A DNA stretch of 64,000 nt from Felis catus (taxonomy: Eukaryota): NCBI RefSeq assembly GCF_018350175.1, contig NC_058368.1, positions 91,390,001-91,454,000 of the forward strand, given 5' to 3'. Of this stretch, positions 1 through 64,000 are shown in pieces. The translations under genes and the position numbers were made by a program. Below the pieces are notes generated by a model. That model did not search any database. It had not been told where the DNA came from and worked only from the letters and a program-made list of their open reading frames with translations. Within the stretch, counting starts at the first letter, position 1, and each line of letters begins with the position of its first letter.

Positions 1-489
1 ATAAGCTGTCCTGGGCTCACCCGGGCACCCACAGTTCTGACCTGTAAAGACCTTCCTCCAGGAAAATCTAATATATTCATTCACTTTAAGTGCTTCGCCC
101 GTAAGATACTAACACAGTGCCCCCTTGTATTCAAGTATTCAGCCAAGAACTTAAATGGATTTACCCGGGCAGATTTTAGCTCAAGTTGTTATAATTTTAC
201 TAAAAATGTTATTTTACACTGGAAAGACACACAATTTCCTTTACAGTGATCATATGCCATAAGCTTTAAAGCTAGACACAAGCATTTCCTCATGTCCTTA
301 GAGACCTCTAAAAACACACATTCTCATCAAATCCACACACCCCTCCAGAGTCAATCTCAAGAAGAGTTTCTAGGTATGGCCCTCATCCTCTTTCCCAAAA
401 TGCTCTGATTCTTACAAATCTCTTTAGTCTCTCAAAAAAAGAAAAGTAAAAACCTGGCCATTTTGAACCATCTTGCAGCTGAGCCTTGC

Positions 490-655
490 TACCTTGATTG
501 TACATTAGAATCACTTGGGACTTTCAGAACTGCTGATATTTGGGCCCCAGCTGGATTATCACAGACTCATTGAGGAAAGGACCCTCACCAGCACTGGGAT
601 AGCCTTGCCAGATACACTAATTCTAATCTACAGCCTAGGTGTGATCAGTTCTTGA
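490..655 (+). mobile_element. MER5B-like hAT-Charlie DNA transposon relic, duplicated with each unit (also ~16890-17055, 19225-19382, 25880-26042, 33645-33792, 37488-37648, 47035-47190, 59285-59447)
   Basis: 'tgcacattagaa(t/c)cacctggg...tgggcccc...ccaggtagttctaatctacagcc' follows the MER5B consensus as I recall it (GCACATTAGAATCACCTGGG...TGGGCCCC...CCAGGTGATTCTAATGTGCAGCC). Confidence 0.7.
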
Positions 656-1066
656 AGTCCCTGCTCATCTTGAGCGCAGTGAGGTAGGAAGGTGTCAGGA
701 AGGCCCTGCTCTCAGGTGCAGCTTATGACAATGTACATAATGTTCCTCTAGGGAGTTGATCTCCACCCTTACTGCATCACTCAGAGTCTTTTGAAAAATA
801 CAAATCCCTGCACCCCAGCACAACATAACAGCCCTGAAACACTTTGAAAAGAAGTCCGCTGTAGCATCAGGGATGAGAAGCTGTTCTGCATTTGAATTCA
901 CATAGAGACATAATCCAAGAGATCACTGACCTTGCAGAGCAGTGGGAGAAGTGGACTTGACCACTTCTTTTGTGCTGAGAGGAAGCCTCACCCAGACTAG
1001 AGGGTGCCTTGCTAGAGGAGCCTTACCTCCCTCACTATAGACCCTCCACCAGCCCTTTGGTGTCCC

Positions 1067-1084
1067 TAGTGCCCCCTAGTGGCA
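1067..1084 (-). promoter_or_regulatory. CTCF-binding motif
   Basis: The minus strand reads tgccactagggggcacta, a close match to the CTCF core CCACYAGRKGGCRC. This is a motif only; occupancy is unknown. Confidence 0.55.
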
Positions 1085-3715
1085 TCTGGTACCTCCCACA
1101 GGTCTCAGGGGAAGGGGTGGGGACCAGGAATTGCATTGGAATTTCCTAAGTGTGGGTTGAGATCAATGACAGATTGGGGGGGGGGGGGCGGGGACATCCT
1201 ATAAGGGGTCACAGTCTGGATGGCCTCTATGCACAGGGTGATAGACACCTCAGTCAGGGGGAAGAGCCAGCTTGATGAATGGCCCTGATCGGTGATGTGC
1301 AACTAACACAGAAGAAGCAGAGCTGCCGAGCAAAAGCCAGCTCCCTATACTAAAGATAGTGCAGAAGATTACTGTGCCTGGAGTATGGATAATGGAGGGA
1401 CATCAGCCTGATCTGATCTATCCAGTAGACAGACATGGAAGAAAGAAACTGCTGTCCTGGAAAGTTTCAAAGATTTTGGTCCACATACCAGGGACCATGT
1501 AAGCAGGGTCCCCATCAGAATGCTATGGCTGTTTATGGGGGTGGCCTTTCATACCAGGAGTTTTTAGTTCTACTGTAGAAAGACCAGTTCATACTAAGTA
1601 TTTATGTTCTAGGATTTCAATGTTTCTGCTTAAGTTGAAGCTGTGAGTGAGGGATAAAAGGAATTCAGGAATTGTTCCTTATGAGGAGATGCTGTGGGCC
1701 CTCCCATGTGACCTACAAGGAACATCCTAAGGTCCCTGAGGAGACCCCTGCCCCCTTAGCTGTCCATGGTATCTCCATACCTATTTCCTGCCTCTTCCCC
1801 AGCAGACCCCACCCGAGAGGCAGTCAGCCACTCTGATGACTATTCTGACCCTGACTTTAAGACAAGTTGAACATTGAACCCCACTGCACTTCACAAGGGA
1901 GGTCATGGCCCCAAACCCAACAGAATGAAAGTAAGATATATAATTGAACAAGACAACATCTAATTCTTGGTTTTGTCTGGGGCTTGGGGAGTGGGGAACA
2001 TAAACAGAAACCAAGGGGCAGAGAGAAAACAGCTTTCTGATGCCTTGGGACCCATCGTCCTTCTCTCCATCTTCTATCTGTCTTCCTGCACAGAAACTGC
2101 GTATCCATCATAGCAGCTTTCAGATCATAGATCGTGGAGTCAAAATCCTGGAAATCTCAGGGAAATAGAGACTTCAGGTATCAGGGTGTGCATTTCTACC
2201 AACACCATAACCGCTCATTTTGCAATTTGGAGAGTGGAGCCCGTGAACACTGCAATCACTGCCCTATTTGTGATCAGACACACCCTCTCCCAGGAGCCCA
2301 GTCAAAACCTAGTTCAGGGTAAATGGTTTAGGGGATGTATCCCAAGTCCTGAGTCCTTAACCACAGGATTCATGGATTGGCCTGATTCAGTCAGGTGGAT
2401 GAGATAGAAGTTCTCTTCCTTTGCAATGCAAAGTGCTCGTACTCAGGGGAACAAGAGATGGGCACAGATCAGGGCACCTGGGAGCATTGAGACTCCTCTC
2501 AGACCTTCTCCCTGGAACTGAGGCTCACTCCCAGGGCACAACACTGGTTCTAGAGGGAATTGTCTTAACTGTAGGCTGACCAGCTATTCTGTGCACGGGA
2601 CAGGTCTATCACATCCAAGACTTTTACTAGTGACTGGGCTTCCACCTACAACAGCCAGCCAGACGCTGACAGCAAACACATTTCTATACTCAGGAACTCC
2701 TGACTCTCAAATTCCAGAAAAATCAGAGTAAGTGCCAGCTCTATGAGCTCTGCATACAGCCTAGTTGCTGCCAAGAGATGTATCACAGGGGAAACTCAGG
2801 AATGAAAAGGAGGCACGTCCCAGGGAGGCAGCTTCCTGTGTGTTGACGAGAAGTCACTTGTCTTTTATCTCATTACACAAGCATTTTCCCAACTGAGAAA
2901 TATGTGCCATGCACAGTTCTCTGTACCTTACAAATACGGATGCATTTGATCCTCAAGACATGCCTGGTGGACGATGCTATTACTACCCTCATTGGCAGAG
3001 CAGGTGTTAGCCTCCTTGACCCAGCTGCACTTCTCAGAGCTGGAGACAGACTCTCAGCAGTGAGGCCCCAGCACACAAAGCTGCTACATGCTGCTCCTGA
3101 CACCTTCCTGGGCTGGTCCTGCAACATTCCTGATGTTAAGGGGACTGTGGGTCTGCTCTGATCTGTGGGCTCCCTCACTCTATTCTGCATCTCCAATATT
3201 CCATTTAAGTCCTGATGAGGTTCTTGTCCTACCTCCTGTGCTCATGCTTTCCCTACATGCTTGATAAATAGACTGCTGTGGTCAGAGAAGCTTTCAAGTC
3301 CTACTGATTCCACCCTATGTCATTTCCCACTGATTCTGCTTGTAGGGAGTCGTGTGCCTGCTGATTTTAGAAGTCAGCATTGGATATTTTCTTGTTGGGA
3401 CTTGGAGAATTTGGTGCCCTTGAATAATATTGGCTTTGTTTTCTAGTGAAGTATTGTAAATCAGACTGATTTCACAGGATTGACACCCTGGGAGGAAATA
3501 TAGCCAGTTGGTCACCAAAGCTTTGTCCAGGGCTGTAGGCCATTATTGTACCAAGAGGTCTACCGGACAGAAAACCAGGCACTTGACAGGAAGCAGGGAC
3601 AAGGCTGACTTTGGTTACCTGAGGATGAAGGAAGAAGCTGATGAAGATGGAAGCTGATGGAGTTTAAGTCACAAATTCAAAATGTTCATCTCTGGCTTTA
3701 AATTCAAACTAATCT

Positions 3716-3909
3716 GGGGCACCTGGGTGGCTCAGTCAGTGGAGCATCTGACTTTGCCTCAGGTCATGATCTCATGGTCCATGAGTTTGAGCCCACGTCG
3801 GGCTCTGTGCTGACAGCTCAGAGCCTGGGGCCTGCTTTGGTTTCCGTGTCTCCCTCTCTCTCTGCCCCTCCCCCACTCGTGCTCTGTCAAAAATAAAACA
3901 TTAAAAAAA
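3716..3909 (+). mobile_element. SINEC_Fc-type (Can-SINE) tRNA-derived SINE
   Basis: ggggcacctgggtggctcagtc head, CT-rich region and A tail; TSD taaattcaaactaatct at 3699-3715 and 3910-3926. Confidence 0.97.
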
Positions 3910-6900
3910 TAAATTCAAACTAATCTACACAAGGATATATTCCCACCGCTCTCTTTATAATTCCCAGAAGGCTAAGGGTTTGTGAACATTAATAAAAGTT
4001 TCTTTTTGTTTGTTTTTAATAACTTGGTTTCATTAAGATGTATTAACCTGCCAAATAAAGCATTGGCCTTGAAGGACTCTTCCCCTGGACTTGTTCAGAG
4101 TGGATATGGCCCACAGGAGTGGCCAGGCCTTAGGCAAAGATTCAGGGAGAAGGTAAGTAGTGCCTTCAAGAGCTATGTGCCTTTATCCCTCTCTCAGGTC
4201 TTCCCTACAAATGCAGCTGTCTCCCATCTCAAGGTACCAGCTCCAGTCCATCACCACCCACCTTCCATTTGGAGAGTGCTGTCGTTACCCCAAATGTGAT
4301 CTAGGTGGAACATCCACAGGTACCATCAGGAAAGGCCTGATCCCAGAACCCTGCATGGTCATGACCATGCCCTTTCCTGCCTTTCTCTCAGGAGCCCCCA
4401 TACCCCAGCAGCATAGTCCATCTCCCCTGGTATGATCCACATCCTGCACTGGAATCTATTTGGAAAAATGAGAGATCCCAACACACTTCTCTTCCCCAAA
4501 TCCAATAAACAGTGGATATGTAAATAAATCATCTTCTGATTTTGCCTTGTAGCCAGGGCTTGGAGAGGATCTAAAAACAAACAAACAAACAAAAAAGATA
4601 GGGATAGTGGGGTGCTGTGTGTGTGGATGGCAAAATAGGAGAATTCTAAGCTCACCTCGTCCCATAAATAGAACTAGGTAACACTCACATCAGTGTAAAT
4701 TACCTGAAAAGTGACCTGAAGACTGGCAGAACAAACTCCACAACTACAGGTAGAAAAGAGACCACAACAAGGGTAGGGAAGGGTAGACATGGGTTTGGGA
4801 GCCAAAGGACCATGGCCGTCTCCAATGGGGAGGGAGCCAGTGACACAGAAGGGTGAAAACAGTATCACACCAGCAAGCCTGTATAAGGAAGATGAATCCC
4901 CAGATCATTTGGCTTTGAAAGTGAGATGGGCTTAACCTAATGAATTCTTAGAACCAGCAGGACTTAAAGCCTGGAATTTTAAAAATCAGCTGGCTTGGCT
5001 CTGAGAGCATTAGGAAGCAGAGTCTCCTCCCTTAAAGAGACAGCAGGACAAATGGCCTGGGAAATAGAGCATGGAAGCAGCAGTTTGAAAAACCCAAATG
5101 GCAGACAGGAGGGAGGGTGATTTACTCCTATCAGTGTGAGGCCTGGAGAGGCAGACACCACTTCCCCACTCTGCACACAGAGCCAGCTAGAGGAACCAAC
5201 AGGGCACCAACACTCGCTACTTAAGTTGCTACTTAAGCTGTACCCACCTTGTGCTTTGGCAAATCTTCCCATTCCAGTCAGTCATACATACCTCAGTCCT
5301 GGCAATGTGTGCCCCATCCCCCAAAAGACTGGTGCAAATCTTGCCAGCACCAGGTCTCTGCACCTGCACCTTTTGTAGGGCCTTGGTTCTGGCAGGTCAC
5401 ATTTCACAAGCAAACCAGCACGCACATTACTCAATGTACCCCATCTGGCTGGGAGCTAAACACTGCCCACAACAGGCAGAGAGATCCTCTGTAAACAATT
5501 GCACTGAAGGAAAAAGAGGCCAGGACCCAACAACAGAACATACACAACACAGAGGAGACACTCCCTACGGCACCAGGTCCTGGGGAAACAGGGGACACTG
5601 AACTGCAGGGCACTACAGTACCTCTTCATAAGACCATCACCTTTGGGAGCAGGAGACACAGCTGACTTTCCTAACACAAAAAAAGACACGCAAGTAAAAT
5701 GAGAAAAAGGAATATGTCCCAAATGAAAGAACCAGACAAAATGATAGCAAGAGACCTATATTACCAGCATAGGTAATATGCCTGATAGCAAATTTAAAGT
5801 AATGACCATAATGATACTCACTGGACTTGAGAAAAGAGTGAAGGACACTAGTGAGACTCTTCACAAAGAGATTTTAAAAACTAGTCTGATTAACACAATA
5901 AATGAAATTTAAAACACATTCAATACATAGCAGGCTAGAAGCAGAGAAATGAATTAATGACCACCTGGAAAATAGAGTAATGAAAAGAAATCAAGCTGAG
6001 CCAATGAGAGGAAAAAAAGTATTCAAAATGAGAATAGTCTTCGAGAACTCAGTGGCTCCATCAAGCATAACATACACATTAAGGAATCCCTGAAAAAAGA
6101 ACGGGAGGTGAAATTTTCAAGAAATAGTCACTGAAAACTTCCCTAATCTCAGGAAAGAAACCTATCCAGATCCAAGAGGTATAGAGATCACCCCTCCCTC
6201 CCTCCCCCTGCACCCCCTGAAAAAAAAAAATCAACCCTAGGAGGTCCACACCAATACACGGTAATTAAAATGGCAAAAAGTAATAAAATATTTCAAAAGC
6301 AGCATGAGCAAAGAAGAGTGTTACATATAAGGAAAACTCCATAAGGCTATCATGAAATTTTTCAACAGAAATTTTCCAGGCCAGAAGGGAGTAACAGGAT
6401 ATATTCAAAGTGCTGAAAGGAAAAAAATTTGCAGCCAAGAAAACTATCCAGCAAGTCTATCATTCAGAATAGAATGAGAGATGGAGTTCTCAAGCAAACA
6501 AAAGTCAAAGGAGTTCATGACCACTAAACCAGCCCTACAAGAAATATTAAAGGGGACTTTAAGTGGAAAGGAAAGACCATAAGTCAGTATGAAAAGTAAA
6601 ACAAACAAAAAAACAGTAAAAGTAAGTATTTCTGTAAAAAATAATTCAAGGCATTCATGTAATAAGATATGACACCAGATACCTAAAATGTGGAGGGGAG
6701 AGGAGTGAAGAATGGGTTCAAACACAGGCAACCATAAACTTAATATAGACTGCTATATGCAGAGGTTACATACAAACCTAATAACCACAAATCAAAATCT
6801 AGTAATAGATATGCAAAGAAGAGAAAGAAATCCAAGTATATCACTAGAGAGCTAACCACAAAAGAGCAAGAAAGGATCAGAGAAACACTACAAAACACAA

Positions 6901-8473
6901 AATGGGAATTTCAATAATTACTTTGAATTTAAATGGATGAAACACTCCAATCAAAAGACAGAGTGGCAGAATGAATTAAAAAAAAAAAATCCATCTATGC
7001 GTTGCCTACAAGAGACTCATTTCGGACCTAAAGACAACTGCAGATTAAAAGTGAGAGGATGGTTTAGGATGCAGCAAAGGCAGTCCTAAGAGGGAAGCAT
7101 ATGGGAATACAGGCCTATCTTGAGAAGCAAGAAGGGTCTCAAACACACAACCTAACCTTACACCTAAGAAAGCTAGAAAAGGACCAGTAAATAAAGCCTC
7201 ACGCCAGAAGGAAAATGAAGATTAGAGCAGAAATAAATGATATAGAAACAAATGATCAATGAAACTGAGAGCTGGTTCTTTGAGAGAATTAACAAAATTG
7301 ATAAAACCCCAGCCAAACTTACCAAAAAGAAAAGAGAAAGGACCTAAATAGATAAAAATCATGAATGAAAGAGGGGAGATCACAACAAACACCACAGAAA
7401 TACAAACAGTAAGAGAATACTATGAAACATGCCAACAACCTGGGCAATCTGGAAGAAATGGACAAATTCCTAGAAGTTCACAAACTACAAAAAATGCACC
7501 AAGAAGAAATAGAAAATTTTAAACAGACCCATAACCAGCAAAGAAATTGAATCAGTAGTCAAAAATCTCCCAACAAACAAGAGTCCTGGGCCAGATGGCT
7601 TCCCAGGGGAATTCTAGCAGACATTTAAAGAAGAGTTAAAACCTATTCTTAAACTGTTTCAAAAAAGATTGAGTTTAGAAGTTGTCCTTCGACTCTTCCT
7701 ATGAGGACAGCATTACCTTGATTCCAAAACCAGAAAAAGACCTCACTAAAAAGGAGAATTACAGGACAATATCCCTGATGAACATGGATGTAAAAATTAT
7801 CAATGAAGTATTAGCGAATTGAATTCAATAGTACATTAACAGAATTCTTCACCACAATCAAGTGGGATTTATTCCTGGGTTGCAGGGGTGGTTCTGCAAG
7901 TCAATCAACATGATACACCACGTTAATAGAAGGGTAAGAACCAAATGATCCTCTTAACAGATGCAGAAAAATCATTTGACAAAATATAGCCTCAATTCTT
8001 GATAAAAACCCTCAACAAAGTAGGGATAGATGGAACATACTTCATCATAAAGGCCACATATGAAAGACCTATTGACGATTGATAATATCATCCTCAATGG
8101 GAAAACTGAAAGCCTTTCTGCTACAGTCAGGAACAAGATAAGGATGTCCACTCTCACCATTACTGTTTAATATAGTGCTGGAAGTCTTAGCCTCAGCCAG
8201 ACACATCCAAATTGGCAAGGAGGAAGTCAAATTTTCACTATTTGCAGATGACATAATACTCTACAAAGAAAATAGGAAAGACTCCACCAAAAAATTGCTA
8301 AACTGATACATGAATTCAACAAAGTCACAGCATATAAAATCAACACACAGAAATCTGTTGCACTTCTATAACCAATAATGCAGGAATAATGCAAGGAATC
8401 CATCCCATTTTCAAGGGCACCAAAAATAATAAGATACCTAGGAATAAACCTAACTAAAGAGGTAGAAGATCCA

Positions 8474-8690
8474 GGGGCACCTGGGTGGCTCAGTCCGTTG
8501 GGCGTCCGACTTCAGCTCAGGTCATGATCTCATGGCTCGTGGGTTCAAGCCCCATGTCGGGCTCTGTGCTGACAGCTCAGACCCTGGAGCCTGTCTTCGG
8601 ATTCTGTGTCTCCCTTTCTGCCCCTCCCCTGTTCATGCTGTCTTTCTCTCAAAAATAAGTAAAACATAAAAAAATTTATAAAGTAAAAAT
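8474..8690 (+). mobile_element. SINEC_Fc-type SINE nested in L1 ORF2
   Basis: Can-SINE head and tail; TSD gtagaagatc at 8462-8471 and 8691-8700. Confidence 0.95.
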
Positions 8691-10187
8691 GTAGAAGATC
8701 TATACTCTGAAAACTATAAAGGACATGAAATTAAAGAGGACACAAGGAAATGGAAAAATATTCCATGCTAATGAATTGGAAGAACATTGTTAAGATGTGT
8801 AGATTGTTTGGGGCAGTATAGACATTTGGTGCAATCCCAATAAAATTACCACCAGCATTCTTCACAGGGTTAGAAGAAACAATCCTAAAATTTGTATGGA
8901 ACCAGAAAAGATCCCAAATAGCCAAAGCAATTCTGAAAAAGGAAAACAAAACTGGAAGCATCATGACTCCAGATGTCAAGCTATATTACAAAGCTGTAGT
9001 CATCAAGACAGTATGGTACTGGCATAAAAACAAACACATAGACCAATGAAACAGAATAGAAAACCTAGAAATGGACTCACAACTATATGGTCAACTCATC
9101 TTCAAAACAGGAAAGAATATCCAATGGAAAAAAAAGACCGTCTCTTCAATACATGGTGTTGGGAAAACTGGGCAACAACATGAAGAATGAAACCGGATCA
9201 CTTTCTTATACCACACACAAGAAATTGAAAATGGATGAAACACTTAAATGTGAGACAGGAAATGATCAAAATCCCAGAGGAGAACACAGGCAGTATTCTC
9301 TTTGACCTCGGCTACAGCGACTTCTTACTAGATACATTGCCGAAGGCAAGGGAAATGAAAGCAAAGGTGAATTCCTGGGACTTCAAGACAAAAGGCTTCT
9401 GCACAGTGGGGGGAAAAATAAAACTAAAGGCAGCCTACAGAAAGGGAGAAGATATTTGCAAACGACATAGCAGATAAAGGGCTATCCAAAAATCTATGAA
9501 GAACTTACCAAACTTAACACCAAAAAAACCCTAAATAATCCAAAAAAACCCTAAATAAGAAGTGGGGAGAAAACATGAATAGCCACTTTTCCAAAGAAGA
9601 CATCCAGATAGCTAATAGACCCATGAAGAGATGCATAACACTTAGCAGGGAAATACAAGTCAAAACCACAATAAGATATCACCTCACACCTGTCAGAATG
9701 GCTAAAATCAACAATACAAGAAACAAATGTTGATGAGGATGTGGAGAAACTGAAATCCCCTTGCCCTGTTGGTGGGAATGCAAACTGGTGCACCACTGTG
9801 GAAGATATAAAAAATAGAAGTACACTAAGATCTAATAATAGCACTACTGGTATTTATTCAACAGATAAAAATATTGATCCAAATATGTAACCCTATGCTT
9901 ATAGCAACATTATCAACAGCCATATTATGAAATCACTCCAGTCATTCATCAACTGATGTGATAAAGGTGATGGTGTGTATATATGTGTATCACATACAAT
10001 GAAATACCATTCAGCCATAAAAATGAATGAAATCTGTCATTTGCAACAAGTGGATGGAGCTAGAATATAATGTGAAGCGAAATCAGAGACAGACTCTTAA
10101 GTATAAAGTACAAATTGATGGTTACCGGAAGGGAGGTGGGTGGGAGGAATGGTTAATAGGTGATGGGATTAAGAGCACAGGTATCAT

Positions 10188-10402
10188 GGGGTGCCTGGGT
10201 GGCTCAGTCAGTTAAGCACCCAATTTCAGCTCAGGTCATGATCTCACAGTTTGTGGGTTGGAGCCCCGCATTGGGCTCTGTGCTCACAGCTCAGAACCTG
10301 GAGCCTACTTCAGATTCTTTGTCTCCCTCTCTCTTCCCCACTCATGTTCATGTGTTCGTTCTCTCTCTCTCTTTCTCTCAAAAATAAGCATTAAAAATTT
10401 TT
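10188..10402 (+). mobile_element. SINEC_Fc-type SINE nested in the L1 3'UTR
   Basis: ggggtgcctgggtggctcag head; decayed TSD aagagcacaggtatcat / aaaagtacatgtatcat. Confidence 0.93.
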
Positions 10403-10952
10403 AAAAGTACATGTATCATGATGAGCACTGGGTTACTATGGAATTGCTGAATCACTATATCGTACATGTGAAACTAACACTATGGCAATTATACTGGAAT
10501 AAAAATAACATTTGGAAAATAGATTTTTAGAATAGGGAGGGCAAGAGAAAGGGAGGCAGCTCTGTATCCTGGGGGTCTGGTCATTCTGACCAGTCACCCT
10601 GTCATTCTCACTCCATCATGTTCCTGCAAGGAGGATCCTTTACCATCACCAGGAACCTCAACTGCCCTGAACCTTATCAAGGAGTTAACCATTGGAAATC
10701 AGACTTTGATTCAGCTTGAGAGAAACAAAAGTCACAGTCATCTATTTGCTACTCCCCAAACCCTGTGTGCAGAAAATACAAATTGAAATCCAGTAAGAGG
10801 ATCCTCCTCTCTTTCTACCTGTACCCTGGAGGTGGTGGGATCCCAAAGTAGACAGGCCAAGGGACAACGTGAAATGAGGCTATTGGCTGACTTGAGGTCT
10901 GTCATCCTTCTCACATTCCTCTGTCAATCCTGCTCACTAGAGGATAATTTTC

Positions 10953-10953
<1 letters not shown>

Positions 10954-10990
<37 letters not shown>
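10954..10990 (+). repeat. Poly(A)37 tract followed by an A-rich tail
   Basis: Seen directly; absent from the paralogous position at ~54235-54245. Confidence 0.95.
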
Positions 10991-10996
<6 letters not shown>

Positions 10997-13900
10997 GAAA
11001 AGAAAAAGACCCACATACCTAAGGTTATCTGTTGGTTAGCTACAGATAGAAAAGTGCCCAGCATACCTCACAGTGATTGAGGAGCTCAGACCTAGGTTCA
11101 GTGGCTGTTTCCCCATAAGTCAGCCTGGGGCCATTAGAGACTGGAACAGGTACCCATGGGCTCCAGGTGCCCAACCATGCCCAGCCCTCTGAGGCTCTTA
11201 TATAGGGCTTGTATGGGAGCAGCTCCAGGCACCCCCAAGGGATCCAGGCATTGCATTCCTGGGTTCCCCTATGCAGGCTGAGGCCATCATAAGTGGGATC
11301 TCGTGAGGCAGGTAGCCACCCACTCACATTTTCCCATCTGCCACAGGCCTGTACAGATAATTTTATGTCCTATGACATCATGATGGCCAGACTGGCTAGG
11401 GTGCTATGACCTCATGATAACCCCAGATTAAGGGCATGTTTCATCCTGCCTTCTTCCAGGAAATGAGGGTGGTTGGGATACCTCAAGGTAGGAGAACGGG
11501 CAAAGGAACACTCAGAAGGGGCTAAGCAGATGTCAAGTGGTCTCTGCCAGTCAGACCATACGGGCAGAATGGTACCCTACTTCCCAAGTAAGGGGTAACT
11601 GCTGAAGAAGAAACACTGGAGGACCTTCTAGAAGGTCAAGGAGGTCATGAGGCCCGAGGACCTTTTCATAAAAACAGTCACAGATAGCTCACTGGGATCA
11701 CTCGTGCTAGGCCAATCAGGTGTGAGTTTAATATCCGTATTAGAGAAAAAGAGGACAAGTCTTTATCCAAAGAAGAGGCTACAAATGAGCATTAAGAACA
11801 CTTTCTAAATGTATCCAGATTAAGTCAGATTTATAGATGTGGAATTTCAATCCTGGTTTGTAAATGAGTTCATGGATACATGTATAAACATGAGACTCTG
11901 GAAATTTCCCTATTCCCTTTGGTCCACAGCATACCATTTCCCAGTTTTCCAGTCAAAGCCCAGCTCAAGAGCAAGTGTGCAAGGACTGGCATAGAAGATA
12001 AAGGCCCCAATCCTGGGGATAATTGACAAGGACAGTGGCCTAGTTGGGCCTGACTCCATCCACAGGCAGCCCTGGAAATCCACCAGGACACATCCCTGAT
12101 CTCCAGAGACAGCTTTCAGCAGAGAGGAAGGGAGCTGATGGCTATGGCTACACTCCCAGACCTCAAGCTCAGCCGCATGCAAGCAGCCACCCTGTGGAAA
12201 GTGGGGAGCACCCTCAAAACACCCCCCAACATGTTTGGGACTGTTGAGCAGACACTGGGTGATGTGGGACTGAAGAGAAGGTAAGTGGAACCAGAACCTC
12301 AGTAAAACAAGAGGCAAGTGAAATCATCATCATCATCAGAAATCCCACTACATCCCAGAGTTCTATCACACCTGAAAGGCCATCCTCAGACAACTGAAGG
12401 AACACTGCTTGAGAGTGGGCCAGGAAGATCTACATCTACTTTCCAAGTGGGAAAAAACAAGGTCCTGAGAGTCTATATGGCCTGCTGTATATTCGCCTGG
12501 GATTCCAACTTTAGAACCAGCTGCCTTTGCCAAGATCCCAAGTCAGTGTGATGGGTCACATTCAGGCCTTGTGAATGTGGGGCCTGTGCAGGGGTGACTG
12601 CAGGCCTTGTGGATGCAGGGACCAGTCTGGCTGAGTGAAGTCTGACCTTGACTGCTACATCACTCAGGACCTTGAACGTTAAACATGACCAGGACCCCTG
12701 AGAGGCTCAGGGAACCTAGTGAGTGATGTGTGATGAGGACCTCTAGGACCCAGCCTGGTACCCAGGGCCTGAGTCTTCCCCTGTCACCTTCAAGCTATTT
12801 CCTGAACTTCACCCACAAGAAACTCCCATCTCTCCACAGGATCTAGATAGATCCTTTATTAACTCTGAATCAGATCTGGACACTTTGAGATTATGTAAAA
12901 CATTGACCCTGACTCCGTTCAGGAGGCAAAATATCGGCACAGTCTCCTGTAACCATGAACCTTTCCTTCTCCAAGGTCAAGGTCATGAATAAACTTTGGA
13001 ATGGACACTCAACCTTGATCTCTTTCTCCTTGTAGCCAGATAGGAGGAGAGAGACACGGAAGCCAAAGAACTGGGAGTGGGGCTCAGTTTCCTGAGGCTT
13101 TCATATCGGCCATCCTTCTCCTCCTGCTATCTTGTTCATTCTTAGTGCTCACAGGCTCAAGGAACAACTTGGACATCAGAGTTAACAGCCTTTCAATCCT
13201 GTCTTCAGCATCTTATAGGAGGGCAGGCTTGTCCTTTCATTTAGGAGTTTTGGGCCTCATCCTCCTATGACAGTGAGCTGCAGCTGCTTCAGTAGAATAT
13301 TTCTGTGTCGCATATACACCCATGCACGTATGTTGAGGTCATATAGTCTTACATCTGTTTCTCCACATGCCTCACAATGAGCTTTGCTCCCAATATATAT
13401 CCCAGCTTACTGTAGTCCTCTTGAAAATCAAACAGTTTATTATCTATTACTAATAAGTTTAGTCCAAACCATTAGGACTTGGACAAATAGTCTTCCTGCT
13501 CAGAATGTGAACTTAGTGAGAGCTGAGAGGACTTTGTGGTCACTAGAGGATGCTTGTGAGGGGCCATGGATCCAAAAATGAACATTCCAGAGAACACAGA
13601 CCCTCTGTCTTGGGTGTCAAAACCCAGGCAGAGGATACTCTGCTAGGACCAGAGGGTGGGCAATGCACCCATAGATTAGTCAGAGACAAGGGTAGATGCA
13701 GGCACATCTGCTGGGTTTAAGTGCAGTCACCCTGTCTGGGAGCCCCTTCCCCAGGGCACGTCTGTGGAAATAGACACTGGTACTTAAAACTGATTAGACT
13801 GGACTCTACATGCCCACCCTGGGAGGCCTTTCAGAGACTCTCCTTCAGGGCACAGGAGGCAGCTGCTGCAGGTACACCAGGACCCAGGGTCCTTTCTCTT

Positions 13901-14891
13901 GGTACTGGGGGTGACTGTAGGAAGGCTGCCAGGTGGATACCCACACCCACCTACCCATCCACTCAGAGGCCTCAAGAGACAACCAGATGCTGTCAGAAAT
14001 GAAACATCAAGGAGTCAGAAGTGAACACAATGCTGTTCTAACGAAGGTAGGACCAAGATAACCGAGCACTAAGAGCCACCTGTCCCCAGCCTTCCCCCCT
14101 GAGACCTGAGGGAGGTGCTAGCCAGCACTGGGGGCACCAGGGACACCAAAGGGCTGAAGAGTCCTACAATGGGAGAGGCAAGGCTCCTCTGGAAGAGGGT
14201 AAGTCTGGGGTTCACCCTGAACACAAATATGGTCCCTCTGTGTGTCTGAGACCCCTGTGCACAGCCCCACCTCGACTACCTCAGCCTCTTATCACACACT
14301 TGGGTTAAAGTGAGGAACAAATTCCTCAGTTTCTCTCTCTGCTCCAATTTCTTTTCCCCTGACAGTCTTACAATATAATTTTCCTCATGCCTTCCAGGAA
14401 CATACAGTGACTCCATCTCTTCAAATGCCTCCAGGTCACTTCCATGACACTTCAGCCACTGTTCTGGGCTCTCAGGCACCCACAGTTCAGACCCATGAAG
14501 ACCTTCCTCCAGGAAAACCTAAATGTGTTAATTCACATCTAGTACCTTGCCTGTAAGATACTAATACAGTGCCCCTTGTATTCTTCAGCCAAGAACTTAA
14601 ATACTCTGTGTAAATACGTTTAACTGAAATTCTTACATTCTTGCTGAAATTGTTTTCATCTAAAAAGTGAAACTATTTCCCTTACAGTGAGGATTTGCCA
14701 TAATATGATTCAAGGATAAACGTGAGCATTTCTTCACATGTCCTCAAGACAATCATATAAACATTTGAAAAGTCACTTCGTCAAATGCAATATCCCCCAA
14801 GAGTCAATCTCAGGAAGAATTCTAAGTGTGGCCCTCATCCTCTTCCCTGAGCTGCTCTGACATTTATAATGTTCTCTTCAGTCTCTCAGGG

Positions 14892-16837
14892 TGAGAAAAT
14901 GGCAGAGCAGCATGGAGACCCTGAACTTGTCTCATCCCTGAAATGCAGCTAGATCTGCACCAGACCATTTTGAACACCTAGCAGATTGATCTGAGGATTA
15001 ATGCAACAATCTGCATAGATTGAGCACAGAACTCAGCAGTTATGTGGGTGCAGACAGGTGAACTGGGGGAGAGAAAAGCTGCAGAGGGTAGGGAGTGGTT
15101 TTTGCAGAGAGAGGACAGAGAAAGAGAAAGGGGGAGAATGCGGTAGGTCGGGATCATGCAAGAAAAGCACTCCCCCCACCAAAATAGCTGAAGAGAGTGA
15201 AAACACTCACAGGGAACTGAACAAGTAATCGGTTCCCCAAAACCATTACAGGAAGAAATGAGGTTTCAATACCACAGGATTCTATAAAAGGTGGAACACA
15301 GAGTCTGAAGTTCCAGAGCTCAGTGCCTGGTGGTGCTCTGGTGAGGAAGCATGGTCTGAGGGGTCTACATGCCACATGGGGAGAAGTGGTTTCCTTGTTT
15401 GGAGTGCATTTGGTAGAGGCCATACAACCTCCCACAGGCAAAGGTCCCAGCAGACCCCAAGGAGCAGCCATGTTTGCTGGTATTGGGACAAAGATGTCAG
15501 AGTGTGGTGGCATGGGCTCTGTTGTGATTTGCCACAATCTCTGAACCTCTGTCACTCTGAAATCACACAAATGTTTTCTGGGGCAAGCCAGCACCGGTCA
15601 TTGCTCAGCAAGACGCTCCTCCAGAGAATCACAGCAGGTCCAAGCTGCAGAGTTCTCTCAAGTATGGGGTTTTGAAACACAACCCCATCTGGTATAAAAT
15701 TCTGGAGGGAGGTGCCACTTGGGAGGCAGATGGCTTGGTCAGACAGGGTAGAGCCAGGGAGTGGATAGAGGCCTGAAACAAAGGAGGGGTGCTTGATCGG
15801 AGGTCAGTGAGTGTGAAGTTCCTGCACCAGAGACTAGGGAGCTGGATGAAGCCATTTCCACCTCTCCTGCACATACACATGTGCATAGGCATACTGATCC
15901 ACCCCAGTAAGTCAAGCAGTACCACCTAGTGGAGAACAGAGCCAATATATCAACCCCCCCTCCGACACACACACAACTATACCCTCCAAGCCCATCCCCC
16001 AGAAGACCAGCACAAGTCACTCCATCTGCTTGATGGACTCTATAGTGGACCATCCAGTGCTAATAGTTTCAGTTCTAGGAGAAACTGGATGTAACATCAT
16101 TCTAGTTTCATTCTGTTGGCTGGTTCATTTATTTGTTCATTTTCCTTGCTTTGCTTATGTTTTTGCTTAAATTGTTTTTCCTTTTTCCTCTTCTTTCTCT
16201 TCCTTGGATGCAGGGGAAAAAAACTTACTTCATTTTAAATTTTCTATTGTATTTCATTTTATTTTATTCTAATATATATATTTTTTAATTTTTTTCTTAC
16301 CTTTTTCTTTCCTTTCCCTTTCTCTATTCTATCAAGCTTTTTTCAACAAGCAGACTAAAACACCCCTAGGATTTAGTGTCCTTTGATTTGTTTTGTTTTT
16401 AATTTCTTAATTTTTAGTTGCTTTTATGTTTTTCCTTCCTCCAAAATGACAAAACAAAGGAATTCACCCCAAGAGAAATGACAGCCCAGGCCCTTAACAC
16501 AGATATAATATGTCTCAAGTAGAATTTAGAACCATGATAAGAACACTAGCTGAGGTTGAAAACAGCATAGATGACACCAGAAAATCCCCTTCTGCAGAGA
16601 TAAAAGAAGTGAAAATGTCGTCAGGCCAAAATTAAAACTGCTATAACTGAGATGCAATCTCAAATGCATGCCACGATGGCAAGAATGGACAAAATAAAGC
16701 ATCGAACAATATAGAAGATTAAATTATGGAGAATGAAGCAGAAAAAAAAAAGGAAACAAAGGCAAAAACCCACGATACAAGACTTAGAGAACTCAGTGAC
16801 TTCTTAAAAAGGAAGAACATCTGAATCATAGGACACC
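14892..16837 (+). mobile_element. 3'-truncated LINE-1 (5'UTR plus the start of ORF1) with a perfect TSD
   Basis: Starts aaaatggcagagcagcatggagaccctgaacttg (carnivore L1 5'UTR); ORF1 relic from ~16446 ends at 'atcataggacacc'. Flanked by cagtctctcaggg at 14879-14891 and 16838-16850. No poly(A). Confidence 0.9.
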
Positions 16838-19800
16838 CAGTCTCTCAGGGATAAAAAACAAGGAAAGTAAAGAGAAGCTGGCAGAACCCAAGCTTCTACA
16901 CCCAGGGCACACATTAGAACCACCTGGGTTCTAATTGCCACTATTTGGGCCCCGCCTGGATCATCACATCAGACTCACTGAAGAAGGGACCCTCCTCAGC
17001 ACTGGGAAGGCTTCTCCAGGTAGTTCTAATCAACAGCTTCAGTATGACTCACCCAAAGCCCAGCTCCCTGGAGCACAGTGAAGTGGGGAAGGCCAAGGAG
17101 AGCCCTGCTCTCAGATGTAACTCATGATAGGGTGCGCATGCATTCCTCTATGAGAATAGAGCTCTATCCAGGGTGCATGCTGAGATCACCCAGAGACTTC
17201 AAGAATATAAATCCCTGGACCTCAACCCCAATGTACTGAAGTCTCAAACACCGGGACCGACCATTGATAGGAATCCACTGTCCCATCAGGACTGGGAAGT
17301 AGTGGACAGCTGAATTCACTTGCATACACGATCCATGATCTCACTAACCTTAGATAGCAGGGGGAGAAGGGAACTTGGCCAAGGACTTACACTGGAATTT
17401 ACCAAATGTGGGCTGAGGTCAAGGACAGAAAAAGAGGACAGTACTTATGAGTTCACTCCCTGGAAGGCCTTTATGCACAAAAACAACAACACCTCAGTCA
17501 GGGATAGGAAACCAACTTGATGAATAGTCCTAGAGGGCGATGCATAACTAACACAGTTATGCACAGGAGCACAGCTCCCAAGACAAAAGGATGCTCAATG
17601 TACTTAGGATGGTGAAGATCAGTGTGGCTGGAACATGGATAATTGAGGAAAGTCAGCCTGATCAAGTGGACAGACATTGAAGAAAGAAATCACTGTCCTG
17701 AATAGCCTAACAAAGAGGCGTGGTCTGCACATCAGGACAGTGAGAGAAAGATCCCCATCAGAATGCTGTGGCTGTTAACCTTCCATGCCTGGACTTTTTA
17801 CTTCTAGTGTGGAAACATCTAGTTCATGCCCCATATGTGTGATGGTGGATTAAGTATTCTGCCTAAGTTGAAGCTGCGAGTGAGGGATGAAGGGAATTCA
17901 GGAATTGTTCCCTATGAGGTGATGTTATGGGCTCCCCAGCATGTGATCTACACGAACATCTTAAGATTCCTCATAGGACCCCTGCCCCTTCAGCTGTCCA
18001 TTGTATCTCCACACCCATTTCCTGTCTCCTCCCCAGCGGACCCCACCTCAGAGACAGTGAGCCACCCTCTTATGACTGAAGATTTAGAGGATTTGAACAT
18101 CAAAACCTACTGCACCTGACACAAGGAATGCCATGCCTGCTGCTGTGTAATTGAACAAGATGACCTCAGTTTGTCTTGTGCCTGGGGCTCAAGCAGAACA
18201 CAGACTAAGAGGCAGGGAGAAAAGTCAGCTTTCTGGTGCCTTGGGGGCCATAATTCTTCTCCCTCTCTTCCATTGCTCTTCCTGCAGAGACTCCTTCCCC
18301 ATCATGGCAGCTTTCTGATCATAGAGGAGAGAGCTAGAATCCTGTCTTAGCCTTTCCTGCCTGTAGGACCAGATGGCTGTTCTGTCAGATTCCTGGGCCT
18401 CATTTCCTCCACTTAATGTGCATTATGCTTCTCACTCCAGTAGACACTTCCTGCATTACAAGAAAAGTACCTAGTGCAGTTGTATACATTTTAATATTAA
18501 CATATGTGTTTATTTGTACTGTGTTTTTTAGACCTATTTTTCCCCATTTCCCATGACAAGTTCAAGTGAACATACATCCCATGAATAGACTCGCAAGTTT
18601 TATCTTCAACAATTGCTCAATTACAAACATCTACATCTATGTAGGCCCAGCTTCTCTTTCCTGACAATACTTAAAATAACACAAAACAATCCAGAATAGA
18701 GTATGTGCAAAAAAGTTCCTTTCCTGTGGAGAATAAGCAGCTCTGTGAGAACTCCTTTGCCTGATGAGTCATAGAAGGCAACTATTACCTCACCCCTGGG
18801 GCATAAATGAACATTTACACCCAAAGCTGGGGTTGCTTGAGAATTTCGAACACAGTGCCCTTTGTATTCAAGTATTCAGTCAATAACTTAAATGTATTTA
18901 CATAGAAAATGTTTAACTAATTACTGTATGTATACTGAAAACATCGTTTTACACTAAAAAGTGAAACCATTTCACTTACAGTGAGGATTTGCCATAAGCT
19001 TTAAGGCAGAACACGAGCATTTTCTCACACGTCCTCAAGAAGACAGCCCTAAAAACACTAGAAGAGTCACTTCAAATGCAATCTCTCTCCAGGATCCACC
19101 TCGGGAAGAATTCTAGGTCTGTCCCTAGTCCTCTTCCCCAAGCTGCCTGATCTTTATAAACCTCTCGAGTCTCTCAAGGAGAAAAAAAACAAAGTAGAGA
19201 TTGCTTGGACATTCTTGAGGCTGAGTTTCTGCACCCAGAGTGCACATTAGAACCACCCAGAACCTTTAGAACTGTTGCTCCACCTGGATCATCAGATCAA
19301 ATTCACTAAAGAAGGGACCCTCCTCAGCACAGGGAAAACTTCTCCAGGTGGTTATGATCTACAGCCTCAGTATGACTCACTAAAATCCCAGTCCCCTGCA
19401 GCATGGTGAGATGGGGAAGACCAAGGAGGCCCCTGCTCTCAAGTGAAGCTCAAACCCAGATGTATGATGTGTTTCTAGGGAGTAACTCTCCACCCAGGTT
19501 ACATGCTGAGATCACCCATGGGATTTTTCAGAAAACAAATGCCTGGACCTCAATCCAACATACCTTAGTCTGAAGCACTGGGACTGACCTTTGAAAAGAG
19601 GGGTCCACTGTAGCACCAGGCACTAGGAACCTATTCTGAATTCACTTGCATACACGATCCATGATCTCACTGAGCTTAAACAACAGTGGGAAAGGGATCT
19701 TGACCTTGGAATTACACTAGAATTTACTAACTATTGCTGAGGTCACAGAGAGAGTGCGGGGGCAACAGCTATAAGGGGACACCATCTGGAAGGCCTTTAT

Positions 19801-20076
19801 GCACAAGATGACTGACACCTCAGTCTGGAGTAGATTCCAGCTGGATGAAGGCATAGGGATCCTGAGACAACAGCATGCTCGAAGTACTTAGGATGATGCA
19901 GAATATCAGCGTGGCTGGAGCATGAGAGTAGAAGACGACCAGCAAGATCTAGCAAGGGTATGTGGAAGAAACTGCTGTCCTGAAGAGCTAAACAAGGAGG
20001 TGTAGCCCACATACCAGTAATCACATAGGCAGGGTGCCCATCAGATTGCTATGGCTGTTTTCCATTGGATTGACTT

Positions 20077-20260
20077 TTTAATTTATTTATTTTGAGAGAA
20101 AGAGTGAGAGCATGAGCCGGAGAGGGGCAGAGAGGGAAAGAGAATCCCAAGTAGTCTCCACACCATCAGTGTGGAGCCTGATGTGGGGCTTGAATTCAGA
20201 TGGGAAGATCATGACCGGAGCCGAAACTAAGAGCCAGATGCTTAACTGACTGAGCGCCCC
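20077..20260 (-). mobile_element. Can-SINE, antisense
   Basis: T-rich tail, then gagagaaaga...cctgatgtggggcttgaa...gatcatgacc...cttaactgactgagc; TSD ccattgga(t/g)tgactt at 20062-20076 and 20262-20276. Confidence 0.92.
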
Positions 20261-20298
20261 ACCATTGGAGTGACTTAATGTCTACATTTCTAGTGTGG

Positions 20299-20735
20299 TG
20301 TGGGGAAATAGGGTCTATAAAAAGCTCAGGACAGAAAGTCGCCACCAGGGGGCAAAAGCACCCAAGGTTAACGAGCGAGATAGTGTAATGGGATCATGAG
20401 TAACTTGTTTTATCACCTGCAGGAAATCACTTAGCAGCTGACGCCAAAATACTACTGTACTTTGATCACCAACTCTACTTGGCACTCCCCACACCCTTCG
20501 CTTCTTACGTATACAAGTTAATGATTACTTTGATTGTTTTCTCCACGTTCACGTGTGTAAGATCTTGTTTTCTTCACATTCACCACGTGGGTAATATCTT
20601 GTGAGCTCAAAAAAAATACGGAGACAAAACCTCTGTTCAGGGCTCTGGTCTCCTCCCAGACATTAGCCTCTCTCGTATTCAACTCTGTATCCACTCTCTT
20701 GCTAGGCAAGAGAGAACTCCAGACAGTCTGCGACA
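20299..20735 (+). mobile_element. Solo LTR, probably ERV2/ERVK-like
   Basis: TG...CA ends (tgtggggaaa ... tgcgaca), 437 bp, 6-bp TSD gtgtgg at 20293-20298 and 20736-20741; absent from paralogous units. Orientation is inferred. Confidence 0.88.
20339..20356 (+). promoter_or_regulatory. CTCF-binding motif inside the solo LTR
   Basis: tcgccaccagggggcaaa matches the CTCF core GCCACCAGGGGGC. Confidence 0.55.
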
Positions 20736-21634
20736 GTGTGGAAAAAACATCCAGGTCATGCTACTTATTTATACTCTAAAATTACAAGTTTGAGGCTGTG
20801 AATGAGGGATAAAGTGAATTCAGGAATTGTTTCCTAGGAGATGCTATGGGCCCTCCACACCACATGTGACCTACAAGGAACTTCATAAGGTCCCTGAAAG
20901 GACCCCAGCACCCTCAGCCCTCTATGGTATCTCCACAACCATTTCCTGTCTCCTCTCCACTTATCCTACCCCAGAGGCCACTTCTGATGACTGTGCCGAG
21001 TTTTTACTTTAATTTGAAAGCTGATCCCACCTGCACTTGACACAAAGGATGTCATGGCTACATCTTGTCCCCAATCCCAGTAGAATGAAAAGAAGTTGTA
21101 TAATTAAGAGGACATCTAATTTTGTCTTGTGCCTGGGGCTCAAGCAGAACATAGACCAAGGGTCAGGGAGAACACTCAGCTTCCTAGTGCCTTGGGACCC
21201 ATTGTTCTCCTCCCTCTCCTCCATTGCTCTTCCTGCACGGAGTCTCCTTCCTCATCATGGCAGCTTTCAGATCAGAGAGGAGGGAGTTGGAATCCTGCCT
21301 ATAGGATCAGAGGGCTGTTTTGCATTCCAGATTCCTGGAACGCATGCCCTCCATTTAGGTACAGCTCCTGCTTTTCACTCCAGTGGACACTTTTGCCATT
21401 ACAATAGAAGTACCAAGCATAGTTTTATAAGTTTTCACATAACATAGTTGTTCATTTGTACTGTACCCTTTAGACCTGTTTCTCCACATTTCCTCGAAAA
21501 ACTTCATCAGATGATTCCACATCCTTTTGAGTAGACTCAAAGTTTTGATTGAACAACTTGTCAGGCACAAACATACACCTATGTAGACTCCTTTTTTCAT
21601 TTTACTAACAATTCCTAAGATAAGAAAACACCTG

Positions 21635-21682
21635 AGTGTGTGTGTGTATGTATGTATGTGTGTGTATGTATGTATGTATGTG
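21635..21682. repeat. (TG)n/(TATG)n compound microsatellite
   Basis: Seen directly. Confidence 0.9.
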
Positions 21683-22444
21683 TACATACATACATATCTT
21701 AGCCATGGAGAATATAAGCTTGGTGAGAACTCAGTTGCCTGATGGGTCATAGAGGGAACCCATCATCTCACCCCTGGGGCACAAATGAACATTTGTACCT
21801 AGGGCTGGTTCGTTGAAAGCTTCTGAACTGTGTGTTAAATCCCAGGCCGAGGGTCACACGGGGATCTGCTGGCCTGGGCGGTACACCATAGATTGACAGC
21901 CTTGGGTACTGGTGCATGACCACCCTGATCAGTGGCCTTCCCCCAGAGACAAGACCCTATGTCCAGTTACCCAAGTTAGGAGGGCTGGTCTGGACACTAA
22001 GGACAAGACACGCAGGATTGTCAGTGAAGATGCTACTGCTGGTGTCCATGGGAAAAGCCCAACTTGATGCCAAAACTAATTTAATTCCAGAGTGAAGAAC
22101 CATCAGTTAATTTCACATTTATATACAGGCTGGTGTTTCTGCACTCTGCCCTAGCCTAGAAACCCTCAGCAAGGAATAAAGGATTCAGAAATCAAGGGTG
22201 TGCATTTGTGAAAATGCCCCAAACTTTCATTCTCAAGGTGAGAGGATGGGGCCCAATGATGCTCCACAATCTCTGCCCACATTGTGATCAGGCACAGCCT
22301 CTCACAGGGACCAAATCAAATGCTAGTTTAGTGGCCCCTATGATTACAGATGTACTCCAAGTCCTAAGTCCTCAAATTAACCAGTCTTTGTGGACTGGAC
22401 AACTCACCCAGAGGGTGAGACAGAAATTCTCCTCCTCTGTGGTT

Positions 22445-23810
22445 TTTAAAACCACCAGAAGATCTCAGTTGGTCCATCCATACTTGACCAGTCATGGGTG
22501 AGTTTTCTAACCCTATTAAAGGAAATTCTGGCCAGAGGAAGAGCCTATACACAACCTTTGACAACACCTTCAAAATATGTGCTTCTTTAGTCAAATCTAC
22601 AGGTCTGGAATTTCAGCATGATTTGGGAATTATTTCATCGAAAGCTGGTTGACCATGTGACTCTGGAAACCCCAGCATCTCTCTAGACCACAGCACACCC
22701 TCTCCCAGGATTCCACTCACAGCCCAGCTCAGGTGCAGATGTGTGACAATGGCAGAAGAGAATAAAGGCCCCAAACTGGATGAACCAAGTGGGAAAGTGG
22801 TCTGGTTGGCCCTAACTATTCTCAGGCAGCCCTTGGAATCCACCAGTACATCCCTCAGCTCAGGACACAGTCCCAGCTGAGAGGGAGGCTGAAAGTCACA
22901 GCTATTTCCCAGGACCTCTGAACTCAACCCCACACAAGCAGGCTTCCCGTAAAAAGTGAGGAGCAGCATGGACATCCTCCCTCCTTACCATGGCTGGGGG
23001 TTGAGGAGTCGACACTGGGAGAGTTGGACAAGTGGATCCAGAACCTCACTAACCCTGGAGGCAGGTGGAATCCCTCTGGCCCATCTTCAATTGGTCAGAA
23101 ATCCCACATCCCAGAACTTTGTTACCCCCAGAAGGCCATCAGCAGACAAATGACAAAATGCTGAGAGAAGGCTTTAGAGATCAACACCTCATTGCAAAGT
23201 AGAAAAAAACAATGTCACCAGGGTTGCTGTCACCTACACATGGGATTCCAACTTTGAAGACAGCTGCCTTTGCCAAGTTCCCAAAGCCATTGGGATTTGT
23301 CACATCCTCTGGATGCAGGTGTTGCTCTGGCTGAAGGCAGTCTCACCTTGACTGCTACTTTGCTCAGGAACCCTAAAATCTAAACAGGACCAGGGCCCCC
23401 CAGAGGCTCAGGGAGCACAGGAAGTGATGTGTGATGACGACCTCCAGGACTAGGCCAGGCACCTGAGCCTTCCCCGGTCACCTTCAAGCCCATATCCTGA
23501 ACTTCAAGAGATCTTCCCAGTACTCCCCAGGAGTGGGACTGGACCTCCGTTACCTCTGAACCAGATCTAGAGGCTTTGAGATTCTAATACTGACCCCAAT
23601 TGCACTGGGGAGACAAGGTATTAGCACAAGCCACTGTAACCATGAAACCTTTCCTTCCCTATCAAGGCTAAGGTAATGAAACAGAATTGAGATGGAAACA
23701 GACAACATTTACTTCCTTCTCTTTGGTGGCCATGATTGAGGAGAGAATGGGAAGCCAAGGAGCTGGGAGGGGACTCAGCTTCCTAGGGCCTTGAGATAGC
23801 CACCCTTCTC
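22445..23810 (+). pseudogene. 5'-deleted SPATA31-like large-exon fragment (type 2 unit)
   Basis: Homologous to 11665-13100, 30360-31740 and 54970-56380; starts at the shared deletion junction ttctcctcctctgtggtttttaaaacc. Confidence 0.6.
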
Positions 23811-25516
23811 TTGCTATCTCATTAATTCTTAATGCTCAGACTCTTTGAGCCTCAAATGGTAACTTGCATATTCAGAAAAGACAGCTCTTCCCTCCCACCT
23901 TCTGCATTTTCCAGGAGGGCAGCATCATCCATTCATTTACTAATACTGCACCTGACCCTCTCATTGACATTGAGCTGACTATTGTTAGATAATCTGTCTT
24001 AGAATATTTCTGTGTTGTGTATGTGTGCCTGTATACCGGAAATGTCAAGATCACATTCTGTCTTTCTCCAGTTTCTGGTGAGAAATGAGTGAGGTTTTTG
24101 TCTCCCAATTTAGATCCCAACTTACCCTAATCTTTCTTTTGAAAAGCTGCATTAAACAATTTATCACTATTACTAAGAAGATCGAAATCACCAGGATTCA
24201 GTCTTTTGACAAATATTGCCTTCCTGTGCAGGACATAAACTGCGGGAGAACTGAGCTGGCTTAGTGGTCAGTAGAGGGCACCTGTGACTGGCCAGCATCC
24301 AAAAAGGAATATCTTCAGGGATTTGGACCCTCTGTCTTGAGAGTCCCTCTCTAGGCTTTGACACACTAGGACCCACTGAGTGGGCAATCCCCCTACAGAT
24401 TAGTCAGCAATCAGCATGGGCTCAATCCTATGTGCAGGGATTGGAGTCCAGTCACTGTCTCTGAGCTTGTCCCCCGGAAGCATCTCTGAGCAAGTAGAAG
24501 CATTGCTGGCTGAACCCAACCAGTCTTGAGCTCTGGGTTTTTGCCCTGCTAACCTGTTGAGAGATTTTCTTCCAGAGCACAGAATGGAAGCATCAGCTCC
24601 AGGTGCACCAGGATCTAGTTTCCCCAACCTTGGCTGATAGGTGGGTTTCCTAACTACTGTGGCTGTGGGCTGGGCCCCTCCAAAACCCCCACGCATCTAG
24701 AGGATTCCAGAACAATTCATTGTCCACAGATTTTCTGAAGCATCTGAGGATGGAGGACCAAACATGATGCTGGTCTGACCCAGGCTCACAGCTGGATGAC
24801 CCACAGTCAGGGCCACCTGGTCCCCACATCTTCCCTGACACCTGAAGGTTCCAGCCACCATCAAGTGATACCTGGCACACAAATGGGCTGCAGGGTCTAC
24901 AGTGGGGAGAGGCACAGATGCCTCAACGAGATGGTCAGGGTGCACTCACTCTGAGCACAGACATGGTCACTGTGTGTGTCTGAGCCCCCTTCCCCAGTCT
25001 TAGTAACTTGTCAGTCTCTCATCACACACTGGGGTTAAAATGGTCTCAAACATTCCACCAATCAGGTTCTCTCTCCCTGTTCAGTTACCCCTTGACCTGT
25101 ACTCCCGGAGATAAGTTTTCCTCCTGTTATCCAGGAATCTACCATAATTCCATCTCCCAAAATGCCTCCAAGTCACTTCCATAGCACTCCAGCCACTGTC
25201 CTAGGTTCCCAGGTACCCCCATCTCTGACCCCTGGAGACCCTCCTCCAGGAAAATCTATTATGATCATTTACATCTAGTACTTTGCCTGTGGGATACTGA
25301 CACATTGCCCCCTGTATTCAAGTATTCAGCCAAGAACTTAAGTGTATTTACACAGAAGTGTGTCCATTTCAGGTTGTCCTTACATTTATACTGAAAAATG
25401 ATTTAAGTGTAAAACATTTCCCTTACAATGAGGATTTTCCATAAGCTTTAAGGTGGAATACAAGTGTTTCCTCACATGTCCTCAAGAAGACAGACCTAAA
25501 AACATGTGAAAAGTCA

Positions 25517-25713
25517 GGGGCACCTGGGTGGGTCAGTTGGTTGAACGTCCAACTTTGGCTCAGGTCATGATCTCACAGTTCATGGGTTTGAGCCCTGCAT
25601 CAGGTTCTGTGCTGACAGCTCAGAGCCTGGAGCCTGTTTCAGATTCTGCATCTCCCTCTCTCTCTGCCCCTCCCTCACTTATGCTGTCTCAAAAATAAAC
25701 ATTTAAAAAATTT
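25517..25713 (+). mobile_element. SINEC_Fc-type SINE
   Basis: Can-SINE head and tail; TSD aaaacatgtgaaa(a/g)gtca on both sides. Confidence 0.96.
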
Positions 25714-26191
25714 AAAACATGTGAAAGGTCACTTTATCAAATACAATATCCCTCCAGAGTCAATCTCAGAAAGAATTCTAGGTCTGGTCCTCATCTTCTT
25801 CCCTAAGCTGCTTTATGTTCATAAAGTGGTCTTCAATCTCTCAGAGAAAAACTGGGCTGTTTGGACCCTCTTGAGACTGAGCTGCTGCACCCAGAGGGCA
25901 CATTAGAACCATCTGGGACCTTCAGAACTGTTGCTATTTGGACCCCACCTGGATCATCACAGACTCACTAAAGAAGGGCCCCTCCTCAGCACTGGGAAAC
26001 CCTCTTCGGGTAGTTCTAATTGACAGGCCAAGTGTGACTCACCCAAACCCAGCCCCCTGGAGCATGGTGAGGTGGGGAAGGTGAGGAGGCTCCTGCTTCC
26101 AGGTGCATCTCATGACAGGGTACATGCTATTCATCTACGGGAGAAAAGCTCCACCCAGACTGCATGTTGAAATCACCCACAGACTTTTTTT

Positions 26192-26269
26192 GGAAGGAGG
26201 CGGAAGGAGGCGGAAGGAGGCGGAAGGAGGCGGAAGGAGGCGGAAGGAGGCGGAAGGAGGCGGAAGGAG
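26192..26269. repeat. (GGAAGGAGGC)n perfect 10-mer minisatellite, 7.8 copies
   Basis: Seen directly; absent from paralogous units. Confidence 0.95.
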
Positions 26270-29029
26270 ACCAATCCTTGAGACTTCAGTACATTTGGGT
26301 TGAGGGACAAACACTGGCAATGTTCTCTGAAAAGAGGAATCCACTGTTGCTTCAGGACTGGGAAGTAGTCTGTAGCTGAATTCACTTGCACACATGATCG
26401 ATGCTCTGACTGGCCTCAGACAACAGGCAGGGAAGGGGACTTGACCAAGGACTTACACGGGAATTTGCCAAGTGTTGGGTGAAGTCAAGCATAGACTAGA
26501 GAGGGGGTCACTCCTGGGAAGGCCTTTACACCCAAGGTGACTGACTCCACAGCCAGGAGTTGGATCCAGCTAGATGAATAGCACCAGTGGGTGATGTGCA
26601 ACTAACACAGAAGGAGCACAGCCCCAGAGGCAAAGTCGTGTTCCAGGTACTTGGGATGGTGAAGAGAAATGTGGCTGGAGCATGGATAGTGGAGAAAAAT
26701 TAGCCTGATCTGATCAGGTAGACATGGAGGAAGAAACCACTGTCCTGACCCAACAGGTTTGGTCTACACACCAAGGACAGTGTAAGTAGAGTCAACATCA
26801 GAATGCTATGGCTATTTTCCATGTGACCTTTCATGCCTGGACTATTTACTTCTACTTGAAAATATATAGTTCATGCCCCATATGCGTGATGGTGGATTTA
26901 AAGATTTCTGCTTAAGTTGAAGCTGTGGGTGAGGGATGAAGGGAATTTGGGAATTGCTCCCTATGAAGAGATGCTGTGGGCTCCCTGGAATGTGATTTTT
27001 TTTGAACACCTTAAGGTTTGCAATGGGATCCCTGCACTCTCAGCTGTCCATGGTATGTGCATACCCATTTCTTGTGTCTTCCCCAGGTTTAGTTTGTGTC
27101 CCAAGCCCTTAAGTGAACCACTGGATTCATGGGTTGACATGATGGTGGGTGAGATAGTCCTCCCCCTTTGCAGTGCAAGATGCCAGGACTCAGGGGATCA
27201 TAAAATGAGACCAGGTCAGGGCACATGGGAGCGCTGAGTCTCATCTCAGATCTCCTCCCTGGAACTGAGGTCTTGATGCCTAGGGCTCACTCCCAGTGCT
27301 GGATGCAATCATCTAGTGCTTCCCATCGTCTGGTGGGAATCATCCTACTGGGAGCTGCCTGGCAACTCTGTGTGCAGAATGGGTCTAACTAAATCCAAGC
27401 CCTTCAGGAATGGCTAGACCTCCATTTGCATCAGAGACAGCCAGACTACGAGCACAGCAAACACATTTCTACATTTGGGACTGCCTGACTCCCAAACTTC
27501 AAGCAAAACAGAAGTGTGTGCCAGCTCTGCGAATCCTGGATGCAGCCTCATTGCTGCTAAGAGATGGATCGCAGGGAAAACCCAAGAGGGCAAAAGGAGG
27601 CACATCTAGGAAGGTAGCTTCCTGTGGGTTAATGGGAAGTAGATCTTTTTCATTACACAGGCATTTCCCATCTGAGAAATGTGTGCCATGCACAGTTCTC
27701 TGTACCTTACAAATACGGATGCATTTGATCCTCAAGACCTGCCTGGTGGACGATGCTATTACTACCCTCATTGGCAGAGCAGGTGTTAGCCTCCTTGACC
27801 CAGCTGCACTTCTCAGAGCTGGAGACAGACTCTCAGCAGTGAGGCCCCAGCACACAAAGCTGCTACATGCTGCTCCTGACACCTTCCTGGGCTGGTCCTG
27901 CAACATTCCTGATGTTAAGGGGACTGTGGGCCTGCTGTGATCTGTGGGCTCCCTCACTCTATTCTGCATCTCCAATATTCCATTTATATCTTGATGATGT
28001 TCTTGTCCTACTTCCTGTGCTCATACTCTGTGGATGCTTGATCATAGCAGTCTATTTACCAGAGATGCTTTCAAGTCCTTCCCTACTGATTCCACAAACT
28101 GTCATTTCCCACTGTTGGCTTGTCATGGGTTGTGTGCCTGCATATTTTAGATGCAAGTCAGCTTCTGGCCTTTTGCTTGTTGGCATTTGGATATTTTATT
28201 GCCTTTAACATTGGCTTTGTTCAGTGGTAAAGTTATACTGTAAATCAGATGATTTCACCTTTTTGTTTTTTGAAAACACTGTATTTTGCTTTGCTTCAGA
28301 TGGTCTGATCTAGGACTTCCAATAATATCAAAGTGCAGGAAGAACTTAAGGAAAAATCCACTGAAGCAAATGCACTCAAAACAGGAATGAGCTGGTGCTG
28401 CCAGGCCACATGATGGACCAGGAGGAAAAGGGTGTTCACAGACATCCCACTGCCCCCACCCACAGCAAGGTCAATTGCCCCACCATAGAGACCCCTCACC
28501 ACAGGTGATACTGTCACCAGCAAGCTCACCCACACCCTCTGCTGCCAGAGGCAGTTCCCAGCTGCAAGAAATTCATGAAAAAGGGCAAAGATGAGCTGGC
28601 CAAGAAACAACCTTCTGAAGCTGACACATTATTTTGCAAGTCATTCAAGATGGTGTGCCCTCCACAACTGGTACACCACAGGACAAGGAATAGGACAGGT
28701 GTCAGGAAAGGGAGTTACACCTACACCTAACTGGACAAGAGAGAAGAGAAAACAGGTGGTACAGCGCCTTTGAGAAGCAAAGTGAACAGGGAGCCCATGG
28801 AGAGGGGAAGAGTTTCTTCATCCAAGAAGAGTTCCCTGGGCCTGCAGGCTGGAAAGGTGTTGGAGGTGGTAAGAGGAGTGGCCTCCAGTTGGCCCTCCAA
28901 CAGGCCCTAGGTAGTTGCAGCCTCCCCCCACCCACCCACCCAGATCCTTGGTATGGATGCCTGCAAAGTGTCCCAACTCTGGGGGCTGTTCTGAACACAT
29001 ATTCTGGAGAGAACAAAGGCTTCTTGAGA

Positions 29030-29279
29030 TGATCAGGATGGTATGCGTGCCTGAAACCAGTTAGGCCCCTATGTATACTTTTACGATTTGGTGGGCCTAA
29101 GCAGAGATCTCGTCTTGTGGCCACCAGACACAAGCCTCCTATAGATATTCTATTGCTTATTAAACCTGTCCCCCACCATCTGGAGTCACCTGCTCATTCT
29201 TCAATCTCTCCCTGCCCTCCACATATAAAGACTCATTTCAGATTACACACGGCAAACTCCTGACCAGGTTCCACCAACA
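29030..29279 (+). mobile_element. Probable old LTR 3' remnant, shared with the paralog at ~52322-52580
   Basis: LTR-like R/U5 layout: attaaa signal (cttattaaacctg), CT-rich stretch, ends ccaaca. The 5' boundary and TSD are not resolved. Confidence 0.45.
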
Positions 29280-29660
29280 GAAGGCACAGATTCTGGAACC
29301 AGAGGACAAAGAGGCAGCTGGGAGATTTCTCTAGCGTGAGGAACACTTAGTGTGGTACCCAGTCAGGAAGGAGGATGGGGCTGTGCACAGTGATTAAAGC
29401 AGATGCGCCAGGGCACAAGAAAGGCCTTTTAGTTCACTGAGACTTTGATACCCAGAGGAAAACACATCCAGTCTGTGACCAGAGCTTTGCCCAGGGCTGC
29501 AAGCCATTATTGCATCAAGATGCCTGGAGAATAGAGAACTAGGCACACTGCAGGAAGCACAGACAAGGCTAAGTTGGTCACTTGTAGAAGAGCACTAAGG
29601 AAGAGGAAGAAAATGGAAGCTGATGAGGTTCAAGTCACAAATGCAAAAATGTTGATCTCT

Positions 29661-29788
29661 GGGGCACCTGGGTGGCTCAGTCAGTTGAGCGTCTGACTTC
29701 AGCCCAAGCCATGATTTCATGGCTCGTGAGTTCAACCCCCGCTTCAGGCTCTGTGCTGAGAGCTCAGAGCCTGGAACCTCCTTCAGAT

Positions 29789-29832
<44 letters not shown>

Positions 29833-29877
29833 CCTTCCCCTTTCATGCTCTCTCTCAAAAGTAAATAAACAAAAAAA
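29661..29877 (+). mobile_element. SINEC_Fc-type SINE with expanded (CT)n
   Basis: ggggcacctgggtggctcagtcagttgagcgtctgac head, (CT)n at ~29793-29829, A tail. Confidence 0.96.
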
Positions 29878-32800
29878 GTCTATATCTGGTTTTAAATTCA
29901 AGCTAATATACACAAGGATATGTTCCAATGTTTTCTCTACAATTCCTAGAAGGCTTCTGCGGGGCAGGGTGTTGTGAATATGTATAGAAAGTTTTTTGTT
30001 TTTAATAACTTAGTTTCATGAAATGTCTCAGCCTGCCATATACCATTGATCTTGAAAGACTTTTCCTCTGGACTTGTTCAGTGACGTGGCCCATGGGAGT
30101 GGCCAGGCCTTAAGCAAAGGTTCAGGGAGAAGGTGGGCATGCCCTCAAGAGCAATCCATGTGCCTTTCTCGCTACTTGGGTCTTTCCTGTGCAAAGGAAG
30201 CTACCACCCATCTCAGGGTACAGCTCTAGTCCTGGACCATGACACACGTCCATTTGAGGAGCACTGTGTGTCTCTCCCCAAATGTGGTCTATGTGGGTGA
30301 TCCTCTGATACCAGCAGCAAAGGCCTGATCATTACCACACTGTTCCACTACCATGATCTCAACAGGAATACCTATGCTAGGCCAATCCTGGGTGAGCTTT
30401 CTATCCCTATTAGAGAAAATGGGATACTCCTTTGGCCAAAAGGATATAAACAAACTTTAGGACTTTCAAATTTATCCTTAAGTTAAATTTATAGGCATGG
30501 AATATCCAACCCTTGGTGTCAAAGATTTCACTGAAGAAGTTTCAACATGTGACTGGAGATTTCCATCTTCCCTTGGGTTCACAGTACATCCTCTCCCAGT
30601 TTTCCTGTCAAAGACCAGCTAAGGAGCAGATGTGCAAGGACTGGCAGAAGGACAACAAAGGCCCCATTCCTGGAGATAATGGACAAGGACAGTGGCCTAG
30701 TGGGGCCTGACCCCATTCACAGGCAGCAGTGAAAATCTACCAGGAAACATCCCTGAGATCCAGAGGCAGCTCTCAGCAGAGGGAAAGGGAGGCTGATGGC
30801 TAAGGGTACACTCTGGAACCTTGAACTCAGCCCCACACAAGCAGCCTCCCTGGGGAAAGTGCAGAGGAGCCTGGAAATTTCCCCTGTAGCAACAGGGTAC
30901 CGATGAGCAGACACTGGGTGACTTGGGCTTGCAGATGTAGCAAGTGGACCCAGAACCTGAAGAAGGCAAAGAGGCAAGTGAACTCTCTCTCACCCATGTT
31001 CAAGGTCCAACCTCAGAAATCCCAGTATCTCCCAGAGCTCTGTCACACCAGGAAGGCCAGCAGCAGTCTATTCCATGAACACTGCCTGAGAGAAGGTTGG
31101 ACAGGACACACCGGAGGGTCAAGTGGAAAACAAGGTCATGAGAGTCTATTGCCTGCCATATATTCACGTGGGATTCCAACTTTGGAACCAGCTGTCATTG
31201 CTAAGATCCTAAAGCCAGTGGGATGGGTCACATTCATGAACTGCAGGCCCAGTTAATGCAAGGGCTGCTCTGGCTGAGGGCAGTCTGACCTTGACTGCTA
31301 CATCGCACAGGACCTTGAACTTTCAATATGACCAGGGCCCCTGAGAGGCTCAGGCAGCCCAGTAAGATGTGTGGTGAGGGCCTCCAGGACCCAGCTAGGC
31401 ACCCAGGGCCTGAGTCTCCCCTTGTCACCTTCAAGCCCATCTCTTCAACTTTACCCAAGAGAAGGTCACGGCTCTCCTGGGGTACAGGACCCATATTCTC
31501 CTCATGCTGAGCCAGATATGGAGACTTGGAGATTCTCTGGAACATAAATCTTGTCTCCATTGGGCAGACAAGGTATTGGCATGGTCCCTTTACCCAGGAA
31601 CCCTACATCTTCCAAGGCCAAGGTCATGAATAAACTTGGAATGGAAACAGAAAACCTCCATCCCTTTCTCCCTGTAGCCAGGGTTGGAGGAGAGACATGG
31701 AAGCCAGGAGTTAGGAGGGGTTGAGCTTCCTGAGGCCTGGAGATTCATATAGCAGGTGGAGAAGGGGGGAGGTCATTCACTTCATGTTCACAGGCTCATT
31801 GACCTTCATGGGGCACCTTGTACATAAGAGAACAGACTTTCAATCCTGCATTCAGCTATTTCTAGGAGGGCAGCCTTGACCTTTCACTTAAATTTTGGGC
31901 CTCATCATCCTACTACATTGACTACTGAAGCAGCTGCAGCCCAGTCTCAGATTATTTCTGTCATGCATACATCCGTGCATGTATGTTGAGTTCACATGGT
32001 ATGACAGCCATTTCTCCACATGCCTCACAAGAAGAGTAAGTGAACTTTCCTCCTGTTAAACTTTCCTCCTGTTAGAGTAGCTCAACTACTCTAGTCCTTA
32101 TCTTCAAAATCATTACACACAACACTTCACTACCCTATTACTAATAAGTTCAGTCCAAACCATTCAGATTCCATCCATGGACAAATATGGTCTTCCTGCT
32201 CAGAATATGAACTTTGTGAAAATGGATCTGACTTCATGGTCACAACAGGGCACTGGTGAGTGGCCAGGCACCCAAAAATGAACATTCCAGGGTACCCAGA
32301 CCCTCTGTTTTGGGTGTCAAAGCCCAGACAAAGGGACTCTGCTAGGACCAGGGGGTGGGCAATGCACCCGTAGGTTAGCCAGAGACAGGGGTGGATGCAG
32401 ACACATCTGCTGGCTTTAAATGCAGTCACCCTGTCTGGGAGCCCCTTCCCCAGGGCAGGTCTGTGGATGTAGACAAGGTACCTGAACCTAGTTAGACCTA
32501 GATTCTATGTGCTCACCCTGGGAGGCCTTTCAAAGAGTCTCCAAGTCACAGGGCACAGAAGGCAGCTGCCACAGGTACAACAGGACCCAGGGTCCCTTCT
32601 CGGTACTGGGAGTGACTGTAAGGCTGACAGGTGGATACCCCCACCTACCCATCCACCCAGAGGCCTCAAAAGACAGCTTGCTGCCCTTGGAGTTTATGTA
32701 GCATCAGTTAAGTCACCAGTAAATGTGATGCTGCTCCGAACCACATTCAGACCTGGATGACCCAATAGTAAGAGCCGCATTGTCCCCACCCTTTCCACTG

Positions 32801-34197
32801 AGACCTGTAGTAGGTGCCAGCCACCACAGGGGCACCAGAGACACCAAAAGCTGGAGGGTCTACAGTGGGAGAGGCAAGGCTCCTCTAGAATAGGGTCAGG
32901 CTGAGGTTCGGAGCCCTGAGCACAGACTTGGTCCTGGTGTCTGAGACCCCTGTCCACAGCTCCACCTCACCTACACTCAGGCACTGCTCACGCACTTGGG
33001 TTTAAAAGTGACTAGCAAATTCCTCAGTTTCTCCCTCTGCTCCAGTTTCTTTTCCCCTGACAGTCTTACAATACCATTTGCCTCCTGCCTTCCAGGAACA
33101 TACAGTGACTCCGTCTCCTCAAATGCCTCCAAGTCATTTCCGTGACACTGCAGCCACTGTTCTGGGTTCAGTTCACCCCCAGTTCTGACCCATGAAGACC
33201 TTCCTCCAGGAAAACCTAATATGTTCATTCATGTCTAGTACTTTGCCTGTAAGATACTAATACAGTGCCCCTTGTATTTGAGTATTCAGCCAAAAACTTA
33301 AATACCTTCTGCTTAAACACATTTAACTGAAATTCTTGTACTTTTGCCAAAAATACTGTTTTACACTAAAAGGGGAAACCATTTCCCTTACAGTGAGGAT
33401 TTGCCATAAACTTTAAGGTGGAACGAGAGCATTTCTTCACTTGCCCTCAAGAAGACAGCCTACAAACATTTGAAAAGTCACTTCATGAAATGCAGTCATG
33501 CATTTCAAGTCAACCTCAGGAAGAATTCTGGGCCTGGCCCTGTCCTCTTCCCGAGGTGCTCTGATATTTATAAAGTGCTTCAGTCGCTCAAGGAGAAAAA
33601 AAAAGTAACAAGGCTGATTGGGTTGAGAAGCTCAGCCTCAAGAGGCTCCAGAGTGCACATTAGAATCATATGGGTCCTTCAGAATGGCTATTTGGGCCCT
33701 GCCTGAATCATTACATCAGATTCACTGAAGGACACTCACCAGCACTGGGAAAGCCTCTCCAGGTAGTTCTAATCTACAACCTCATTGTGACTAAAAGCCC
33801 AGGGGATGCTACTGCTGGTGTCCATGGGAAGAAGCCCTTGAGGCCACGACTATTTTAATTCCAAAGTGAAGAACCATCAGTTAATTTCACATTTATGTAC
33901 AGGCTGGTGTTGGTGCACTTTGCACACCTGAAAACCTCAGCAAGGAAAAAAAAATTCTGTGATCAGGGGTGTACATTTGTGAAAATGCCCCAAACTTTCA
34001 TTTTTAGATGGGGGCATAGGGCCCAACAATGCTCCAAGGTCTCTGGCACACACTCTCCCCAGGACCAAACACAACACTAGTTAGGGGCCTCTGTGATTAC
34101 AGAGATGTACTCCAAGTCTTAAAACCTTGAATTAACTACAGTCGTTGTGGACTGGCCAACTCACCCAGAGGGTGAGACAGAAGCTCTCCTCTGTGAT

Positions 34198-35600
34198 TTT
34201 TAAAACCACAAGAGATCTCCCTGGGTCCATCCATTCTTGACCAATCATGGGGGAGTTTTATAACCCAATTAGAGGAAAGTCTGGCCAAATGCAGAGCCTA
34301 TACACAAACTTTAACAACACCTTCAAAATATGTACTTGTTTAGTCAAATCTACAGATCTGGAATTTCAGCATTATTTGGGAATTGTTTCACTGAAAGCTG
34401 GTTGACCATGTGACTCTGGAAACCCCAGCGTCATTCTAGACCAATTCCACTCGCAGCCCAGCTCAGGTACAGGAACCAGCTCCAGAGGTACAGGTGTGTG
34501 ACAATGACAGAAGAGAACAAAGTCCCCAAACCTGGATGAACCAACTGGAACAGTGGCCAGGGAGACCATGACTCATCCACAGGCAGCCCTTGGAATCTAC
34601 CAAGACATATCCCTCAGCTTAGGACACAGTCTCAGCAGAGAGGAAGGGAGGTAGAAGGTCAAAGCTACTTCCCAGGACCTCTGACCTCAGTCTAATACAA
34701 GCAGCCTGCCCATGGAAGTGAGAAACAGTGTGGACACCCTCCTCCACACCATGACTGGGGGTTGAGGAGTCGACACTGGAGGGCCGGGCAAGTATATCCA
34801 GAACCTCATGAACCCTGGAGGTGGGTGGAATCCCTCTGGCCCATCTTCAATATCTGTCACCAGAAATCCCACTACATCCCAGAACTCTGTCACACACCCA
34901 GAAGGCCATCAGCAGACAAATGACCAAATGCTGACTGAGAGAAGGCTTTGCAGATTAACACCTCATTGCAAAGAGAAAAAAAGAAAACAAGTTCATGAGA
35001 CTGTCACCCTCCGTGTATTCACATGGGATTACAACTTTGAAAACCGTTGCCTTTGCCAAGTTCCCAAAGCCTTTGCCACATTCCCTGTGAATGCAGGGGT
35101 TGCTCGGCTCAGAGCAGTCTCACCTTGACTGCTACTTCACTCAGGAACCCCAACTTTAAACGTGACCAGGGATCTTCAGAGGTTCAGGGAGCACAGGAAG
35201 TGATGTGTGACAAGGACTGTCCAGGACCCAGCCAGGCACCCAGGGCCTGAGTCTTCCCCAGTCGCCTTCCAGCCCATCTCCTGAACTTCACTCAAGAGAT
35301 GCCCCTAGCTCTCCCCAGGAGCAGGTCTGGACCTCCATTACCTCTGAACCAGCTCCAGAGGCTTTGAGATTCTCAGAATATTGATCCCAATTGCACTGTG
35401 GGTTATAGCACAATCCACTGTAACCATGAAACTTTTCCTTCCCTATCAAGGCTAAAGTCATGAAACAGACTGGAGATGGAAATAGACAACCTTTATTTAT
35501 CTCCTCCTTCGTGGCCATGATTGGTGAGAGAGAATGAGAAGCCAAGGAGCTGGAAAGGAACTCAGCTTCCTAGAGCCTGGATTTGGACACCCTTCTCCTG
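34198..35600 (+). pseudogene. 5'-deleted SPATA31-like large-exon fragment (type 2 unit)
   Basis: Same junction and homology as 22445-23810. Confidence 0.6.
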
Positions 35601-38600
35601 CTGCTATCTCATTCATTCTTAGTGCTCAGAAGCTCATGGACCTTCGAGGGGTAACTTACACATTCCAAGAGGATAGCTCTTCCATCCTGCCTTCTGCATT
35701 TTCCATCAGGGCAGCATCGGCCATTCATTTACTAGTGTGCCTCACCCTCTTATTAACATTGCGCTAAGGTCCCTTAATTAATCTGTCTCATTGGACTATT
35801 TCCCTGTTGTGGATACATACCTGCATATGGGATATGTTGAGGTCATGCTGTGTCCTGCATCTGTTTCTCCAATTTCTGCTGAAAAATCAATGAATTTTTC
35901 TCCCAATTTAGATCCCAACTTTCCCTAACCCTTCTCTTGAAAAGCTGCCATTATTAAACAATTCATCACTATTACTGAGAAGATCAAAGTCACTAGGATT
36001 CAGTCTTTTGACAAATACTGCCTTCCTATGCAGAACAAACTGCAGGAAAACTGAGCTGGCTTAGTGGTCACTAGAGGGCACCTGTGAATGGCCAGCATCC
36101 AAAAAGGAACATCCTCAGGGACTTGGAACTTCTGTCTTGTGTGTCAAAGCCCAGAGAGGGACTCTCCAGGATGCACTGAGTGGGCATTCCCCCCACAGAT
36201 TAGTCAGCAATCAGCATTGGTTCAAGCACATGTGCTGGGATTGGAGTCCAGTCACCGTCTCTGAGCTTGTCCCCTGATAGCATCTCCAAGCAAGTAGAGG
36301 CATTGCTGGCTGAACCCAACTAGTCCTGGGCTCCGGGTCTTCACCCTGCCAAGCTGTTCAAAAGATCTTCCTCCAGGGCACAGAATGGAAGCATCAGCTC
36401 CACATTCACCAGGATCGGAATTCCCCAATCTTGATTGATATGTGGGTCTCTTAACTACTGCGGCTGTAGGCTGGGCCCCTTCCCAAACCACCATCTACCC
36501 AGAGGATCCACACACAACTCGCTACCCACAGATTTCCTGAAGCATCTGAGGAGGGAGGACCAAACATGATGCTGGGCTGACCCAGGCTCACAGCTGGATG
36601 ACCCCCAGTCAAGGCCACCTGGTCCCCACACCTTCCCTGACATCTGAGGAGGTATCAGCCACCACCAGAGGTTCCTGGAACACCAGAGGGCTGGTAGTTC
36701 TACAGCAGGAAAAGCAAGACTGCCTCAACGGCGGGGGGTGGGGGGGAAGCCTCATCCTGACCCTGAGCACAGATGTGGTCACTGTGTGTCTGAGCCCCCT
36801 GTCCCCAGCCCATCTTAGTGATGGGTCATCCTGTCATCACACTGGGGTTAAAATGGTGTCAAGCATTCTCTCAATCAGGTTTTCTCTTCCTGCTCAGTTA
36901 TCCCCTGACATGTAGTCTCTACTGAAATATAAACTTTCCTCGTGCCATCTAGGAATATACAGTGATTCCATCTCCCAAAATGCCTCCAAGTCAATTCCAT
37001 GGCACTTCAGCCACTGTCCTAGGCTCCCAGGCACCCCCAGTTCTGACCCCTGAAGCCCTTCCTCCTGGAAAACCTATTATGTTCATTTGCATCTAGTACT
37101 TTGCCTTAGGATACTGAAACAGTGCCCCTTGTATTCAAGTATTCAACAAGAACTTAAATGTATTTACACAGAAGTGTGTCCATTACAGGTTGTCCTTACA
37201 TTTATACTGAAAATGGCTTAAGTGTAAAACATTTCCCTTACAGTGAGGATTTGCCACAAGCTTTAAGGCAGAACATGAACATTTCCTCACATGTTCAAGA
37301 AGACAGCCCTAAAAACATCTGAAAAGTCACTTGATCAAATGTTATATCCCTCTAGAGTCAATCAGGAAGAATTCTGGGTCTGGCCCTTGTCCTCTTCCCT
37401 GAGCTGCTCTGATATAAAGCTCTTTTCAGTCTCCCTGGAAGAAAATAACAGAAAATCCAGGCTGATTGGACCCTCCTGAGGCTGAGCTTCTGCACTCAGA
37501 GTACAAATTCCGATCACCCAGGTCCTTCAGAACCATTGCTATTTGGGCCCTGCCTTGATCATCACAGAAGACTGACTGAAGACAGGACCCTCATCAGCAC
37601 TGGGAGACCCTCTACAGGTAGTTCTAATCCACAGCCTCAGTGTGACTAAAATCCCAGCCCCTGCAGTACATTGAGGTGGGGAATTCCCCCTGCTCTCATG
37701 CGGCTCATGACAGGATACATGCTATTCCCCTATGGGAGGAAATCTCTACCTAGGCTGCATTCTGAAATCACCCAGATGCTCCAAAAATATAAATCCTTGA
37801 GACTTCAGTACATTTGGGCTGAGGGCCAAACACTGGCAATGACCTATGAAAAGAGGAGTCCACTGTCGGGACTGGGAAGGAGTCTGCAACTGAATTCCCT
37901 TGCACACATGATCCATGATCTCACTGACCAGGACTTACAGTGGGATTTACTAAGTGTTGGGTGAGGTCAAGTACAGACTGAGGGGTTCACCTTCTGAAAG
38001 GACTTTATGCACAAGAAAATGGACACCCTAGACAGGGGTAGGAGCCAGCTTGTAAATAGCACTGGAGGGTGATGTGCAACTAACACAGAAGGAGCGCATC
38101 TCTCAAAGGAAAAGGATGCTCAATGTACTCAGGATGGTGCAGAAGATCAGTGTGGCTGGAACACGGATAACCGAGGAAGTTGAGCCTGAACCAGTGGTCA
38201 GACATGGAAAGAAATCACTGTCCTGGATAGCCTAATAAAGAGATTTGGTCTGCAAACCAGGGACAGTGAGAGAAAGATCCCCATAATAATGCTGTGGCTG
38301 TTGATCTTGAGAATGACCTTGCGTGCCTGGACTTTTTACTTCTAAATATGGAAACCTCTAGTTCATGCCCCATATGTATGACGTTGGATTTCAAGATTTC
38401 TGCTTAAGTTGAAGCTGTGTGTGAGGGATGGAGGGAATTCAGGAATTGTTCCCTATGAGGAGTGGTGTGGGCCCCCAGCGTGTGATCTACACGAACATCC
38501 TAAAATCCCTGATGGGACCCCTACAACCTCAGCTGTCCAAGGTATCTCCACACCCATTTCCTGTCTCCTCTCCAGCAGACTCCACCCAAGAGGCAGTCAG

Positions 38601-40047
38601 GCACTTTATATGACTAGGCTGAGCCTGGAACTTCAATAATTTGAATGTCAAAGCCTACTGTACCTAACACAAGGGATGCCTTTGCTGCTTCTAGTCCCCA
38701 TATCTGATGGAATGAAAGAAGCTGTGTAATAGAGAAAAGGGACATCTGGTTGTGTATTTTATCTGGGGCTCAGGAGGAACACAGACAGAGACCTTGGGCA
38801 GGGAGAAAACTCAGCTTCCTGCTGCTTTGGGACCCGTCATTCTCTCTCTCCTCCATTGCTCTTCCTGCATGGAGACTCCATCCCCATGATGGCAGCTTTC
38901 AGACCAGAGAATTGGAAACCTGCCTTCAGCCTTTCCTGCCTGATGGATCAGATGTCTTTCCTGTCAGGTTCCTGAGCCTCACTCCCTCCATTCAATGTGC
39001 AGCTGCTGCTTCTCACCCAAGTAGACACTTTTTTGCATTACAATAAAAGTACCCAGCATAGTTTTCTAAATTTTCTTAAGACATGTTCTCCACATTTCCT
39101 CAAACATGTTGACAAAGTCAAAGTCAATCTACTCAAAAGGATATGTATTCAAAGTTTTGTCTTGAACAATTTGTCAGGTACAAACATATACCTGTATGTA
39201 TACATCTCTCATTTCACATTCCTAACAATGCCTAGTTAAGGCACAACAGGAATGAAGGTATTTGCAGATAATTGATCTCCCATGGAAAATACTAGCTTAG
39301 TGAGAATTCTGTTGCCTGATGGGTCACAGAGGGCACCCATCACCTCACCCCAGGGGCAGAGATGAACATTCCCATCTGGTGCTGGGGTTGACTGAGAACT
39401 TCTGACCTGTTAAAAACCAGGCCAAGGGTCATACTAGGATTGCTGCGCTGGGCAGTGCACCACATGTCAGTCATTGACAGCCTTGGGTACATGCACATCT
39501 GACCGGGACTGGATCACGGCCACCCTGATCAGGGGCCTTCCCCCCTGCCCCCCAGAAACAAGCTCCTGTGTCCATTTATCAGTGTTAGGTGGGTTGGTCT
39601 GAACACCAAGGACAAGACAAGCAAGGTTGCCAGTGAGGATGTTACTGCTGGTGTCCATGGGAAAAGCCCAACTTGATGCCACAACTAGTTGAATTCCAGA
39701 GTGAAGAACCATCAGCTAATTTCACGTTTATGTACAGACTGGTGTTTCTGTACTTCACACTAGCCTGGAAACCCTCAGCAAGGAAAAAAGAATTCTGCAA
39801 TCAGGGGTGTGCATTTGTAAGAATTACCCAAACTTTTGTTTTCAAGGTGGGGCATGTGGCCCAACGTTGTTCTACGATCTCTGTCCACATTGCGATCAGG
39901 CACACACGCTCCTGGGGACCAAACCAAGCACTAGTTTAGCTGTGATTACAGAGATGGACTCCAAGTCCTAAGTCCTCGAATTAACCACAGTCTTTGTGGA
40001 CTGGCCTGTCTCAACTAGAAAGACAGAAACTCTCCTCCTTTGTGCTT

Positions 40048-41425
40048 TTTAAAAATCACAAGAGATCTCACTGGGTCCATCCATAATTGACCAAAAAAGG
40101 GGGAGTTTTCTAACCCTATTAGAGGAAATTCTGGCCAGAGGCAGAGGATATACACAAACTTTGACAACACCTTCAAAATAGGTGCTTGTTTGGTCAAATC
40201 TACATCTGGAATTTCAGCCTGATTAGGGAATTGTTTCATTGAAAGATAGTTGACCTGGGACTTTGGAAACCCCATCTTCTCTAGTCCACAGCTATCCTCT
40301 CCCACGATTCTACTCACAAGTGCAGTTGTGTGATGGCTGAAGAGAACAAAAGCCTAAAACTTGGATGAATCAACTGGGACAGTGGCCTGGTTGGCCTTGA
40401 CTATCTACAGGCAGCCCTTGGAATCCACCAGAACATATTCCTCAGCTCAGGACACAGTCTCAGCAGACAGTAAAGGAGGCGTAAAGTAAAGGCTACTTCC
40501 TAGGACCTCTGAACTCAGCCTCATACAAACAGCCTCCCGTGGAACAGGAACAGGAACGTGGACACCCCCACCCTTCAACACCATGACTGGGGGTTGAGGA
40601 ACCGACATTGGGAGAGTTGGGCAAGTGGATCCAGAACCTCACTAACCCTGGACTCAGGTGGAATCTCTCTGGTCCATCTTCAAGATCTGTCATCAGAAAT
40701 CCCACTACATCCCAGAGCTCTGTCACACACCCAGAAGGCCATCAGCAGACAAATGACCAAATGCTGACTAAGTCTTTGCAGATTAACACCTCATTGCAAA
40801 GCAGGAAAAAACTCATGAATCTGTGTCACCTGCAGTGTATTCGTGTGGGATTCCAACTTTGAAAACAGCTGCCTTTGCCAAGTTCCCAAAGCCACTGGGG
40901 TGGGTCACATCTCCTGTGGATACAAGGGCTGCTCTGGCTGAGGGCAGTCTCATCTTGACTGCTACTTCACTCAGGAGCCTGAACTTTAAATATGACCAGG
41001 GACCCTTAGAGGCTCAGGGAGCACAGGAAGTGATGTGTGGCAAGGACCTCCAGGACCTAGCCAAGCAGCCAGGGCCCAAGTCTTCCCTGGTCACCTGCAA
41101 GACCATCACCTGAACTTCACCAAGAGATGACCCCATCTCTCCCCAGGAGCAGGACTAGACTTCCATTAACTCTGAACCAGCTCTAGAGGCTTTGTGATTC
41201 TCAGAATACTGATCCCAATTGCATTGGGGTGACAAGGTGTTAGCACAGTCCATTGTAACAATGAAACCTTTCCTTCCCCAAGGCTAAGGTCAAGAAGTAG
41301 AATTGAGATGGAAACAGACAACATTTATTATCCTCTTCTCCTTGGTGGCCATTATTGGAGAGAGAATTGGAAGCCAAGGAGCTGGAAAGGGACTCAGCTT
41401 CCTAGGGCCTTGAGATGGCCACCCT
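40048..41425 (+). pseudogene. 5'-deleted SPATA31-like large-exon fragment (type 2 unit)
   Basis: Same junction and homology as 22445-23810. Confidence 0.6.
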
Positions 41426-41830
41426 TCTTTGGCTGCTATCTCATTCATTCTTAGTGTCAGGCTCATGAATCTTCAAAGGGTAACTTGCACATTCTGAGAG
41501 GATAGCTCTTCCATCCTGCCTTCTGCGTTTTCCAGCAGGACAGCATCATCCATTCATTTACCAGTACTGCACCTCACCCTCTCATTGACATTGAGCTGAA
41601 GCTCCTTAAGTAATCTGTCTTATAAGAATATTTCTGTGTTGTATATGCGCACCTGTATCCTTGATGTTTCAGGGTCACGCTTTCTCCAATTTCTGGTGAG
41701 AAGTCAGTGAGTTTTTTTCTCCAAAATTTAGATCCCAACTTACCCTAGTCTTTCTCTTGAAAATTTGCTATTATTAAATAATCCATCACTCTATTACTAA
41801 GATCAAGATCACTAGGGTTCAGTCTTTTGA

Positions 41831-42156
41831 CAATGTTCCAGAGGATCTTAAAGTCTCCAGATCTGGTTCAGAGTTAATGAAGGACCTATCTAGATCCCAT
41901 GGAGAAATGGGACCTTCTCTTGCGTGAAGTTGAGATGGGCTTGAAGGTGACAGGGCCCTAGGTGCCTGGCCAGGTCCTGGAGGTCCTCACCACACATCAC
42001 TTTTGGGGGCGCCTTAACCTCTCAGGCATCCTGGCCATGTTTAAAGTTCATGCTCCAGAGCATATAGCAATCAAGGTCAGAGTGCCCTCAGCCAAAGCAT
42101 CCCCTGTAACCCCCTGGCCTTCAGTTCATGAATTTGACCTATCCCGCTGGCTTTGG
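41831..42156 (-). repeat. Inverted copy of part of the pseudo-exon module
   Basis: The reverse complement aligns to ~62282-62609 (e.g. caatgttccagaggatcttaaagtctccagatctgg versus ccagatctggagattttaagatcctctgaacattg) and to ~40885-41220. Confidence 0.92.
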
Positions 42157-43821
42157 TTTACTTCTAATGTTGAAACAAATTTAGTTCGTGTCCTGTATGT
42201 GTGATAGCTGAGTGTAACATTTCTGCTTAAGTTGAGGCTATGAGTAAGGGACGAAGGGAATTCAGGAATTGTTCCCTAGGAGATGGTGCTGTGGGGTTCT
42301 TACAGGTGATCTACATGAACATCCTAAGGTCCCCAATGGAACCCATGAAACCTCAGCTGTCCATGCTATCTCTACATCTGTTTCCTGTCTCCTCCTGAGA
42401 AGACTGCCTCCAGAGGCAGTGAGCCACCTCTTATGACTGAAGTTTAAGACAGATTGAACATCAAAGCCTATTATACCTGACACAAGGGATGCCATGCCTT
42501 AGCTGCTCCTGTGTAATGGAATGAGAAGACCTCTAGTTCTGTCTTGTCCCTGGGGTTCAGGTGGAACACAGAGACCAAGTGCAGGAAGAAAACTTGGCTT
42601 CCTGCTGCCTTGGGATCCATCATTCTTCTCTTCTTCCACTCTTCTTCCTGCACAGAGACTCCTTCCCCATCATGGCAGCTTTCAGATCATAGAGGAGGGA
42701 GTTGGAATCCTGCCTTTAGCCTTTCCTGCCTGTAGGACCAGATGGCTGTTCTGTCAGGTTCCTGGGCCTTATTCCCTCCATTTAGTGTACAGCTGCTGCT
42801 TCTCACTTTTTGCATTTCAAGTACTGAGCATAGTTTTCTAGATACTCATATTAACATATGTGTTTATTTGTACAATAGCTTTTAGACCTCTTTCTCCGCA
42901 TCTCCTGGGACAACTTCAAATGGACACACATTCTTTTGAGTCAAGCTTGGTCTTCAATTTCTCAGTTACAAACATCTACATTTATGTACATACACCTTAT
43001 TTCTTTTTCCTAACAATACCTAAAGTAATACTAAACAATCCGGAGGAAACTATGTGCAAAAAATTCCTTTCCCACAGAGAATAGAAGATTGATGAGAATT
43101 CAGTTGCCTGATGGGTCATAGAGGGCACCCATCATCTCACCCCTGGGGCAGAAATGAACATTTGAATCCAGAGCAGGGGTTGATTAACAACTTCTGACCT
43201 GCATGTTAGATCCCAGTCTGGGGGTCACACTAGGATCTGCTGCCCTGAGCAGTGCACCGCTCATCAGTGACTGACAGCCTTGGGTACTGGCACACAACCA
43301 CCCTGATCAGAGGCTTCCCCCCAGAGGCAAGCCCGTATGTTGTCCAGTTACCCACATAAGGACTGGTCTAACACCAAGGACAAGACATCCAAGGTTGCCA
43401 GTAAGGATGCTACTGATGGTACCCATGGGAAAAGCTCTTAACACCAGAACTATTATAATTCCAGAGTGAAGAACCATCAGTTAGTTTAAGAGTTCTATAC
43501 AGGCTGGTGTTTCTGCACTTCCCACTAGCCTGGAACCCTCATCAAGGTAAAGATGATTCTGAAATCAGGGGTATGCATTTATGACAATGCCCTAAACTTT
43601 CATTCTCTAGCTGGGGGTATGGGGCCCAACAATGTTCCACGATCTCTGCCCACATTGTGATCAGGCACACACTCTCCCAGGGACCAAATCAAACACTAGC
43701 TTAGGGGCCCCTGTGATTACAGAGATTCACACTCCAAGTCCCATGTCCTTGAATTAACCAGTCTTGTGGATTGGGCTGACTTAATCAGGTGGGCAAGAGA
43801 GAAGTTCCCCTCCTTTGTAGT

Positions 43822-45215
43822 TTTAAAAACCACCAGAGATCTCACCAGGTTCATCCATACTTGATCATGGGTGAGCTATCTATCCCCATTAGAGAAAATT
43901 CTGGCCAGAAGCAGAGGATATACACAAACTTTGACAACACCTTCAATATGTGCTTCTTTAGTCAGGTCTATAGACCTGGAATTTCAATCTGGTTTGAGAA
44001 TTGTTTCATTGAAAGATAGTGGACCATGTGACTCTGGAAACCCTCCCTAGACCACAGCACCCCCTCTCCCAGGATTCCCCTCACAGCCCAACTCAGGTGC
44101 AGGCATGTGACAATGGAATAAGAAAACAAAGGTCCCAAACCTGGATGAACTGTCTGGGACAGGGGCCTGGTTGGCCTTGACTATCTACAGGCAGCCCTTG
44201 GAATCCACCAGGACACATCCCTCAACTCAGGACACAGTTCCAGCTGAGAGGAAGGGAGGCTGAAAGTTAGCTGCATCCTGGGATCTATGGAAGTAGCCCC
44301 ATACAAGCAGTCTCCCCGTGGAACATGAGGAACAACATGGACACACCCCCTCCCACACCATGACTGGGGGTTGAGGAACCAACATTGGGAGAGTTGGGCA
44401 AGTGGATCCAGAACCTCACTAACCCTGGACTCAGGTGGAATCTCTCTGGTCCATCTTCAAGATCTGTCATCAGAAATCCCACTACATCCCAGAGCTCTGT
44501 CACACACCCAGAAGGCCATCAGCAGACAAATGACCAAATGCTGACTAAGTCTTTGCAGATTAACACCTCATTGCAAAGCAGGAAAAAACTCATGAATCTG
44601 TGTCACCTGCAGTGTATTCGTGTGGGATTCCAACTTTGAAAACAGCTGCCTTTGCCAAGTTCCCAAAGCCACTGGGGTGGGTCACATCTCCTGTGGATAC
44701 AAGGGCTGCTCTGGCTGAGGGCAGTCTCATCTTGACTGCTACTTCACTCAGGAGCCTGAACTTTAAATATGACCAGGGACCCTTAGAGGCTCAGGGAGCA
44801 CAGGAAGTGATGTGTGGCAAGGACCTCCAGGACCTAGCCAAGCAGCCAGGGCCCAAGTCTTCCCTGGTCACCTGCAAGACCATCACCTGAACTTCACCAA
44901 GAGATGCCCCCATCTCTCCTCATGGACTAGACCTCCATTAACTCTGAACCAGCTCTAGAGGCTTTGTGATTCTCAGAATACTGATCCCAATTGCATTGGG
45001 GTGACAAGGTGTTAGCACAGTGCCCTGTAACCATGAAATAGATGCTACAGGAAGCATCCCTTCCTTCCCCAGGCCAATGTCATGAAATAGAATTGAGATG
45101 GTAACAGACAACATTTATCTCCTTCTCCTTGGTGGCCATGATTGGCCAGAGAATAGGAAGCCAAGGAGCTGGGAGGGGACTCAGCTTCCTAGGGCCTTGA
45201 GATGGACACCCTTCT
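43822..45215 (+). pseudogene. 5'-deleted SPATA31-like large-exon fragment (type 2 unit)
   Basis: Same junction. The frame at 43789 reads GELSIPIRENSG..TNFDNTFNMCFFSQVYRPGISI (cf. RNLRKPLRSDSG..THIENILKAH..GQ.NEGLIPV). Confidence 0.6.
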
Positions 45216-48200
45216 TTGGTTGTTATCTCATTAATTCTTAGTGTTCAGAGGCTCATGGACTTCCAAGGGGTAACTTGTACATTCCAAGAGGATAGCTCTT
45301 CCATCCCACCTTCTGCATTTTCCAGCAGGGCAGCAACCACCATTCATTTACTAGTACCGTACCTCATTCTCTCATTAACACTGAGCTGAGGTCTCTTAAA
45401 TAATCTGTCTCATTGGACTATTTCAGTGTTGTGTATACACAACTGTATATAGGATATGTTGAGGTCACGCTGCGTCTTGCACGTGTTTCTCCAATTTCTG
45501 CTGGAAAGTGGAGGAGTTTTTTCTCCCAATTTAGATCCCAACTTACCCAAACCTTTCTCTTGAAAAGCTGCCATTATTAAACAGTTCATCACTAGTAAAG
45601 TCAAAAGACTGAATCCTAGTGATTTTGACAAATATTCCCTTCCTATGCACAACATAAACTGCAGGAGAACTGAGCTGGCTTAGTGATCACTAGAGGACAC
45701 CTGTGAATGGCCAGCATCCAAAAAGGAACATCTTCAAAGACTTGGACCTTGTCTTGTGTGTCAAAGCCCAGAGGGACTCTGTTAGGACCTGTGGAGTAGG
45801 AAATCCCCCCACAGGTGAACCAGCAATCAGCATGGGCTCAGACATATGTGCAAGGATTGGAGTCCAGTCACTGTCTCTGAGCTTACCCCTGGAAGCATCT
45901 CCGAGCAAGTGGAGGCATTGCTAGTTCAACCCAACTAGTCCTGGGCTCCAGGTCCCTGCCCTGCCAAACCATTCAAAAATCTTCCTCCAGGGCACAGAAA
46001 GGAAGCATCAGTTCCAGGTGCACCAGGATCTGGATGCCCCAACCTTGGCTGTTATATGGGTCTCATAACTACTGTGGCTGTAGGCTGGACCCCTCCCCAA
46101 GCCATAGGATTCCAGACACAACTCATTGCCTACAAATTTCCTGAAGCATTTGAGGAGCAAGGGCTGGTTCACACTTAAAGGACCCAGCACTCAGGGCTAC
46201 CTGGTTCCCATACCTTCCCTAACACTTGCCAGCCACCACCAAGGGATACCTGGGACACCAAAGTGCTGGAGGGTCTACAGTGGGGGAGGCAAGGCTGCCT
46301 CAATGGGAGGGCTCGCCCTGAGCACAGTCATGGTCACTGTGTGTGTCTGAGCCCCCTGTCCCCAGTCCCAGTCTTAGTGACTTGTCAGCTTCTCATCATA
46401 CACTGATGTTAAAATGGTCTCAAACATTCTTCCAGTCAGGTTTTCTCTCCCTGTTCAGTTGTCCCCCTGACCTAAGGTCTGGGTTGAAATAGAAATTTTC
46501 CTTATGCCATTAAGGAATCTACAATACTCCATCTTCAAAAATGCCTCCAAGTTATTTGGATCACACTTCAGCCACTCTCCTGGGCTCACCTAGACACCCA
46601 CAGTTCTGACCTATGAAACCCTTCCTCCAGGAAAACCTAATGTGTTCCTTGTCTTCAAGTACTTGGCCTGTAAGATACTAACACAGTGCTCCTTGCATTC
46701 AAGTTTTCAGCCAAAAATTTAAGTGTACTTACACAGAAATATGTCCATTTCAAGTTGCCATTCCAGATGGTTTTACACTTAAGAGAAACCATTTCTGGTA
46801 CAGTGAGGATTTGCCATAAGCTTTAAGGTGGAACAAGAGCATTTCCTCACATGTTCTCAAGACAGACAGCCCTGCTAACATTTGAAGTTATTTCAACTGC
46901 AATATCCCTCCAGAGTCCATCTCAGGAAGAATTGTAGGTCAGGCTCTTGTTGTACTCTGTGAGCTGATGTTCATAAAGCTCTCTTCATTCTCCCAGGGAG
47001 AAACCTGAAATATTTGGACTCTCGGGTTTGAGCTTCTGCACCCAGAGCTCACATTAGAAGGACACGGGTCCTTTAGAACTGGCTATTTGGGCTCTGCCTG
47101 GATCATCACATCAGACTCACTGAAGGACCATCATCAGCACTTAGGAAACCCTCTCCAGGTAGTTCTAATTGACAGCCTCAGTGTGAGTCGCTAAAATCCC
47201 TGCCCCTCCAGCACAGTGAGGTAAGGAAAGCCAAGGGGGCCCCTGGTCTCAGGTACAGCTGATGACAGCATACATGCTATTCCTCTGTAGGAGTAGAGCT
47301 CTACCCAGGCTGCAGGCTGAAGTTTCCCACAGACTTCAAAAATCTAAATCCTTGAGACTTCTGTACATTTGGGCTGAGGGCCAAACACGGAAAGTGACCT
47401 TTGAAAAGAGGAAATCTGCTGCCTCAGGACTGGCAAGGGGTCTGCAGCTGAATTCACTTGCACACACAATCCATGATCTCACTGACCTTGGACAGCAGGG
47501 GGGGCGAGGGGGACTTGACCAAGAACTTACACTGGAATTAGTATACTAAGTGTTGGCTGAGGTCAAGAACAGACTAAGAGGACAGTACTTATGATGAGTG
47601 CACTCTCTGGGAGGCCTTTATGCACAAGACAATGGACACCTCAGTCAGGGGTAGGTGTCAGCTTGCTGACTAGTCCTGGAGGGTGACTGTGTTGAGTAAC
47701 ACAGAAGGAGCCTAGCTCACAAAAGGATGCTGCTCAATGTACTCAGGATGGTGCAGAAGATCAGTGTGGCAGGAGCACAGATAATCGAGGAAATTCAAAA
47801 ACTTATCGAGTAGACAGACATGGAAAAGAGAAATCACTGCCCTGAGTAGCCTAACAAGAGAGGCTTGTTCTGCACACGAGGGACAGTGAGAGAAAGTTCC
47901 CCATCATAACGCTATGTCTGATGACCTTGAAAGTGATCTTCCATGCCTGGACTTTTTACTTCTAGTGTGAAAAGAAGGTCTAGTTCACGCCCCTTATGTG
48001 TGATGGTGGGTTTCAAGATTTCTGCTTAAGTTGAAACTGAGTGAAGGATAAAGGGAACTCAGGAATTGCTGGAGATGCTGTAAAGTCCTGACATGTGATC
48101 TACATGAACATCCTAAGATCCCTGACTGGACTTCTATAGCCTCAGCTGTCCATGGCATCCTCACACCCAATTCTGGTCTTTCCTCAGCATACCCCACCCC

Positions 48201-50334
48201 AGAGGCAGGGAGCCACCACTGAGGACTAAGAGTCTTGCTTGAACTTGAACAACTTGAAGGTCAAAGCCTACTGCACCTGACACAAAGGATGCCATGGCTT
48301 CTGGTCCCCATACCCAATGGAATGAAAAGCTGCATAGTTGAGTAAGAGAACATCTAGTTCTGTCTTGTGCCTGGGGCTCAAGTAAAACAGAGACCAAGGG
48401 CAGGGAGAAAACTCAGCCTCCTGGTGGCTTGGGACCCATTATTCTCCTCCCTCTCTTCCATTGCTTTTCTTCCACAGAGACTCCTTCCCCATCATGTCAG
48501 CTTTCAGATCAAGGATAGTTGGAAACCTGCCTTCAGCCTTTCCTGCCTGTGGGACCAGATGGTTGTTCTGTCCAGTTCCTGGGCCTCATTCCTTCCATTT
48601 ATTGTGCAGCTGCTGATTCTCACCCCAGTAGACACTTTTTCACATTCCAAAGTACCTAGCATAGTTTTCTAAATTTTCCTATTTTAAAAGACCCGTTCTC
48701 CACATTTCCTCACACATGTTGATCCAAGTGAATCTACTCAAGAGGATATGTATTCAAAGTTTTGTCTTGAACAATCTGTCAGGTATGAACACGTACATTT
48801 ATATATACACCACTCATTTCACATTCCTAACAATACCTAGTTAAGGCACAACAGGAATGAAGGTATTTGCAGATAATTGATCTCCCATGGAAAATATTAG
48901 CTTAGTGAGAATTCTGTTGCCTGATGGGTCACAGAGGGCACCCATCACCTCACCCCAGGGGCAGAGATGAACATTCCCATCTGGTGCTGGGGTTGACTGA
49001 GAACTTCTGACCTGTTAAAAACCAGGCCAAGGGTCATACTAGGATTGCTGCGCTGGGCAGTGCACCACATGTCAGTCATTGACAGCCTTGGGTACATGCA
49101 CATCTGACCGGGACTGGATCACGACCACCCTGATCAGGGGCCTTCCCCCCCGCCCCCCAGAAACAAGCTCCTGTGTCCATTTATCAGTGTTAGGTGGGTT
49201 GGTCTGAACACCAAGGACAAGACAAGCAAGGTTGCCAGTGAGGATGTTACTGCTGGTGTCCATGGGAAAAGCCCAACTTGATGCCACAACTAGTTGAATT
49301 CCAGAGTGAAGAACCATCAGCTAATTTCACGTTTATGTACAGACTGGTGTTTCTGTACTTCACACTAGCCTGGAAACCCTCAGCAAGGAAAAAAGAATTC
49401 TGCAATCAGGGGTGTGCATTTGTGAGAATTATCCAAACTGATTCTCTAGGTGGGGGCATGGGGCCCAATGAGGCTCCACCATCTCTGTCCACATTGTGAT
49501 CAGGCACACCCTCTCCCCGGGACCAAATAAAATGCTAGTTTAGGGCACTTGTGATTAAAAGATACACTCCAGGTCATAAGTCCTTCAATTAACCAGTCTT
49601 TGGGGATTGGGCCGACTCATTCAGTTGGGGGAGATGGTTCTCCTTTGTAGTGCAAGATGCCAGGACTCAGGAGAACATAAGATGATCCCAGATCGGAGCA
49701 CGTAGGAGTGCTGAGATTCCTCTTAGACCTTCTCACTGGAGTGGAGGTCCTGATGACCAGGGCTCACTCCCCGAGTGTGGCACTGGTTTTGGAGGGAATC
49801 CTCTTACTGTGAGCTTCCTGGCCACTCTGTGTACAGAATGGGTCTACTAAATCACATCCAAGCCCTTTAGTAGTGGCTAAACCTCCATTTGCATCAGAGA
49901 CAGCCGGACACCAAGGGAACAAACACGTTTCTATACTGGGGACCTCCTGACTCCCAAACTTCCAGCTGGACAGTGAAGTGCATGCCAGCTGAGTTCAGAG
50001 GCAGCCTAGTTGCTGCAAGGAGATAGATCACAGGGAAACTCAGGAAGGAAAAAGGCATGTTCAAGAAGGCAGCTTCCTGTGTGTTGATGGGAAGTAGATG
50101 GTCTTTCGTTTCATTACACAAGAATTTTCCCAACTGAGAATTACATGCCATGCTCTGTTCTCTGTATTTCACAAATACGGAGGTTTTTGATCCTTAAGAC
50201 ATGCCTGGTGGACGGTGCTATTATGCAATGTCACAGCAGCGTGGTAGCCTCCTTGACCCAGCTGCACTTCTCAAAGCTGGGAATAGAGTCACACAAAGCT
50301 GCTACATGCTGCTTCTGAAACCTTCCTGGGCTGG

Positions 50335-50740
50335 TGATGCAGGAGAGAAGCATCAAAGGAAAAGACTTCAAAAGGGAAGGGCTGGATAAGGTGCAAGGCC
50401 TTAGGACATGTTTACACAGCTGAACACAGCTGTGGCTCACTCATAAGGAACGCCTAGAGCCATTAACATTGTCCAGGGCTGGATCCTCCTTCACACCTGA
50501 CCCTTCCTAGTGGTATAGGAACCAATTAACTCAAAATTCAACCTTGAAAAGCTAAACCATTAGACTGATTAACACACTTGCTTACCTGACTTTATGCACA
50601 TAGTCTTTAGCAATTATCCTAATAAAAAGAAGCTTCATTCTGGAGCCGGGGCCTCATTCCAATTCATATGAGGACCTTTACTTAACTGCACTTTGTTTGC
50701 AGACTCATCTTTTGCGACTCTGGCCATACTCCCTGCAACA
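50335..50740 (+). mobile_element. Solo LTR with 6-bp TSD
   Basis: tgatgcagg ... cctgcaaca inverted termini, 406 bp, aataaa at 50621, TSD ggctgg at 50329-50334 and 50741-50746. The empty site is visible at ~3111 and ~27890. Confidence 0.9.
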
Positions 50741-50992
50741 GGCTGGTCCTGCAACATTCCTAATGTTAAGGGGACTGTGTGTCTGCTCTGGTCTGTGGAC
50801 TCCCTCACTATTCTGCATTTCCACCATTCCATTTAGGTCCTGATGTTCTTGTCCTACCTCCTGTACTCATGCTTTCCCTACATGCTTGACCACAACAGTC
50901 TGTTTACCAGAAAGGCTTTCAAGTCCTTCCCTACTGATTCTACCCGCTGTCATTTCCCACTGTTGGCTTCTAGTGGGTAGTGTGCCTGATGC

Positions 50993-51359
50993 TTTTATTT
51001 TTATTTTTTAATGTTTATTTTCGAGAGAGGGAGCGAGAGAGGGAGCGAGAGAGGGAGCGAGAGAGGGAGCGAGAGAGGGAGCGAGAGAGGGAGCGAGAGA
51101 GGGAGCGAGAGAGGGAGCGAGAGAGGGAGCGAGAGAGGGAGCGAGAGAGGGAGCGAGAGAGGGAGCGAGAGAGGGAGCGAGAGAGGGAGCGAGAGAGGGA
51201 GCGAGAGAGGGAGCGAGAGAGGGAGCCACAGAATGCGAAGCAGGCTCCAGGCTCTGAGCCATCAGCACAGAGCCTGACGCGGGGCTCAAACCCACACACC
51301 ATGAGATCATGACCGGAGTTGAAGTCAGACACTCAACTGACTGAGCCACCCTAGCACCC
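50993..51359 (-). mobile_element. SINEC_Fc-type SINE, antisense, with an expanded internal repeat
   Basis: T-rich tail, then gaagcaggctccaggctctgagc...gagatcatgacc...ctgagccacc; decayed TSD cctg(a/c)tg(c/a)tttt. Confidence 0.95.
51022..51225. repeat. (CGAGAGAGGGAG)17 perfect 12-mer minisatellite
   Basis: 204 bp, 17 exact copies, in place of the SINE (CT)n region. Confidence 0.97.
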
Positions 51360-52912
51360 TCCTGCTGATTTTAGACACACAGAAGCATAGGGGATTTTTC
51401 TTGTTGGGGTTGGAGGACTGGGTCCCTTTAACATGGACATTGGTCTGTGCTCAGGTTTGGTACCAGGACTTAGACTGATTTCACTTTATTTCACAATTTT
51501 ATGCAAAGATTGTGTTTACTTGTCTTCAGATGGTTTGAGTCATGATTTCCAGCCAAGGCAAAGAACTGGAAAATCTGATGGAAAATCCAGATGTAACTAC
51601 AGAAAGATGAGGATCCTGAATAGAAGATGGAATTTAAAACCCTTCTGAGCCCCTGTGTTCACCACATGGGGAGCCAGGCCCAGGACATGAATGAGCTGGT
51701 CCCATGGGGCCCCTTGGTCTATACCGTGTTCTGAGAAGTGAGGATTGCTCTCAGACATTCCCCAAAGGCAGACACCCCCACCATGGAGAGCTGGTCTGCA
51801 CTGCACACAGGTGACCATGTCATTAATTGGTCACCTGGATCCCATTAGCCCTGAACCAGGATCAAGCCAAAAGGAAAAATTTAAGAGGAGGGATAAAGAG
51901 GCTGACACATTATTTTAGAAGTCATCACAGATAATGTGCACTTCATGACCTCTATGTCAGAACTGCAATGGGACACATGTCAAGAATGAGAGCTAGACCC
52001 AGACCTGGACCAAGAGACAGAAGAGGAAGTTAGTGGTACAGCTCCTTTGAGAGGCACAAAGTGGACAAGGAGACCATGATGGGGGTCAAAGATCCTTGGT
52101 CTGCATGGAGGATTATCAGCTCACCCAAAACAAGTTCCCTGGGCCTGCTGGCTGGGAAGGTCTCAGAAGAGAGAATCAGGAAGAGTGGCCCCCATTGACC
52201 CTCCAGTGGCTGGGCAGCCAAGCCTCCTCATGCCACCTATGTCCTTAGCATGGTCATCCTGCCTGCTGTCCCCACTGCAGGTCTGTTCCAAGGACATACC
52301 CTTGAGACAGTGAGAGGTATGGAGATGATCAGGATGGTATGCATGCCTGACCCCAGTTAAGGCCTCTGTGTAAGCCTTTAAGATTTGGTGGTCCTGTGCA
52401 GGAAGTCTACTCATCTTGGGACCACCTGAGACAGGCTACTCATCTCTGTTCCATTGCATATTAAACCTGCCCCCCCACCATCTGGAGTCACCTGCTCATT
52501 CTTCAGTCTCTCCCTACCCTCCCACACATGGGCTCATTTCAGATTATACACAGCAAGCTCCTGGCCAGGTTCTACCAACAGAAGAAAGATTCTGGAACCA
52601 GAGGAAAGAGGCAGCTAGGAGATTTCTCTGGCATGATGAACACTTAGCATCATGGTACCCAGACAGGAAAGATGACGGGGCTGTGGACAGTGATACAGAG
52701 TGTGGATTAAAGCAGATGCTGCAGGGCACAAGGAGGGGCCCTTAGTTCACTGGGACTTTGATGCCCTGAGGGAAATACAGCCAGTAGAGGACCAGAGCTT
52801 TGCCCAGGGCTGCAGGCCATTTTGCACCAAGATGCCTGGGGGATAGAGAACCGCAAGAAGCACAGACAAGGCTGAGCTGGTCACCTGGAGAACAGGACTA
52901 AAGAAGAGGGTA

Positions 52913-53107
52913 GGGGCACTTGGGTGACTCAGTTGAGCATCCAACTTAGGCTCATGTCATGACCTCACGGTTCGTGGGTTCAAGCCCCACATCAGGGTCA
53001 GGGCTGACAGCTTAGAGCCTGGAGCCTGCTTCGGATTCTGTGTCTCCCTCTCTCTCCCATTGTCCCTGGCTTGTGCTTGGTCTCCTGCTCTTCCAAAAAG
53101 ACACATT
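52913..53107 (+). mobile_element. Can-SINE
   Basis: ggggcacttgggtgactcagttgagc...gagcctggagcctgcttcggattctgtgtctccc; decayed tail. Confidence 0.92.
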
Positions 53108-56100
53108 AAGAAAGATTTGTATATGAAGATGATGGAAGCTGATACAGTTGGAGCCACAAATGTAAGATGTACATGTCTGGTTTTAAGTTCAAACTCTTTT
53201 ACACGAGGATACATTCCCGCTGCTTTCTCCACAATTCCCAGAAGGCTGCTAGGGGGGTGATCGGTGAATGTGCCCAAAAGGTTTTTGTTTTTAATAACTT
53301 AGCTTCATTCATGTGTGTTAGCCTTCCTATAAACCATTGCCCTTGAAGGACTTTTCCCTGGACTTGTTCAGAGTAGACATGGCCCATCAAAGTGGCCAGG
53401 CCCTAGACAAGGATTCAGGGATCAAGTGGGTGAAGCCTTCAAGAGCTGTGAAGCTGCCTCCCAGCTCCAATACTGGACCACTACCCACCTTCCATTTGTG
53501 GAGTGATGTGGGTAACCCCAGATGTCATCTATGTGGAACATCCTCAGGTCCCACAGGAAGGCCTGATCCCTGAGCCCTACATGGTCATGACCATGCCTTT
53601 TCCTGCCTCTCTCCCAATAGCTCCCAAATCCCAGCAGACGTTTCATCTTCCCTGACTACAATTCAGATCCTGGACTTAAATTTCATTGGGATCCAGGGTC
53701 TAATTTAGACATAGGAGAGATTCTAAGACTCCCTGCCTTTTCTAAAACCAATGAAGAATTGAAGTAGAACTGGATCACCTCAAGGCCCAGCCTATAGCTG
53801 GGGCTAGAGAGGGTGCTAAAATACAGGGAGGGCAGGAGACAAGGAGGCAGTTCTGTATCCTGTGGACCTGGCACCCATCACCCTGTGACTCTCTCTCCAT
53901 CATATGCTCCTGCACAGAGGATCCTTTACCACTACCAGGAACCTCCACTACCTTGAATCTGATTAAGGACTTACCATTGGAAAAGGGACCTAAGAAAAAA
54001 AATCACAGTCATGTAGTCTCTAATACTCCTCATCCCCTAACCCAGTAGCAGAAAATACAATTTGAAATACAGTAAGAGGATTTCTCTTCCTACCTGGATC
54101 CTGGGGCAGGGGGAGGGGGAGCCTAGAGTAGACACAGGCTAAGGGACAACATGGAATCAGGCACTTGGCTGACTCAGAATCTATCATCTTTCTCACATTT
54201 GTCTGCACTTAAGTCCTGCTCCCCAAAGGAAACTTTCTGAAGAGATCCAAATATCTAAGGTGATCTGTTGGTTAGCTACAGCCAGAAAAGTGCTCCATGT
54301 ACCTGGGTTAACATGGGAGCTCAGACCTAGGCTCAGTGGTCCTTTGCCCATGAGTCAAGCTCCAGGCAAGCTGGGCCCACTGGGCTGGAACAGATGCCCC
54401 TGGGCTCCTGGTACCCAGACATACCCTCTGAGGCTCTCCTGCAAAGGTTGTACAGAGGCAGCATCCCCAGGCACCCCTAATGATCCAGGCACTGCATCCC
54501 TGAGGTTGCTCCATGTAACATGGGGTCATTCTGAGTGGGCTCTCCTGATGCAGACACCCACCCATCTGCTGCTCTCTTTTTCCCTCATCTGCCACAGGAC
54601 CCCAGGGACAATTCTGTACCATATGACATGAAGCATGCAGGCTTCTGTACCTTATGACATCATAAAGGATGCAGCCTACTGCAGGCTGGCCACAGTCCTG
54701 TGTTCCCCTGATGACCAAGATCAGGGGCACTGCTCATCCCACCTTTCTCCAGAACAAAAGGAGGGTGGGTAAGATAACCCAGAATGATGTAACTGGCCAA
54801 GAAGCACTCACTGGGGTTAGGCAGATGCCAAATGGGATCTGCAATTGAGACCATATGGACAGACTGGTACCCTACTTCCCCACTCAGGTGGCACTTCCTG
54901 AACAAGAAGTACTGCAGGATCTTCTAGAAGGGGCACTGCCCCAAGAAGGTGATGAAGCCCACAGGACATTTTCATCAAAACAGCCACACACATCTCAATG
55001 GGGTCACCCATGCTAGGCCAATCCTGGGTGAGATTTCTATCCATCAGAGAAAAGTAGGACATCTCTTGGTCAAAGAAGTGTCTATAAAGGAGCTTTGAGG
55101 ACACTTCCAAACTGTATCCTTCTGAAGACCAGTCTATAGATGTAGAACGTTCAATCCTCAGTGTGAAAGGTTTCATTGAAAGAAGTTTTAACATGTGACT
55201 GGAAACTTCCTTCTTCTCTTGGGTTCACAGTACATCATCTCCCAGTTTTCCTGGGAAAGACCATCTCAGGTACAGGTGTGAAACGACTGGCAGAGAACAA
55301 AGGCCTCAATCCTAGAGACAATCAAGAAGGACAGTAGCCGAGTAGGGCTTGACTCCATCTACAGGCAGCACTGGAAATCCACCAGGAAACATCCTTGAGA
55401 TCCAGAGACAGCTCTCAGCAGAGGGGAAGGGAGGCTGATGGCTCTATACTCTGGGACCTCAGGCTCAGCCTCACAAGCAGCCTCCCTGGGGAAAGTGTAG
55501 AGGAACCTGGAAATTTCCCCCAGGGCTACTGGGGGCTGATGAGCAGACACTGGGTGACTTGGGCTTGCAGATGTAGCAAGTGGTCCCAGAACCTGAGGAA
55601 GGCAAGAGGCAAGTGAACTCTCTCTCACCCATGTTCAAGGTCCAACCTCAGAAATCCCAGTACCTCCCAGAGCTCTGTCACACCAGGAAGGCCAGCAGCA
55701 GTCTATTCTGTGAACACTGCCTGACAGAAGGTTGGACAGGACACACCTGAGGGTCAAGTGGAAAACAAGGTCATGAGAGTCTATTGCCTGCCATATATTC
55801 ATGTGGGATTCCAACTTTGGAACCAGCTGCCATTGCCAAGACCATAAAGCCAGTGGGGTGGGTCACATTTATGAACTGCAGGCCTGGTGGATGCAGAGGC
55901 TGCTCTGGCTGAGGGCAGTCTGACCTTGACTGCTACATAGCTCAGGACCCTAAACTTTCAACATGACCAGGGCCCCTGGGAGGCTCAAGTGGCCCAGCAG
56001 AGATGTGTGGTGAGGACCTCCAAGACCCAGCTAGGCACCCAGGGCCTGAGTCTCCCTTTGTCACCTTCAAGCCCATCTCTTCAACTTTACCCAAGAGAAA

Positions 56101-56786
56101 GTCTCAGCTCACCTAGGGAGCAGGACCCAAATTCCTCTCCCTCTGAACCAGATCTGAAGGATTTGACATTCTCTGGAACATTGATCCAGACTCCACTGGG
56201 GAGACAAGGTATTAGTATGGTCCACCATACCCATGAATCCTTCTTTCACCAAAGCCAAAGTCATGAATAAACTTTGAAATGGAAACAAATAACCTTGAAC
56301 TTTCCCCCTGTAGCCAGGATAGGAGGCAAGAGACAGGGAAGCTAAGAAACAGGGAGGGGGCTCAGCTTCCTGAGGCCTTGAGATTGAGATAGCAGGGGGA
56401 GAAGTGTGGCCATTCATTCTAAGTGCTCACAGGCTCATTGACCTTCAAGGAACAACTTGTATATCAGAGAGAACAGCCTTTCGATCCTGCCTTCAGCATT
56501 TTGTAGGAGCACAGCCTTGACCTTTCATTTAGAAGTTCTGGGGCCTCAGCCTCCTAGAACACTGAGCTGCTGCTTCAATCAAGTATTTTTGTATTATGTA
56601 AACATCCATGCACGTATGCCGAGGTCACCAAGGTCTTATATCCGTTTCTCTACATGCCTCTCAAGAAGCGTCAATGAAATTTCCTCCTGATAGAAATCCC
56701 AGCTTACTCTGGTCTTTCTCTTCAAAACAATCATTACACAAGACACTTCACTTTCATGTCATTAACTTCAGTCAAAACCATTAGGA

Positions 56787-56788
56787 GT

Positions 56789-56838
<50 letters not shown>

Positions 56839-57834
56839 TGTCTCAGAATTGATTTTGGGCTTCGAGTCTGGTTGTGAGGTGCCCCCACTCCCATTGTCCC
56901 CTGCCCTCCAATGTGGCACGTGCAGAGGAGTCTGAGACATCCTTTGCCAAAGTCCCAGAATGGAGACTGAAGGGTACCTAGAGACACAAATAGAAGTCCA
57001 GAATGAAAATAAGGTCACCATCAGATGAGATGATGGCGGAGGAGTTAGAAATTGTGCTAATATCTCCCCAAGTCCAGGTTCCCCAAAAGCCTTCCAGCAG
57101 AGTCTTGATGAAGACTCTACCAAAGACCTTGAGACCATTCCACAGAGGAATCCGCCCAACGCTGCAGCTTCCAGGCAGAAGTTCAGGAAATTCTGCTCTG
57201 AGGACACAGCTGGGCCCAGGGAGGTCCTCAGACATCTCTAGGAGTTTGCTAGACAGTGGCTGAGACCTGATATTCACACAAAGGAGATGTGGAGATACTG
57301 GTACAAGAGCAGTTCCAGGCCATCCTGCCTAGGATCTCAGCACAGGCCCAGAGAGGTCAGCCTGGAGTCAGAATCACTAGCTAAGGCCTGTCACTGGGTT
57401 CTTGCTCAACCTACATGTGAGAAGTCACCAAAGGTTCTCTTTGTTGGTCCAAGAGCCAACTGCACTCATGGGGAAATATGAACCTAGGTTTTTTTGAGCT
57501 TGCCTTTGACTAGTTGTAATAAGAACCCATCAAAACCCATGTCTGGGTCTCTCTCTGGCTGAGGCAGATCTCATTCCTGGGACTGAGCTCTAGCTAGAAA
57601 GTTTCTCCACTCTGTTAGGACAGTCAGCCCATTGCTTGATTTTGCTCTGTTGAATGCCTCTATTTCTGCACTTTCTGACATGCTTTAATAAGTTATGTAT
57701 CCAAAAAGGTAAATTGCTTCAACTTTCAGAATTCTTGATTCTTGCTGTGGTGGCATGAATGGAAGCTTCTGTAACCCCATCCAGGAAACTAACATTTCAA
57801 GGATCTCTCAAATGAAAGTTTGGTCTTAAAAAAT
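56787..57834. other. Unit-specific ~1-kb insertion with an LTR-like 3' part (unclassified)
   Basis: Paralogous units are contiguous across this point (~13470 and ~32160). attagga occurs on both sides. The segment ~57500-57796 ends ...aattcttgattcttg...aactaaca, like an LTR U5. Confidence 0.45.
56790..56836. repeat. (TG)n microsatellite
   Basis: Seen directly. Confidence 0.95.
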
Positions 57835-60800
57835 TAGGATTCAGCCCTTAGACAGATATTGTCTTCCTGCTCAGAAGATGAACTTTGCAGAATGGAGTTG
57901 GCCTCAAGGCCACTAAAGGATGCTTGTGAGCGACCATGGATCCAAAAATGAACATTCCAAGGAACCAGATCCTTGGTCTCGGGTGTCAAAACCCAGGCAG
58001 AGGAACTCCGCTAGGACCATTGCTGGACAATGCACGCATAGATTAGAGATAGGGGTGGCTATAGGCACCTAAGCGGGGTTTTTGGTGCAGTCAACCTGTC
58101 TCAGAGCCCCCCACTCCCCTGGGGCAGGTCTGGGGAAGTAGACACTGGTGCCTGAACATAGTTAGACCAGGCTCTGTGCTCATCCTGGGGGGCCTCTCAA
58201 AGACCCTCCTTCAGGGCACAGGAGGCAGCTACTACAGAACCAGAACCTGGGGGCCCTTCTCTTGGTACTGGGAGTGATTAAGAAGGCTGCCAGGTGGATA
58301 CCCCCACCCACCTACCCATCCATTCAGAGGCCTCAAGAGACAACTTCCTGCCCTCAGATTTCATGAAGCATCTGTTGGTCAGGAGTGAACATGATGTTGG
58401 TCTGACCCAGGCTCACACCTGGATGACCCAGCAGTCAGGGCCACTTGGTCCTCACCTTTTACCTGCAGACTTGAGGGAGAGACCAGCCATCACCAGGGGG
58501 CACAGGGGACACCAAAGGTCTCGAGGGTCTACAGTGGGAGAGAGAAGACTCCTTGTAGCGGTTCAGGATGGGGCTCCCCTCAGCACAGACTTGGTCCTGA
58601 TGTCTGGGTCTCCTGTCCACAGCCCCACCCCTCACCTACACTCAAGCCTCTGCCCAAGCACTTGGATTTAAGTGACCGGCAAATCCCTCAGTTCCTCTCT
58701 GCTCCAATTTCTTTTCCCGACAGTCTTACAATATAATGTTCCTCCTGTCATCCAGGAATACATAGTGACTCCCTCTCCAAATGCCTCCAAGTCATGACCG
58801 TGGCACTTCAGCCAATGTCCTGGGCTCCCCCAGGCACCCACAGTTCTGACCCATGAAGACCCTCCTCTAGGAAAACCTACCATGTTCATTCAAATCTGGT
58901 ACTTTGTAGGATATGGACGCAGTGACCCTTGTATTCAAGTATTCAGCCAAGAACTTAAGTTTATACAGGAAGTATTTAACTGAAGTTCTTATATTTTTGC
59001 TAAAAATATTGTACACTAAGAAGTAAAACCATTTCTCTCACAGTGAGGATTTGCCATAAGCTTTAAGGCTGAACAATGGCATTTTCTCACATGATCAAGA
59101 CAGCCCTACAAACCTTTAAAAAGTCACTTCGTCAAATGCAGAGTCCGTCTCAGGAAGAATTCCAGGTCTGGCCCTCGTCTTCTTCCCTGAGCTGCTCTGA
59201 TATTTATAAAGCTCTCGAGTCTCCCAGGAGAAGAAAAAAGGAAAGTAAAGAACCCAGACTAGTGGACCCTCCTGGGGCTGAGCTGCTGCACTCAGAGCAC
59301 ATACTAGAACCACCCAGGACCTTCAGAACTGCTACTACTTGGGTCCCGCCTGGATCATCACATCAGAATCCCTGAAGAAGGGACCTCATTAGCACTGGGA
59401 AACCCTCTTCAGGTAGTTCTAATCTATAGTCTCAGTGTGACTCACTAAAATCCCAGCCCCTGCAGCATAGTGAGGTGGGGAAGTCAAGGAGGCTCCCGCT
59501 CTCATACGGCTCATGACAGGATACTTGCTATTCCTTGACAGGAGGAAATCTCCACCCAGGCTGCATGCTGAAATCACCCAGACACTTCAAAAATGTCAGT
59601 TCCTGGACCTCACCTTCAGGTACTGAATTCTCCAACACTGGGACTGACCTTTGAAAAGAGGAATCCACTGTCGCCTCAGGACTGGGAAGGAGTCTGCAGG
59701 TGAATTCACTCACACACATGATCCCTGCTCTGACTGACCTCAGACAGCGAGTGGGAAAGGGGACTTGACCAAGGACTTACACTGAAATTGACTAAGTGTT
59801 GGCTGAGGTCAAGGACAGACTAAGGGACAGTACTTATGATGAGTGCACTCTGGAAAGCCTTTATGCACAAGACAACAGACACCTCGGTCAGGGGTAGGAG
59901 GCCAGCTTGATGAAAAGCCCTGGAGAGGGACATGCAACTAACAGAAGGAGCACAGCTCCCAAGACCTAAGGATGCTTGATATTCTCAGCATGGTGCAGTA
60001 TGGATGTTTGAGGTTCTCAGTGTGGCTGAAACAGATGATTGAGGAAATTCAGCTTGATCAAGTGGACAGATGTGAAAAAGAAATTCCTGTCCTGAATAGC
60101 CTAAGAAAGAGGCTTGGTCTGCATACCAGGGACAGGGAGAGAAAGATCCCTATCAGAATGCTGTGGCTGTTGACCTTGAGTGACATTCCATGCCTGGACT
60201 TTTTACTTCTAGTGTGAAAACAGATCTAGTTCACACCCTGTATGAGTGATAGTGATTTCTCTTAAGTTGAAGCTGTGAGTGAGCTATGAAGGGAATTCAG
60301 GAATTGTTCCCTATGAGAAGATGGTGTGGGCCCCCCCATGTGACTTACAAGAACATCCTAAGATCCCTGATGGGATCCCTATACCCTCAGATGTCCATGG
60401 TATCTCCACACCCATTTCCTGTCTCCTCTTCAGCAGATTCCACCCCAGAGACAGTGAGCTATTGCTTAGGACTGAACTTTAAGATAATTTGAACATCAAA
60501 GCCTACTGCACCTGACACAAGGGATACCATGGCCACTTCTGGTCTCTATATCCAATGGCATGAAAATCTGTGTGAATGAATAAAAGGACATCTATTTCTG
60601 TCTTGTGCTTGGGACTCAGAACACAGACCTCAGAGCATGGAGAAAACTCAGCTTCCTGGGCCTTGGGACCCATCATTCTTCTCCCTCTCCTCCATTGCCC
60701 TACCTGCATGGAGACTCCTTCCCCATCATGGTGGCTTCAAGTCCTAGAGGAGGGAGTAAGAATCCTGACGTTAGCCTTTCCTGAGGGATCAGATGGCTAT

Positions 60801-61659
60801 TCTTTCAGGTTCCTGGGCGTCACTCTCTCCATTTAATGTACAGCTTCCGTCTCTCACTTCAGAACTACATAGTGTAGTTTATAAGTTTTAAAATAACATG
60901 TTTATTTGTACCTTATCTTTTAGACCTTTTTCTCCACATTTCCTTGAAAAAGTTCACTGGATGATTCCATCTCTTGAGTAGACTCAAAGTATTAATTATG
61001 TCAGGTAAACATCCATCTATATACATCCACCTTATTTCACCTTCCTAACAATGCCTAAAGTAAGACCAAACACTAGATTGGGGTATTCGAAAAAAATATC
61101 TTTCCCATGGATAATATAGGCTTGGTGAGAACTCAGTTGCCTTATGGGTCATAGAAGGCACCCATCATCTCATCGCTGGGGCAGAAATGAACATTTGAGC
61201 CCAGAGCTGGGGTTAGTTGACAACTTCTGACCTGCATGTTAAATCCCATGCTGGGGGTCACATTAGGATCTGTTGCCCTGCGCAGTTTACTACACGTCAG
61301 TTAATGACAGCCATGGGTACAGGAACGTCTGACCAGAATTGGAAAAACCACAACCCTAATCAGAGACCTCCCTCCACCCAGGGACAAGCTCCTGTGTACA
61401 GTTACCCATATAAAGAGGGTTAATTTAACACCAAGGACAAGACACACAGGGTTGACAGTGAAGATGCTACTGCTGGTGCCCATGAGAAGAATCTTTAATG
61501 TCAGAACTATTTCAGTTCTAGAGTGAAGAACCATCAGCTAATTTAAGAGTTCTACACAGACTGGGGTTTCTGTACTTCCCACTTGCATGGAACCCCTCAG
61601 CAAGGAAAAAATTCTGAGATCAGGGGTGTGTATTTGTGAAACTGCCCCAACCTTTGACA

Positions 61660-62800
61660 ATGTGACTCCAGAAACCCCAGCTTCTCTAGACCACAGCACA
61701 TCTTCTCCCAGGATTCCACACACAACCCAGCTCAGGTGCAAGTGTGGGATGATGGCACAAGAGAACAAAGGCTCCCAAACCTGGATGAACCAACTAGGAC
61801 AGTGGCCTGGTTGGCCCTGACTCCATCCATAGGCAGCTCTTGGAATCCACCAGGACACAGCCCTCAGCTCAGCACACAGTCCCAGCTGAGAGAGAGGCTG
61901 AAAGTCACAGCTGCTTCCAAGGACCTCTGAACTCAACCCCACACAAGCAGCCTCGTGGAAAGTGAGGAGCAGCGTGGACACCCCCCCCCTACACCATGAC
62001 TGGTGGTTGAGGAGCTGACACTGGGAGACTTGGGCAAGTGGATCCAGAACCTCACGAACCCTGGAGGCAGGTGGAATCTCTCTGGTCCATCCTTCCCATT
62101 TGGCCATCAGAAATTCCACTACATCCCAGAAGGCCATCAGTCGACAAATGATCTACAAAACCTTCATTATTGGTAGTTCAACACCTCACTGAAAGGTTGA
62201 AAGGAAACTCATGTGAGTCTGCCATCTGTCACCTTTTCAGGCTAGGGATTCCAACATGGAACCAGCTGCCTTTGCCAGTTCCCAAAGCCAGGAGGATGGG
62301 TCACATTCATTGACTACAGTCCCTGGGTTACAGGGGTTGCTTTGGCTGAGGGCAGTCTGACCTGGACTCCTTATAGAATATGAACTTTAAACATGAGCAG
62401 GATGCCTGAGAGGCTCAAGCGTCCCAGGAAGTGATGTGTGATAAGGACTTCCAGAACCTGGCCAGGCACTCAGGGCCTGAGTCTTCCCCTGTCACCTTCA
62501 AGCCCATCTCAACTTCACCCAAGAGAAGATCCATCTTGCCACAGGATCTAGATAGATCCTTCATAAACTCTGAACCAGATCTGGAGATTTTAAGATCCTC
62601 TGAACATTGATCCCAACTCAATTTAGCACAGCCCCCTATACAAATGAACTCCTTCCCAAGGCCAAGGTCATAAATAAACCTTGAAATGGGAACAGACGAC
62701 TTTGATCTTTCTCCATGTAGTCAGGATTGGAGCAGAGAGACAGAGAAACCAAGAGCTGGGAGGGGCTCAACTTCCAGGGGCCTTGAGGCTGAGATAGCAG
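61660..62800 (+). pseudogene. Further 5'-deleted SPATA31-like large-exon fragment
   Basis: Homologous to 22655-23810; joined to the upstream module at ccccaacctttgacaatgtgactcc. Confidence 0.55.
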
Positions 62801-62890
62801 GGGGAGAATTGTGACCATTTATTCTTAGTACTCACAGGCCCATTGATCTTCAAGAAACAACTTCTACATAGAGAATAGCTTTTGGTTTTT

Positions 62891-64000
62891 GCAAGATGGC
62901 GGCTTAGGAGGACACTAGGCTCACCGCACGTCCTGCTGATCACTTAGATTCCACCTACACCTGCCTAAATAACCCAGAAAACCGCCAGAGGATTAGCAGA
63001 ACGGAGTCTCCGGAGCCAAACGCAGACGAGAGGCCCACGGAAGAGGGTAGGAAGGGCGGCGAGGCGGTGCGCGCTCCACGGACTGGCGGGAGGGAGCCGG
63101 GGCGGAGAGGCGGCTCCCCGGCCAAGCAGAGCCCCCGAGTCTGGCTTGCAGAAGCGGAGGGGCCTGACGGACTGTGTTCGGACAGCAAGCGCGACTTAGC
63201 GTCTGGGAGGTCATAAGTTAACAGCTCTGCTCGGAAAGCGGGAAGGCTGGAGGACAAAGGGAGGGAGAGCTGCTGAGCCCCCGGAAGACAGAGCTCAGTT
63301 TGGTGGGGAACAAAGGCGCTCGCCAGCGCCATCTCCCCCGCCCATCCCCCAGCCAAAATCCCAAAGAGAACCAGTTCCTGCCAGGGAACTCGCTCGCTCC
63401 GCGCAAACACCCAACTCTGTGCTTCTGCGGAGCCAAACCTCTGGCAGCGGATCTGACTCCCTCCCGCTGCCACAGGGCCCCTCCTGAAGTGGATCACCTA
63501 AGGAGAAGCTATCTAAGCCTGCCCCTCCTGCCCCTGTGCACCTTGCCTACCCACCCCAGCTAATACGCCAGATCCCCAGCATCACAAGCCTGGCAGTGTG
63601 CAAGTAGCCCAGACGGGCCACACCACCCCACAGTGAATCCCGCCCCTAGGAGAGGGGAAGAGAAGGCACACACCAGTCTGACTGTGGCCCCAGCGGTGGG
63701 CTGGGGGCAGACATCAGATCTGACTGCGGCCAGCCCACCAACTCCAGTTATACACCACAGCACAGGGGAAGTGCCCTGCAGGTCCTCACCACACCAGGGA
63801 CTATCCAAAATGACCAAGCAGGAGAATTCCCCTCAGAAGAATCTCCAGGAAATAACAGCTAATGAGCTGATCAAAAAGGATTTAAATAATATAACAGAAA
63901 GTGAATTTAGGATAATAGTCAAAATTAATCGCTGGGCTTGAAAACAGTATACAGGACAGCAGAGAATCTCTTGCTACAGAGATCAAGAGACTAAGGAACA
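62891..64000 (+). mobile_element. Young felid-type LINE-1 5' end (CpG-rich 5'UTR plus ORF1 start), runs off the window
   Basis: YY1-type caagatggcgg at 62892, CpG-rich UTR, ORF1 ATG at 63810 (MTKQENSPQKNLQEITANELIKKDLNNITESEFRIIV), apparent frameshift near 63920. Confidence 0.95.

Follow-up and report, generated by a model that had tools for sequence, protein, structure and literature searches.

A tandem array in the cat genome, probably amplified from a single dead unit, carries BUD31 retrocopy DNA in all eight cores

C5orf60, renamed SPATA31J1 and located at human 5q35.3, is a DUF4599 protein encoded in a duplicated region. In the available part of PMC7436996 it appears as a testis-specific gene, and a mouse homologue is not listed there. 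FAM205A, according to the accessible sections of PMC13423385, carries both DUF4599 and FAM75 domains. The SPATA31 (FAM75) family, as presented in excerpts of PMC5338094, is copy-number-labile, with pseudogene copies and gene conversion, and in these respects resembles the locus described here. Mammalian pachytene piRNA clusters with pseudogenes offer another point of comparison: in the portions of PMC4105748, PMC6461890 and PMC4423968 at hand, they likewise consist of duplicated non-coding DNA in which pseudogenes and transposons are co-oriented. The same portions describe processed pseudogenes in antisense within piRNA clusters (PMC4105748) and an enrichment of unprocessed pseudogenes there (PMC6461890).

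Self-BLAST of the window, the 64,000-nt stretch of Felis catus DNA analyzed here, revealed copies arranged head-to-tail on the plus strand from position 1 to ~62883, where the array ends within the window at the 5′ end of an L1. The units fall into two types, three long and five short. Self-comparison delimited the long units c1 (2255–18847, split by two L1 insertions), c3 (27095–33802) and c7 (49242–61462, with its start at 49242 or 49481), the last being the most complete copy and our reference for unit comparison. Short units c2 (22029–27086), c4 (33804–39636) and c6 (43405–49241) were defined by self-comparison together with core alignment, and self-comparison also placed c5 (39637–43404), which has an internal deletion and an inverted fragment at 41831–42156, and c8 (61463–62883), a short-type unit cut by an L1. 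Two incomplete pieces accompany them: the tail of a unit truncated at the left window edge (1–2150; 68–69% identity to 58816–60767) and a partial duplicate of a unit tail (18850–22028, by self-comparison). The core segment, present in eight copies, shows 65.5–90.2% identity, with K2P distances of 0.10–0.47. Superimposed on this divergence are four near-identical tracts of 361–709 nt (93.8–98.5% identity), between copies that are otherwise 73–85% identical; such tracts would reflect gene conversion.

Between 96% and 97% of sampled words from 33804–43400 were present in six sequencing runs from four studies, and in one of these runs all 30 bins across 33804–50900 were covered at flat depth. An assembly error does not explain the array, since independent runs contain it, one of them at flat depth. 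Together, the self-BLAST copies and this sequencing support bear out the sequence-only reading of the locus insofar as it described a decayed, tandemly amplified carnivore array. Within the window, an Rfam scan gave no matches and Tandem Repeats Finder returned simple repeats only. ORF callers and tandem-repeat finders overlook these diverged repeats, which span 63 kb or more. The array may extend past the L1 at 62890.

The best-supported coding content in every unit is a retrocopy of BUD31 (G10), a pre-mRNA splicing factor (Pfam PF01125) whose parent gene contains coding introns. In c7, BUD31 residues 4–144 (PDB 5mqf_Q) align colinearly and without introns to 55496–55909 on the plus strand (414 nt, or 138 codons; phmmer against PDB BUD31, E = 1.7e-14; Pfam, E = 5e-5). 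The copy in the core of c1 (12237–12634) has its own Pfam BUD31 match (E = 5.8e-5) and matches the c7 copy at the DNA level, and DNA homology places further copies at ~22994–23305 (c2), 30854–31277 (c3), ~34798–35071 (c4), ~40586–40941 (c5), ~44398–44718 (c6) and ~61999–62349 (c8), all on the plus strand. DNA homologous to the retrocopy, absent from the earlier account of the locus, is therefore present in eight of eight cores, and two of the four clearest near-identical tracts cover it. Unlike the BUD31 gene, the array copies are intronless, broken in frame by stops and frameshifts, and amplified eight times, as a processed pseudogene.

A second retrocopy, derived from IK (Protein Red), has left parts in all three long units and only there. 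In c7 (51552–52835, plus strand; phmmer against PDB Protein Red, 6q8i_K, E = 5.7e-11), residues 180–356 occupy 474 nt and are followed, after ~350 extra bases, by residues 437–510, with the C-terminal remnant continuing past a SINE to ~53180; for residues 1–179, the phmmer search against PDB found no match in this copy. The c3 copy (28617–29660, plus strand) is 72.9% identical to that of c7 and contains a Pfam RED_C match (PF07807, E = 0.0022) at 29472–29621, and c1 retains a 3′ remnant (3480–3693, plus strand) with 74.8% identity to 29445–29660, the stretch that contains this match. The retrocopy is colinear and intronless, with broken frames. These matches reassign the segments near 3600 and 29600, previously described as DUF4599-like, to the C-terminus of the IK/RED processed pseudogene. 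A separate IK match in the PDB search was rejected as simple repeat.

Unit c7 alone contains a retroposed fragment of a SCAN-domain (ZSCAN/ZKSCAN-type) gene at 56780–57838 on the plus strand (Pfam SCAN, 44.5 bits against a cut-off of 27; PDB ZNF174 SCAN, E = 3e-9), bounded by short direct repeats and matched by empty sites in c1 and c3. The decayed, A-rich element with nested SINEs at 4464–10533 (plus strand, ends approximate) occurs only in c1, without a paralogue in the window, and we take it to be an L1 from its ORF2-like translation. The plus-strand insert at 14895–16830 (ends approximate), unique in the window and flanked by short direct repeats, is presumably the 5′ part of another L1, and the plus-strand element at 62890–64000, recognized by its sequence and a rise in GC, is presumably an L1 5′ UTR with the start of ORF1. 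A high-copy TG...CA element at 50336–50741, delimited by its ends and given no strand, is probably a solo LTR; its depth reached 97 times the array mean in sequencing run X15.

Around the retrocopies, a scaffold derived from the SPATA31 family is plausible and, judged by its motifs, somewhat favoured. The putative exon-4 remnant of such a gene lies at 53460–55400 on the plus strand and was placed by comparing motif order by eye with human SPATA31A/C and mouse Spata31 (PMC5338094, supplement file 10). Motifs quoted in the sequence-only reading are present on the plus strand (PAPVHHHP at 4237, HSPSPL at 4412, LADSES at 54165, HSEWALL at 54527 and LSPE at 54743, together with SQIY at 11823, 22589 and 34342); of the eight said to stand in family order, several do keep the SPATA31A/C and mouse Spata31 order and rough spacing by eye, whereas one belongs to IK/RED. 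HSEWALL (HHKWDLVR in c1) compares with SPATA31 HPEWPLLR, HWG followed by LGRCQ at 54809 with HWGNLGRIQ, and LGQ followed by LGE at ~55012 with LGQILGE, the last with a one-base loss common to the aligned copies. An LGQSW frame, at first read as the SW motif of the family, gave way to this LGQ/LGE reading. Likewise, SWLT in the short copies compares with SPATA31 SWLA, ALEIH in the array with mouse ALEAH, and QASQE..CD at 62416 with C-type QASQELCD. The hydrophobic, exon-1-like stretch reported near 27912 was confirmed on the plus strand of c3 (~27900–28100), where LSYFLC compares with human LSYFRC. At ~4290, 30270 and 53510, a Pro-x-Cys-x-Leu-Cys motif, which we take to resemble the DUF4599 core, occupies the position expected for it in two of the long copies and is degenerate in the third, with no Pfam match at any of these sites.

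The proposed SPATA31/FAM205 assignment, which agrees with motif order by eye, found no SPATA31, FAM205, FAM75 or DUF4599 match in any search, including the single-frame searches directed at these families. Pfam scans, which were single-frame, confined to the plus strand and of low sensitivity on frameshifted DNA, gave no FAM75 or DUF4599 match in frames of 2901–4500, 10501–14900, 27701–30400 and 49601–59200 or in 51 short slices, the slices being taken from c1 and c7. Six frames of 49242–62891 searched against PDB returned only IK/RED, BUD31, SCAN and low-complexity matches on the plus strand and nothing useful on the minus strand. One frame of 53201–55489, compared with 1.84 billion representative proteins, matched no SPATA31; its two matches were the window's own ORF and an unnamed 92-residue ORF. 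Two word searches for the family left all 201 and all 129 candidates without a score, a result that the tool itself rates as weak evidence; together with the representative search they covered three frames or pieces. Two Atlas look-ups yielded no usable match, and metagenome contigs scanned with a pattern representing a SPATA31 hallmark gave 0 matches. Nor was it borne out that the motifs exceed chance: a three-motif chain scored 89 against SPATA31A motifs, a value reached by 37 of 245 random decoy proteins at the tolerance required by the real spacing and, with the tolerance halved, by 16 of 245. In an earlier version of the test without one gap type, all 552 of 552 decoys reached the score, and the by-eye impression of a highly significant chain was rejected after these decoy tests. 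Single motifs scored about equally on the minus strand, several of the blocks conserved between human and mouse (WGLPSLH core, KFQLE, RFWAKHRW) were unrecognisable by eye, and the longest stop-free run in the putative exon spans 152 of 1126 codons.

Taken as a whole, the locus is best explained as a non-coding tandem array grown from a single dead unit, a reading to which we assign a probability of roughly 60%. The copies diverged as non-coding DNA, free of codon constraint: no consistent excess of mismatches at a lag of three was found between copies in eight segment classes, and only 11–24% of small indels were multiples of three. Because the copies diverged in this way, we favour amplification of one dead unit over genes decaying singly, and the "unannotated subfamily" of the sequence-only reading overstated the case. 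Being shared among copies, the retrocopy of BUD31 and the loss of one base within LGQ/LGE probably predate the duplications. A SPATA31/FAM205-like subfamily whose members multiplied as working genes and were later lost to decay singly, already disfavoured, is highly improbable: the motif likenesses and the exon-1-like stretch upstream in the three long units would fit it, but codon periodicity and an in-frame indel excess are absent between copies, the retrocopy and the one-base loss are common to them, and the five short units have nothing upstream of the LGQ/LGE motif. More serious, if still the less probable origin for the scaffold, is that it derives from old unique DNA or some other fossil, with the motifs resembling a long protein rich in Pro, Ser and Gln by chance. 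Uniformly negative family searches argue for this, given that the similarly decayed IK/RED, BUD31 and SCAN retrocopies were detected, as do random proteins of like composition, which yield three-motif chains of ~85 against the observed 89, and the loss of one of the eight motifs to another gene. However, these positive controls were easier than the test, because the BUD31, IK and SCAN parents evolve slowly and SPATA31 does not; moreover, the motifs in family order number more than three, and the cysteine motif holds its expected place in two long copies, even if degenerate in the third.

The array makes no protein. The most likely form of any activity would be, tentatively, a long minus-strand germline transcript containing antisense retrocopies. 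It is possible, though doubtful, that the array lies within a pachytene piRNA cluster or a similar minus-strand long germline transcript, which would be compatible with either origin of the scaffold; the BUD31, IK, SCAN and L1 inserts might then give rise to antisense small RNAs, a consequence we regard as equally tentative. All three L1s and all three retrocopies lie on the plus strand (six of six, two-sided p = 0.03), as do six of eight SINEs, but antisense bias is usual in introns too, according to the available part of PMC6461890. Outside the inserts, G and T are more frequent on the minus strand, a skew that rests on eight non-independent copies and varies between segments. Sequencing run X1, which we guess to be RNA but which may be DNA, covered 30 of 30 bins at a mean depth of 24.5 with contigs totalling 1018 Mb (X15: depth 9.7, 2329 Mb); its LTR bin stood at 18.8 times the array mean against the 97-fold value in X15, its depth increases rightward, and no splice joints are listed for it. 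X1 is thus enriched over the array. Eight runs of the same guessed kind, from three studies, contained 25–78% of sampled words. Against this, single-cell and poly(A) RNA runs (X21 and X24, with 1–2% of each read) yielded only 2 and 11 reads, and polarised substitutions, taken as a sign of germline transcription, lean the expected way without significance (p ~0.2). A promoter was not identified within the window, where the A-MYB consensus has only scattered short matches on the plus strand; an A-MYB-bound promoter, if there is one, is probably outside. Neither BUD31 nor SPATA31 occurs in those supplements of PMC6461890, PMC4094622 and PMC4423968 that were searched, and our literature search found no paper linking piRNA clusters, pseudogenes and BUD31. 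Quite unlikely, finally, is the fullest version of this scenario: a carnivore germline small-RNA locus built from an amplified dead SPATA31-family gene, with antisense BUD31 in each unit and IK in the long ones, conversion homogenising the BUD31 part, and piRNAs that target spermatocyte transcripts of splicing factors or SPATA31.

Growth from a single dead unit suggests the following course. The unit probably originated as a SPATA31-family gene, into which a BUD31 mRNA copy, now present in eight cores, would have been retroposed ahead of all duplications seen. Head-to-tail duplication produced the long and short types observed in the window, the long type acquiring its IK/RED retrocopy, and single copies later received the SCAN-gene retro-fragment, L1s, solo LTR and SINEs that we map. 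Unequal crossing-over and gene conversion may still be reshuffling the copies, as the near-identical tracts suggest. Read in this way, the array is a clean record of a dead gene that was marked by a retrocopy and then amplified, and its shared BUD31 and IK inserts offer markers for dating and ordering duplications across carnivores. If the locus were shown to be a piRNA cluster of the testis, one could test on it directly whether clusters of this kind originate by dead-gene duplication.

Compared with the piRNA clusters introduced above, the array is known from DNA and carries one retrocopy in every unit, a feature that the consulted portions of those papers do not mention. To the SPATA31 family it is likened by the same order of short motifs and a hydrophobic N-terminal stretch upstream; it differs in giving no significant match, in lacking a long exon-4 ORF and in having its putative exon interrupted by the BUD31 retrocopy. 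And whereas primate SPATA31 copies are recent and mostly coding, those of the array are 65–90% alike and have diverged as non-coding DNA.

Head-to-tail repeats span the window from its left edge to ~62883, where the 5′ end of an L1 bounds the array on the right. Self-comparison mapped all other parts of the window onto a reference stretch at 49242-61655, except for L1s, SINEs and small inserts. A core of ~1.6 kb recurs in eight copies (65.5-90.2% identity). Long units (c1, c3, c7) account for three of these, and the other five lie in short units (c2, c4, c5, c6, c8), from which the upstream part of the long ones is missing. In a tree of the cores, those of the long units cluster, as do c2, c4, c5 and c6, and c8 is intermediate; K2P distances range from 0.10 to 0.47, and, at typical mammalian neutral rates, the deepest split is presumably no younger than the carnivores. 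Sampled words from 33804-43400 were 96-97% present in six runs from four studies (24 runs listed), and one run, X15, covered 33804-50900 evenly. The SINEs are of the tRNA type, which fits a genome of the cat family. The bounding L1 (62890-64000) comprises a CpG-rich, apparently young 5′ end and the start of ORF1, and the array may resume to its right. Elsewhere, matching short direct repeats flank an L1 of which just the 5′ part is present (14895-16830), and it is unusual for that end to be the one retained.

Comparison of the six frames of 49242-62891 with the PDB revealed an intronless BUD31 retrocopy (residues 4-144, plus strand, 55496-55909; E 1.7e-14) and a retrocopy of IK, or Protein Red (residues 180-356 and 437-510, plus strand, 51552-52835; E 5.7e-11), while the minus frames gave nothing useful. 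BUD31 also matched in Pfam in c1 and c7, and its DNA homologues occur in all eight cores plus one inverted fragment; because every core carries the insert, its insertion preceded the duplications. Between IK residues 356 and 437, c7 (52026-52619) and c3 hold ~350 bases more than expected, which may be an ancient insertion or a segment kept from the parent transcript. The DUF4599-like segments that the sequence-only reading placed near 3600 and 29600 were misassigned, as both match IK: its C-terminal model falls at 29472-29621, and the DNA there matches 3480-3693. An insert confined to c7 contains a SCAN domain (44.5 bits; cut-off 27); this retroposed SCAN-gene fragment (56780-57838; top PDB match ZNF174) carries (GT)n at the 5′ end and lies between short direct repeats. 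A search of the window against Rfam gave no matches. P0002, a predicted protein of 92 residues from Logan, shares 45% identity with the part of the core immediately upstream of BUD31, a hint of one more copy or of an orthologous array in a different genome.

Divergence among the copies was that of non-coding DNA, and the array makes no protein. Mismatches showed no consistent three-base period in eight segment classes (the IK class being small and ambiguous), only 11-24% of small indels have a length divisible by three, and stop-free runs in the putative c7 exon reach at most 152 of 1126 codons. Four tracts are much more alike than their surroundings: 39126-39834 and 48731-49439 (97.6%), 2885-3245 and 27664-28024 (97.2%), and two that cover BUD31, 40578-41249 with 44355-45021 (98.5%) and 30902-31463 with 55538-56099 (93.8%). 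Gene conversion is the simplest cause. Two of the four clearest tracts, in two separate unit pairs, thus cover the BUD31 retrocopy, which may be chance. We conclude that this is an old pseudogene array bearing BUD31 and IK retrocopies.

Might the array be transcribed? All three L1s, all three retrocopies and six of eight SINEs lie on the plus strand, and the minus strand is G+T-rich outside inserts, as would be expected if the minus strand were transcribed in the germline; polarised substitutions tend in that direction too, but not significantly. (At 51022-51226, the (GA)n tract of a minus-strand SINE has expanded into a perfect 12-base tandem repeat of 17 copies.) Four runs were compared over 17.1 kb of the array. 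X1, which we guess to be RNA, covered 30/30 bins at mean depth 24.5 with 1018 Mb of contigs, against 9.7 and 2329 Mb for X15, and its high-copy LTR bin stood at 18.8 times the array mean, against 97 times in X15. No splice joints were listed for X1. Together, these contrasts indicate enrichment of X1 for the array locus, compatible with a long unspliced transcript but also with enrichment of other kinds. A single-cell and a poly(A) run contributed 2 and 11 reads, respectively, of 12.9 million each. A 400-base TG...CA element at 50336-50741, at about hundredfold depth in X15, probably represents a solo LTR from a family of fairly recent origin.

At the c5 deletion junction, an inverted fragment (41831-42156) carrying the BUD31 retrocopy 3′ end and downstream flank shows 70-81% identity to the copies in forward orientation, with which it could pair in a long transcript. 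Earlier work describes antisense pseudogenes in piRNA clusters (PMC4105748, PMC4423968), and a primate survey found such pseudogenes to be mostly by-products with no signs of selection (PMC6461890). A piRNA-cluster-like role is a tentative reading that we consider somewhat improbable, and regulation of the parent genes is very unlikely given how heavily the retrocopies have diverged. The literature searched on piRNA clusters with SPATA31, BUD31 or pseudogenes yielded no published account of this array.

What, then, is the scaffold around the retrocopies? The sequence-only reading had proposed a decayed SPATA31/FAM205 tandem array; its observation is partly confirmed and its interpretation partly supported. 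Neither FAM75 nor DUF4599 matched in five Pfam scans, which covered plus-strand frames of 2901-4500, 10501-14900, 27701-30400 and 49601-59200 and a set of short slices; no SPATA31-family member appeared among 1.84 billion protein representatives for the one frame queried, and two word searches and two Atlas look-ups gave no such match. A chain score for the three best motifs of c7 was reached by the best chains of 37/245 random decoy proteins, lending the SPATA31 assignment no support; at half tolerance, to which the real spacing conforms only once a 43-base local duplication in c7 is left out of account, 16/245 reached it, and in a first version without one gap type, 552/552. The test is a lower bound, since it used three chosen motifs and not the whole protein.

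A cysteine motif found in the long units is similar to the core of DUF4599. The window may lie in the part of cat A1 that corresponds to human 5q35, the location of the SPATA31-family gene C5orf60. That gene is listed as testis-specific in PMC7436996. Against a published family alignment (supplement file 10 of PMC5338094), likenesses in the window's frames run in family order. We put the probability that the scaffold is SPATA31-family at roughly 0.6 and do not class the array within that family. HPEWPLLR of SPATA31 corresponds to HSEWALL at 54527 (HHKWDLVR in c1), HWGNLGRIQ to HWG then LGRCQ at 54809, LGQILGE to LGQ then LGE at ~55012 with one base lost, SWLA to SWLT of the short copies, mouse ALEAH to ALEIH, and C-type QASQELCD to QASQE..CD at 62416, past the BUD31 insert (PMC5338094).
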